Positions 1-64,000 of a DNA stretch of 64,000 nucleotides are shown one piece after another; positions within the stretch are counted from its first letter, which is position 1, and every line of letters starts with the position of its first letter. The notes below the pieces were generated by a model that was given only the letters and a program-made list of their open reading frames with translations, did not search any database and was not told where the DNA came from. Made by a program: the position numbers and the translations under genes. Location of the stretch: contig NW_027596233.1 of assembly GCF_964194155.1 (NCBI RefSeq), forward strand, positions 248,001 to 312,000, in the 5' to 3' direction. This DNA is from Cetorhinus maximus (taxonomy: Eukaryota).

Positions 1-29
1 GCTTCGAAACGTTAAATATTAAAACTCAC

Positions 30-627
30 ACTATTTGAACCATTCTAAAATGGACATTTCGTGTAGGAATTAATAACAGACCTTGCATCCAACATCTAAA
101 ATCCGTCATGTATAAAACATTCTATAACTGATATTTCTGTAAAAACTGTAAAAGTGAATTATTTTAAAATAGTCTAAAAGTGACATTTCTTAAATGTTGC
201 GCAACTAGAATTTTTGAATCACAAGGTGAGTGCTGTTTCTGAAACATTTCATAAATGGCATTTTCCCAAAAATGCTTTTAATGACTATTTTTTTCCAAAG
301 ACGTATTGACTTATTTTTGAAAAGAAACACATTATTGGCTTTTTGAAAATTTTAGTAACTGATATCTTTGTAACAGTCTTTAAATGGCGTTTTCAGAAAT
401 GCCACATAATTTTTTTTTTCAAATAAACAATAACTCAATTTTTGTAAAACAATCCATTACTATTTTTTAAAACAATCTAAAATTGACATTTTTGGAAATA
501 ATATGACCTCCTTGAAGCATTAAACAGCCGACATTTCGGAAGCATTCCTTGACCGACATTGTCTAACTGAAATTTCTGAAGCATCGTAACACTGAACTTT
601 ATTCAAACATCCTGAAACTGATATTAG
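30..627. repeat. Degenerate AT-rich tandem repeat, roughly 25-35 bp period (core like ACTGACATTTTTGAAACATT)
   Basis: Recurrent variants: actgatatttctgtaaaa, gtgacatttcttaaa, attgacttatttttgaaaa, actgatatctttgtaaca, attgacatttttggaaa, ccgacatttcggaagcatt, actgaaatttctgaagcat. Period not exactly determined. Confidence 0.4.
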
Positions 628-1408
628 TTAAAACAAAAACAAAAATAAAAATACCTGGTAAAGCTCATCAGGTTTAGCAGCATCTGCGGAGAGGAAAACA
701 GGTAATTTTTCGATTCTGTTCGATTCTTCATCAGAACTAAGTAAAAATAGAAAAGAGGTGAAATATAAGCTGGTAATAAGGGGTGCGGGGTAGAGCTGGA
801 TAGAGGGCAAGTGATAGGTGGAGATAGCCAAAAAATTGCATCGACAAAAGGACAAAGAGGTGTTGAAGGTAATGATAGTATTTAAGTTAATTGCAAATTA
901 AGGATAGAAAGCAGGACAAGCAAGCAACAGGTAGCCCTAGTGGGGGTGGGGTGTGGTGAAGGGAAGGGATCGAAATAGGCTAAAAGTTTGAGGTAAAACC
1001 ATGGATGGAAATACATTTTAAAATAATGGAAAAATGTGGGGAAATAAAATTCTATTTAAATTATTGGGAAAAAAGGGGGGATTGGAAAGGGGGTGAGGAT
1101 GGAGGAGAGAGTTTGCGATTTAAAATTGTTGAAAAGAGCATTCAGTCTGGAAGGCTGTAAAGTTCCTAGTCGGAAGATGAGCTGCTGTTCCTCCAGTTTG
1201 CGTTGAGCTTCACTGGAACAATGCAGCAGGCCAAGGACTGACATCTGGGCATGAGAGTAGGGTGGAGTGGTGAAATGTCAAGTGACAGGCAACTCTGGGC
1301 CATGCTTGCGGACAGACCGAAGGTGTTCTGCAAAACGGTCACCCAGTCTGCGTTTGCCTATCCAATGTAGAGGACCCTGCACTGGGAGCAACAAATGCAG
1401 TAGACTAA
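628..1408 (-). mobile_element. Penelope-like retroelement, 3' part (GIY-YIG endonuclease relic plus terminal repeat)
   Basis: Minus strand translates, with lesions, to LVYCICCSQCRVLYIG..RRLGDRFAEHLRSVRKHGPELPV and SVLGLLHCSSEAQRKLEEQQLIFRLGTLQPSRLN, the GIY-YIG domain typical of Penelope-like elements. Confidence 0.8.
698..742 (-). ncRNA. Degenerate minimal hammerhead-ribozyme motif in the Penelope terminal repeat
   Basis: Reverse complement reads agtt-CTGATGA-a-gaatc-gaaca-gaatc-GAAA-aattacc: both conserved core boxes flank an imperfect stem II. The cleavage-site side is mutated. Confidence 0.45.
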
Positions 1409-1635
1409 TGCCGTAGGCGGCATTCCACAGAGATCGTTCCCTCCGGGACACCCTGGTGCACTCCTCCATCACCCTCTACACCTCAACCCCCTCCCACGGC
1501 ACATTCCCATGCTACCGCAGAAGGTGCAGCACCTGCCCCATTACTTCCCCTCCCCTCACCATCCAAGGGCCAAAACAATCCTTTCAATTGAAGCAGCACT
1601 TCACTTGCACTTCCGTTAATTCGTTGCTCCCAAGG
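1409..1635 (+). mobile_element. Penelope-like retroelement, inverted upstream segment (Cys-rich linker before GIY-YIG)
   Basis: Plus strand reads AFHRDRSLRDTLVHSS...HGTFPCYRRRCSTCPITS..IQGPKQSFQLKQHFTCTSVN, the segment that normally directly precedes the LVYCIxC..C..LYIG motif found on the opposite strand just to the left. Confidence 0.75.
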
Positions 1636-1964
1636 CCATTTTTTTCGAGGCTCTGGTAAGAGGAAATGAAAAGCGGTACGGGTTGTTGAGGAAATTGGGA
1701 AGAATTTCGTCCGGTCAAGAACCTCCAGTGTTGGGAGTCAAATAGGGTGTTTGGGGGAGGTTTTTCAGTGGAGGTGAGTGAACATAGGTGCTAGTGGGGT
1801 GGACGAGGATGCATCTCTGCGTGAACTCAGAGAATGGTGAATAACTCAAAGGGCCGAGTTAAAGAGACAGGGGCTCTATAAAAAAATAAAACAACTCCGG
1901 ACGCTGAACATAGGGCGAGCAACTTCCACCAGGAAAATGTTATAGGTACCTGACTGCAAATTCC

Positions 1965-2110
1965 TCAACAACACTGTGTTTGTACCTAAATCATATGGAC
2001 TGCACTGTTTCAGGAAAGCGGCTGACCACCAGGTTCTCAAGGGCAAAAGTGATGGTCAATCTAATATGTGGGCCTAGCCAGCGTCGCTAACGCTCCATGA
2101 CTGAGAAAAC
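1965..2110 (+). mobile_element. 3' tail fragment of a LINE
   Basis: aacactgtgtttgtacctaaatcatatggactgca...ttctcaagggc...ggcctagccagcg. Related sequence recurs at ~20575-20640 directly after a LINE ORF2 C-terminus. Confidence 0.5.
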
Positions 2111-3456
2111 ATCCATAGGCTCGCATAACTGTTCACATATTTGATTTTGTGTATTTATATGTGTATATATTCCGCTCCGAGAACATCTACATGTAATAAA
2201 TGTATTAAAATGATGTGATTTTGACATTCAGGTGTTGACTATTTGTGCTTTGATTCCACAGACAGACAGTGAAATGCTGCTTTATATTCAGGGGCTTTTC
2301 ATTCCCCGGACCTTGCTGAACGGTGCAAGACAGGAAAGCAACTGGTGACAGCGCAGTTCCTTTTCAGAGGCAAATATTTAACAAAAATAAATCGTAATAA
2401 CATTCGAAATATTTACCTATCCGTGCTAATTTATAATACGTGACAGAAAGAAACTGAAATGAAGATGGAGGATCGGATGCAGAAAGGACGATAAAATAAA
2501 CGGTGGAACAGACAAAAGGAGTGAGACAGAGCAAGAGAAAATCATCGAGACATGGAGAGAGAGCGAAGGAAGAGGGAGAGACAGGGCAGAGGTGGAGATC
2601 CAGAGAGAGAGAGAGGAAGTACTGACAGAGAGAGAGGCAGAGAGACTGGTCTAGAAACGGATAGGGAGATAAAAGCACAGGTAGAGAGGGAGGGAGAGAG
2701 AGATGTCGGAAAATGTTAAAAAATGAACTATTGAAATGGGTAAATCCCTGCAGATCCTTCCCCAGCTCGGGCTGTCCCAAAGCTTGGAACAGACAATGAT
2801 CTACTCCTGTGGGGACGTCAATATTTACAAGCTCCAAAACTCATCAGCGAGTTAATAACCAGGTAATCTGTTTTACTGATACTGCTCAACTGATCAATAT
2901 CGCTCCCAGGGCCACAGGGAGACATTTACATTTATTCTGACAATAGAGGCAGCCAGAGTGGGGTTTTGGATGATCGGGAGAAACACATTAAAATAATTGG
3001 CAGAGGAACCCGATGGCAGATGTGGGAAAATGTATTTTTACACAGCTTGTCCTTATGACCTGTAAGGTGCTTCCTGAAAGGGGAATGGAGGAAGGTACAA
3101 TGGTGAATTAAAAACGAGGAGTTGTGGACATAATTGAACGGGAAAAACAGCGATGGCAGAGCAATGGGGAAAGTGAAAAGATCGAGTGGGCAGGATTCCG
3201 TAGCTATATCAAACATCCAGCAGAGGCTCAATGGACCAAATGGACAAAATCGTGCTTTTCTCTTCAGTTTGGCTCTTACTTTAAACACCGTTCAGAATTA
3301 TATTAAATCTTCACAAGGTCAATCATTGCACAGATATGTCTCTCTATTGATTAACAAGTATGTAGCTTGGGAGTCTGCATCGTTAACATGCACAAAGTGG
3401 AGGAAATCTGCATTTAGCGCATGATATTATTAAATACAGAACAGTCGCTCAGTTCC

Positions 3457-3465
3457 TATAAAAAG
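3457..3465 (+). promoter_or_regulatory. Candidate TATA box
   Basis: TATAAAAAG starting 52 nt upstream of the ATG of a signal-peptide-like exon. Confidence 0.45.
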
Positions 3466-3508
3466 CATTTGTACTCCTGCTTTCTCATCTTTACTCTGAG
3501 GAGCTCAA

Positions 3509-3593
3509 ATGATGTGGAAAGCTCCGTTTTTTGCTCTTGGATTCATGGTCCTGGCAGGGGCGCTTTATAGCCACGGTCATTATACTACAGGAG
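3509..3593 (+). CDS. Candidate first coding exon: signal peptide of an unidentified secreted protein (may be pseudogenic)
   Basis: ATG at 3509 reads MMWKAPFFALGFMVLAGALYSHGHYTTG (basic N-region, hydrophobic core, small residues), then a consensus phase-1 donor GAG|GTGAGT at 3593/3594. TATA box upstream. Confidence 0.5.
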
Positions 3594-4979
3594 GTGAGTG
3601 TATTTCACATTAGCCGCTTCAGTTCAATATTAAATGTAAATGGAACAGGAGATGAACATTCAGCGTCTCAAGCCTGTATCTACACTCAAATGACACCTGA
3701 CTGATGTGTGCTGACTGCCATTACCCTAATTTGTTTCCTTAACAATTAAAAACCTTTCAATATGTAAACCTATCAATTTCTGTTTTGTTCCCTTTCAAAA
3801 ATAAAGTATTGATTGCATTTTATTTATAGTGGGCTTGTCCAGTAACCATCAATATCATCAAGGCATCTGCCCGTAGCCCCCTCATGTGTCTCATCCACAT
3901 GCTGTCCTTTGGTGATATTTTACATTCTCTCTATACCATGCTTTCAACACGCACCCTATACACCATCGTATGATTTTCTCTAGTCGGACAACCCTGCGAG
4001 ATAATTGGGTCCCCCAATTCTGCCTGACTCTGTATGCCCTGATTTCAATCGATTCCTCATTGACGGCTGTGTCTTCTGCGGCTGGGGACAGATTCTTCAG
4101 CATTCCCCCATACACCCATGAGTGTGTAGCTCTGTGGATATTATTTTTTCATTATGCTCCTGCTGAGTCCCCCGCATATAATCGAGATGTTGAAGGGGCG
4201 ATACAAGTTGTTTCCGTTCTCGCTGTGCTCAGTTACGGTATACGTATCACATGCTTAGACTTCTCTTGGAGCAAAGTGCCCAGTAGTAATCTACATATCC
4301 CTCGGGTAGATCACCCTAAGAACACTGTTCACTGTTCTGGTTTCAACATTCCATGGTTAGTCCACACTTGGAACAATGATGGTCCTCAATGAATTGTTCC
4401 TTTCACTTCGCCAGGCCTCACCGTGGAATGTGACTTGATTGTAGGGAGATGCAGACTAGAAGACTGTAAGTGAGGCTGGACCCGCTTCAGGCAGCGATGT
4501 TATCTTACATTTGTCTGCTGCAAGAGTAAGTGAGTTACCACAACTAACTGTTTATCATTTGGCAGGCGCCTGAGGCCTTGGCTGAAGCTCACTCTAGTTT
4601 CTGAAAGTCACGATCTGCCAAATTGCTTAGATCTGATGACCCATTGCTCCCTGGTTCCTGAAAAATGTGAATAAAATTAACTGCATTGCACACTGCTTAT
4701 TGTCCAGCAATAGTGTCTTATTTGGATCGCTGTATTGCCATATTGACAGTGTTGGATGGGAGGTCAGAAAATGGCAGGGCCACATTGACATCTTCAAGCG
4801 CCAATAAAGTCATTGGCGCAAAACACACAACTTCCAAGCAATGTCGAAGTTTTTTTTTCCACCACCCCTGATACGTCCTCTCATACAAGCAGGACAGATA
4901 CTCTGTGGGGGTGATGGTGAAGTGGCTAACAGCCAAGAGGCGCTGGCACTGAAAGGCTTCAACATTGACTACAGGCACT

Positions 4980-6060
4980 AGGGTGTCTCACACGGCATCA
5001 GGGCAAACACGGGAATGGAAGATTCCTGCTTCATCCCAGCTCTCAGTCTCCCTAGGCAGATGAATCTTTAGGACCCCGCCCCCCACCCCATCTTATACAT
5101 TACTTGAAAGAACGAATGACAGCGAAAAATGCACCCTGGATGTCAGTCTTGAATGGCAATTATCAAGTATGACACAGAGCACCAATACTGACGAGTTAGC
5201 CCAGCCTCAAAACGTATAGACTGTAATGGTTCCAGAAGGTGTCTCATGAACAACTACATAAGGGCAATTTGGGAAGACCAACAAAAGCTATAATCACGCC
5301 TCGCAGAAACAAGTATGTAAATAACCTGTCAAATTTGGCCAATGTCAGGTTGTACCTGACCTCGCCCTCAACGATGTGCCTGTCACTGATGCGTGTCCTT
5401 GACAGTATTAGTTGGAGTGATTACCGCACAGTTCATTGAAGCTGAGCTTTTGCCACCACATGGAGGACACGCTCCACAGTGCGGAGTGCCAAAGTCACTG
5501 TGTAAAATACGATCTTTCAGATCAGAATTAGCAGTTCGGAACTGGGCATCCATGGGGCTCTGTGGGTAACCAGGAGCAGCGGAACTGTACACAGCCACAA
5601 TGTCTAAGCTCTTGACCAGACTTATACCCCAAATATCATTACCGGGAAGCCAAGAGTTCAGCCATGGTTCAATGCAGAATGCGGGATTGTGTGGGAATCA
5701 GCAACAAGCATCCCGAAACAGCGAGGTGCGAAGCTGTTGATGTTATAATGAAGAAATATATGTTACCTTATCAGCACGTCATTGACAGTGTTCTGTGATC
5801 CCACAATCAAAGGAACAGGACAGAGATCTGGAGCCCATCCACATCTGGTTGTCTCCAAATCGAAAAAATAATTTGCCAGAGGAGAGGTCTGCAGACCTAT
5901 CTCCACCCTTGGTGATGGGCGTGTCCAACTGAACAGCATTTAAACCAAGGCTGAAGTGTTCGAAATATGCCAAGAAATATGTGCTAGGTGAATGATGTTC
6001 CCCGGCCTCCTCCTGAGGTATCCAAAATCACAGGTACCAACATTTAGCCAATTTAATTAG
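4980..6060 (+). mobile_element. Highly decayed LINE ORF2 (apurinic endonuclease region)
   Basis: Residual endonuclease C-terminal motif VLDSISWSDYRTV (SDH-type box) at ~5395-5435, with many stops and frameshifts. Confidence 0.5.
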
Positions 6061-7059
6061 CTCCAGTGTTATCAAATGAGATGAATTCAATTGGCACAAC
6101 CTACTTGCAGCCGGACTGAAGACCTGACTTGCCTCCTCAGACAGACAGTCTCATCTTTTTTCACTGTCAAAGGCAATTTGTTGCTCACATCGTGTTGAAG
6201 GGAGACACACCGGGTGGTTTGTTTCACACATTCTCTCAAACAGATTCCACGCCCCACCAACCTCACTACCCCCTGCACTTGCCTTCCACCCAGCTTAGGG
6301 GTAAAGCATGAAAGAGTTGGAATGATTAACAGTTTATTTATCAATATTTGACCATCGCCATGTGCACTCCTTCCAAGTCCTGGATGACCTGGAGATAAAA
6401 ATTAAACTGGGAGCTTCCAGCTCAGACGGAGGGTATTTATGAAGTAAGGAGGAAAATTCCTCATAAAGAATGGCAACAGCACATAAATAATTATGCAGCA
6501 GGGTTATCATAAGAAATATTTAGCCATCTAGTCAGATGGATATGGAAAGTTGAGAGAGAGAAGGAGGGAGAGTGCAAAAGAAGGATGGAGAAGGAGAGGA
6601 AATAAGGGGTAACGAACCAGGGGACTGAAATGTAATAAGGTTTTGAAAAGTATCAATGGCGATAACAGAGAAATATATGTTTTTACACAGGGAGCTTTTA
6701 TTATCTGGAATAAACTGGCTGATAAGCAGCAGTAGGAAGATTCCATCTTGGCTTTCAGAACGGGATTAAATCAGTATCGGTTGGGGAAAGATACGCAGGG
6801 CCAAGGTGAAATGATGTGGAAAGTGATTCGGTGAGGGACGCTCGCAGAGAAGCAGCTCAGGAACCCGGAACAATTATTTTCCTTCTGCTCGGGTACCAAT
6901 CGATGATTCTATGGGGGAGTGGGTGGCTGGCAAATTCAGCAAGAGGAAATAATCGAGACACAGGCGTATTGAGATTGACAAGGGGTTGAGAGTGGATAAG
7001 GGAGCGACATATTGAGAAAGAGATTAACATAGCGGGAAACAGGGAGAGAGGGACAATTG

Positions 7060-7098
7060 AGTGAGAGGGAGCGAGAGAGAGAGAGAGAGAGAGAAAGA

Positions 7099-7142
<44 letters not shown>

Positions 7143-7160
7143 AAGAAGGAGAGAGAGAGG
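7060..7160. repeat. (GA)n microsatellite
   Basis: Directly visible. Confidence 0.95.
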
Positions 7161-7974
7161 GAGAAGTAAAATCCCCATAGAGATTTCTAACTGGTCAAGC
7201 AAAACGTGTGTTTTCATTTACTGGTTCATTCATGAACACGCAACACGATTTAAAAGCTTTCTTGAGAAAAGTCCAGAAAGAGCAGGATCAGCACAAAAGG
7301 TACCAAAATATCGTAGATAGCTTAGACTTTAAATTATTGGACATGATGTTTCACTTAATGCTTTTCACGAAAAGCAGAAAAAGAAACAATCAAACAAATA
7401 TACAAACAGGTAAATAAAGAGATAAATAATGTTCCTAAACATTGTCCATTCTATCTCCCCCTGGCCATTATCGGGTAGATGTTACAATCCCAGTAAGTGC
7501 GTCTCTTATACATATATATTTATATTCCTGAACTCAATCGATGTGGCATTAGATGGTAATCTTTCTATCCCTCCTCAGAGCTGTAATTGCTTCTAGAACC
7601 AAAATTCTCACCTCGTCCATTTTCCTCCCCCTCTCCATATCATATGTTGCGTGGAATGTTGCGCTCCCATTCCTGTCCCTCTCTAAGCTCTATTTCTGCA
7701 ATAGGTATGATATCATACTGCCACGTTTGAATCTGTGAACTCAGCTCGACCTCTTTATTTGCTCTACTCCTTATATTGAACTTTATGTCCTGGGACATTG
7801 GCAAAATCTCGTTGTCTTTTCAATATTTGGTTTTCCCTGCCGTCCAGACTCACTCACTGATTTTCTTCCTTCCATTACCCTTTCTGACTTTTCCCAGTCT
7901 AAATCCAACATCAGGCTCTCAGGCTGCCGCAAAACAATTTTAAACCCTTCCCAGCAGCCCTAGTAAACATCCTG

Positions 7975-8100
7975 AATGTACGCCACTGTCCCGGCACATC
8001 TGGTAAATCAGTCCTGCCATGGGGCAGGACATTACCGGGGATGTTGATGGAGGAGTCTGGCAAATTGGATGTAAGGTGTGATTCTGTGAGTATGAAAACT
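7975..8100 (-). mobile_element. LINE endonuclease N-terminal fragment
   Basis: FILTESHLTSNLPDSSINIPGNVL resembles the 'LTE(S/T)xL...I(P)GY' start of APE-type LINE ORF2. Confidence 0.55.
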
Positions 8101-8160
8101 TTAGAACAACAAGGTGTCAATGTGACCCTGCCACTTTCTGACCTGCCCTCTCAGTCAATA

Positions 8161-8577
8161 TGGTGACACACCAACCGAATGAGAAATGAGACACTGACAA
8201 GAGACAGTTATCAATGCAGCAAGGTTTATTCACAAGACTCAGAAAGCAGTGGGGCAGGGGCCAGGGTTCGCGCAGTCTCCACAACCAAACGAGGCCTGAA
8301 TTAAAGTTAAATTTTCTCGACGACATTGGGGATGAGGTTACATATATCCACCCTGTTGTAGATCATTTCTCCTTGCAGCACGATTGGTTGGGTGCACACA
8401 AACAATTAGTTGGCTGAAGCTGGCCTAGCGAGAAAGGTTTGAATCGACATTTTCTCCAAAGCTCTTGATTCCGAAATTCTCGGCTGAGACGTTCATAAGG
8501 ATATTTCATTAGCCTATTGTTCTGGGTGGGACATAGAGGGAGAATATCAGCACATTAACAAGCCGCGTATGTCAACA
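8161..8577 (-). mobile_element. Possible solo LTR
   Basis: On the minus strand: TG start, CCAAT (~8385), TATATG (~8344), AATAAA (~8228), CA end, in LTR-like order. No target-site duplication found. Confidence 0.25.
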
Positions 8578-8859
8578 TTTCACTCGCGTGAGGGGGATCA
8601 GGAGCATATATTGCCTAGAAGTGCATTTCTCACTCCTGTTAAACCAGCTTCCCTTTAAAAACATTAACGTTTCTGAACCCAACCACTCCCTGTAGTCCCA
8701 CGCTGCACATTCCCACCGTTCTCTGGGTAAAGATGGTTCTTTTGAACACTCTATTGCATTCATCAGTGACAAACTTACATTGAAGCGCCCTCGATTTGGC
8801 CAAAAAAAGTCAACAGAAACATCCTCCCTACACCGACACAATCAAAACCTCCTGTGGAA

Positions 8860-9730
8860 TGTACAACATAAACTTTTAGTGAAATAGCGCCATTATCCTA
8901 CTAAAGGTTCCAGAGGTGTCTCACAGGAGTCTCTTCAAAGCAATGTCGCCTTTGGACGACAGGGGGAGTCACAGGGACGGATGACAAGGTATTTGCTCAA
9001 AGTCATTGTGTTGAAGCAACGTCTTACAGGAGGAACAAGAGGTGGAACATTTTAGGATGGATAGGGGTGTGGAATTTAAGCGCTTAGGGACCAGGCAGCG
9101 AAAGGCAGAGCCGCCAAAGTCAGGACTCACGCAGCAACATTTTAAATACAGCATTTTTTATGGAGGTTTGGAAGTGCGAGAGCAGTCAGGGTTGCATTGG
9201 AATAGACAAGTCCGGATTTAAGCAATGTCTGGTAGAGGATTTCAGTAACATATGAATTGAGGCCGGTAGGCACGCGCTATTACGAAGGCCGAACAGTTTG
9301 GTCATTTAGATGGCATAGATTATGTGGCATGAATCACATCTTGCGGTCAATTATGCCACCAAGTTAGTGAACGTTTTCACCTTGGATATTCGCCAAGTGC
9401 TGGGCGATTTTGGTCTTATTTATTTGAAGCAAATGTTTCCACATCCACTATTAGATGGTTGATAAGCAATCTGGTTATTGAGAGACAGTGGAGGAGTTGA
9501 CAGGTGTAGTGGTAATGTCGGGCTTAGCGCCGTATTGTGGATAATACCACTGCGTTTTCGCCTGCTGTCTCCGAGGGGTTCCTCAAGTGGAGGTGGGGGA
9601 ATTGCAGACATTGAAGGACAGGGAAAAGCGGGAGATAGTGGGATTATTCAATATAATGCACAGTTCATTATTTTACAATTACACAGCAGAGAGTTTGTAG
9701 GGTCTTTTGAGGAAAAGATTTTCAGTATAC
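8860..9730 (-). mobile_element. Decayed L2-like LINE 3' region
   Basis: Purine-rich antisense composition and recalled resemblance to L2-type tails. No intact motif. Confidence 0.35.
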
Positions 9731-10049
9731 ATAATGAAAGTCGCTAAAGTGAGGTAAGGTGCTGATCAAAAAACATCCAATTCTATGTTGGGGGAGACCT
9801 TGGGTGCACAATGTCTCCGCCTGTTCCTATCAATAGCGCCATGTGTTGTATCCTGAGAGATATACTGAACTGCCAATTCCGGAGGGTACACTAACGATCC
9901 GGAAGGAAAGGACTTTATCATCACCAAGACACCAAATACCAAGAGCAGCCTTTTCACCATTTTCTGCTGAGTTCCTCAGAGTCACAATGAGATGGGTGGA
10001 ATATGAAAGCTCTTTATTTGGGCTCAGGAAGCATCCTGTCGTTGATTAC

Positions 10050-10086
10050 CAGACACAGACACACACACACACACACACACACACAC
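10050..10086. repeat. (CA)n microsatellite
   Basis: Directly visible. Confidence 0.95.
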
Positions 10087-11129
10087 TGGGGATTGGTTAC
10101 ATCTTGAACATATTAAAAGAGTACGGGAACGGAGACCAAGATTGACTGGAATCAATGACTTAATGCTTTGTCAAAGCTGGTTTTTAATTGATCTCCACGA
10201 ATACGTCCGAATAATTATTAACATTGGGACGATTTATAAACATCATTGGTTGACATTAAATAAACTTATTTTGTGTAAAATGTAATTCCTGTCATCTTCC
10301 AAATTTGTTCATTTTCAATTATCTTTATTGTGTTTTTACTGATAAACTAACCTCCCACTCTCTCGGATAACCCACAGCGTCTGTGGGCAGAATACTTGGA
10401 TGTGGCATTTATTTCTCCCTCTGACATAACTGAAGCAGGCGGCCTTGTCATTGCCTCTTCAGTGGGAGCTTTCTGTACACCGATTGGCTCTCACACTTTC
10501 TACATTACATCATTGATGACACGTTAACATTGGCTGGGAAAATCTTTGGGATGTTTGTACGCCTCGAATAATGATATAGAAATGTAATATTTTTTAATAA
10601 TTCTCTTTGCACCGCACCATCTATCTGCGTCCTAATACTCTCCTCCTGCCTTTCTGAGTTTACGGCGAATTTCTCTATCTCTATCTCGCACTGCTCCTCT
10701 AACTCATCATATGCGTCTCCTTCTTCATCCATCCCGTTCGCTATCTTCCTCTCAGGTTATCGCTCCGTTAAATATTTCTAAATCAAAGCCGTTGGAGGAT
10801 GGTTAAGTATATGCCTCTGATAATGAACCGTGCTGTCACTCGTCGCCATCCTGTCTGACAGTCGTTAGTTAATAGAAAGGAGTGAGATGTCCCTGAATAT
10901 GAAGCAGCAGCTGTCTGTCTGTGGAGACAGTACAGAGACTCTTAGCTAGCCCAGCAGAGACATATAAATATATGTTATTGTTGTGAATTGTATGGAAGCT
11001 TCAGATAGGATCAATCTAGGAAATATGTTTCTGTTGTTTGCCAGGCCGCCAAATGTAATGGCCATCAATACAACAGATTCACTGATGAATCCAATAAGAA
11101 ACTTAGTAAACAGGAACGATGTCTTACGG

Positions 11130-11770
11130 CAGCTGTACACAGCCTCTCTGAGAATATAACTGGAATATTGTGCGCAGTGTATCCCCCTCAGCTAAAAAAG
11201 GATATAATTTTCACAGAGGGAAGTGCAGCGAAGTATCACCGGAATGATTACTGGGGTAGCAGGATTGTCGTCTGAGCAGAGAATGGCTCGACTCGGCCCG
11301 TATTCAGTGAAGATTAGAAGTATGAGGTGTGATATTTTTGAAGCGTATACAGTTCTGATAGGGCTGGGCGGACTTGGTGCCTGGTTTGGGGGGGGTGGGG
11401 GGCGGGGGATGTGGCGGCGGGCGGGCGTGGTTGGATTTCCACCCTGGCCGGGGGCGTCTGGAGGTGGGGCCCCCGTCTGAGGTTTCGGAGTAGGCAATTT
11501 AGGAATGAGATGATGGTCAAATTGTTTCACTCAGATTGTTCTGAGCCTGTAATATTCTCCACAAGAGGATGCTGTGGATGGCAATTCACTGAATATATTT
11601 AAGGAGGAAATAGATAGATATCTAGACACTAAATGCATCAAGGGGGATGGGGAGAGACAGGGGGTAAGACGTTGCATTACAGGATCTGCCATGATCATTT
11701 TGAATGGAAGAGCAGTCTGGAAGGGCCGAATAGTCCAGTCTTGCTGCTATATTTTATGTTTTTCTATTTC
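11130..11770 (+). mobile_element. CR1 LINE 3' end, decayed, with an internal G-rich expansion
   Basis: LEYCAQ.., VQRSITGMITGVAGLSSEQRMARLGPYSV..MRCDIFEAY.., SLNIFKEEIDRYLD: the CR1 ORF2 C-terminus followed by a 3' UTR. Confidence 0.8.
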
Positions 11771-14700
11771 GTGCGAACATTAATTGAGAATTTGCAACTC
11801 GTCACCACGGGAAGCAGGTGATTTGAAGAGTGTAGATTTATTCAAGCGGAAGCTAGATACACACCTGATGGTGGAAAATAACAACAGCTCCGTCCATATC
11901 ACCCTCAGGTGAGAGTAACAATGACAGACGCGGCCTATTTAGTCCTGCTCTTCTCCCTACATTCCAGCACCCAGAAATATAGACTAATGAAATCTTCCTT
12001 GCTGGGATTCAGATAACACGACCGGATGTACCAGCTATGGGGAGAGTTGCCAAACCGCTTCCGCTGGCTTGACGAGGTCCTGATCCGCCTCCGTGTTTTC
12101 TGGCATAATACTGTTTCAAAGATAAATGACCAACAATAAGAGTGAAATATGAGAAATCGCCTGAGGCTCCAACCGAGTCTAACCTTTATCGGGGATGCGT
12201 AGGAAGGTGCAGAAAGCGGCGCCCCTGTCATCTGCACCACTGCTGCCAGGGTCATGTTAAAAAAAAAATCGTTGCAAAGTTCTCTGTTTCTTGCCCATGT
12301 CATATTTCTCATTCGGATTGTGTCCTGCCGGATCATTCGAACGGTGGGAGAGGAAGTCAGTAATTGAGAGGTTCACATTGCTGTTTTTAGGCATCATCAT
12401 GGGCATAATTACAGATTAACATTTTCAATCAATGTCCAAGACACGTCCATAATCACCCCTGTTTATGTACTGAAACATTGAATGAAACTGCGGTGTAGCG
12501 CCTGCTTTGCTGAACTAGATATGAAGCGGTGTAGACTATTGATCAGGGCACATGTATTTGAATAAGACACTGAAATTAAAGGAGTTGCACATTGTTTGGT
12601 AATAGAACACAAAGAGAATAGGCCACACATCGACCAATGCCATAAAGACACACGCAAAAGATAGACATCAAAATCTGTTATTTCAGTGAACGCATCCTTA
12701 CAGACTGGGCTGGGCTGATGATGATTGCGAAAGGGAGAGTTTCATTTGGTAACAATCAGGACAAACGTTGTGTTCAGGTTATCTTTCTCTGTGAGAGAGA
12801 GGGGTAAAAATGAGAGAAAGTGTATGAGGGAGGGAGAGCGCGAGAGAGAGAGAGGTTGGTTCTGGGTTGGGGGGTGCAGGGTGCTGCTGGGGGAAGGAGG
12901 TTTGATTTGTGTTCAAAGACCATTAAGGCCAAAGCTGAAACAGAAGCCATTCACGCTATCTACCGCCCACATACTTAAGGAGGTTGTATAACCCATGTGG
13001 ATGTGTAAAACAACACCCAGTTGAATGGCCTTGTTCATCAGAGCACTTGATCAACTTGAGCTAACTTGGTCTCAGTGGAGTCTATTCACAACACATTCTT
13101 GCTGCCAGTGATTCCTACCTCAAAGGGGCGCATGAGCTCCGGAACCTTACACGGGCTTAGGCCAAATATGAGCTAATGAATGAAGACCACCATGGGTTTG
13201 TTAAGGGAGTACTACAATGATTCAGGATAAAGTGCTACCATTTTTCTCAAAGTGACTATGGATGAGGAAGCAATGTGGACCTTGCAATGCCCAGATCCTG
13301 AGAAAAAATAGAAATGATAAAGGAATAGCAATGAAGTTCTTGTAATTTAATGGTTGAAACCTGTTGAGGTCAGTGATCTGAAGATGGCCTCATGATGCTT
13401 TCAACAGCTTGTTCCGCTGACCGGACTTTAGTGTCAGCTTGTCCGCCCTAATTCGTATCTAATACACGTAAGACAAGCTTCTGTCTCAAATGATGCTGGA
13501 AGTTAATTTTTCCATCAGGTATGTATTAATTAGCTTTGTTTATTCGCAATAACATTGAATCAGTTCGCTTAAGGCAAGTGCATTGGCCCAATGCGCATTT
13601 GCCTGTTCATGAAATGTCGTATCCATTTTTTCACATCTGTCCTGATATTTTACAGTATAACTGCAAAACCCCTCAACAAGTATTGACCCAAATCAAATTT
13701 GATTGGTATTATTGCATCTGCTTCTACCTGATATATTTCTGCTTTGCAAATTAGAACAATTTACGGTGTAAACTTTCTCCTCATCTTCCCTCTGGTTCAT
13801 TTTCAATAGCCTTAAAACGGTTTCTTCTGGTTACTGACGAATATCCCAGTGGAACGAGTTTCTGTTTATTTACTATATCAAAATAAATAATGATTTTTAC
13901 GTGTCTCTATTTAACCTCCCCTATGTCTGATCTGCTAGCAGAAGAGAACCACAGCGTTTCCAGTCTCCCGTTGCGGATAAAACCACACATCTCAAATCAA
14001 TTTCGTGTAAATCTTCCCTGCGCCTTCCCCAAGGCCCCGGCATCCGCCCTAAAATGTGTTCCCCAGAACTTGAAACAAAGCTTCTGCTAAGGAATACCCA
14101 GAAAGTTCGAATGTTTTATGTTATATTCATTGCTTTTCCATTATATGCATCTATCAAGAGAAATATAATGTTTTTTTTTTGTTTTTTCAATTCAGTTATA
14201 GGCTTAGCTTTTCACCATCAGAGACGTACTTCTCCTGAACTACGTTTTACTACTCGTCCTAATTTTCTGCTTCACATTTCTTTGTGTGAAATGTATTCTT
14301 CATTCTTATTCTTTATTCTTTTCCCTTCGTCAATCGGTTTGTGCCCTGCCAAAATCTGCAACTATCCTGTTCACTGTTAATTGCATTTCCCAAGTGCGGA
14401 CTATCTACAAACGTCAAAAATATGCCATGTATATGGACGCCAATGCTGTTTATGTCAAAGCAGCACTAGCCCCAATATCAATCCCTGGGAATATCAACTA
14501 GCCTACAATCTGAACAACTTTCCTGTTATTTTTTTACATTCTGTTTCTTAAGAAGTGGCATGAAAATATTGTCTCTGTTCTTTTAATCCATCGTTTTAAA
14601 CAAGTACATGAAATAAACCTTGGCTGCACTGAAAGTCCAAAGACCTAAATTCATCCGCTTCATCCTCACCAGATCTCTCCATTACTTCCTAAAATGATTT

Positions 14701-15080
14701 CAGCACGTTTATCAGACTGGTTTCCATGAGCATGCATATGCTTTTTGCTCTATAAAAATCCTGAATTTCAAAGCAACAAATGTTTTTACCCAGGATAATG
14801 TCTTATAGACATTTCTCCATCATCGACATCAGGCTGCCTGCTCTGTAGTTCTAGGAATTATCCACCTCTCAGTTATTATCAAGGTAGAACATTTTAAATC
14901 CTCCTGTCACTCGCCACCACTCACATTAATAAGGATGATTGCAAGATTATTTTCAACCCCTCCGCCATTTAGCCCATTCATTCCCTCAGCGACCCTCATG
15001 GATCTCTTTCAGACCTAGTAACTGACCTACATCCTGGTTATTTAAAAAATGTTGCATTGAAGATGTTAACTGGAAATTGC

Positions 15081-15200
15081 TTGTCCAGTAATTGGAATGA
15101 TTGTCATTTTCCATGGGCAGTAATAATAGCACAGGAGGTTCTGATTCTTCACTTTATAAGGGGTTCCATTTAATGTGCTGTCTCAGTGTCAGCGGGAGCA
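15081..15200 (+). promoter_or_regulatory. Putative promoter module of GPCR copy 1
   Basis: Colinear similarity with the upstream region of the minus-strand paralogue (46782-46900): ttgt.cagt..., cac.ggagg, TATA-like TTTATAAGGGG, aatgtg, agcgggag. Confidence 0.55.
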
Positions 15201-15277
15201 TCATGGGGATCCGCGGCTCTACAGAGAGTGAAAGGAGTGAGTGGAATGTGTGAACAGTAGACTGGGATGATAAACCA

Positions 15278-15494
15278 ATGGATCAAAATCAGACTAAAAT
15301 AAATTGGAATGTTACAACAATCTGTCCGAACCTGCAAACAAATGATTCGAAAATTGAAACAATTGAAAGGATTTTCTCTTTGGCGTTTTATCTTCTTTCT
15401 CAAGATTCGATAACTCTAGCTGAGCGGCTCTATTTCATATTTTGAGTTGCTAGAAGATGTTACTATTCGTTCCTCGCGATTTTTGGTGTCCCTG
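15278..15494 (+). pseudogene. GPR139-like GPCR copy 1 (pseudogene), exon 1
   Basis: MDQNQTKINWNVTT...AFYLLSQDSITLAERLYFIF*VARRCYYSFLAIFGVP then phase-1 donor G|GTAAGC. 217 nt, identical in length to exon 1 of the intact minus-strand paralogue. In-frame TGA at 15443-15445. Confidence 0.88.
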
Positions 15495-15559
15495 GTAAGC
15501 ATCCCTATCCATATATTAATTTTCTAATCCACGTTTAACACTATTAGTAGTCTCGCTAT

Positions 15560-16050
15560 TTAAATGTTGGGAAAAATGCAGCCTTTGCCTCCAGACCCGA
15601 CACAAACTCTGCCCCCTCGCCATTATCTCCCTCTCTCTCCACGGCCAATATCTTAGTGAGAACCAGACTGTTCACAAACTCCACAATCCCTTCAGCACTG
15701 AATTGATTTCCGACACCATGTACGTGACAGCATTAGCCCATCACACTGTCAACTTTATCGTATCACACATCTCCAACTCTGGCTCAAGTAAGCTGCTGAA
15801 TAAACACTCACCTGTGTCTTTGTTAAAGCCGAATCAAACGCTAACTTAGCTGCTCACTTCCTTTACAAGTTTTAATCAGCCACAGCTCATCCAAAACTCT
15901 GATGCCAGTATCCGACCTCACACCAAATCCCGTTCCTCCATCACTCCTGTACTCATTGGCCTAGTTTGGTTCTCTGTTTGGCAGCATCTCAATCCATCTT
16001 GCGATTCGTATGATTGTATCCCTACGTGGCCTCACTGTTCCAATTCATCC
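15560..16050 (+). mobile_element. L2 LINE C-terminal relic in the intron of copy 1
   Basis: QLIQNSDASI..HTKSRSSITPVLIGLVWFSV resembles the L2 motif QNxAARx..R..HITPxL..LHWLP. Confidence 0.6.
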
Positions 16051-17934
16051 CACTGCTCTGCCAATTTCTGATAATCCTGCTAATAATTCTAATTAATTAT
16101 GTCAAATTCCCTACAGAAAGTAAACATGTTTCTCTCGGTAAAACCCTCTGGCCGTAATTTGGAGCTATGCTGAGTCACTGTTGGAGGCGTTGACAGGTTC
16201 AGCCGCTTTACAATGGTCCTGATCGTGTCCTTCCTCCCTTCCCGGCATCTGCCGTATGTTGCTTCCTGTCCCTAACTGTTTACAATAACGCCATGGCTTC
16301 GGTACTCCGTGCCTCTCTTTCTCTGTCGTTCTTTCTCTCTAATATAACACCAATGCCCAACTCCGCCAAAGGCCCCTGCCCCGCCCATGCACCCAGCCCG
16401 TCTAAAAAATCCACCATTTTATCTGGCATTGCCTCTCCACACCGATCATTCCAAAGTGGGAAGGATGAAGTTATTTTTTGTAGTTCCCGCATCAATCCGG
16501 CTTCACCAGCTCTGAGCTCTGTCCTTGTCACTGAGAACAGACTCAGTCTGAGCCAGACTCTTCAGTGGCTAGTTATCATGCATTTGCACCATCACTGAAA
16601 CCACATAACTGAACCTTCTTAATATTGCCCGTCTTCGCCGCTACCTCAGCAGCCACTCCCGGAGCCCCCATGCATTCACTTAACAACTCTAAATGCAATT
16701 ACTCTCCTACATTCATCCCTCCGATAGCTTGAGTCAGTTCCACCAAGAGCTGCTGGACAGGAAATTTAGCTGCATGCCCGAGAACATAAACAATTTATCT
16801 CTGCTGCTTCATTTTGGTCTTTTAATAGCAGGAGGAGATGCTTCACTGGAACACGGCCCTTTTCACCAACGAGAGAATGAGCACCCTCCCTGCATCCATG
16901 GACCACCGACTCCATCCCCCATGCTTACTCAGTTCCTCCTTCGTCAATGCACACTGTCTCATCAATCCTGTGTCCATCCAGCACAGCCAGCTGCAACTGC
17001 CTGACTCCAGCCTTCCTACTTTTTCAAACCCTGCTCAACTCGTCACCCCACGCACGAAACGACCACAATGACAACACTCCTGCCCCAAACAAGACCACTA
17101 TCCATCACCCCAATCAGCACAAGCTCCCGCTCTACATCAGTTACAATTACCATCAACGCCTTGTCCGAGTGTGACCTTCGTTTATCCACATGCACTACTG
17201 GCCCAACCGTCGGACTTGGCTTCGCTGCACACCCCACCGCTCAACTGTCGCACCCATCCCTACCAGCACTCCCACATCGAACACTCCAGGCCCCCTTCTA
17301 CTCCATCAGCCCTGTCATCGCCACTGTTGCCTCGCAGGCTCGTTCTTCACCCTTGGACAACCCACCCATATGCTCCCGACGTCAGAAGCACTCTCCCACC
17401 ATTCCCCAGACCCTGCGTCAACGCCTCATACCCACTCCTCATTATTCCCAGTGGTTCCCCATCACTTGCTGCTACCATAGCGACTTAGTTCACACTCTAT
17501 CCTTCACCAAAGCTTCCATGGCATCTCGATCTCTCCCCTACACCCCACTCAACTTCCCTTTCAAAGGATCCAGGCCCAACGCCTCTCTTCCCTCCTTCAT
17601 CCCACGATCCCCTCATAAATCCTTTAACCCGGGGCTCCGTGTAATCACTTCAACTCTTCTAATTCCCTCCTTTCCCATTACATCCATTATGCACATATCC
17701 GGTGATACCCTGCTCCCCAGGAGAACTGCATCCCCACGCTCATCACCCCCAGCTTTTGCCATTTGATGGACTCTGCTTTACACCATAACACAGTCGTCCA
17801 ATTGTTTCTTTCATGTGCAATTATCTCATTTTATCACTGGATAGAGTAACATTTTTAAAACCCGGATATATATTTAATCAAAATAACATTTTCACTGAAG
17901 CCCGATGTATAATTTTTATTTAACTTTCTTGCAG

Positions 17935-18832
17935 TAAACTTGTTAACGATTGTGATCCTCAGTCGCGAAAAATGTCGTCTCTGTAATTGTTTCAGACGTT
18001 ACATTTTGACCATGGCAGCATGGTCATGACCATGTTGTTATCCTCGACCCGATACTGAGGCATATTCCGGTTGTTTATTATGAACATTTTTTTATTTCCT
18101 TTATTCCATTTCTGTGCGTATTATCCATTTTGTCCTGCTTTATGCAACCACGGGCTGTTCTGTCTGGTTCACTATTTCTTTCACCTTTGATTGATTTATG
18201 GCCATTTATTGCCAGAACCTGAAATGTAAATATTTCACAGAGAAAACTGCAACTGTGTCTCTGGGATAAGTTGCTGTGCTGAGCTTTTTAAACGACATTT
18301 TCTGGTATTTTATGTTATCAGGTCTCTATTCACTGTCGAACGGACCCTGGCATTGGGCCGTAACAGTCGATGTTCCACTTTCTCCAGCCTGGGGAACAAT
18401 CGAGTTGCTCCATCACATTCTGACTCCGCTGATCACATTTTGCCTGATTGTGCTGCACAATATTTTCACCGTCAGACACATTTCACTGAAAACAAAGCCC
18501 ACACCAGATCGCGGACTCATAGCAGTGGCGAGACTGAACGGACCCAGACATGGAGAGTCGAAGGAAATCTATCATTTTGCTATTTATCATTTCGGCCAAT
18601 TTCATTCGTTGTTGTCAATATTAATAGTTTATTGCATTTTGTTCCGGATGTGGCATTTGGGGTATATGAATGAATGGATGGGATATTCTGTGCGGGTATT
18701 GGGTTTCATGCTGCAGCTCTTGACTTGCTGCACAAACACGTGTAATTATGCCTTGTCCCAGAAAAGTTCAGAGAGCAGTTGAAGATAGGGCTGAAATACC
18801 CCTTTACCCCAATCCTTAAGTTCATTCAATGA
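17935..18832 (+). pseudogene. GPR139-like GPCR copy 1 (pseudogene), exon 2
   Basis: Acceptor ctttcttgcag|TA AAC TTG TTA ACG ATT. Reads NLLTIVILSREKC.., LRHIP.., CSVWFTISFTFD*F (TGA at 18192-18194 replacing the DRF Arg), WYFMLSG.., WGTIELLHHILTP, LGFMLQLLTCCTNTCNYAL, KYPFTPILKFIQ*. Several frameshifts. Confidence 0.92.
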
Positions 18833-20109
18833 TCCGAAGAAGTAAGTTGCTGGAAGTTTCAAGCATTTTCTACAATCAATTACAGGCGCCAGATGCGGCT
18901 TTCACTTAAAAACAAGGTGGAAACTTTCCCTAAAGTATCAATGCTTACAGCCGGGCTCGTTATTTGAACACAGGGCTGGAGGTGGACTGTCGCTTTGGTA
19001 ACAGAGCTGTGCTCTGCTCTGCAAACATATGGTGTATGCTGTGGTTTCAGTGAGGAGCTGGGGATGTCACTGTGCCATCAGATTGGCGTGGTGCCAATAT
19101 GGCAAGAGAAGAGTTTGCAGTGCATGATGACGATAATAGAGCTAGTGGACACCTTAATTTGGTAATACAGCAGGAGATGTCATTATGGCAGCAGGTAAAT
19201 GGGGGGCACATGGCACTTTAGTAATCTATTATATAAAAAAATCGGCATTCAGAAATTCAAATCCCTTGCAGCGATTGGACAACAAGCTTCCCTCCCTGTT
19301 ATCACTCCTCTCTCATTAGCTGATCAATCTGTCTATCATTCCGCTCTCTAACAACGATTGTAAAGTGAGCCGTCGGGCCACCCCCGGTATCGCGCCCAAC
19401 TATTGGCCGGCCTGGCTGCCAGTCAACTATTAAGCTCTCTCCTAGTGGAGAGCAATGTGCCCAACCTCTTGCAGCATTCGTCACCCATTGGCCGTTCCAC
19501 CCGCCCATTTTTGCTCCCTCAAACCCCACGGACTTTGAGATGTCAGGCTGAAGAATTACTGCCTTTGAACTGGTATTTCCACCTCTCTGCGTTCAATCAG
19601 AACGGTGTTAATTTGTCTCCCCCAACCCCACCATCACCCTCGCCAGCATCACCCACCTCCATTTTGCTGGGTAAGTGTCACGATAAGTTTGCTCCCTTGC
19701 TCTCATTGCAGAAAAAGCTTCGCTTTCCCGTGAACCAGCCTTAGTCTAAACTGTCTTCATCATATTGTCCCCTGGCATCGACATTGAGTATCGCTCCCTA
19801 CCTTTGGCCAATATGATCTGGACAATATCCCACACCATGATACTGACTGCCATTGATCCGCCCGTCCTCACATTTGCCCCTGGTCCTCCTGCCAATCAAG
19901 CTGTCCCCTTGCGTTATTTGGACAGAGATCTCAGCCTCCTACAATGGCATCACTCGTCTCCATTTGCCAATCCCTCCTGCCTAGAACAGGTTAGGGAAGG
20001 AAGTCCCCGACACTGACATTTCTCTCTTCTCATTGGCTGGGCCGCATGTTATTCGTCCCACTCCCTCGCACTGACTGAACAGTGAGCTGTCCTTCTGCCC
20101 TCAACTCAA

Positions 20110-20640
20110 GCAGCATCCCATAGTCCAGCTCAATACAACCCGCTTGATTAGCATTGCAACAACAATTATTCTCTCACTCCCCGACCCACGCACATTAGTC
20201 GATGTGTGTACCACCAACAAGGTGCACAGCAGGAATTCACCAGGTCTCCTTAGACAACACCGTCAAAACACATGACCACTACCATCTGCAAGGAGAAGGG
20301 CAGCAGATAAGATGGGGACACCAGCAGGTGGAAATTCCCCTCCAAGTCACTCACCAGCCTGATATGGAAATAAATACAGCATTAACGTGCCGAGTCCGTA
20401 TGACTCAACTTCAAACGGACTCAAAACGTTAACGCCGTCTTCCTCTCCACAGATGCTTTCAGACCTGCTCAGTTTTATCGAGCAGTTTGTGTTTTTGTTT
20501 CAGATTTCCAGCATCCGCAGCATTTTATTTTGGCTTACAAATATGCCACCTTTCCTTCAGTTTATCTGAATTAAATCTTGGAACCCCATTCTTATCATCA
20601 CTGTGGATGTACCAAACCCCATAGACTGCATGGACTAGCT
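20110..20640 (+). mobile_element. LINE ORF2 C-terminus and tail, interrupted by a Penelope-derived fragment at ~20380-20540
   Basis: ..VCTTNKVHSRNSPGLLRQHRQNT*PLPSARRRAAD-type LINE C-terminus. The insert (ggactcaaaacgttaac..ctctccacagatgct..cagacctgct) matches the reverse complement of the Penelope end at 640-740. Confidence 0.6.
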
Positions 20641-23600
20641 GTTTTATTCCACGTTTACATCCCATGTTTTTTTTTTGTGTATCTTCTGTTCCCTGTATGT
20701 GATTGGAAAGGGATTTTAAAGGAGTTTGAATTTAGGTTCCAGAGCTATGAATTGGTAGCTCATATTTCATTCTTTTGCCACTGGTCAACGACAGTTTGGT
20801 CGCTAAACAGTTTATTTTTATATTTACTAAGTTTACAAGCCTAGTGTTCGTACTCTGTTAACCTAAAATGAAGAGTTTATTAGAATTGAGGAATCCTGGT
20901 GGTTCGTTCAAACTAATCACATTTCTCGCGGCTCGGGAACAATGGTGTTGGGCATTACAGCACATTCTTCACTGTGAGTCGTGACTCTAATTCAAAATAA
21001 ATTAAACGTTAATATGAGAAAACGTGCACATAGAGAAGACCAGATATGTTCATTGTCTGCGAAAGTGCAGGTAAATAATTATTCACGTGCATGTTTTAGC
21101 CACGTCCACATTTTGACATGCTTCCATGCTTGACAAATGATGTGGCCTATCGCCTGTTCAAATACAGCTTTGGCAAAGGTGATTTCGTAAAGAATAGCGA
21201 TTAAATCTTTAATCGTGGCCAAAAAATGCAAGTATCAGAAAAGGTTTAAAACCTGGTGAGAGAATAAAACACACAAATCAATCAACAATTAACATGGAAC
21301 AATATTATCAAAGCGTGGATTTATACAGTAAAAAAAAATAATTACATTGAGAATCTCAATACAACATTCAGTGCAATGATTAATTTCGCAGGCCAAAATG
21401 CTTTGGGATCTATCGATGGACGAGATTGCCCGCAGAGATGCGGACTTGAACAGAATAGTTGCCGCAATCAGGAAAAGAGAATTAAATAAAGCTCGAAATA
21501 TTCATGTTGGGAACTATATCTGTCGTGACCAAAAGACATTGCACCTATTGATCCGCAGGTATTGATCTCAGTTCAAATGGTTTCAATCTGCTTTCACTTC
21601 TACTCTTTTATAAGTTTGGAGAGGATTTGGATGCAAAACCCCATATGAGACCGGCAATTACTTCATGAAGAATGGTCGCACGTTTCCCTTTAGTTTAACC
21701 ATCGTGACCTATTAAGGCTTTTCAACCCCTTTCCAAAATCTCCACGAACAAGTGCATATATACTCAAAGGTCACGGTCAAGCTGCACATTCTTTTGAATT
21801 GCAATTTTATTTTCTATTGTCTTCAAAAATGACAAGTTATCATGACCTGGCCAGCGACACTTACAGGGGATGATTTTTTTAATGTGTAATGTCATCTACT
21901 TTCCAATGAAAATAGACTGATCAGAGTATTTCCTAAATGATCAGAACTTAGAAACTGTAGATTCGCAGAGAGGTTGTCAGGTATTGTACAAAAATCTCTG
22001 GCCTCAACTGAGAATTGCACCACTGAGACTGATCAGGAAGCAATAATGTGAAGGATTACATCATCAAGAGAAATAGGCACTTTATGTAGGAAGGGATACT
22101 ACCTCCTATGTTTTCAATTCAGGGAAGGAGTGGGAAAAAATGGCGCCTTTCAGAATGCTCCATACAATGTAGATGATTAGGGAGATCAGTAATTTCCTGA
22201 AAAAAAGACTTGGTAAGGGAATCAGGGCTTTGGATCAATAACGGAAAGAGCGATGAATGTCGCCGAGGTGCATATGTTCATAGCTGAGTCTGCACCAGAT
22301 AAAGACATGGACGAACAGCATAATGGTAGCAGGGCTGAGCTGAGAGCCAACGCAACAAACCCACTGAAGGCAGCATTTTTCAAACTGCGGCCCATGGGCT
22401 TGGTAGATAACCAGGAGTCAAATATTGTGTTGATAATCACTAGCAGCAAATGAACATGATGTGGATTTCATTTAGTGACTTTAATACATGGTTTGCTTCG
22501 TTTGAGTTGACGGTGGCGCATTCCGCCTTGTCAATGGATGAAAAGACAAACATGTGACCCTTGCAAGCTTGACATTACATAGTCGTACAGATTACACCAC
22601 GATAGTGGGACGAATTGACGAGAAATAACATCGAGTGAAAAAGCTGATGTCATTAGAGTACAACGAAATCCAGCCACTCTCCCGCTGATGAGATCCCCGG
22701 TAGTAAATATTAGATGAGAAAGTGGAGACCCATCAAAGACCGTGATATTGCAAAGTCGGGGGAGAAGCCAGTGCTGGAGTTTCTCCGCTTCAGTTAGGGT
22801 GGGTAAGAGTGGAATCCAGTAATGGAAGCCCAACTAAGAGACGGGTGTCAGAGATAGAAAATGGCAATGGATTGTAGGAGAGGTTTAGAGAGTCTATGTG
22901 ACAAATACATTTCGCATTCGGAAAATGAGCCCAAGCAGGACAAGCAACTGGTCATTTCACGGATTCAGAAATGTGATGTAGGAGCAATGAAACTGGAAGC
23001 TCGGGCGAGAGAGGAATTTGGAATCGATGAAAAAGAAATCCATAATCATCTTGAGGCACCAGACAGGGAGGTGAACGTGGTCATTGAAAAGCGAACGATG
23101 TTGCTGATGAGGCGAATGATAAAGGTTTGAGCTTTTTCCATTCTCGAGAACCTCATGAATTATGTTAATATAGAGGTAGCCGGGACAGGAAATTGAGAGA
23201 CCTTTGGCGGGCGTATTTAGCCGCAAATAAATTCCGGCTCTCTACCAATCTCCCCAACCCTCAACTCTCTCCACTCCCACCCTGCTCTCTTTCTTCTATC
23301 TTTCTGTCTCGCTCTCTGTCTCTCTCTGTCTGTTTCTCTCGTTCTCTCTCTCTCGCTTTCTGACGCTGAACCAGTTCTGCCAATATCACTCAATTAACGA
23401 TCTAAGTTAAACTGCCGAAGCCAACATTACCATCAACAATTTAATTTTCAATCTATGTTTATTGTTAACTTGCAGCTCGACAATCATAGTTTGCATCCTT
23501 ATTATCGGGATTTGCAGGGATAACACCATGCCCTGTTTTTTGATGCGATTGTGCTTCAGAATAATCATTTCACAATGCAATTTACATCGGAGTCAAAGCT

Positions 23601-23759
23601 GCTGATGTAATGTGTTTGTTTACATAGTGTGACTAATAACATTAATCGGGAATACAACAGTCTCAGTGGAATAACATACCCTTGATATATCAATTACCAT
23701 CAGAATGGGTGAGCTCAGAGTGCGTGCCGGAGCTGTGGGTTCAAGTCTCCCTCACAGTA

Positions 23760-23829
23760 ATGGAATATCCAGTCATCTATCAAATAGAAGATATTTACTT
23801 TCTTGTTCATCCGCCAGTTGGAATATTTG
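23760..23829 (+). CDS. GPR139-like orphan GPCR copy 2, exon 1
   Basis: MEYPVIYQIEDIYFLVHPPVGIF then phase-1 donor G|GTGAGC. It splices in frame to the acceptor at 27553/27554 at the same TM1 position as the paralogues. Confidence 0.75.
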
Positions 23830-25309
23830 GTGAGCCATTGCATCCAGTTCTTAATGTTGTAACTCGCGATTTGACACAACTGCTCGAATCGACAATGTTT
23901 CTGTAAATATATGTTTAAAGCTGACTGAAAAGTTTTATACGTTGAGGTATGAAATTTCTTAAACATTTGCTTCCTCGACCTTTTGTGAATTTCATGTATC
24001 TGCATTCACCATTTTGGATGCAATCCTGACAATTCTAAAAGTTTATTTGTTGTACTGGGTAAATTGGTATCAGCTGTTCGGGTAAGAACACAAGGACATT
24101 GGAAACAGGAGGTGAAGTATGGCGTAGAGCACGAGGAGCCAGTTCAGCATACGATCAGTTCGTGACTCATTTGAAGTCGCCCTCAGCTCCATTTTCCATT
24201 GATTTCCTAATAATCCATTACTCTGCTACATTGTAAATCTCCGTTTAATCAAACATTGAGCATTTTCAATATCCAGATTTCTGTTTCCAAGACGATTCCA
24301 GAGATTTCCGACTCTCGGAGTGAAAATAGCCATAATCATCCTCAGTTTGAATGTGCGGAAGGTGATGATGAAACAGTGCCCTTATGGCCTTTATTATTTC
24401 ATGAGGTGAAAAGTCCTGACAGAATATATCCTGTCAATTCATCCTTAAAAGACCTCTGTATCGCATACGTTGTACTAATATCAGCACTTATTTGTATCAA
24501 CTCCTTTGATTGTGGACGCAACCAGCTCAAAATTTTCTCATATGATAACTTCATCTACGCAGGACTAAGCCTAATAATCCTTGCCTGAACTACCTCCCAT
24601 TCAATAATATCACCCGTTATCTCAGTAGATCAATAATGCGTGTGATATTGCAGATTGGCTCTCACCAGCGTCCTAACAACACGCAGAAGACGATCGATTG
24701 TTCCTGCCAGTATCACTTTGCGGGCCGAACCTGTCCTGGAATATCACTGCTCAATCTTCTCAGTTATTCATAACGAGGCAGCTAACTGCTACATGAGGCT
24801 GCGCAATGTCAGACCTCTAAAAATAAACAACATTAATACGTTTTGCCACAACTTCAATCATTCTTTTGCTTTTCACTAATCTAAAATATTATTCCATTCT
24901 GCCACGTTGTATGCCTTGCTGCCGAACTGAGTGTGTTCCTGTTTCTTTCACCTAATCTTCCTTGAATGAATGTGGATGAATTTACAGGCTATTACAGGAT
25001 CTCATTGTGAAATGGAAGGTATTGCTGTTATGTTGCATAAGTTTACAGTGACCTTGTGGGACTAAGAAAACTTTCATGTTAGTTGTAATCTAGGATGAGC
25101 AGTGTCAATGATTTGTTAAACTATCCCCTGCTAAATCTGAATTTTACAATTAAAACAAATGGAGTTCCAGTTATGTTTAGGGTTCTCTGGCAAAGGAATT
25201 ATGTTTTGCTTGTTCCTTGTTTCGCAGAAAGATTGAACAGTGCATGACGTGGGAATGACCGCTCACATTATTTCCCTCCTGGGTTATTTGCGGGTCAGCA
25301 CAAGATGAG

Positions 25310-25545
25310 ATGAAACAAAAATAAAAACTGAAAATGCTGGAAAAATTCAGCCTGACTGGCAGCATCTGTGGAGAGAGTAACCGATTTAACGTTTCCGGTC
25401 CCTACAGCCCTCATTCAGCTCTGGAAGAAGAGTCATACAAACTCAAAACGCTAATTCCGTTCCTTTTTCTACAGGTGCTGTTCGACCTGCTGAGTTTATA
25501 CATTGCCTTCAGTTTTTAGTTATGATTTCCAGCATCCACACTATT
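25310..25545. mobile_element. Palindromic (fold-back) non-autonomous element made of two inverted Penelope-like termini
   Basis: Left arm aatgctggaaaaattcagcctgactggcagcatctgtggagagag is the imperfect reverse complement of right arm ctttttctacaggtgctgttcgacctgctgagtttat. Both match the Penelope end at 640-740. Confidence 0.7.
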
Positions 25546-27553
25546 TTTAATGTAACTTAAGAGAGGATGCAGCATTCTTTTGAAAATTGGATGCCTTCAC
25601 TAAGGGAGATGCAGGCAAAGATGGGGAGCAGATGAGATAAATCATGTCACTCAACCGTGTTTTTCACTTTCTTGCTAATTTATGCTGAGTTACTGGCTGT
25701 TAAATTAATGAAATTAAATTGATGCTATAGCCATGAATCAGAGATTCAGGGAGGTAGAGAGAGGATAGACGTGAATCTTCTTTCCGTGCCTCTGATGTAC
25801 ATTTTTTAGTATTTTTGACGCACTATTACCTTAATATATTTTGCATAAAATCTAGAGTTGAAACGTTGACATATTTTAAGAGGCTTGAGGAAACTCTTAC
25901 TCAAGCTGGAATGTGGAGTGTGATTGTCATGAGAAATCTCGATAGGCCGCGTATCATTAGATAATGATGGTTAAGTTTGCGCAAATACTAAATTATTGCT
26001 TGGTTTCTTCATTAATTGCTAGATTCTGTGGACTTTCACCTGAAACATATGTGCTCTGTAATTTTTGTTCTTTTAAGTAATGAAAAGGATTTGAACAGAG
26101 AAAAAAGCCAGTTAAAAAATAGAGATTGCGATCATCTGTTGACATGTTAAACTTTTCACAAACGTTTCAAAATGAACAAAAAAAAAACACGCCAAAATTT
26201 AAATACAGGCAAGTAGCATTTATGTCTAGGATACTCTCTCAGGATAATAACATTGAGTCATATGTGAAACGGAGCAATGCAAGAATGCTGTTAGAGGTAT
26301 AGAGGGGACAAGGAGATATGACAAACGAAAAGCAATGAGGGAGATGAAAGAGAGAGAGAGAAACAGAGGGTGCAAGTGAAAGAGAGGGAGAGTTAGGGAG
26401 AGAGAGTTACGGAGAGAAAGGCGGCGCGTGGGGGATGGGTTGGGGAAGTCATGTGGGGTGTAAGTGAGATAAAATACGGTGTGAGTAATTCATGGTGATG
26501 AACTGCTAAAGTCTCTTGAACGATTTGTGAGGGCAACTGAGATGAGGGCATGTGGAATATGTTGCAGGTTCGTTTAGGTTCACTGCTACACTGATTTGTT
26601 ATGTGCTTACATCATTCGGTGAATGTTCCTTTTCTGGATATATGAACCGAGCGAGCAGTCATTGTTGAAAAATTTCTTTCTTTTTCACTAATGGTGTTAT
26701 ATTATTAGATAATGCTTTGAAAATATGTATTTGCTCAATTTAATCAAGGACGAGGTGCATTACCTTCATTGTGTTTGTTGCTCCTTTATACGCAATGGAA
26801 CGTGAAACATAATTTTCTTGAACATATTTCAGGACCATCGAGCTGTTCCCCAACACCAATTATATTAGTTATCAATGGTTAAACCTAATAATTGAGTTGT
26901 GTATAAAGGTGATCCATGTGTTAGACTTCACCTCAGGTTTTGCTTCCATATCAATCTTGGAATCTCAGTCTCTTATTGCATTGAACTGAATCCACTATCT
27001 TCTCATCCAACACTTAGGTTGACCCACTTTCCCAAAGCAATTGCTCAGGCCTCCCATTCTGATGTTAGATGGCTCCCTCCCAATTTCACGCACGGATTCA
27101 GTTTTTAGATGAATCTCCCAAGCAATTACCACGCTCAATGACTCCTCCCCATTCGTATTGATTATTTCCCCCCTGCTTTGTGTGAAACCATGGTTAGCTT
27201 GCATTACCCTGAACAACTAATCAGTTGCTTTCAGCATGTACACAAATTTTCTTCATCAGCGTGGAACACAAAGCTGGTTTAAACAAAAAATGTCCCTGCT
27301 TCCTCAATGACATTCACTCCTAGGCTATCGTTCGACGTCCTCACTTGCCCCTTTCACTGCCTCCAGTTTGCAATGTATTCAAATTAATGACTAATCGATC
27401 TCCAATAAGATTATATATTTTTGTAAAAATCATCTGCTCATAAACATTCCTTTTTGGATGCAATAGCAAAGGCATCCTATAACCTGACAGACTGCGGTTT
27501 TTCTTCCATGGCGGATCATTGTTTATGTGTTTCTTTACTATTCTCTGTTCCAG

Positions 27554-28488
27554 TTAACGTGCTAACGATTCTGATATTATTCAGAGGAAATTGTGGTCTC
27601 TCCAAATGTATCAACCGCTACCTGTTGGGCATGGCAATGGCCGATCTGCTCGTCATCATCACTGATCCTATATTAAGAGGGATATTTCCAATATACTTCC
27701 CAGGTACATTTATGGAGATTACTCCCGTTTGCTGCCTCAATAACGTCCTGGTTTTTGCAGCCACGACTATTTCTGTATGGCTAACAGTGGCGTTCACCTT
27801 TGATCGTTTTGTGGCAATTTGTTATGAGAAGCTGAAAACAAAATATTGCACCCCGAAAACGGCATCTGTGGTTCTAGCAACAGTGACTGTGCTAGGCCTC
27901 TTAGAGTGTACCCCTTGGTACTTCGCCTCTGAAGCTGTATATATAATTGATAACGTTCCCTGGTATTGTACCCTTAAAACTAGCCTCGTTAATTCGCCTG
28001 CTTGGGCAGCATATGAGTTGTTCCACCGCATTTTATCTCCTTGTGTCCCGTTCTTTCTAATTTTCCTCCTCAACCTTCTGACTGTCAGATGCATTTTAGT
28101 GACCAGTAGAGTCCGTAGAAGTCTACAGGGCCTCAGCAGTGGAGAGAACCGCAAGGATCCAGAGATGGATCATAGAAGAAAAGCTATCATTTTGCTGTTC
28201 AGCATAACAAGCAGTTTTTTAATGTTATGGGTGACACAGGTTGTATTTTTCGTTTATCAACGAATTACAGAACAATATGGTTTTTCTGCCACTGACCCCC
28301 TTTATATCACAGAAAGTACTGCAATGATGCTGCAGCTTCTCAGTACATGTACCAACACGTGTATTTACGCTGTGACACAGGCGAAATTCAGAGAGGAGTT
28401 TAAGAACCTGTTGATCTACCCATTCAAGCTGCTTGTTAGATTATTTAATTGCTTGAGCGAGAGCAAGGTTTTCAAGCAACAGAAATAA
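27554..28488 (+). CDS. GPR139-like orphan GPCR copy 2, exon 2 (TM1-TM7 and C-tail); spliced protein 334 aa
   Basis: Uninterrupted ORF with seven hydrophobic segments and class-A motifs YLxxMAxADL, SVWLTVAFTFDRFVAIC, TM4 PW, ECL2 Cys (PWYC), TM5 PCVP, CTNTCIY, helix-8 KFREE. Acceptor ctctgttccag|TT AAC. Confidence 0.93.
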
Positions 28489-28689
28489 ATGCCATTTGAA
28501 ACAGTAACGCCTTCTGCCTTCATTTTTATGTTGGCTGTACTAGGCGCAAACATCTATGTTGAGCTTATCCTAAGAAACTTGTTGAATATTAAAACTCCAA
28601 AGTGAAGCCTTCAGCCTGTCCCTGCAGCGCATCCTATGTCTTCAATGAGAGCGCACCCCAGCCTCAAATCCTCCATAGAAATTTCATTT

Positions 28690-30960
28690 GGTTAACTAGT
28701 TTAAAGCATTTTGGTTACATAAACTGCGTTGGACAGCGGTGTCTCTGGTGAACGACTGAATGTTTGACGTGTCAGTTCAATATCTGGTATTCTGCCCTGC
28801 CAACTGAGTTGCAGAGCTTTCCTCAGGCAGATCAACTAAAAATGATTGCGCTTTATGACATGGTGCTTGTGCACAATCAGATTTTCAAACTTTGTGCAAA
28901 GTTGACAGTCCTATTGCAGTGTGGACTTTCACTTAGGTAAGCGGGCAGATTTCTCTTTGTTTCCAGGTTGATTTCAGTAGGCATCCGAAGGTTACACTTT
29001 TTATGTTTGTTTTACATTCTTGCACGTGCCTCATTATCGACAGTGCGATTGAGTGCGCTGCCGAGATAACTGAAGCCCTCCATTGCAAACACCTTGTGAG
29101 CATAGACTGAAACATTGCGCCCTGGTACAGACCGATACATTACTTCATTTTTCGCCATGATGATCATGAGGTGCAAGTTGTTGCATGATTGGTGGGCAAG
29201 GCTGTGCTGCCTGCATTCCCAGCTCTGAACTGGTAGGACGCGCACAGAAATCTGAAAACACAAAGTGATGAAGAATGTTGTTAGCCAATTTGTTCCTTGA
29301 CTGGAGTAGTCACAGGATGGTGAGATTGCTGCTTGTGCCACATTTCATTTCAATGTCAGCATCGCTATAATGGAGGGCATTGAAGAGAATGGTGAAAAAT
29401 AATACATGCTGAAGAGAGTCGATTCCAGCACAAAGCCCTGTTTAACTCCATTAGTGACCGGAAACGGGTGAGAAGACTCACCGTCATCCAGGGAAGGTGT
29501 GAGCTTGGCGTCGTGGAACGGTTGAACCAGTGTGATGAATTTCTCAGGCAGCAGAATGTTTTTTCTGACCTTCGAAAGCCTCTCAAGGCTGACCTGTGTC
29601 AGCGAAACATAAGCGGTTTAGAAGCCAAAGCCTTGTTCTTGACATTACTAACCCGACGAGTTTAAGCTGCCTTACTGCAAGAGCCATGTTAGTGATTCTA
29701 GGACTATTGATTGAACTGCAGTCTCCACTGGCAGCAGATCCTGGTCGAGGTGTTGCACTGAGAAGATCAGAGCGATTATGGCGAAGGTTTCTCCCAGAGA
29801 TGAAGTAGTGTGAGATTTCACTATGATTGTTTGATGGTTGGCGGGTTACATTCCATTTGTGCAGTTGGCAATGAGTTACCTTGTATTATTCTGGAGCATT
29901 CCCTTTCCCCCTCATAGGGTGAACGATTTTAATTAGGCTATTGACGAGGCACTGGCATCCAGCCATTTAAACAAAGGTTGGGACATCATCAGCTTCTTTA
30001 AATTTAACTATAGACAGAAGATTGAGAGTTTTATTCGTCTTCTGTTTGCTGGAAGCTTTATCAAGAGAACGGTTAATGGAAAACGTGTCTCTTCATTGAT
30101 GTCTGGAAGCTCAACGAGAATATTTTTTTATTGGGTTCTGCCCAACTTTGCACATTGTGCCTTTGTTCTTCCTATGGTTTTGGCCCATAGGCGCAGAGGG
30201 CTTTTGACAAATCAACCAAGGCTTGTGATTTCAAGCAGTTTTCGAGAATCATAGGCACTCTTCTATCTTGTGCTATCGGCAAATTAGGCAATTTATTCAC
30301 TCTTCAGATTGAACCATTCGTCTTATATCTTTCTGAGCTTGCATCCTTCAATCCTGCAGAGGTTTGAGTAGGCTACGTGCTTAGATATAGTGGACATGTG
30401 ATTGAGCAAATCCCAGTAAAGGTAATGATTCTCTTCCATTTGTTATTGGATCCGCTGATAGTTTTCATTCAACAAATGTTGATTCATATGAACGGTAAAA
30501 AAAAAAAGGTCATGTACAGCACTGGAGTACCCTGCATTCCTGAATGTCACCCACTTCTCCTCAATTCAGTGTCACAGTTTCACTGTTCATGTGCGACTCA
30601 GAAATGCTCTGGGAGAGATTCCTTCTTGCCTGCCTGTTTCAAACTTCAGACTTTAAGACACTTGTGCTCTTTAAGACCTGGCAATGCCAAGGTGTGAGCC
30701 AAAAATGTGTATGTTTGAAAGGATAAGACAGTGGTCAGCACAGCAACCAACGCCTCACATGGCTTCATTATCCGAACACCATACCTGCCCTGTGCCTGGT
30801 GATAACATGGTCGATTAAATGCCAGTGCTCAGAGCCGGGGTGCACCCAAGGCCCCATGTTCCAATTGGATTGGTGGAAAACCGTTTTGGTGATTAAAGTG
30901 CCATATTGTTCAGCCATCTGCAGCATGGCAACTTCCAATGGCAAGATTCTTGTGAACCCT
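28690..30960 (-). mobile_element. RTE/BovB-like LINE, decayed (RT and late endonuclease region)
   Basis: LITKTVFHQ...WVHPGSEHWHLIDHVITR (RTE motif WxHPRSxxWHxIDY) and FSYLGSALNRTVDNEARAR (FxYLGS..IDxEI..RI). Confidence 0.8.
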
Positions 30961-30968
30961 TCCAATGG

Positions 30969-32940
30969 TACATAGGAGCAGAAAGACCAGAAGACATGGG
31001 AGCAAATATTAGGCCTATCGGCCAATCGAGTCAGCTCCACCATTCAATCATGGCCGATAAGTTTCTCAAACCCATTCTCCCGCCTTCTCCCCGTTACCTT
31101 TGATCCCCTTACCAATCAGGAAGCCATCTATCTCCGCCTTAAATACACTCAAATACCTGGCCTCCACAGCCTTCTGTGCTAATGAATACCATAGAGCCCT
31201 CAAACGTTGCTCATATGTTGAGCCTTTCATTCCTGGGATCATTCCCGTGAACCTCCTCTGGATCCGCTCCAGGGCCAGCACATCCTTCCTGAGTTACGGG
31301 GCCCAAAATTGCTCTCAATGTTCTAAATGTGGTCTGACCAGAGCCTTATAGAGCCTCAGCAGTATATCCCTGCTTTTATATTCTAGTCAGCTCGAAATAA
31401 ATGTCAACATTGCATTTGCCTTCCTACCTACCGACTCAACCTAAAAGTTAACCTTAAGAGAATCCTGGGCTACTACTCCCAAATCCCTTTGCACTCCAGA
31501 TTCCGGAATTCTCTCCCCATTTAGAATATAGTCCATGCCTCTATTCTTCCAAGCAAAGTACATGACCTCACACTTCCCCACGTTGTAATCCATCTGGCAA
31601 TTCATTGCCTATTTTCCTAACCTGTCCAAATCCTTCTGCAGCCTCCCCATCTATTCAATACTACCTATCCCTGCACCTATCTTTGTACCATCTGCAAACT
31701 TAGCCAGGATGCCCTCAGTTCCTTCATCTAAATCATTAATGGATAAAGTGAAAAGTTGAGTTGTGGTCCCAACACTGACCCCTGCAGAACTCCACTAGTC
31801 ACCGGCCGCCATCCTGAGAAGGACACCCTTATCCCCACTCTCTGTCTCCTGCCAGACAGCCAATCTTCTATCCATGCTAATATCTTGCCTCTAACGCAAT
31901 GAGCTCCTATCATGCTGAGCAGCTTCCTGTGCGGCACCTTGTCAAAGGTCTTCTGGAAGTCGAAGTAGATAACATCCATTGGCTCTCCGTTGTCTAACCT
32001 ACTCGTTACCTCCTCAAAGAATTCTAACAGATTTGTCAGGCATGACCTCCCCTTAATGAAACCATGCTGACTTTGCCGGATTGTACCATGTACTTCCAAG
32101 TATTCTGAAATCTCATCCTTAATAATGGTCTCCAAAATCTTTCCAACGACCGACGTCAGGCTAATCTGCCTGTAATTTCCCGTCCTTTGCCTCACTCTCT
32201 TCTTAAACAGGGGGGTCACATTAGTGATTTTGCAATACTCTGGGACCCTCCCTGATTCCAGTGATTCCTGAAAGGTCACCACTAACTCCTCCACTTTCTC
32301 TTCAGCTATCTCTTTCAGAACTCTGGGGTGTAATCCATCTGGTCCAGGTTATTTATCAACCTTCAGACCTTTCCGATTTCCTAGCACCTTCTCCTTGCTA
32401 GTGGCCACCATACTCACCTCTGACCCCCGACTCTCTTGAACTTTGGGGATGTCACTCGTGTCTTCCACTGTGAAGACTGATGCAAAGTACCTGTTCAGTT
32501 CCTCGGCCATTTCTTTGTTCCCCAATACTACTTCCCCAGAGTCATTTTCCTGCGGCCCAATATTCACTTTTGCCTCTCTCTTACATTTTATATATCAACA
32601 AAAAACTCTGGCAATCTTCTTTTATAGTACTAGTTAGTTTAAACTCATATCTAATCATCTGTCTCCTTATTTCTGTTTTAGTTGTAGTCTGTTGATCTTT
32701 TTTAGGCTTCCCAATCCCCTGGTTTCCCACTGCTCTTCACCGCATTGTATGCTTTCTCTTTAGCTCCTATGCTGTCCCTGACTTCCCTTGTAAGCCATGG
32801 TCGCTTCGTCCCCCCTTTAGGATGCTTCTTCTTCCTAGGGATGAATTTTTGCTGGGTCTCCCAATTAATCCCGGAAACTCCTGCCATTGCTGTTCCACTG
32901 TCTTTCATGCTAGGCTCATCTCCTAGTCAATTCTGGCCAG
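30969..32940 (-). mobile_element. 5'-truncated CR1 LINE nested inside the RTE element
   Basis: NVTPLFKK..GNYRQISLTSVVGKILE..SQHGFIKGRSCLTNLLEFFEEV..DFQKTFDKVPH..GVLQGSVLGP; LERIQRRFTGMIPG; 3' UTR. Short internal deletion near 31190. Confidence 0.95.
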
Positions 32941-32944
32941 CTCC

Positions 32945-33400
32945 TATGGCCGGTGATCTGCAGCAACCCATGTGATGAAGTCACCAAAAATGATGAGTTT
33001 GACTGCCATTGGGTAGAAGAAACCCAGGTTAAGCCTGTCATTTTAAAGTGCATGCTTTAACTCTTCAGTGCTGTTCATGGACTGGATATACACTCTGACG
33101 AGAGTTGTTGCATGTTTTACTGCAGCGGCAGATCAAGCGCCATCAGACCATCAGTAACACGCTTTGGAAGGCAAGACAACTTATTGTCCTCATTGTTCAT
33201 GACAACAAGCCCTGTACAATCTTCCCACCATTTTACATTTCCAAGGTCATTAACATCATGTGTGGCCTTAGGATTCCTTCTTTGGTCCCTCCTCAGGCAA
33301 GCGAAGTTCCCTGATTCTTTCGATCTGCATGTGCACCTAACTAGCTAACAAGTTAGCAATTAAGCTCTTGTTGCAATGTGATGTTGTTTAACCTGAAAGT
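32945..33400 (-). mobile_element. RTE/BovB-like LINE, endonuclease N-terminal part (continuation beyond the CR1 insert)
   Basis: Minus-strand relic ..RELRLPEEGPKKE.. and KLIIFGDFI (GDFN box), colinear with the RTE segment left of the CR1. Confidence 0.6.
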
Positions 33401-36400
33401 GTGCCTGTTGAATTCATCAAGAGATCCGTGTCACAATTTATTGATTTAATAATTAATAACCTATTTCCGTATCAGTGGGACCCACAGTTGCGCCCGTGGC
33501 TGAAACAGACAACTGTCAGGGAATTTGGCCCAGCCTCATAGCAGGAAGTGAACAGTTTAACCCTGAGAAGTGCTGCTCCGTCGCTAGGTGCCGGCTGATT
33601 TCAACTTCAGCTTCCATCCAGGGACTAAATATATATTTGATTGAACAACCTTACTGCAGGTTCGTGGTTATAGCGCCCACCTCATCGTGAACTGCTGCTT
33701 CATCCCCATCCCATTGTCACAAGAGCTTGTTACTGAGAGATGTTGTATTACAAATAATAATAATAAAAATGATCAGCATGGTTAATTGATGAATTGGAAT
33801 GCAATGAGTGAGAATAGCTGATCGTCAGCCTCCAACTCTCCTCCAGGAATTTGTGGATGCAGTGAAAAGAGCGGCTTGAGCGTCTGGAGGCTGCTCGAGA
33901 GACAAAGGGTGCTCGGGATGTCTCAGGGCCTTTGCGCGCTCTACGCATTCCCCCCCGCGATGATCCGTCTTCAGGACCGTGGCAATTGAGGATGGCCCAA
34001 TACGCCGCTCTCTTTGGGCTGGCTTGTAATTTATTGTTCTCACCTTCGGCAAACTCTCAGCTGTTGCATGACGTTGCTGGTTGCTCGCGCCAGTGGAAAC
34101 AACTTCTCAACTGCTTCGACGGGTTGGCCAAGGATTTCGGTGACTTCGGCTGTTGTCTACCCTGTCATCTGAATACTGAATAACAGGGCAGATAAACACA
34201 GTAAATGAATAAATTCGATATGTTGCCTTTAGCAATCAATAGAGCTGCTCGTGAAATGTGCACTAAAGAGAGAGTTCAGAGGGAGCCTGAAAAGGAAAGA
34301 AACAAATGGCCTCAGGGATTGCACCCAGATAGCTAAAGACAGACAGGGCATAAGTTGGCGATCAACAAAAATCGCGGAGTGCCAGGAAACGTCAGGAAGT
34401 GATATGGAAAGAGAAATTTAGGATGCACAGAAGAGACAGGATGAAGAAAACTAAAATATCAATGAAAGTCACAGAGAGTAAAAGATACAGAGAAAATCCA
34501 AAATAAACATGAACTGGGGGGACAGCGAAAAGGAAAGGATTTGTACCCAAGTGCAGACAAGAGGGAGGAAGGCAAGGAAAATGAGGACATACTCAGGTTC
34601 GAGTTTGTAGATTCATTAAACACAGAGATAGAATATCAATTAGCATTATATTATAAAGAGTTGGGAAAGTTGAGAAGGGAACAAAGATGAATAAATGAAC
34701 TGATGACAGAGAAAATGTGAGGTAAACACAACATTTGCTTCACAGGTATGCAAAAGGGGTAAATGTGAAAGGGACTGGAAGGAAACAAAAATTGAACACG
34801 GGGAAGGTTGGGTAAAGATGATTAAAAAGGTGGAGTAGTCGTGGAGACAGTAAATTAAATAATAGAAAGGGAATGAAAAGAGGAGGGAACTGATGCAGAG
34901 GACGTCACTCAAAGAGAGGTGGAAGCAAAGTGTGCGGCAGAGCAGGAATTTGACACATAAACTTTCACAGAGCAAAAGCCTAGACAAAGGAGGACATAAT
35001 TCACTACACAGTGCATTGGTTCGTTTTGTTGCTTAGAGTTACATATGTCCATCAGTTTTACATTGAGTTAAGTAGATAACTCTGAACAGGTTGCCCACAC
35101 AATTCTCCTCCAACGCATTTTTCATTTCCTCCAGCTGAGTCAAACTGTTCCCCATTTGTGCCATTTCAAAAAGATGTAACCAGAGCACCATTGACAATGG
35201 GTTTTAAAACCTGGACCGGCACCGGTAGCTCTGTCTGCCCCCAAAAGTCTGGAGTTGCATCGTTTTCGTCAGCGTTATATAAAGAGGCTGAGGAAGCGAA
35301 GTATCCACACGGGGACGGATAACATTACAGAGAAGCAAACATATTAAGAAGACAATATTGTGTTAGAGAGTGAGTTCTGCATGAAGATATCATATAATAT
35401 GTACCCTTTCATAAACATTAAGAAACTGCTGGGCATTGCAATGCCAACCATCAGACGGGCGTTAAAGATCGATCTGAATTCTAACTGCGCTCTCTGGAGG
35501 ACGTGCAAGAAAGTCAGTCAGTCTGGGATAAATGATTCTGTGCAACAGTACTGCAGGAAATGGACAAGAGGCTCCTTTCAATCTGTATTAATACTCGTAA
35601 CATTCAATCTGATGTAAAGTAGCAGCATGTCAGCAATTCTTGTGTGTTGCTGGCTACATAGGATGTTGCTGAAGTGTCACTTTCTCTGTTATTACCCTGT
35701 ATTCTGTATGTGGTTCATGTTAATTAAAACACGAATCGTAATACCAGGATAGCAGTGAATCGCACGAACGCTACGATGTAGCCCAGATTAATAATTACCC
35801 TTCGATATTGGAATTGTACCTATATTGTACATGGAAAATGTCCTTTTCCATGCCGTAACTAACTTAGGTCCATTTATATTGACTATATGTCCATATGTCA
35901 AGAATTCTTTTTCGGAATACACAACGCCATCAGCATTAAGATTCTAAGATTTTCCAACTTAACACTGTATTCCCTCTACAACATTCTGTTTTACAGTAAT
36001 TTATGACAGTCAACTTTCTTCACACACTAGTTTACATTTCTCTTAGCTCAGCCGAATCAGTGCTGCTATAAACAAAGGGGCGGTCCCCCTGAACGCCGAC
36101 ACTGAAAGGGGTGCGGCGGCGGTGGGAGATAGCGATAATTTGAAGTACTATTCATCACATACGAATCTCAGTTACTGGAAACGCTGAGCGGCAGCAGTGG
36201 AATGGACGCTAAGCTTCGGCTTGGATCACGGTTATTCCTTACAGGTGCTGTTGGTGAACTGAGAGTTTGATCAGTAGCTGGGTGGTTCAAGGGCTGTGTG
36301 GGAGCTATGGACGGCGGGCAGATCACGGGTGTGCGGTTGAGGATATTGCACGGCCTTCACTTTCCTGGGTAAATGCCATCGACAGTGTTCGAGATGTTCG

Positions 36401-36949
36401 ACACCATCCAATGCAATGCAACCTCATTGCTGGCGGATTCCTTAAACATTCACTGTCATTACTACTGACGCACAGTGGCAGCCGCGTGTATCCATAAATG
36501 AATGAAACATATGATCATACGGATTTCAAGTCCGTACTCAATGGTAGAAGGATCAAGAACCATTTGTCAGCGAGTTATTGTGACTGACAAAATAATTAAT
36601 GGTGACATCTGGGAAACTGTGGCTTTTACAACCCGACTGCATAGGTTCTAGGAGACACTGTCTGAGAGCGTGGTGAATTCAATTTCAACCATAGAATTCA
36701 AAGTTTAACGACGCACTCCTTTCTCTCCGATGCGTTCCTTAAACCTGTGACATTTACTTAATATTGTGTCCATTAATTTACCCGATAAAAAAAATAACTA
36801 TTTCAAGTTTTTCTGAATGAATGCCACTTGACACTTGCATTTCACAAGCCTCGCTGTCACATGCTGCTCTGCTTCATCCTGTTTATTACGTTTCTAATTA
36901 GGTTGCCTCCGGAAACTTTGAAACTCTGTCCTCTGCCCATTAAAAATTC

Positions 36950-37360
36950 TATGTCTCAAAAACGCGTGCAGCGTCCCCATCAGCGAGACCTAGAGGGGCA
37001 GAATTGGAATCCGTCTTCTCGTTTTTGTTGGGAAAAAGAAAATCCGTTGACTCTTCTCGATGTTTTCTGTCTGTTAGACAATATCGTATCCACACAGCCA
37101 TTTTCTCTTTAAACCGATGCACGTCAGTATTGAACATTCTTTTATGTCTCATCATATTGGTCAACCCGTGAAGTCCGTTTGCACTTGAGTAAGCATTATA
37201 CTCATCCATCTTCTCCATTACTTCACCGAATGACTCAATGAGGTTACACAAACAAGATTTGCCATGGACCAAACAGCACTTACTTATATTAATCAGCCCG
37301 CAATTTTTAATTATAATCTGCTTGTCGCGGGTTATCATTTTTATATTCTCCCAGTACATT
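36950..37360 (-). mobile_element. CR1 RT fragment, decayed
   Basis: GLINISKCCLVHGKSCLCNLIESFGEVMEKMDE corresponds to CR1 QHGF.KGxSCLTNLxEFFEEV. Confidence 0.75.
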
Positions 37361-37689
37361 CTAATTCAAAGAAACGATTCAAGGAAGGAAATGGTGCCCC
37401 ATCCTTGCAGCTCAACTTTATTCATCCAAATATCTGTTGTTTGCAAAACAAGAAAAAACTAAATTATTTTCAGTAAAAGTTTCACATCATCTTTTCAATT
37501 ATGGCATATTATGAATAAAGAATGACGAGTAAGCAATGATGTCATTGTGCTAAATGTCACTCATTCCCACCATGTATTTTCTACAAACATTTGATGGGTT
37601 GTTTTAAAAGAAATTACTCCAAAGAATGCACGTCCTCTCCTGAATGTGCCGAGGTAAAACGCTTTGCAACGTTTGCCTCTGATTAGCAT

Positions 37690-37975
37690 ATTTAAATCTT
37701 CTGGCATTTACTATCAATGCGTATTTTCCCGCGTTCATCAGGTCTTTTCTGAACTTAGCCTCAGTCAGAGCATAAATTAATGGTGCTTGTGCCGGAACTG
37801 AACATGAATCCAGCATTCTTCTAGTAATGGACACTATAATACCGAGTGATTGCTTAATGCAGAGTGATGAAAGATATAACCTGTAACGCGTATTAGATGA
37901 CAAAACCACCGGAAATGCTTAAGCGCAAAGCGTCGGGTTTCTTTTGTTTATCCATATCTGGGTTATTGATGTTTT
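37690..37975 (-). pseudogene. GPR139-like GPCR copy 4: decayed 3' remnant (ICL3-TM6-TM7-helix 8)
   Basis: Minus strand NNPDMDKQKKPDALRLSISGGFVI*YALQVISFI aligns without gaps to copy 2 KDPEMDHRRKAIILLFSITSSFLMLWVTQVVFFV. Downstream AGFM.. and IYALTEAKFRKDLMNAGKY align to IYAVTQAKFREEFKNLLIY. Confidence 0.75.
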
Positions 37976-40014
37976 ATCCTTCCTTCCGCCTCTAGAGTCA
38001 ATTGAGTATTCTATTAGAGAAGAGAAAGTGCCGACGCTCGCCATTTTTCCAATTTACGCAGTGGGTGTGACTCACACGTTTGCCCATAAGTCCTGTGTGT
38101 GTGGTCCCCATTATTGTCCATAAGCTTGGGAGTTTTGTTTCCCCTTCCGTCTATAGCTCATCCGTCTGATTCACAGATTTTCCAATGAGCTGTTGAGCAT
38201 GATTCCGCATTCTTCCCTAAGAGTTAGACGTGCGTTTGATTCGCCAGCTTTGCAATGAGACCTGATTGTCTAATAACCTTTTTCAATTTTATCATAATAA
38301 TTTCCTCTATGAGGTAAACAGGCTCAATTCTCGAAAGCAACAACTTCGCCCCTGGTCCTTCGTGTTCTGCATAAAATGGGGGTTTCAGAACGAAATGCAA
38401 TGCTCCACTGCAGGCCAAAATTGTTTTGTACGGGATAAATTTAACAACTTAATTCTCTATCACATTGTTTCTAACTTTTTAAATCACTAATTCATCGTTA
38501 CGTCTGTTATATTCAACAACTTTTACACGTGCAATCCAGGGCCCTCCAGTTCATTTGCGCGTGTTTATTTATTTTTATTCATTTTGCCTTCTCCTCTACA
38601 AAATCACCTTTTCTTTTCCTACGAACGTTAATCATTACTCACAGCTCTGCATTAAATTCCAGTTGCCACTTGTCCAAATGTTACACGAGGCCGTCCGTGT
38701 CCCCCTCAAATATTGAAGATGTTGCTCACATTGGACAATACTACCGATATTGCGTCCTCTGCAAAATTCGAAATTTGCATCCCCTACATCCACGCTTAGG
38801 CATTAAAATATATTTAGGGAACCGACGCCCTCACACACAAATTAAGGGAACCACACTCTGCATTATCCTGTAATTCCAATAACAGATGTTCACCATTACT
38901 CTGTGTATCCCGCAACCAGCAGTCTTCGTATCCATGTGGATACTGTCACTGTTCTTCCAATCAGCTTCACCTTTGCTGGAAAGTCATTGTTATGAGAAGC
39001 TTCCTGTGAATTTGATTGTGCAACATCGCCAACCAACATCCAAATTGCAGAACGACAGGTAAAATCTCCGATATGAGGAAAAGGCATTTCGGGATAAAGT
39101 CTCACCCAGGCCCATATTTTCAATTGTATTAGCAACAGGTAATTGTTTCAGCAGCAGCACATGAGCATTTCTCATGAAATTTTGCCAGATTGTTAAGGAG
39201 CTCATACACATTGCTCTAAAGTTGAAACAATAGTGAATTTAAAGTTAGGTTATGGACATCCCAATGGGGATATCAACTGCGGAATGTCTTCGAGTGAATC
39301 TCCAGAACTCCCCGAGCAAAGAGCCTTATTTTCAACTGAACCAGCTTTATCCTGGATGTGGAAATAGTGGCACCTCCTCACTCGAGTATTCGGTCTGTAA
39401 CTGTTGCAGTGATAAAAGGGTTAGGCCATTTAATTGTTGGCGCGTCTGTTGAAACCTGTTCAAGCTCCCTAATGCCGAATGCAAAATGGTGAATGATTGT
39501 TGTAAAGTATTTTTTTTTAAATCTTTTGTTTAAAAAATAACACAGCAAGGCCAGACCCCTGTGAATCTGTTTAAGTAAGTACCTGCCAAGGGTTACAAAA
39601 GATATCTAATGGCCTATCAATCCATGTTGAGTTCTGCAATCTGAATTGTCATGTGACAACATCAGCTAGGATCACAGCAAACTCTAATCCCAATAACTAT
39701 TCACATGATTCCCACATCCCACGAATGAATTATAGCAAAAAGGACCATTAACTATATTCACTGGAGCCTGCTTGATCTCAAGGGAAGATCTGGGTGCTGC
39801 TGACATCAGATGGTGTATTTATGTACCTCGCCATGAACCCTCATGTCTGCCATCGCTGATAGCTGTGTCCCTCACCTGGGACAGCGAGTTCCGACCTGAA
39901 AAATGTTGCGATATAGGAACGGAATGTTATTTTATCACATTCACCTGCGAGCAGATCAGCCTCATCACTGATGGACAATCCGGACTCTGTCATCGTAACC
40001 CTTTTAATTGGAGG

Positions 40015-40080
40015 TGTGTGTGTGTGAGTGTGTTTGTGTGTATGTGTATGTGTGTGTGTGTGTGTGTGTGTTTGTATGTG
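40015..40080. repeat. (GT)n microsatellite, imperfect
   Basis: Directly visible. Confidence 0.9.
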
Positions 40081-41169
40081 TTGGGGTATGCTGGGAGTGC
40101 GTTTTGCGGGTTCGAGAAGGAGGGTTAAGAATCTCACTGATCCTTTCCAACAGTGTGAAGAAGGGCTAGAGTGTCCTCTTCAATGTTGAGGAGAGATTTA
40201 CAACACGTTGAGAGTTGAGCGGAAAATAATTATTGGCACAAAGCACAACAATGAGCATCTTCAATTCAACGCCAGCACAACAGTCCAGCTCTGCAACTGA
40301 TTTATTAATAAGTTATTTGAACGCTGCATTTGGATGTCAATTCAAAAATTCACTACAGGAAATCCGACTGAATTTTAACATGCCCTGGACAGAGCCTCCG
40401 TGTACTCTTGGGAATGCAGTGGGTGCGCTGAATGAATTTACTTCAGAAAGCCATTCAAAATAACAGCTTCACATGCCACGTGTAAATAATTTCTGAGACA
40501 CATCATTCCAAGCTGATTCTTCCATCCACCCAGACAGACCCTTTTGTTAATAGCGTAACACCATGAAGTGTTCACTGAAAATAAAGACGGGAATAAAATC
40601 GTGTAGCCATCTGTGATATTTGCCATCTGTGATCTGCAGCCATATGTGATAGTTAGGAGATTTCCAATAGACGGCACTGGTCTAAAAGATCACAGTTGGA
40701 ATAATGTCATTATACAAATTTGATTTATTCCATTGCACTTCAGTTAAGAATTAAAACATCTTATCATTTATATTTGCTCAGACACTCAACACCATTGAGT
40801 AACTATGAGCCACAGGTGGGGCAGTTTAGCTGGCAGCCATTGCAGCTATTTAGAAAACTCTTTCATTTGTACAACTCAATGCAGAATGAAGCAAGTTTAT
40901 CAAATTTGCCTCTGATGGCCTTAAAATCAATTGAATCCTTAGGGTGAAATGTTGTTTCCCTGTATTGGCCTCCAGGAGCTTCTATTTTGTCCTGTACTTT
41001 ATTTGAATTCTGTTGGCCTAACAGTACTTGAAGTGAAGATTTCCCCATTCTAAAAACTCATCATTTAATAAACGACTTCGAAGAGCGTCCTTCACTCTTC
41101 TGCAAGATTTGAATATTGAATTAATAAAAATATATACCTGAATGGGATTCCACATGCTGCAAGGAGCAA

Positions 41170-42110
41170 TGGAATTTGGAAACAAGAGGACTAGGTCATT
41201 CGGCCCGTTGAGCCTGCTCCAACATTAAACAAGATAATGGCGGATCATCTACATCAACACCTTTTCACAGTACCATACACAAACCCTTGCATTCTTTAAT
41301 AACAAGAAATTTATCGATTTCTGTTTTAAACATGCTCAATGACTCGAATATCACAGCCCACTGGCGTAGAGAATTCCAGAGATTCACCATCCTATAAGTG
41401 AGGGTACTCCTCCGCACCCCAGTCCAAAATGTTCTACCTCATACTCTGAGGCTGAGCCCTTACTCTCGAACACCTAAACCGGGGTAAGAATATTTACGTG
41501 TCTAACCGGCTGAGCAAGGTAAGAATTCTCTATGTTTCAATGAGATAATCTCTCACTCTTCTGCACTCTAGAGAACATAACTCTCAAAATCTCCCCATAG
41601 GGGATCAACCTGGTGAACTTTCCTTGCAATCCCTCGATGACACGTATGTACTTCCTTAGTTAAAGTGGCTAAAACTGTGCAAAATATCCTGCTGCTATCT
41701 CACCAATGTTTAATGCAATTGCAGCAAGCCATAGTTACTTGTGCAATCAAATTCACTTGCATGAAATACTAAGACACCATTTAAATTTCTAATTGCTTCC
41801 TTCAACTCATAGTTTATTAGTGACTGATGAAGTCAAATATGCAGCTCAACTTCCACATCAACACTCACAATTTATTAACTACCCTGCGTTTCTGATTGTC
41901 TAACCAAAGTGGATAACTTCACACATTCTTCCCAATTTTACTCAGTCCCATGCCTCCACTATTTTTTTTTTTAAATCAGGTACTAAGACCTTTGCAATAG
42001 GTTCTAACATTCTCCCTGATACTGATGTTAGGCTGACACATCCACAGAAATCTTTCACTCTCCATATTTTCTTTTAAATTGTGGTTACTTTTGCTCGTTT
42101 CCAACAGTTC
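41170..42110 (-). mobile_element. Decayed CR1 LINE 3' region
   Basis: Antisense CR1 hallmarks (cattcggcccgttgagcctgctcc, gtagagaattccagagattcacc, cctggtgaactt, aaactgtgcaaaatatcc) colinear with the CR1 at 30969-31700. Confidence 0.7.
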
Positions 42111-42444
42111 GGGATACATAACATCAAGAGCCATACTTTTGAAATTTTTGAAAAATTGAAGAACATTGAATTATTTGGACACTTTCTAGGGAATGTACCT
42201 GTTTAATTTAGAGGTTATAATTTCAGTTTGGACTGTGAGATAACTGCCTGTTCGAATGAGTTACATATCTTCAGCTAATTCCCCAGCGAGGCAACTGAGA
42301 GCTTACTTGAATTTACTTGAATTTTAATATCGGGATTAAAAAAATAACGTGTCCAGATGCTGCGTGCTCCTAGTCAATTTCTGGTATACATATTACTGGG
42401 AGCAGCCCCTTTGCTTTGAAATTGTGCTTTGTAACAGACCGCTC

Positions 42445-42640
42445 CCCCCACTGGAAATGTGAAATTCAAGGTGAACATTCCGGAAACCCCCAGAGGTTCA
42501 TTCCCAGCCCTGTAACATCACACTGCCCACGTTGGAAATTTGGAATTCAATGTGAAAAATCAGGAAACTCCCAGTGTTCCATCCCCTCCAGTGAAAGACC
42601 CATCCCCGCGCTTGAAATGAGAAATTACATGGAATAATTG
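42445..42640. repeat. ~80-bp direct repeat, about 2.4 copies, in the 3' UTR of GPCR copy 3
   Basis: ctggaaatgtgaaattcaaggtgaacattccggaaacccccag / ttggaaatttggaattcaatgtgaaaaatcaggaaactcccag / cttgaaatgagaaattacatggaa. Confidence 0.7.
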
Positions 42641-42669
42641 TGGAAATACTAATGTTTCGGATGGTCTAA

Positions 42670-43568
42670 TCATTGAACTAATTGAAGAATTTGAGTAAAG
42701 GGATATTTTAACATACTCCACAACTGTTCCCTGAACTTCGTCTGTGTCACAGCGTAAATCGCAGTGTTTGTACAGCAACTCAGGAGCTGCAGCATGAAAC
42801 CCAAATCCTGAACAAAATAGTGTAGATAGAGAGACTTGTAGCCAAGATCGTACATCCGGATCCATATAGAATAAACCATTAACGTTGCCCATAACAGTAT
42901 GAAATTGGCTGAGATCACAAACAGTAAAATGATCGATTTCCTTCGACTCTCCATCTCTGGGTCTCTGGGACACTTCCCACTGTTGTGAGCTTGGAGTCTC
43001 CGGCGGCTCCTGCTGGACACTAAAATGTACCTGCCGGTCAAAATATTGAGCAGCACAATCATCACAAATGGGATACACGGTGTTAGAATGTGATGGGTGA
43101 ACTCGATACTTCCCCAGAACGGTGAGGACAGAACTTCTTTTGTGTAACCACAAAACCAGGGGAAGTTTATGAGCCAATACTGACCTGTGAGCATAAAATA
43201 CCAGGAAATGTTCTTTGAACAGCTCAGCACAGTCACGGCGCCCAGAACCACAGCTGCCGTTTTTTCGCCGCAATATTTTCTTTTCAGCTTTGGGCAACAA
43301 ATGGCCACAAATCGATCAAAGGTGAAAGCAACAGTAAACCAGACGGAACAGTCAGTGGCTGCATAAAGCAGGACGGCGTGGATATTACACACGGGGATTG
43401 ATTGCAGGAAAACAAAATACTTATCAAACACAATTGGAATATGCCTCAAGTTCAGGTCCAGGATAATGATCAGTAGATCAGCCACTGCCATGGCCACCAG
43501 GTAACGGGTCACACAATCGGAAAGACCACAACTCTTGCGCTTGAGGATTATAATCGCCACTAGGTTCA
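42670..43568 (-). CDS. GPR139-like orphan GPCR copy 3, exon 2; spliced protein 371 aa
   Basis: Uninterrupted ORF: YLVAMAVADL, CSVWFTVAFTFDRFVAICC, PWFC, HHILTPCIP, DPEMESRRKSIILLF, GFMLQLLSCCTNTAIY, KFREQL. Acceptor ccctcctttgcag|TG AAC. Confidence 0.94.
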
Positions 43569-44599
43569 CTGCAAAGGAGGGAAATAAACAATGAGAATAT
43601 ACATCACACTGGTATCAAAGTTGCCAACAAGATCGAGGTGTTATTGAGATGTCTTACAGCAACCTCTAATGTTTTGAAATCAATGGCCCCGAAAGAAGGA
43701 AGAAGAAGGTCTGTGACACTGTGGAAGGGAGGATAGATTGAATAACAGATGAACAGAGGTGTAGGAGCAGGGGAGAAAGGCGTGGCGGGCGAGCCAGAAT
43801 TTTGGGGAGAAAAACTCAGGAGTGACAAGGGAGCTGGTGTTGACAGGGAGGAATCAATGGTGATGGTTGTGTAAATGACAGAGAAGAGGTATGTGATGAT
43901 CCCTCTTTGGTCCCAACCTATCTGCACAACGGAAGATTATGTAATACTGAGACAGAGAGTTTCCACACACCGCTCATGTAATTTCAAGATTTGTCACGTA
44001 ACATGCTTCCTTGTGAATAATAAAATCAAATGAAATGGTACACATTCATATATTACAAAGTCGGAAATGATAAAAAAACATAACGAACACTTGACATTCA
44101 AATTCGCAAACAAACGCATAAGAAAAATTATTTCCAGATATGTAACATGCAATTAGATTAATACGAGAGTATAACATACACAGGTAGATTATTAACAAAG
44201 CTTAAGCTGTTGATTGAAAGCGTTGCAGGCACGAAGGGTTCTCTACTCAGTGCTTCAAGATAAATGGAGTTTGGGAAAATCTGCCTTTTATTACACAGTG
44301 TGGTTGAGCCTTTGGTTTGAATAAATGCAATAACATGTAACACGCATTAGCCACTTTTACTGTCCGATTACCTTAAAACTGTCTCCCAAGGAATGTTATT
44401 TTGAAGTGTTTCTTTCATCATCAATAGTCTCCCTGTCCTTTGACCATGGTGTCGGATTCCCAATGTCCCACACATTGACATCCCCGTTGCGAACAACCTC
44501 AGAATACGATGTTATCGGAACTGGAGTCTTTGGAAGCGCATCCAGGCAACCTGTCAAAGTCAAAGGCATCCAGGGTATACCTTACCTGCACTGTCCTCC

Positions 44600-45700
44600 T
44601 CCTCCTGTGATGTTTCTCGGGTTCCTGGTGCCAAACACTATATCCTCATGATGGTGATGATATGAATGGAGCAGCAGAACATTGTTAAATTGACCACCTG
44701 CTCCAGCGTGTACCTGAGGGCTCAATCTGCACGGCTCCGGCATCCGAAGCATTGCTTCATCACACTCACGGCTTGATCCACGATGTTCAGGGCAGCTCCA
44801 TTGCTCCCACTATTCCGGAGTTGTGTTTACTTGCTTGGCTGACGTCAGGGGATATTGGGGGCGTGTTTTTTTGATCCATTTATCTGCGGGGCAGCCTTCA
44901 TCTCCGAAGAGCCACATTATGGTTCTCTAAGCAGAGCTGAATGTGTTGGAAATCGCCGAGTGCTTCAGAATGAAGTTATCGTGTCTGCAGCCAGGATATA
45001 GGATATTCACCAGCATGACGCACTGTGCATAGCCGCACATCAGCTGCACCTCAATGGACTGAGAAACCTTTCATATCACGTAACACTCCCCCTTCAAATG
45101 GAAAGACGACAGAGCCACGGACAAAACCGCGAATCCCGCTATCCTGTGAAACCATGGCACCACACTTTCTGCTTCTCCCTGTTGAGGTAGCAAACAGTGC
45201 AAACGCTTCTCCCAGCATTTATGTGCTTATGTTCCCTCCCAACCATTGGATACTTTGTTAGACAAAATACTGCGGGGGAAATGAATATGTCACCTGTTCC
45301 TGTTTGAATCTTTCCATGATCCTCTGACCTGAACGGCCATTGAATGCACCTCCTCACCCTGATGTGAGGCCCGAGCTCCTACTGAAAGAGGTGATACATA
45401 TATGCGGCCACCTCCTCGCTGCATCAGACTAACATCAGCCACTGCGCCTGTGTTAGTTGTTGATTTCTTAATGTTCCTGGAAAACCCGGGCTGCGTAGGG
45501 CAGGACACCCCTCCTCCTCCCCCATGTTCACAGATATTTCCTTCTATGTGGCATCTGCTACATTTGCTGGTCATTGTGCAGAACCAGATGCACAGCAACG
45601 GCAGCCCCCATGCCTCTTCCAGGCAAATCATTTTTCCTCCCTGATTGTACACAGCCCCTCACAACACAACCCAGGAACCATCCACAGAACCGCAATGAAC
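44600..45700 (-). mobile_element. PIF/Harbinger (HARBI1-like) transposase relic in the intron of copy 3
   Basis: Minus-strand relics IAGF.., KGF..EVQLMC, MLVNILYPGCRHDNFILKHS (PGSxHDxxIL) and NIVDQAVSVMKQCFGC...ALRYTLEQVVNLTMFCCSIH (xxExxxGxLKxRFRCL...ACCxLHN). Confidence 0.75.
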
Positions 45701-46473
45701 TTTCCAATGATATTAAACAGTTAAAACCGATCAGCCTTGTCCATTTAAATGACACTCCAGAGGGTTTCTAATATTGTTAAACACATATTTAGCTGGGAAT
45801 GGGTAACACAGGCTTTCAGTGGACAGATAAAAGCCGAGTTTGAAAGGCATGTGTCAAACCTGCGGGAACCCCCTGTCAATCATGGAGCACCAGGTCCTGG
45901 CAATGGGTTTAATTGGAGGAGTGAAGTTATTCAGTGATATAATCACAGAATTAGGATTATTTAAATTGAGAATCTTGCAGAACCAAGACCAATGTTGGTC
46001 CGTGAGCACAGGGATGATGGCGAAATGGGATTTTGTCTACGTTACCTTACAGAAGGCCGAGCTTTGGACGGGCAGTGGTTCTTGAAGGTTTGTAAATGGA
46101 ATTGTGGGGCCAGATTAACATTTGATTAGTCGAGTCTGGCTTTAACAAAGGCACAGCCGAGGGTTACTCTGCTGTTGGGCTGAGGCAGAGGCGATGGTGG
46201 TTGATGTAAAGGAGCTTGTAGGAGACACAATATAGAATGGAGAGGACCTGGGCTCGGAAATCAGATCAGTATTAAACGGAGCACGGAGGTTGGAGACAGT
46301 TTGGTTCAGGCTTATACAATGGCGCCAGAGGGGAGTGGAGACTCTTGATAGGGAAAACACTTTATGATGGTAACAGTTGAAAGTGTCTGCTGTGTTGCAG
46401 AAATGTGAAAAACAGTAACGGTAATGCAGTTAAATGTGGTTTAGGAAATGGATTGCTGAATGGAGCGTCTTAC

Positions 46474-46690
46474 CTGGGACACCAACAATGGATAGGATGG
46501 GATAGTAACCCACCTGAATCACCGCAAGAACACCATGGATCCAATCAGCTAACGATAGCCAATCTTGAGAAAGATAGTAAAGTCCTGAGGATAAACTCCT
46601 TTCCATTGTTGTCACATCCCAATATATTGTCCTCAGAATCTGATACATTGTTGTAACATTACAATCTATTGTTCTTAGATTCTGGTCCAT
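46474..46690 (-). CDS. GPR139-like orphan GPCR copy 3, exon 1
   Basis: MDQNLRTIDCNVTT...VIQVGYYPILSIVGVP then phase-1 donor CAG|GTAAGA. An in-frame TGA upstream makes 46690 the first usable ATG. Splices in frame to 43568. Confidence 0.9.
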
Positions 46691-46781
46691 TGTTGTAGCA
46701 TTACAATCTATTGTTCTCAGATTCTGATCTCTGCTCTCGCTCTCTCAGGCGCCTCTGATCCTTGTGACCGCTGGATGAGAT

Positions 46782-46900
46782 TCTCCCGCTAACGCTATGG
46801 GATAACACATTGTAATGAGCCCCGTATTAATAGAAGAGGGGTATCCTCCCGTGACACAATTAGCATCCTTAGAGACTGACATTAATTACAGACTGAACAA
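46782..46900 (-). promoter_or_regulatory. Putative promoter module of GPCR copy 3
   Basis: Colinear with 15081-15200. Contains TAATTAAT, cagTCTCTAAGGA, CTAATTG and TATA-like TATTAATACGGGG. Confidence 0.55.
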
Positions 46901-47499
46901 ATTGATTCAGTTTACTCCTTTCAATCCAAAAGTTATTATACCACTATAAGTTACAAAATTTACCTGGTCTGGATGGGGAGTATGCGGGTCGCTGAAAAAA
47001 GGAGCAATGCGAATAGTGGCCGGACTGACAACTATATGTAAATCCACCTTAGGGTGGTATCTGAGGGTTGGAAGGTTGTAAGTGATCCAAGCTGTTTATA
47101 ATAGCAGAGAGGGAGAAACCCTGGAACCACAATTCAGAATGGAGCTTTCCTTGATGAGCTATATTAAAAACTGTTCATTTTTAATGCGTGAAGGTTGCTC
47201 AGTCAAACAGATTCACAGGAGCCTGCTTTGCCTTTGTAACACAAAAATAATTGACAATAATCATGACCATATTACACTGGACAACAAAAGTCTTGGGAAG
47301 GTTTCAACACAGAAACACCGGAAGAATTGTTTCAAACTCTCGCTATCCCTTCTATCCTAGCAATCCATTTACAGGTCCAGGGCGGGCCCCAGCGAACAGG
47401 TACCAGGACTTTTGGGCAAGGATAAAGCTGGTTCCTTGGTCAATAAGTTAATTTTCCAGTGGGCAACTCAACATTCACTAGAAAGCCTTTCATAATTGG

Positions 47500-50400
47500 A
47501 CCACTCTGAACAAAGGGCACACAATGAGGACCGGGCCCACTCTGAAGAGAGGGCCCACACTGATCACATGTCCCATCCTGAAGACAAGGCCTTCTCTGAA
47601 CACATGGCCCCATCTGAACACAGGGCCAACCCTCACTCCAGGGCCCACCCTGAACACTGTCAAAACACTGAAAACAAAGCCCACTATGATCACAGTGCCC
47701 ACACTGAACACGGAGCCAACACTGAATAGAGAGCCCTAAAAGCACACAGAGCTCACAATGAACACAGAGCTCACTCTGAACGCAGAGCTCACTCTGAACA
47801 CAGAGCTCACTCTGAACACAGGGCCCGCCCTGAACACAGGGCCTGTTCTGAACTGGTTGCCTGCTCTGAACACGCAGAAAACACTGAATAAGGAGTCCAC
47901 ACTGAACACAGACCCCGCACTGAACAGAGAGCCCACACTGAACTCAGGGACCCCACTGAACACAGAGCCCACTCTGCACAAAGAGCCCACTCTAAACACA
48001 GGGCACACACTGAGCACAGGGCCCACTCTAAACACAGTGCCCAATCTGAATATTGAGCTCATACTGAACATGGAGCTCACACTGAACACGGTGCCCACAC
48101 CGAAGAAGGAGCTCACACTAAATACGGAGCTCACACTGATCACGGAACCCACTCTGAACACAGAGCCCACTCTGACCACGGAGCCCAAACTGAACACAGA
48201 GTCCACACTGAACACAGAGTCCACACTGAACACAGAGCCCACTCTGACCACGGATCCCAAACTGAACACAGAGTCCACACTGAACACAGAGCCCAAACTG
48301 AACACAGAGCCCACTCTGAACACAGAGCCCACTCTGAACACAGAGCCCAAACTGAACACAGAGCCCACTCTGAACACAGAGCCCAAACTGAACACAGAGC
48401 CCACTCTGAACACAGAGCCCAAACTGAACACAGAGCCCACTCTGAACACAGAGCCCACACTGAACACAGAGCCCAAACTGAACACAGAGCCCACTCTGAA
48501 CACAGAGCCCACACTGAACACAGAGCCCACTCTGACCACGGAGCCCAAACTGAACACAGAGCCCACTCTGACCACGGATCCCAAACTGAACACAGAGTCC
48601 ACACTGAACACAGAGCCCAAACTGAACACAGAGCCCACTCTGAACACAGAGCCCACTCTGAACACAGAGCCCAAACTGAACACAGAGCCCACTCTGAACA
48701 CAGAGCCCAAACTGAACACAGAGCCCACTCTGAACACAGAGCCCAAACTGAACACAGAGCCCACTCTGAACACAGAGCCCACACTGAACACAGAGCCCAA
48801 ACTGAACACAGAGCCCACTCTGAACACAGAGCCCACACTGAACACAGAGCCCAAACTGAACACGGAGCCCACTCTGAACACAGAGCCCACTCTGAACACA
48901 GAGCCCACTCTGACCACGGAGCCCAAACTGAACACAGAGTCCACACTGAACACGGAGCCCAAACTGAACACAGAGCCCTCTCTGACCACAGAGCCCAAAC
49001 TGAACACAGAGTCCACACTGAACACTGAGCCCAATCTGATCACAGGGCCCACTCTGAACACAGAGCCCACACTGAACACAGGGCCCAACCTGAACACCGA
49101 ACCCACACTGATCACAGGGCCCACTCTGAACACAGGGCCCACACTGAACACAAGTCACACTGTGAATAATAGCGCCCTCTGAACGCAGGGCCCACTATGT
49201 ACAGAGGGCGCACAATGAACCCAGGGTTCACACTGAACACAAAGCTCACACTGCACACAGGGCCCGCACTGAACAAAGGGCTGGCACTGAACTCAGGGCC
49301 CGCAATGTACGCAGGGCCAGCTCTGAATACTGGACACACTCTGAACACAGGGCCCACGCTTAAAACAGCGCCCAGACTGAACTCAGGGCCCACCATGAAC
49401 CCAGGGCCCACACAGACCCCAGGGCCCACACTGAACACTGAACAGGGAGTTCACACTGATCCCGGAGCCCACTCAGAACACAGGGCCCTCAGTGAACACA
49501 GAGACCAGACTGAACACAAAGGCCCGCACTGAACACAGAGCACACACTGAATCAGAAAGCCGAATGTGAACACAGTGAATACTCTGAACACAGGGTCCAT
49601 ACTGAACCCCAGGCACACTCTGAACACAGGGCCCAAACTGAAAGCAGGGCCCACTGTGGAGACAGGGCCTTCTCTGAACTCAGGTTCCAATCTGAACACA
49701 GGTCACACTCATAACACCGGCCGACTCGGAACACAGGGCCCACACTGACTCCAGTGCCCACACTGAACGCTGACAAACACTGAACACAGAGCTCACCATG
49801 AATACAGAGCCCATACTGAACACAGAACCAACACTGTACACAGAGACCTAATTACACACACAACCCACACTTAACACTGAGCTCATCCTGCACACAGACC
49901 CACACTGAACATAGAAACCACACTGAAGAGAGAGCCCACACTGAACACAGTGGCCACAATTAAGCTAGTGCGCAATCTGAACAGACGGCCCAAACTAAAC
50001 AAAAAGTTCATGCCGAATTCCGGGCCTACACTAAACACAGGGCACAATCTGATCACAGGGACCACTATCAACACAGGGCCCACACTGATTCCAGGGACCA
50101 CACTGAAAGCTGACCACACACTGAACACAGAGACCGCTAAGAATACGGAGCCCTCACTGAACACAGAGCCAACACTGAACAAAGAGCCCTCACTGGACAC
50201 AGAGCTCACAATGAACACTGAGCCCATTCTAGACACAATGCCCACATTGAACAAAGGGCCTGCTCTGAACACAGGGCCATCTCTGAAAACAGGGCCAGCA
50301 CTGAAGACAAAACTCCAAACTGAACACCGAGCCCAGACAGAGAACAGGCACCAGACTGAACACAGAGTGCACAGTGAACAGAGAACTCAAAACGGAACAA

Positions 50401-51510
50401 AGAGATCACACAGAAAACATGGCCCACACTTCACACAGAGCCCACACTGAACATAGGACCCACACTGAACTCAGGCCCACACTGAACACAGAATCCACAC
50501 TGAATACAGAGCCCAAGCTGAACCCAGGACCCAAACTAAACACAGAACTCTCACCGAACTCAGGGCCCACACTAAACAGAGGGCGCAATCGGAACACCGG
50601 GACCATTTTGAACACAGTGCCCAGATTGAACACCGGGCCCACTCTGAAGGCAAGGCGTTCTCTGAACACAGGGCCCAATGTGAACACAGAGCCCTCTCTG
50701 AATACAGGGCCCACACTGACTCCAGGGCCCACAGTGAACACTGACAACACAGTGAACACAGAGTCCACTATGAAAACACAGCCCACAGTGAACCCAGTGC
50801 CAACACTGAACACAGAGACCCAACTGCACACAGAGTTTACACTAAACATAGAGCCCACTCTGAACACGGGGCCAACTCTGAACATAGGGTTCGCTCTGAA
50901 CACAGGGACTACAATGAACACAGATCCCACACAGAACACAGGGCCAACACTGAACGCAGAGCCCACACTGAACACAGTGCGAACGCTGAACGCAGAGCCC
51001 ACTCTGAATGCAGGTGCCGGTCTGAACACAGAGCTCACACTGAACGTAGAGTCCACACTGACCACACAACACACACAGAACAGAGGACCCACAATGAACA
51101 CAGAGCCCACACTGAACACGCAGCCAGCACTGAATGCATAGCCTACAGTAAACAAAGAGCCCAAAGCTGAACACAGAGCTGACACTGAACACATGGCTAA
51201 CTGACCACAGAGCCCACACTGAACACAGAGCCCACACTGAAAACAGTGCCCACAATGTACACAGAGCCTACACTGGACAGAGCGCCCACACTGAACACTG
51301 TGACCACACTGAGCACACAGCCCACATTGAACACAGAGTCCGCACTGAACACAGAGACCCACTGAACAATGGGCCCACACAGAACAAAGGATCCACACTG
51401 AACACAGAGCCCGCTCTGAACTTAGAGCTCACGCTGAAAACAGAGCCCAAACTGAACACAGGGCCGACACTGAACACAGAGCCCACGCTGAACACGGAGC
51501 CCACGCTGAA
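47500..51510. repeat. 18-bp minisatellite, ~4 kb (consensus ACTGAACACAGAGCCCAC)
   Basis: Directly visible. Homogeneous core ~48140-49020 with increasingly diverged flanks. Confidence 0.97.
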
Positions 51511-51889
51511 CTATACAAACTGGAACAAGGGGACAGAGAGCTGTTTGTAATGTAAGAACAGGAGAAGGTCATACTTTCCCTTAGCCTTGTTCCAGGGTTC
51601 AGGCTGCCGACCGCTGCCTTCACGTGTATTATTGCAACAGTGAAACAGCTTTCACCCAGAACATGTAATAAACTTACACAACAGAAACCCATCAATCTAT
51701 GTCTTGACTTTCCTAATTGACACACCAAACAGCTTTCCACTGTTTAGTGTGTGATTCGTTGATTCCGGACTTTAACCCTAAATGGACCAAATCTAATTTG
51801 AAGCATGTTTCCGTCGGGAGTAGGTCACTCAGTGATCTCAATAGAAGGGCAACCGATTATGCCTCCATGTTACGATCGCTGCTTCAGTA

Positions 51890-52230
51890 TATTCAGCCGA
51901 CAGTAGAGAACTCCCTCAGTACATACCACCCGACAGTCCAGGAGTAATTCTGGACTTACTCTCTGACAGTGCACCACTCCCACAGCACTGATCCTCTCAC
52001 AGTCCGGCACTCACCCATTACTGTCCACTGACAGTGCCGCGCCCCCTCAGTAGTGACCACCCCAACAGTGCAGCACTCGCTCAGTACTGACCCTCCGACA
52101 TTGCGGCACCTCCTCAGTGCCGATCCTCAGACATTGCGGCGCTCCCTCGTTATTAAACCTCAGGCATTGCACAACCTCCTCAGCAATCACGAACTCACAG
52201 TGAAGTGCTCCCTCAGTACTGACCAATACT
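51890..52230. repeat. 33-bp satellite (CCGACAGTGCGGCACTCCCTCAGTACTGACCCT), array 1
   Basis: Directly visible. Same unit as 59290-60105 and 63295-64000. Confidence 0.85.
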
Positions 52231-52564
52231 GAGGCTAGTAAGCCATTCTGGAAAACCCATGGGGTCATATTAATTGAATTTCTCCTCTATTTGCACACTG
52301 GCTGGCCATCTCTCTCACCAATTTATAAACTGCATTCGTTATCTATTTGCACACGGCATTGTTCTCTATTCCCCTGTATTTATTTAATTGCATTCAACCT
52401 GTATTTGGACAATAGGTTGCTCTCTCTGTGATTAATTACTTACATTCGCTCTCTATTTTCACACTGGATTGCTCTCTCACTAATTTCTAAGTTATACGTC
52501 TACCCCATTTGCCCAGTGGTCTGCGTAGTCTCTCTTCCCAATTTATCCACTGCATTCTTCATTT

Positions 52565-55290
52565 GGGTAGAATTTAAACTAAATTGGCAGGGCGATGGGA
52601 TCATGAAAGAAGGTTCAGCAGGGGGAGATGCACAACAAAAATTAGAAGAGAGGGCAAGTGAGTTTGAAAGGCATATAAATTATGGGGCAGTTAAAGCACA
52701 AGGGAGATTGGCAGGGTTGGATGGTATTTATTTCAATGCATGGAGACTGACGAATTAGGCACACAAGTCGAGGGCACAAATAAACACATGGAATTATGAA
52801 GTATTTGCTGTCACAGAGACATGGTTGAGAGAGGGGCAGCATTAGCAGCTCAATGTTCCATGATATCGGGACTTCAGGCGAGACAGAGAAGGAGTTAAAT
52901 GAGGAGGGATTTTCGCAATATTGAACAAGGAATGAATTACAGCAGTAAGGATTGATGACACCTTTGAAGACTCCTCAAGAGAAGCCATATAGGTATAACT
53001 GAATAACAAAAAAGGAGAAATAACATTGTTGGGAGTGTCCTTTATGCCGCCAAATAGCCAGAGAGAAGAGCAGATGTTTAGGTACATTTCAGAGAACTGT
53101 AAAAATAATAGGGCACTACTTTTAAGGGATTTAAAATTTCCCAACATTAGCTGGTTTGATCATATTGTGATACGATTATAGTTAGTAGAATTCTTCAAAT
53201 GCTTCCAAGAGAAATTTTTAAGCCAGCATGTAGAGGGTCCTACAAGAGAAGGAGCGTTCCTGGACATAATATTAGGGAATGAAGCAAATCAATTAACAGA
53301 GGTATCAGTGGGGAACATTTAGCAAATAGTAACCATAACTACGTTAGATTCAAGGTTGTTATGGAAAAGGACAAGGTCAGGAATCAGAGTTCGAACTTGG
53401 GGGATGGCCGATTTTAATACGGTCAGATATGATTTGGCCAGCTTGATTTGGGAGCAGCTACTTTCAGGTAAATCTGCGTCAGAGCAGTGGGGCTCATTCA
53501 ATAGGGAAATAGGGAGAGTGCAGGGCAAACATATTCCAAGAAAGACAAAGAGTTGAACCAACAAATCCAGGGAAACCTCTACGTCAAGGGATATACTGGA
53601 TTGGATAATGAGATAAGGGAAGGCTTATCGCAGCTACAAAGGGCTCAAAGCAGCGGAAGCCCTAGAGGAGAATAGGGTATGTAGAGGGGGCACTTAAAAA
53701 GGAAATTAGGATAGCATAAAGGGGGCCTGAGAAAACATTGGCTGGAAAAATAAAGGAAAATAGAAAGTTATTTTAAAATTACATTAAGTGTAAGACGATA
53801 ACGAGGGAAAGAATCGGGCCCATTAAGAATCATAGAGTTAATTTGTGTGTGGAGCCGGAAGACGTAAGTCGGGTTTTAAGTGAGTACTTTGTGTCGGTGT
53901 CCACAAGTGAGAGGATCGACATGGGTGCGGAAATCAAGCAGAAGTCCTGTGATATAATTAATGAAATTAGCATTGAAATGAAGTAGGTTCAAAGTGGCCT
54001 GGCAGGCTTCTAGTAGATAAATCTCCACGCTCGGATGAAATGTATCCCAGCCTGTTGCGTGAGGCAACTGAGGAGTTGGGAGGGGCGCTGGCAATCAATT
54101 TCAATACGCCTCTGGCCACAGGAAAGTTACCAAAGTACTGGAGTGCAGAAAATGTGGTACCGTTATTCAAGAAGGGAGGGGGGAATAAAGCAGGTAAATA
54201 CAGACCAACCTGTCTAACCTCAGTGGTGGGGAAACCATTGGAAGCAATTCTGATGGACAGAATTAATCTACGCTTGGACAGGCAGGGATTAATCAGGGAG
54301 AGTCAACATGGAATTGTTAAGGAGAGATCATGTCTGATCATTTTGATTGATTTTTTTCGAAAGTTTGACCTAGTTTATAGAGGATAATACACTTGATGTA
54401 GCCTACTTGTACTTCAGCAAGACTTTTGATAAGGTCCCGCATGGGTGACTGTGAACAAAGGTAAGAGTCCATGGGATCCAAGACTATTTGGCAAATTGGA
54501 TCCACAATTTGCTGAGTGGCAGGAAGCAGAGGTTGACGGTCGAGGGGTGGTTTTGTGACAGGATGCCTGCGTACAGTGGTGTCCACAGGAATCGATGTTG
54601 AGCCCCTTGCTGTTTGTTGTATATATAAACGATTTAGACTTGAATGTCGTGGGGTGATCAGTATGCTTGCATATTACACGAGAATTGGTGGGGTGGTAAA
54701 CATTTGGAAGGATAGACTCAGATTACAGTAAGATGTAGACTGGATGTTCAGATGGCTAATGGAATTTAATCCAAATAAGTGTGAGATGAGACACTTGTGC
54801 AGGGCATACAAGGCCCGGGAACACACGATGAATGGTGGGACCCTTGGAAGCACTAAGGATCAGACCGATCTTGGTGTTCATGTTCCACCGCCCCCTTAAG
54901 GTAGTGGGAAAGGGAGACAAGGTGGTTAAGAAGGCAATGATTGAGGTGTATAATATTGTCAGAGGCATAGATAGTGTAGACAGGAAGGAACTGTTCTCCT
55001 CGGTGGAGGGATCAATAACCAGGGTGAATAGATTTAACGTAAGGGGCAGAAGGTTTAGAGGGGATGTAAAGAAGATTTTTATCACCCAGAGAGTGGTGGA
55101 AATCTGGAACTCAAAGCCTGAAATGGTGGAAGAGTCAGAAACCCTCAGAACATTTAAGAAGTGTTTGGATGTGCACTTGCAATGCCAGTGCTGGAAAATG
55201 GGATTAGCATACTTAGGTAATAGTTTGACCGGCACAGGCTCGATGGACCGAATGGCCTTTTTCCGTGCTGAAGACCTCTGTGACTCTATG
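52565..55290 (+). mobile_element. CR1 LINE spanning nearly all of ORF2, with stops and frameshifts, inserted in the CT-rich array
   Basis: IYFNAWRL.., AVTETWLREG, VVPLFKKGG..KYRPTCLTSVVGK, SQHG, FSKTFDKVPH, TQRVVEIWNS, tail ctctgtgactctatgactc. Internal deletion near 54940 joins VVKKA to MIEVY. Confidence 0.95.
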
Positions 55291-55329
55291 ACTCCCCTCT
55301 CCGTTAATATGCTTGCTCTCGACCCCTCT

Positions 55330-56770
55330 CCCATTCATTTATGAACTGAACTCCTCATGCATTTGCAGACTGGGTTGCTCCCTCTCTCTCATACATGAAT
55401 TACAGTCCTCCTCTCTTTGCACACTAGGCTTCTCTATTACTCTAAATTATTAGTTAGATCCCTCCTCTATTTTCGCAGAGAGTTGCTCTCTTTCTCTAAT
55501 TCATTAATTTCATTCATCCTCTGTTTGGGCTCTGGGTTGCTACATATCGTTCATTAATTACATTGCTCCTCTAAGAGCAAAATGGGTTGCTGTCTCTCTA
55601 ATGTATAAAATGCATTCCTCTGTTTGCACAATGGGTTGCTCTCTCTCTCTCTCTCTCTCTCTAAATTATTAATTACATTCCTTCTCTATTGGCACACTGG
55701 GTTGTCCTATCTGTCTTTAAACGATTACATTCATCCTCTATTTGCAGACGGGGCTCACTATCTAATTGATTAATTACGTTCCTCCTCTATTTGCACGCTG
55801 GTTTTCTCTGTATCCCCCTCTCTAATTGACTAATTATATTCGTGTTATATTTGCGCACTGGGTTGCTCTCTCTCTATATATATTTTTAAAATGCATTACT
55901 GCATTATTTGCACACAGGGTTGCTCTCTCTTTCTCCATAATTCTTTAATTTCATTCCTTCTCTTTTTCCATACGGGATTTCTCTCTCTCTCTCTAACGTA
56001 TTAATTACATTTCTCCTCTATTTCCACACTGGGTTGCTTTCTCTCTCTCTCTCATTTATTAAAGACATTCCGCCTCGATCTGCACACTGGGTTGCTCTTT
56101 CTTTCTCTCTCTCTATCTCTCTCTAACTAATTACAGTCCTCCTCTAAGTGCACTGTGTTGCTCTCTCCCACTCTAAATTGGTAATCACGCTCCTCATCTA
56201 TTTGCACACTGGGTTAGCCTGTCTCCAATTCATTAGTTTCATTCCTCTTCCACTTTCGCACTGGGATGCTCTCTCTCTCTCTCTCTCTCTAATTTAGTTA
56301 TTGCATTCCTCCTCTATTTGCACACTGGGTTTATCTATCTCTTTTTCTCTCGCTCTCTCTCTTTCTCTCTCTCGCTCTCTCTCTCTAATTAAACAATTAC
56401 TTACCCCCTCTATTTTCACACTGGGTTCTCTAACTGATTAATTACATTCCTCCTCAATTTGCACATTGTGGTGCTCTGTCTCTCTAATTGATTAATTACA
56501 GTCCTCCTCTATTTGCACTCTGCGTTGCCCTCTCTCTCTCCCTTTAATATGTTCATTACATTCTTGATTTTCACACCGGGTTACTCTCTCTTTCACTCTC
56601 TCATTTGTTAATTTTATTCTTCCTCTATTTGCACACTGGGTTGCTTCTCTCTCTCTAATTTATTCATTACATTCCCCCTATATTTGTGCACTGGGTTGCT
56701 GTCTCTCGCTCCCTCTCTTCTACATTTATATTCCTCATTGCTTTGATCAATGGCTTTTTCTCTCTGCAAT
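55330..56770. repeat. ~50-60-bp CT-rich tandem repeat ((CT)n-AATTTATTAATTACATTCCTCCTCTATTTGCACACTGGGTTG); array begins at ~52270 before the CR1 insert
   Basis: Directly visible. Unit length varies with the embedded (CT)n tract. Confidence 0.9.
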
Positions 56771-57164
56771 TTATTAATTCTGTGATTTAAAAACCATATG
56801 CCACTTAAACATGCCCTTGGCTTTTATTAACAGTATTAGTAAAAAAAAAGATTAAAGTACTTAAATCTGTACTTAGAATATAAAATAACATTTATATAAT
56901 CACTTTCAGTTAATCTAACCTTACATTTGCAACATTTTAATGGCCGAATCTTGAATAAATAACGAATCACTTTCATTGAATTAATCAACTTTAAGCTCGA
57001 AAAAATGACCATGGGTTAATCTCTAATAATCAGTAAAAGTGGCGTTCGGAATGAGCAGATGAGTGCCGGGGAGACCACGGCCTCACAGGGCGAAACCGAG
57101 ACAAGTACAAAGACCAGTGAAAGGACATGAGGCCAGGGCAAGCCAGTGGGGAGGGCTGGCAACT

Positions 57165-57830
57165 CGAGGGAGCTTCACTCTCTATCTAACACCATGTTTT
57201 ACATGTCCTTGGAGTGTTGGATGGGGACAGTGCAAAAGGAGCTTTACTCTGTATCTAAACCCGTGCTGTACCTGTCCTTGGAGTGTTTGTTGGGGACAGT
57301 GCAGAGGGAGATTTACTCGATGTCGAACCCCGGGCTTTACCTGTCTTGGGAGTGTTTGATGGGGATAATGTCGCGGGACCTTTTGTCTTTATCTCACCCC
57401 CGTGATGTACCTGTCCTGGAATTGTTTGATGGGGAGAGTGTAGAGGCAGTTTTATTCTCTATCTAACTCCCGTGCTGTAACAGTCCTGGGAGTTATTGAT
57501 GGGGCCAGTGTAGAGGGAGATTTACTCTGTATCTAACTCACGTGCTGTACCTGTCTTGGGAATGTTTGATTTGGACAGTGTAGAGAGAGATTTACTCTGT
57601 ATCTAACCCCGTGCTGTACCTGTCCTGGGAGTGTTTGCTGGGTGCAGTGCAGAGGGAGATTTACTCTGTATCTAAGCACTTGCTGTACCTGTCCTGGGAA
57701 TATTTGATGGGGACAGTGTAGAGGGAGATTTAATCTGCATCTAACCCTCATGCAGCAGCTGTCCTGGGATTGTTTGATGGTGACATTTTAGAGAGATCTC
57801 TATGTTGTATCTAGCTTCGTGCTATAACTG
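57165..57830. repeat. 69-70-bp satellite (GGGAGATTTACTCTGTATCTAACCCCGTGCTGTACCTGTCCTGGGAGTGTTTGATGGGGACAGTGTAGA), array 1
   Basis: Landmark tttactc at 57521, 57591 and 57660. Confidence 0.92.
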
Positions 57831-59289
57831 TCCTGTTTGTCCACAGACTGAATTTAAATTAAAATACTCAAACTTCAGGAAACAATTTGAAGTCAAACTC
57901 TGTGGATTAGTAGCCATTTGACGGACTGATTTTAAATCTCACTCACACTCCCCCATTTGTCCATTGCCTGGCCCCCAGTAATCTTCATCAATTCACATTC
58001 TCACCAAATTTACAATCTTTATTAATGAATTAATGAGGGGACGGAGTGTTCTGTGCCCAAGCTTGGTCACATCACCAAGCTGGATAGCAAATTGACCTCA
58101 CATTCGGCTGTCCCTCGATTCGAGAATGACGTCTACTCGGGGTTGTCACTTCCTGCCCTGGGTATTCATGTGGATGATTCTCGAGCGTGATGCAGAAAGA
58201 TGGACACGTTGTCACCATTTTGACTGATTGGTGGTGAGCTCCTTCAGATCATTAACACCAATGTGTTAACGTTTCAAGTGTGAGCCTGACAGCAATACTT
58301 TGAAAAATACACTTTTCTTTTTGTCTCCCCTTATTAGATATTTCATAGATTAGAAATAAATCTGCAAGTTGGTTGATGAATCTTTGATTGTCTTATAAGG
58401 GCATTGTATTTTGATTGTGCTTCTGTTCAATAAACGACAGTATTATTCGTTAATTCAGTATGTGAGACTCTGCCTGATGGTTCTGTCTCTGTTGTGCTAA
58501 GTCATTTTGAAGGTTTAATTCAGGTTCCAGTGATCAGACTGCTAAATTAATTGAAATCTAATTGATCAAAACAAACGGCCCCTTTCAATTGTACAGGGTG
58601 AAATTAACCTCCTCCTACCCCTATTGCCAATGTTCTTGTTCAGTGAGATAACTCCAGGGTGCTGGGTAGTTTTTCAGCTCACCCTCCGCCCAGACTATGG
58701 GGGTATTGTCAATACTGAGATAGCCTGATGGAGAGATGCTCTATGCCGAGCAGATTTGAATCTGCACACCGTGTTTCAGGAACAAGAAAATGTCAGCCTA
58801 TATATATTTGTGGCGTTATTGTGTTTGGCAGCAATTGTTTACAACAGAGGTGGATATAAGATCACTCAGATACCACACATCCAGAAACATGTATAAACAG
58901 GAGCAAGGGAACAGAGAGCTGTTTCAAATATGAGAACAGGAGAAGGTAAAACATTCCCTTAGCCTTGTTCCAAGTTTCAGTGAGTCTACAGACCATCTGT
59001 GTTATTACAGCAGTGACCCAGCTGGCACACAGAACCTTTAATATCCTTCTGTAACACAGATCCTTCAATTTATTTCTTGACTTTCGGAATTGAAACATCA
59101 AACAACGTCCTAAAGCTTGTGTCTTTCTGTCTGCTTTCACACATTAACCCTCAATGGCTCAAATCAAATTTTAAGCTTATGTCTCTACGGAGCAGACAAT
59201 TCCGTCATCCCAATATATGGCCAACAGGTTATTTCTGCATGTAAGAATTACTGCCAAAGCAGATCCCCCTTTGTGCGGGGCTCCCTCAC

Positions 59290-60105
59290 TGCTGCCACTC
59301 CGACAGTGCAGCACTCCCACTGCACTGGCTCTCTTAATTCTTCAAATTAGATACTCCGACATTGCGGCGCACCCTTAGTCCTGACTATCCAGCAGTGTGG
59401 CGCTCCTTGAGTGCTGTTACTCGGACAGTGCAGCACTCCCTCTCTACTGAATCTCTGAAAGCGCGGTACGCCCTGAATACTGACCCTCGGACAGGGCGAC
59501 ACTCCCTCAGTAATGACCCACCGACAGTGAGTCAATCCATCAGCACTAAGCCTCCGACAGTGCGGTACCCTCTCCATACAGAACATCGAACAGTGTGGAA
59601 CTTCCTTAGCATATCCCATCTGACATTAATGCACTTCGCCAGCACTGACCCATCGGCTGTGCGGCACTTCCTCTGTACTGGCCCTCTGACAGTGCGCCGC
59701 TCCCTAGAAACTGACCCTCCAACTGCGTGATGCACCCTAATTATTCATTCTCTGTCAGTGCCACGCTCCCTCAGTGCTGGCCGTCCGCCAAGGCTGCACT
59801 CGCTCAGTACTGATACTCCGAATTTGCGACACTCCTGCAGGTCCTACCATGCAAAAGTGCAGTAATCCCCCAGTACTGATCCTCCGCTAGTTTGTTGCTC
59901 CCCAGTACTGACCATCTGACAGCGTGGCACATTCTCATAAATGAAATTCTGACTGTGTGGCATTCCCACAGAACTGACCCTCCGACAGAGCGACACTTCC
60001 TCATTACTGACCATCAGACAGCAGTGTGCATCCTCAGTGCTAACCCTTCGTCAGTGCAGCGCTCAGTCTGTACTTAATCTCCGACAGTGAGGTGCTCCCT
60101 CAGTA
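59290..60105. repeat. 33-bp satellite, array 2
   Basis: Directly visible. Confidence 0.9.
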
Positions 60106-60960
60106 GTGGACCTGGGATGCTCTCTCTCTCTCCATAGTTCTTTAATTTCATTCCCCCTGTTTTTACATAATGGATTTCTCTCTCTCTCTCTCTCCCTCTC
60201 TCTCTCTCTCTGTCTCTCTCTCTCTCACTCTTTCTCTCTCTCTCTCTCTCTATCTCACTCTTACTTTTTACACTCCTCTACTATGTGCACTTTGGGTTGC
60301 TCTCTCTCTCTCTCTCTCTCGCTCTCTCTCTCCCTCATGTATTCATTACATTTCTCATCTATGTGCACACTGTGTTGCTCTCTCCATTTCTAATTTGGTA
60401 ATCATGCTCCTCCTCTATTTGCACACTGGGTTACCCTACCTCCAATTAATTAGTTTAATTCGTCATCCACTTTCGCACTGGCTGCCCTCTTTCTCTCTCT
60501 GTCTCTAGTTAAGTTATTGCATTTCTCCTCTATTTGCACACTGGGTTTCTCTCTCTCTCCCTCTCTAATTAATCAATTAAATTTTTCCTTTATTTGCAGA
60601 CTGGATTCCTCTCTGTCTCTCGTTCTCTAACTGATTAATTACATTCCTCCAGTTTGCTGCTCTGTCTCTCTTATTTATTTATTACATTCCTCCTCTATTG
60701 GCACTCTGTATTGCTCTTGCTTTAATTTGTTCATTACATTCCTCGATTTGCAAACTGGGTTACTCTCTCTCTCAGTCTCTCAATTATTAATTGTATACCT
60801 CCTCTATTTGCACATTGGGTTGCTCTTTCGCCCTCTCTAATTTATTAATTACTTTCCCCCTTTATTTGCACACTGAGTTGTTGTCTCTCGCTCTCGCTCT
60901 TATACATTTATATTCCTCATTGCTTTGCTCACTGGCTTTCTCTCTCTGCAAATTATTAAT
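60105..60960. repeat. CT-rich ~50-60-bp tandem repeat, array 2
   Basis: Same unit as 55330-56770, with a colinear terminal portion. Confidence 0.9.
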
Positions 60961-61369
60961 TATGTGATTTAAAAATCATATGCCACTTAAACATGCCCTT
61001 GGATGTTAGTAACAATATTTAGTAAAATAAAGTTTAACGTCCTTAAATTTGTATTAAGAATATCAAATAGCATTTAAATAATCACATTCAGTTCATCTAA
61101 CCTGACATTTTCAACATTCTAATGACCGAATATTCCATAAATAATGTATCATTTTCATTGAATTATTCAACTTTAAACTGTAAACAATAAACGTGAGTGA
61201 ATCTCTAATAATCAGTAAACATTGGCGTTCTGAATGGGATGATGAGCAGATGAGTGGCGGGGAGACCACGGCCTCATCGGGCGAAACCGAGAGAAGTATG
61301 ATCACCAGTGAAAGGACATAAGGCCAGGGAGGGCAAGCGGGGAGGGCAAGCGGGGAGGGCAAGCTACTC

Positions 61370-61830
61370 GAGTGGCTTCACTCTGTATCTAAACCCAGGT
61401 TGTACCTATCCTGGTAGTGTTTGATGGGGACAGAGCTGAGGGAGGTTTACTCTATATCTAATCACGTGTTGTACCTGTCCTGGGAGTGTTTGATGGGGAC
61501 AGAGCTGAGGGAGGTTTACTCTGTATCTAATCCCGTGTTGTACCTGTCCTGGGAGTGCTTGATGGGCAGAGTGTAGAGGGAGCTTTACTCTGCATCTTAC
61601 CCCGTGTTTGTACGGGTCTTGTGATTCTTTGATGGGGACACTGTAGAGGGAGCTTTAGTCTCTATGTAACCGCCGTGCTGTACCTGTCCTGGGAGTGTTT
61701 GATGGGGGCAGTGTAGAGGGAGATTTAATCTGAATCCAACCCTCATGCTGCAGCTGTCCTGGGATTGTTTGATTGGTGATATTTTAGAGAGATCTTTAAT
61801 TTGTATCTTGCTTCGTGCTATAACTGCCCC
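61370..61830. repeat. 69-70-bp satellite, array 2
   Basis: Same unit as 57165-57830, fewer copies. Confidence 0.92.
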
Positions 61831-63294
61831 GTTTGTACACAGAATTAATTTAAATTAAAATTATCAAACCTCCGGGATGCAATTTCATCTCAAACTCTCT
61901 GGATTAGTAGCCATTTGACGTATTGATTTTAAATCTCACACACACACACCCCCCACCACTTGTCCTTCGCCTGGCCCCCAGTAATTTTCATCAATCCACA
62001 ATCTCACCAAATTTACAATCTATATTAATCAATTAACGAGGGGACGGAGTGTTCTGTGCCCAAGCTTGGTCGCATCACCAAGCCGGATAGCAAATTGACC
62101 TCACATTCGGCTGTCCCTCGATTCGAGAATGATGACTACTCGGGGTTGTCACTTCCTGCCCTGGGTATTCATCTGGATGAACAGGCCGATTCTCGAGCGT
62201 GACGCAGAATGATGGACACCTTGTCACCATTTTGACTGATTGGTACTGAGTTCCACCAGATCATTATCACCAATGTGTTAACGCTTCAAGTGTGAGTCTG
62301 GCAGCATTACTTTGAAAAATACACTATTCTTTTTGTCTCCTCTTATTAGATGTTTCATAGATTATAAATAATTCTGCAAGTTGGTCGATGAATCTTTGAA
62401 TGTTTTATAAGGGCATTGTAGTTTTATTTTGATTCTGTTCAATAAACGTCAGTATTATTCGTAAATTCAGTATCTCAGACTCTGCCTGATGGTTCTGTCT
62501 CTGTTGAGCTAAGTCATTTTGAAGGATTAGTTCAGGTTCCAGTAATCCTACTGCTAAGTTTATTGAAATCTAATTGATCAAAGCAAATTTAACTGTACAG
62601 GGTGAAATTAACCTCCTCCTGCCCCCATTTCTAATGTTCTTCTTCAGTGAGCTAACTCCAGGGTGCTGGGTAGTTTTCCAGCTCACCCTCCGCCAACATT
62701 ATGGGGGCATTGTCAATACTGAGGTAGCTTGATGGAGAGATGCTCTGTGCCGAGCAGATTTGAATCAGCACACCGTGTTTCAGGAACAAGAAAATGTCAG
62801 CCTAAATAGATTAATGACGTTAATGTGTTTGGCAAGCAATTGTATGCAACAGAGCCGCAGGTAAGATCACTCAGATACCACACACCCAGGAACATGTACA
62901 AACAAGAGCAAGGGAACAGAGAGCTGTTTCATACATGAGAACAGGAGAAGGTAAAACATTCCCTTAGCCTTGTTCCAAGACTCAGGGAGTCTACAGCACA
63001 TCTGTGTTATTACAACAGTGTCCCAGCTGGCACACAGAAACTTTAATATTCTTACATAACACAGACCCATTAATTTATGACTTGACTTTCGCAATTGAAA
63101 CATCAAACAACGTCCTACGGGCTTGTGTCTTTCTGTCTGCTTCCTGACATTAACCCTGAATGGCCTAAATCTAATTTTAAGCTTATGTCCCTACGGAGCA
63201 TACAATTCTGTGATCTCATGGCCAAAAGGTTATTTCTGCATGTTAGAATTGCTGCCAATACCGATCCCACTTAGTGCGGGGCTACCGCAGTTCT

Positions 63295-64000
63295 TCAACA
63301 CCGACAGTGTGGCACTCCCTCTGTGCTGACTCCCTGACATTGCGGTACTTCATCAAATTAGATACATCAACATTGCGGCGCTCCTTCAGTACTTACCATC
63401 CAGCAGTGTGTGGATCCTTCTGTGAAGTTACTCGGACAGTGCAGCACACCCTCAGTACTGATGTCAGAAGGCTCGGTACGCCCTGAACACTGACCCTCGG
63501 ACAGGGCGGCACTCCCTCATTATTGACCCTCCGACAGGGTGGCACTACATCAGCACTGAGCCTCCGACAGTTTTGCATCCTCTCAATAAAGACCATCCGA
63601 CAGCGTGGCACTTCCTCAGGACATCCCATCTGACAGTAATGCACTTAATCTGCACTGACAGTCTGGCTCTGCGACACTCCCTCTGTACTGGCCCTCTGAC
63701 AGTGCGGCGCTCCCTCGGAACTGCCCCACAAACTGTGCCACGCTCCCTCATTAGTGATCCTCTGACAGTGCCACAATCACTCAGTACTGACCCTCCACAA
63801 AGCGGGACTCCTGTGGCACATACCCTGCAAAAGTGCAGTGATACCCCAGTACTGAACCTCCGATAGTTTGTTTCTCCCCAGTACTGATCCTCTGACAGTG
63901 TGGCACTTCCTAAAAACTGAAACTCTGACATTGTGGCAGTCCCTCAGAACTGACCCTCCGACAGAGCGACACTTCCTCATTACTGACCATCGGACAGCGA
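63295..64000. repeat. 33-bp satellite, array 3 (runs off the window)
   Basis: Directly visible, colinear with array 2. Confidence 0.9.

Follow-up and report, generated by a model that had tools for sequence, protein, structure and literature searches.

A large family of GPR139-like class A receptors in sharks and rays, overlooked under an automatic label

Receptor Loci in the Window

The window, the whole stretch of 64,000 nucleotides that was analyzed, contains four paralogous class A GPCR loci, located by tblastn, a family HMM, and nhmmer: genes A and B, the pseudogene P1, and the fragment P2 (Table 1).

Table 1. Positions and main traits of the receptor features in the window
Feature	Position	Strand	Description
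P1 exon 1	15278..15494	+	N-terminus and first half of TM1; in-frame TGA at 15443
P1 intron	15495..17934	+	phase-1, GT-AG, 2440 nt
P1 exon 2	17935..18832	+	stops at 18192 and 18267; six small frameshifting indels
Gene A exon 1	23760..23829	+	23 codons + 1 nt; N-terminus typical
Gene A intron	23830..27553	+	phase-1, GT-AG, 3724 nt
Gene A exon 2	27554..28488	+	second half of TM1 to C-terminus, stop included
P2 decayed fragment	37703..38033	-	ICL3, TM6, TM7, and helix 8 only
Gene B exon 2	42670..43568	-	stop included
Gene B intron	43569..46473	-	phase-1, GT-AG, 2905 nt
Gene B exon 1	46474..46690	-	72 codons + 1 nt

The introns of P1, A, and B all lie directly before N1.50 of TM1, and their GT-AG boundaries bear out the original prediction of a single phase-1 intron inside TM1 in the three complete copies. 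The same prediction counted two intact and two dead copies, of which the dead half stands (two of the four loci, P1 and P2), as does the open frame of gene B, with 371 codons; gene A is also open, with 334 codons and 86% identity to a Carcharodon protein, but its intactness is uncertain because of five unusual residues in TM1, namely His, Pro, Pro, Leu, and Phe at columns where 0/138, 2/136, 0/129, 3/132, and 1/140 relatives match, respectively. A differs from its Carcharodon relative at 33 places, only 3 of them in the conserved columns, which make up 96 of 290 (p 8e-4), and the comparison of A with B gave a dN/dS of 0.25, with synonymous sites near saturation.

Regarding gene B, its long N-terminus derives in part from a 42-nt tandem repeat (46604-46728) and carries one N-glycosylation sequon. 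P1 is related to it in both exon and intron: exon 2 has about 70% DNA identity with that of B, with a dN/dS of 0.53, and the 5' part of the intron is 64% similar over 293 nt. P2 was recovered by nhmmer with an E of 4.5e-16 and 28 bits; the reversed window gave at most 2.6 bits, and five block shuffles at most 18.3.

Minisatellites and LINE fragments abound around the loci; the 64-kb window showed no further host gene, and Rfam returned no match in it. A candidate promoter motif common to A and B was discarded as no better than chance, since 90 of 600 random segments reached its score, while the upstream regions of B and P1 are homologous (0/408 as high by the chance test).

Receptor Class and Sequence Motifs

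The loci are class A (rhodopsin-like) GPCRs: 7tm_1 is the sole Pfam family above its cut-off (68 and 58 bits against 30.5), and the hallmarks of the class, N1.50, D2.50, R3.50, P5.50, Y7.53, and the cysteines joining TM3 and ECL2, occupy conserved columns. The predicted structure of gene B has the seven-helix class A fold, with a pLDDT of 90, and matches peptide GPCRs with Z of about 26; the top matches, tied at Z 25-26, are without exception class A receptors of the peptide type, and the best 50 do not include GPR139, so that the ranking by fold is uninformative on the ligand.

As for the motifs, DRF, LWxT, CTNTxIY, CGLSxC, and DPEMxxRRKxIILLF were each found in both A and B, as first reported. 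The departures from the canonical class A motifs are real but less diagnostic than had been claimed, since non-canonical TM6 and TM7 motifs are common to the window genes and GPR139, which itself has LWAP and NFFLY at those places. The contrast between the two sides of the membrane, also part of the original prediction, was recovered in the comparison of A with B: identical residues amount to 10 of 49 in the extracellular loops versus 35 of 60 in the intracellular loops and helix 8.

Relationship to GPR139 and to Other Orphan Receptors

Among solved structures, the best match is GPR139, with E values of 2.8e-11 for A, 9.7e-9 for B, and 1.3e-29 for the family profile; by phmmer, the scores of A and B against it are only 46.5 and 38 bits. 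Two other vertebrate orphan clades are nearer, with 31-35% identity and BLAST E values between 1e-27 and 1e-51. Orthology to GPR139 was thus rejected, in agreement with the suspicion first voiced about these genes: other clades score higher, one of them is the supported sister group in trees that did not include GPR139 itself, and ligand contacts are lost. Nor is the family single-copy, as would be expected of GPR139, given the four loci in the window and the at least 40 and at least 42 clusters in two sharks.

GPR139 has been described as a receptor of the brain that responds to Trp, Phe, and peptides, and its published contact residues F109, H187, W241, R244, and N271 are kept in three of five cases by A and in two of five by B. 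A retains F109, H187, and W241, and B retains the latter two with Tyr in place of F109, whereas R244, N271, and also E108 are lost in both; it follows that binding of Trp or Phe cannot be assumed. Family-wide, R244 occurs in 28/165 members and N271 in 15/165, as against W6.48 in 160/165, H5.43 in 92/165, and F3.33 in 61/165. With GPR139 as their nearest characterized relative and amphioxus genes labeled "GPR139" at the base, the loci belong to the wider GPR139/GPR142 group.

The original prediction had called for a tree with relatives, and the one built, from which true GPR139 and GPR142 were absent, makes the sister of the shark-and-ray radiation an orphan with one copy in amphibians and sturgeon, here clade Y (e.g., Pleurodeles P0250, Xenopus P0390, Acipenser P0421; one match per species). 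The grouping has support of 100/99, and of 99/99 under a mixture model, and an AU test rejected the union of the two single-copy clades (p 0.0065). A clade of the radiation that excludes clade Y lacks firm support (94/69 in one tree and 78/43 in another) owing to one basal sequence. Clade Y shares with the radiation the acidic-Pro-Glu motif of ICL3 and the basic run before TM6, but unlike it keeps DRY and P6.50; its pocket is invariant, with F3.33 and N7.39 each in 21/21 members, W6.48 in 20/21, and also K6.51.

The second single-copy orphan, clade X, is the next closest group and branches, like the amphioxus genes, outside the radiation and clade Y. It includes sharks, coelacanth, ray-finned fishes, amphibians, turtles, and squamates, and no mammal or bird was found among the best 120 of its 145 matches. 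Like the radiation, it is mostly auto-labeled GPR139 and is devoid of P6.50, but it stands apart as a clade that has shark members of its own (P0271, P0274, P0278), an ERF motif, no W6.48, and a conserved pocket. GPR139 has an intron in TM1; two gene models of clade X break at the same residue as the TM1 intron of the window copies, which suggests that this boundary is common to both.

Both clades are vertebrate orphans without names, and one of them offers a natural proxy for the ancestral ligand. They resemble GPR210A/B, tentatively named by Rinne et al. 2019 (PMC6504862), in being orphan subtypes near GPR139/142, those receptors having been reported in coelacanth, gar, and fishes. That survey, where the words "shark" and "cartilaginous" have 0 occurrences, gives Ensembl ids and species counts only, and the ids are unmatched to either clade.

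Family Size, Spread, and Turnover

The radiation is common to sharks and rays and dispersed over many contigs, an extent that was missed, together with the single-copy orphan ancestry, when the window was first read. In the family search, 1453 of 3023 candidates passed E 1e-10; statements on taxa rest on the best 120 of these, a sample whose named members are biased toward relatives of gene A, and in which all 118 named sequences (118/118) are elasmobranch, from 14 species. Four distant matches from a wider search were excluded from all analyses. Among the best 120 there are at least 40 distinct clusters in Heptranchias and at least 42 in Heterodontus, the latter lying on 30 contigs, 15 of which are of at least 10 Mb. 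Order labels require 20 changes on the 119-row tree, against a mean of 62.3 after shuffling (0/200 as low); lineage-specific blooms occur within the radiation, and some subfamilies mix sharks and batoids. These cluster counts and blooms, together with the dead copies, uphold the idea of a large, lineage-expanded birth-and-death family, for which the best explanation is that one single-copy vertebrate orphan was duplicated again and again, both in tandem and to dispersed sites.

Site Rates at the Pocket and the G-Protein Face

Substitution rates separate the two ends of the receptor. Within the radiation, the 32 pocket positions have a relative rate of 1.76 versus 1.08 at 52 other extracellular-half sites (p 0.026), while the order is reversed in the two single-copy clades (0.49 vs 0.90 and 0.30 vs 0.99 elsewhere), it being understood that the contrast sets paralogues in the former against orthologues in the latter. 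At 13 of the 14 published GPR139 ligand contacts, the column equivalent to V263 being dropped because it is mostly gaps, the rate is 2.24 versus 1.18 (p 0.0014). The pocket is also fast within 35 paralogues from Heptranchias only and 39 from Heterodontus only. Thirteen of the fastest 20 among 175 TM sites belong to the pocket (p 8e-7), and the change follows helical periodicity; in 45 close within-species pairs, differences affect 30% of the pocket, 14% of other TM sites, and 6% of the G-protein face. The latter, with a rate of 0.24, hardly varies across a tree whose length is 67.

At the sequence level, these rates demonstrate that the cytoplasmic face is under purifying selection and that helix positions turned toward the pocket change at an accelerated rate; the ligand-side divergence first proposed from the loops of two genes therefore holds, with the single-copy clades as slow controls. 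Taken together, the fast pocket of the radiation, the slow pockets of the single-copy clades, and the fixed G-protein face argue for a selected repertoire, in which many ligand specificities would converge on a single signaling output. It should be noted that fast pockets among paralogues indicate different ligands and say nothing on where the ligands originate.

Candidate Functions of the Repertoire

The family is a clustered multigene one with pseudogenes and lineage turnover, and it joins a hypervariable pocket to a conserved G-protein face, as expected of chemosensory receptors; a chemosensory role is our best guess, at roughly even chances. A single vertebrate orphan, still one gene in amphibians and sturgeon, would have multiplied in elasmobranchs so that every paralogue binds its own small extracellular ligand and signals through one common G-protein pathway. 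The ligands would probably be amino-acid derivatives or short peptides, given the descent from a peptide and aromatic-amino-acid receptor group. The most likely site would be chemosensory cells exposed to the outside or to a lumen, such as olfactory microvillous neurons, taste buds, or solitary chemosensory cells of skin or gut, where the repertoire would widen a known shark repertoire that is small.

OR, TAAR, V1R/ORA, V2R/OlfC, T2R, FPR, and MRGPR genes likewise have clusters, pseudogenes, blooms, a variable pocket, and a fixed cytoplasmic face; the radiation differs from them in its peptide-type orphan ancestry and its coding-region intron in TM1, those families being outside the trees. Membership in OR, TAAR, V1R, V2R, or T2R was rejected, as no such Pfam family appears at E 0.001 and the nearest solved structures are GPR139 and peptide receptors. 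The more specific proposal of an independent shark-and-ray olfactory or gustatory family, at least the size of the V2R family and expressed as one or a few receptors per neuron, is tentative and rather doubtful. If true, the view of sharks as GPCR-poor animals with a few dozen receptors would be an artifact of searching bony-vertebrate families only. PMC10116579 credits cartilaginous fishes with a keen nose but a very small set of olfactory receptors, with only 34 V2R and 4-9 genes per other olfactory family in the catshark. The same paper reports that the olfactory neurons of the catshark are without exception microvillous cells of the Go/TRPC2 type with robust V2R expression, so that the nose needs no further family. 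In PMC11979771, the top 50 genes by specificity in a catshark brain-plus-olfactory library include no GPCR, a weak null since V2Rs are absent too.

The main rival to a chemosensory role, though an unlikely one, is immune or irritant sensing, in which the paralogues would form an innate repertoire of leukocytes, mast-like cells, or somatosensory neurons for microbial or damage peptides, like FPRs or MRGPRs. FPR and MRGPR clusters show the same evolutionary signature as the radiation, and descent from a peptide-type receptor group fits such ligands; the very uniform G-protein face and intracellular loops are judged, weakly, to point rather to a single type of sensory cell. According to PMC8455134, cartilaginous fishes are without MAS1 and its relatives, which leaves an MRGPR-like role open and favors this rival.

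Reproductive receptors of sperm, oviducal gland, or clasper, reading seminal or egg peptides and diversified by sexual selection, would also produce lineage-specific blooms. Gamete-recognition families are usually smaller and younger than this radiation, whose at least 40 paralogues and mixed shark-and-batoid subfamilies exceed the usual size and age, which makes a reproductive role improbable even if MIP/sex peptide receptors are listed among the invertebrate relatives of the GPR139 group (PMC12208981) and testis expression is reported for some catshark v2r genes (PMC11979771). A multiplied neuromodulator system like GPR139/GPR142, in which brain or endocrine cells would read endogenous neuropeptides or metabolites, seems more improbable still: GPR139, a brain receptor, is the nearest solved relative, and W6.48, H5.43, and F3.33 are kept at the frequencies given above, but pockets that read endogenous ligands stay conserved, as those of both single-copy clades do, and the frequent pseudogenes and lineage-specific blooms are also against it. 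Finally, neutral amplification of mostly redundant copies in repeat-rich, duplication-prone regions would suit the dead half of the window loci, the damaged-looking TM1 of gene A, and the minisatellite- and LINE-rich surroundings with no other host gene; the near-invariance of the G-protein face over the whole tree, the concentration of change in helical pocket sites, the scarcity of A-Carcharodon differences in conserved columns, and the low dN/dS between A and B largely refute it.

Position in the Literature

No published description of the family was found in the searched literature, which comprised titles, starts of abstracts, and term counts, with few subscription papers covered. The searched supplement text of PMC8455134, PMC10115646, PMC7677710, and PMC11589584 has no entry for the family terms, that of the first having one GPR142 orthogroup line; PMC8455134 also describes cartilaginous fishes as GPCR-poor. 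A large shark-and-ray receptor family is thus overlooked under the label "probable GPR139", which databases give to most members, much as had been foreseen for automatic annotation. Since the genomes of two sharks each carry at least 40 distinct members, the GPCR count changes whatever the tissue of expression, and a standing question can be put directly to the test with catshark organ RNA-seq and in situ methods that already exist. In the ESM Atlas, only "probable GPR139" clusters appear, at phylum level.

Receptor loci and gene models

Six-frame translation and tblastn located four receptor loci at 15.2-46.7 kb, two with long reading frames and two decayed, and splice-site scans yielded three two-exon models, namely the open genes A and B and the full-length pseudogene P1, each with a phase-1 GT-AG intron directly 5' of the TM1 asparagine codon; nhmmer recovered the decayed 3' fragment P2. 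The original prediction of four paralogous loci, two of them decayed, with a single intron inside TM1 of the three complete copies, is borne out, and the motifs it quoted are all present. As for the ligand-side divergence and conserved intracellular loops that it described, A and B have 49.5% identity over the 319 codons compared, and identical residues number 10/49 across the extracellular loops versus 35/60 across the intracellular loops plus helix 8.

Receptor loci of the window, and database proteins (numbered in the analysis) of two single-copy vertebrate groups
Feature	Window position or protein	Strand	Description
P1	15278-15494 + 17935-18832	+	Full-length pseudogene; splice-site scan
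A	23760-23829 + 27554-28488	+	334 codons; splice-site scan
P2	37703-38033	-	Fourth locus, ICL3-to-helix-8 end only; nhmmer
B	46690-46474 + 43568-42670	-	371 codons; splice-site scan
Clade X	P0241, P0271-P0388		Conserved single-copy orphan GPCR
Clade Y	P0250, P0390-P0406, P0421		Single-copy orphan, GPR139-like invariant pocket

P1 is interrupted by stops (15443, 18192, 18267) and by six frameshifting indels in exon 2. With a DNA identity to B of ~70% (dN/dS 0.53, dS ~0.6), it is an old inverted paralogue of B, dead since long ago. The upstream regions of P1 (15028-15277, +) and B (46691-46940, -) are still alignable, with a score of 114 reached by 0/408 controls, and both have an AT-rich box ~110-130 nt 5' of the start codon; the similarity of the A upstream region to these two was not significant in alignment against controls. 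The P2 fragment is genuine; its nhmmer match had an E of 4.5e-16 and 28 bits, whereas the reversed window gave no more than 2.6 bits and 5 block shuffles, which retain pieces of the window's receptor genes, no more than 18.3 bits. A 42-nt tandem repeat (3 copies, 46604-46728, -) overlaps the start of B, whose N-terminus is extended through it by a 14-residue unit; the related protein P0122 has this N-terminus in a shorter version.

Two intact copies had been proposed, and both frames are indeed open, but the intactness of A is not certain: its exon 1 has a normal start and five TM1 residues near-absent from relatives (His 0/138, Pro 2/136, Pro 0/129, Leu 3/132, Phe 1/140). The Carcharodon protein closest to A is modelled in the database with an unrelated N-terminus. 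Since only 3/33 differences from this relative fall in conserved columns (96/290; p 8e-4), exon 2 of A is evidently under constraint, and A is either functional despite its odd TM1 or recently relaxed.

Size and turnover of the elasmobranch family

A and B are class A GPCRs: they match Pfam 7tm_1, and a predicted structure model had a pLDDT of 90. Of 3023 candidate proteins in a search with A exon 2, 1453 matched at E 1e-10; in the best 120, for which taxa are known, the 118 named proteins all come from sharks or rays (14 species). The top one is the Carcharodon protein (86%), which makes a mackerel shark the probable source of the window. Nearly all of the named carry the label "probable G-protein coupled receptor 139", as had been anticipated for automated annotation. 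Clustering these 120 at 90% identity gave 40 clusters in Heptranchias, 42 in Heterodontus and 12 in Mobula hypostoma, all lower bounds, with a few models fusing neighbouring genes; the Heterodontus clusters spread over 30 contigs, of which 15 are 10 Mb or longer. B exon 2 matched 109 of the 50%-identity representatives at E 1e-30, and a profile search from five divergent sequences (46 matches of 7409 candidates) included three further elasmobranch species. The database model P0111, a family member, joins the receptor to an RT domain, which is probably a mistake of annotation.

The lineage-expanded birth-and-death family of the original prediction is recognizable in a 119-row tree (A, B and 117 named proteins; many inner branches are weak), where order labels needed 20 changes versus a shuffled mean of 62.3 (0/200 as low). 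Single-species blooms comprise 24 genes in Heterodontus and 25 in Heptranchias, beside a batoid bloom of 20; older subfamilies combine sharks and rays. A and B fall in separate subfamilies.

No description of this expansion was found in the literature searched, and there may be mentions of it in other supplements or in subscription papers; the repertoire is apparently hitherto unrecognised, its proteins being already public under a misleading automatic name. Receptor repertoires of this type are a known kind of system, with analogous class A expansions reported in molluscs and annelids (PMC11886862), and this one is of separate origin.

Relation to GPR139 and ancestry

Among proteins with solved structures GPR139 matched best, yet with an E of just 1e-11 to 1e-8. 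True GPR139 and GPR142 are absent from the trees, and were set apart from the family by scores and residues. Ligand-site roles are reported for GPR139 F109, H187, W241 and N271 (PMC5430874), and R244 is a ligand contact (PMC8807744); compared with GPR139, A and B retain W6.48, H5.43 and an aromatic 3.33, whereas R6.51 and N7.39 are absent.

The first match outside the family was P0241, a coelacanth member of clade X, a conserved gene that sharks, ray-finned fishes, amphibians, turtles and squamates have in ~1 copy per species; no mammal or bird occurred among 120 listed of its 145 matches. Two of its records (Stegostoma, Hyla) are named as TMEM183A isoforms, which suggests that the gene adjoins TMEM183A. 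Clade Y, the second single-copy gene, appeared only in amphibians and sturgeon in the five-sequence profile search, which also returned a lamprey gene and several amphioxus genes.

With rows hand-picked from stored proteins, a 65-row tree placed the radiation and clade Y as sisters (100/99*), leaving clade X, lamprey and amphioxus outside, and a 30-row mixture-model tree agreed (99/99*); joining clades X and Y was rejected by the AU test (p 0.0065). The Lampetra protein P0426 has an unstable tree position and a long repetitive ECL2 insertion with many N-glycosylation sequons. Clade X or Y may be among GPR210A/B, orphans tentatively named beside GPR139/142 in bony fishes; sharks are never mentioned in the accessible portion of that paper (Rinne et al. 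2019, PMC6504862). Because clade Y keeps the GPR139-like F3.33, W6.48, basic 6.51 and N7.39, the ancestor's ligand was plausibly an aromatic amino acid or peptide, and the clade Y orphan is a good target for an ancestral-ligand search.

Pocket versus G-protein face

Site rates were estimated separately for 165 radiation, 101 clade X and 21 clade Y sequences, each containing a single domain that spans 85% or more of the profile, and were normalised on the 285/321 columns filled in all groups. The 32 pocket-facing sites are standard class A positions, numbered from anchor residues and so approximate. In the radiation they evolve at 1.76, and 52 further helix sites of the extracellular half at 1.08 (p 0.026); the corresponding values are 0.49 versus 0.90 in clade X and 0.30 versus 0.99 in clade Y. 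At 13 ligand contacts taken from the GPR139 cryo-EM study (PMC8807744), the radiation has 2.24 versus 1.18 (p 0.0014), and the single-copy clades have 0.48 (X) and 0.32 (Y). Subsets from single, named species agree (35 Heptranchias sequences, 3.13 versus 1.29; 39 Heterodontus, 2.64 versus 1.29).

The fast sites track the inward helix face (3.29, 3.32, 3.33, 6.51, 7.39), and pocket sites make up 13 of the 20 fastest among 175 TM sites. The 19 G-protein-facing positions have a rate of 0.24, with R3.50 and N5.58 at 100%; in 45 close within-species pairs, differences amount to 436/1440 in the pocket, 785/5535 in other TM sites and 51/855 at the G-protein face. Read from these substitutions, the site rates, the inward-facing fast sites and the paired differences show one cytoplasmic interface kept by selection while the pocket changes; many ligand specificities would converge on a single G protein. 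The rate contrast shows ligand diversification and is silent on the ligand source, because paralogues are set against orthologues.

Functional readings

Chemosensory use of the repertoire is the leading reading, at about even odds. Immune or irritant sensing, rated rather unlikely, fits the sequence equally well, and sharks are reported to be without MAS1-type receptors (PMC8455134). A reproductive role is improbable, endogenous neuromodulation quite improbable, and neutral amplification very improbable. Regarding signalling, GPR139 acts chiefly via Gq/11 (PMC8807744), and shark olfactory neurons have Go and TRPC2 (PMC10116579).

Neighbouring sequence

A 4-kb array of an 18-nt unit (~223 copies, 47501-51511) begins ~800 nt upstream of gene B. 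The array has several open frames on both strands, and was rejected as a gene and considered a minisatellite because these gave no Pfam match. Arrays of 33-, 54/58- and 69-nt units lie within 52045-64000. Simple tandem repeats are reported as enriched on short shark chromosomes, and were compared at chromosome ends (PMC10620051); given that report and the arrays at 52045-64000, the receptor cluster may lie within such a repeat-enriched region. Finally, reverse transcriptase fragments (Pfam RVT_1) at 31731-32348 (-) and 53977-54384 (+) are probably LINE remnants.
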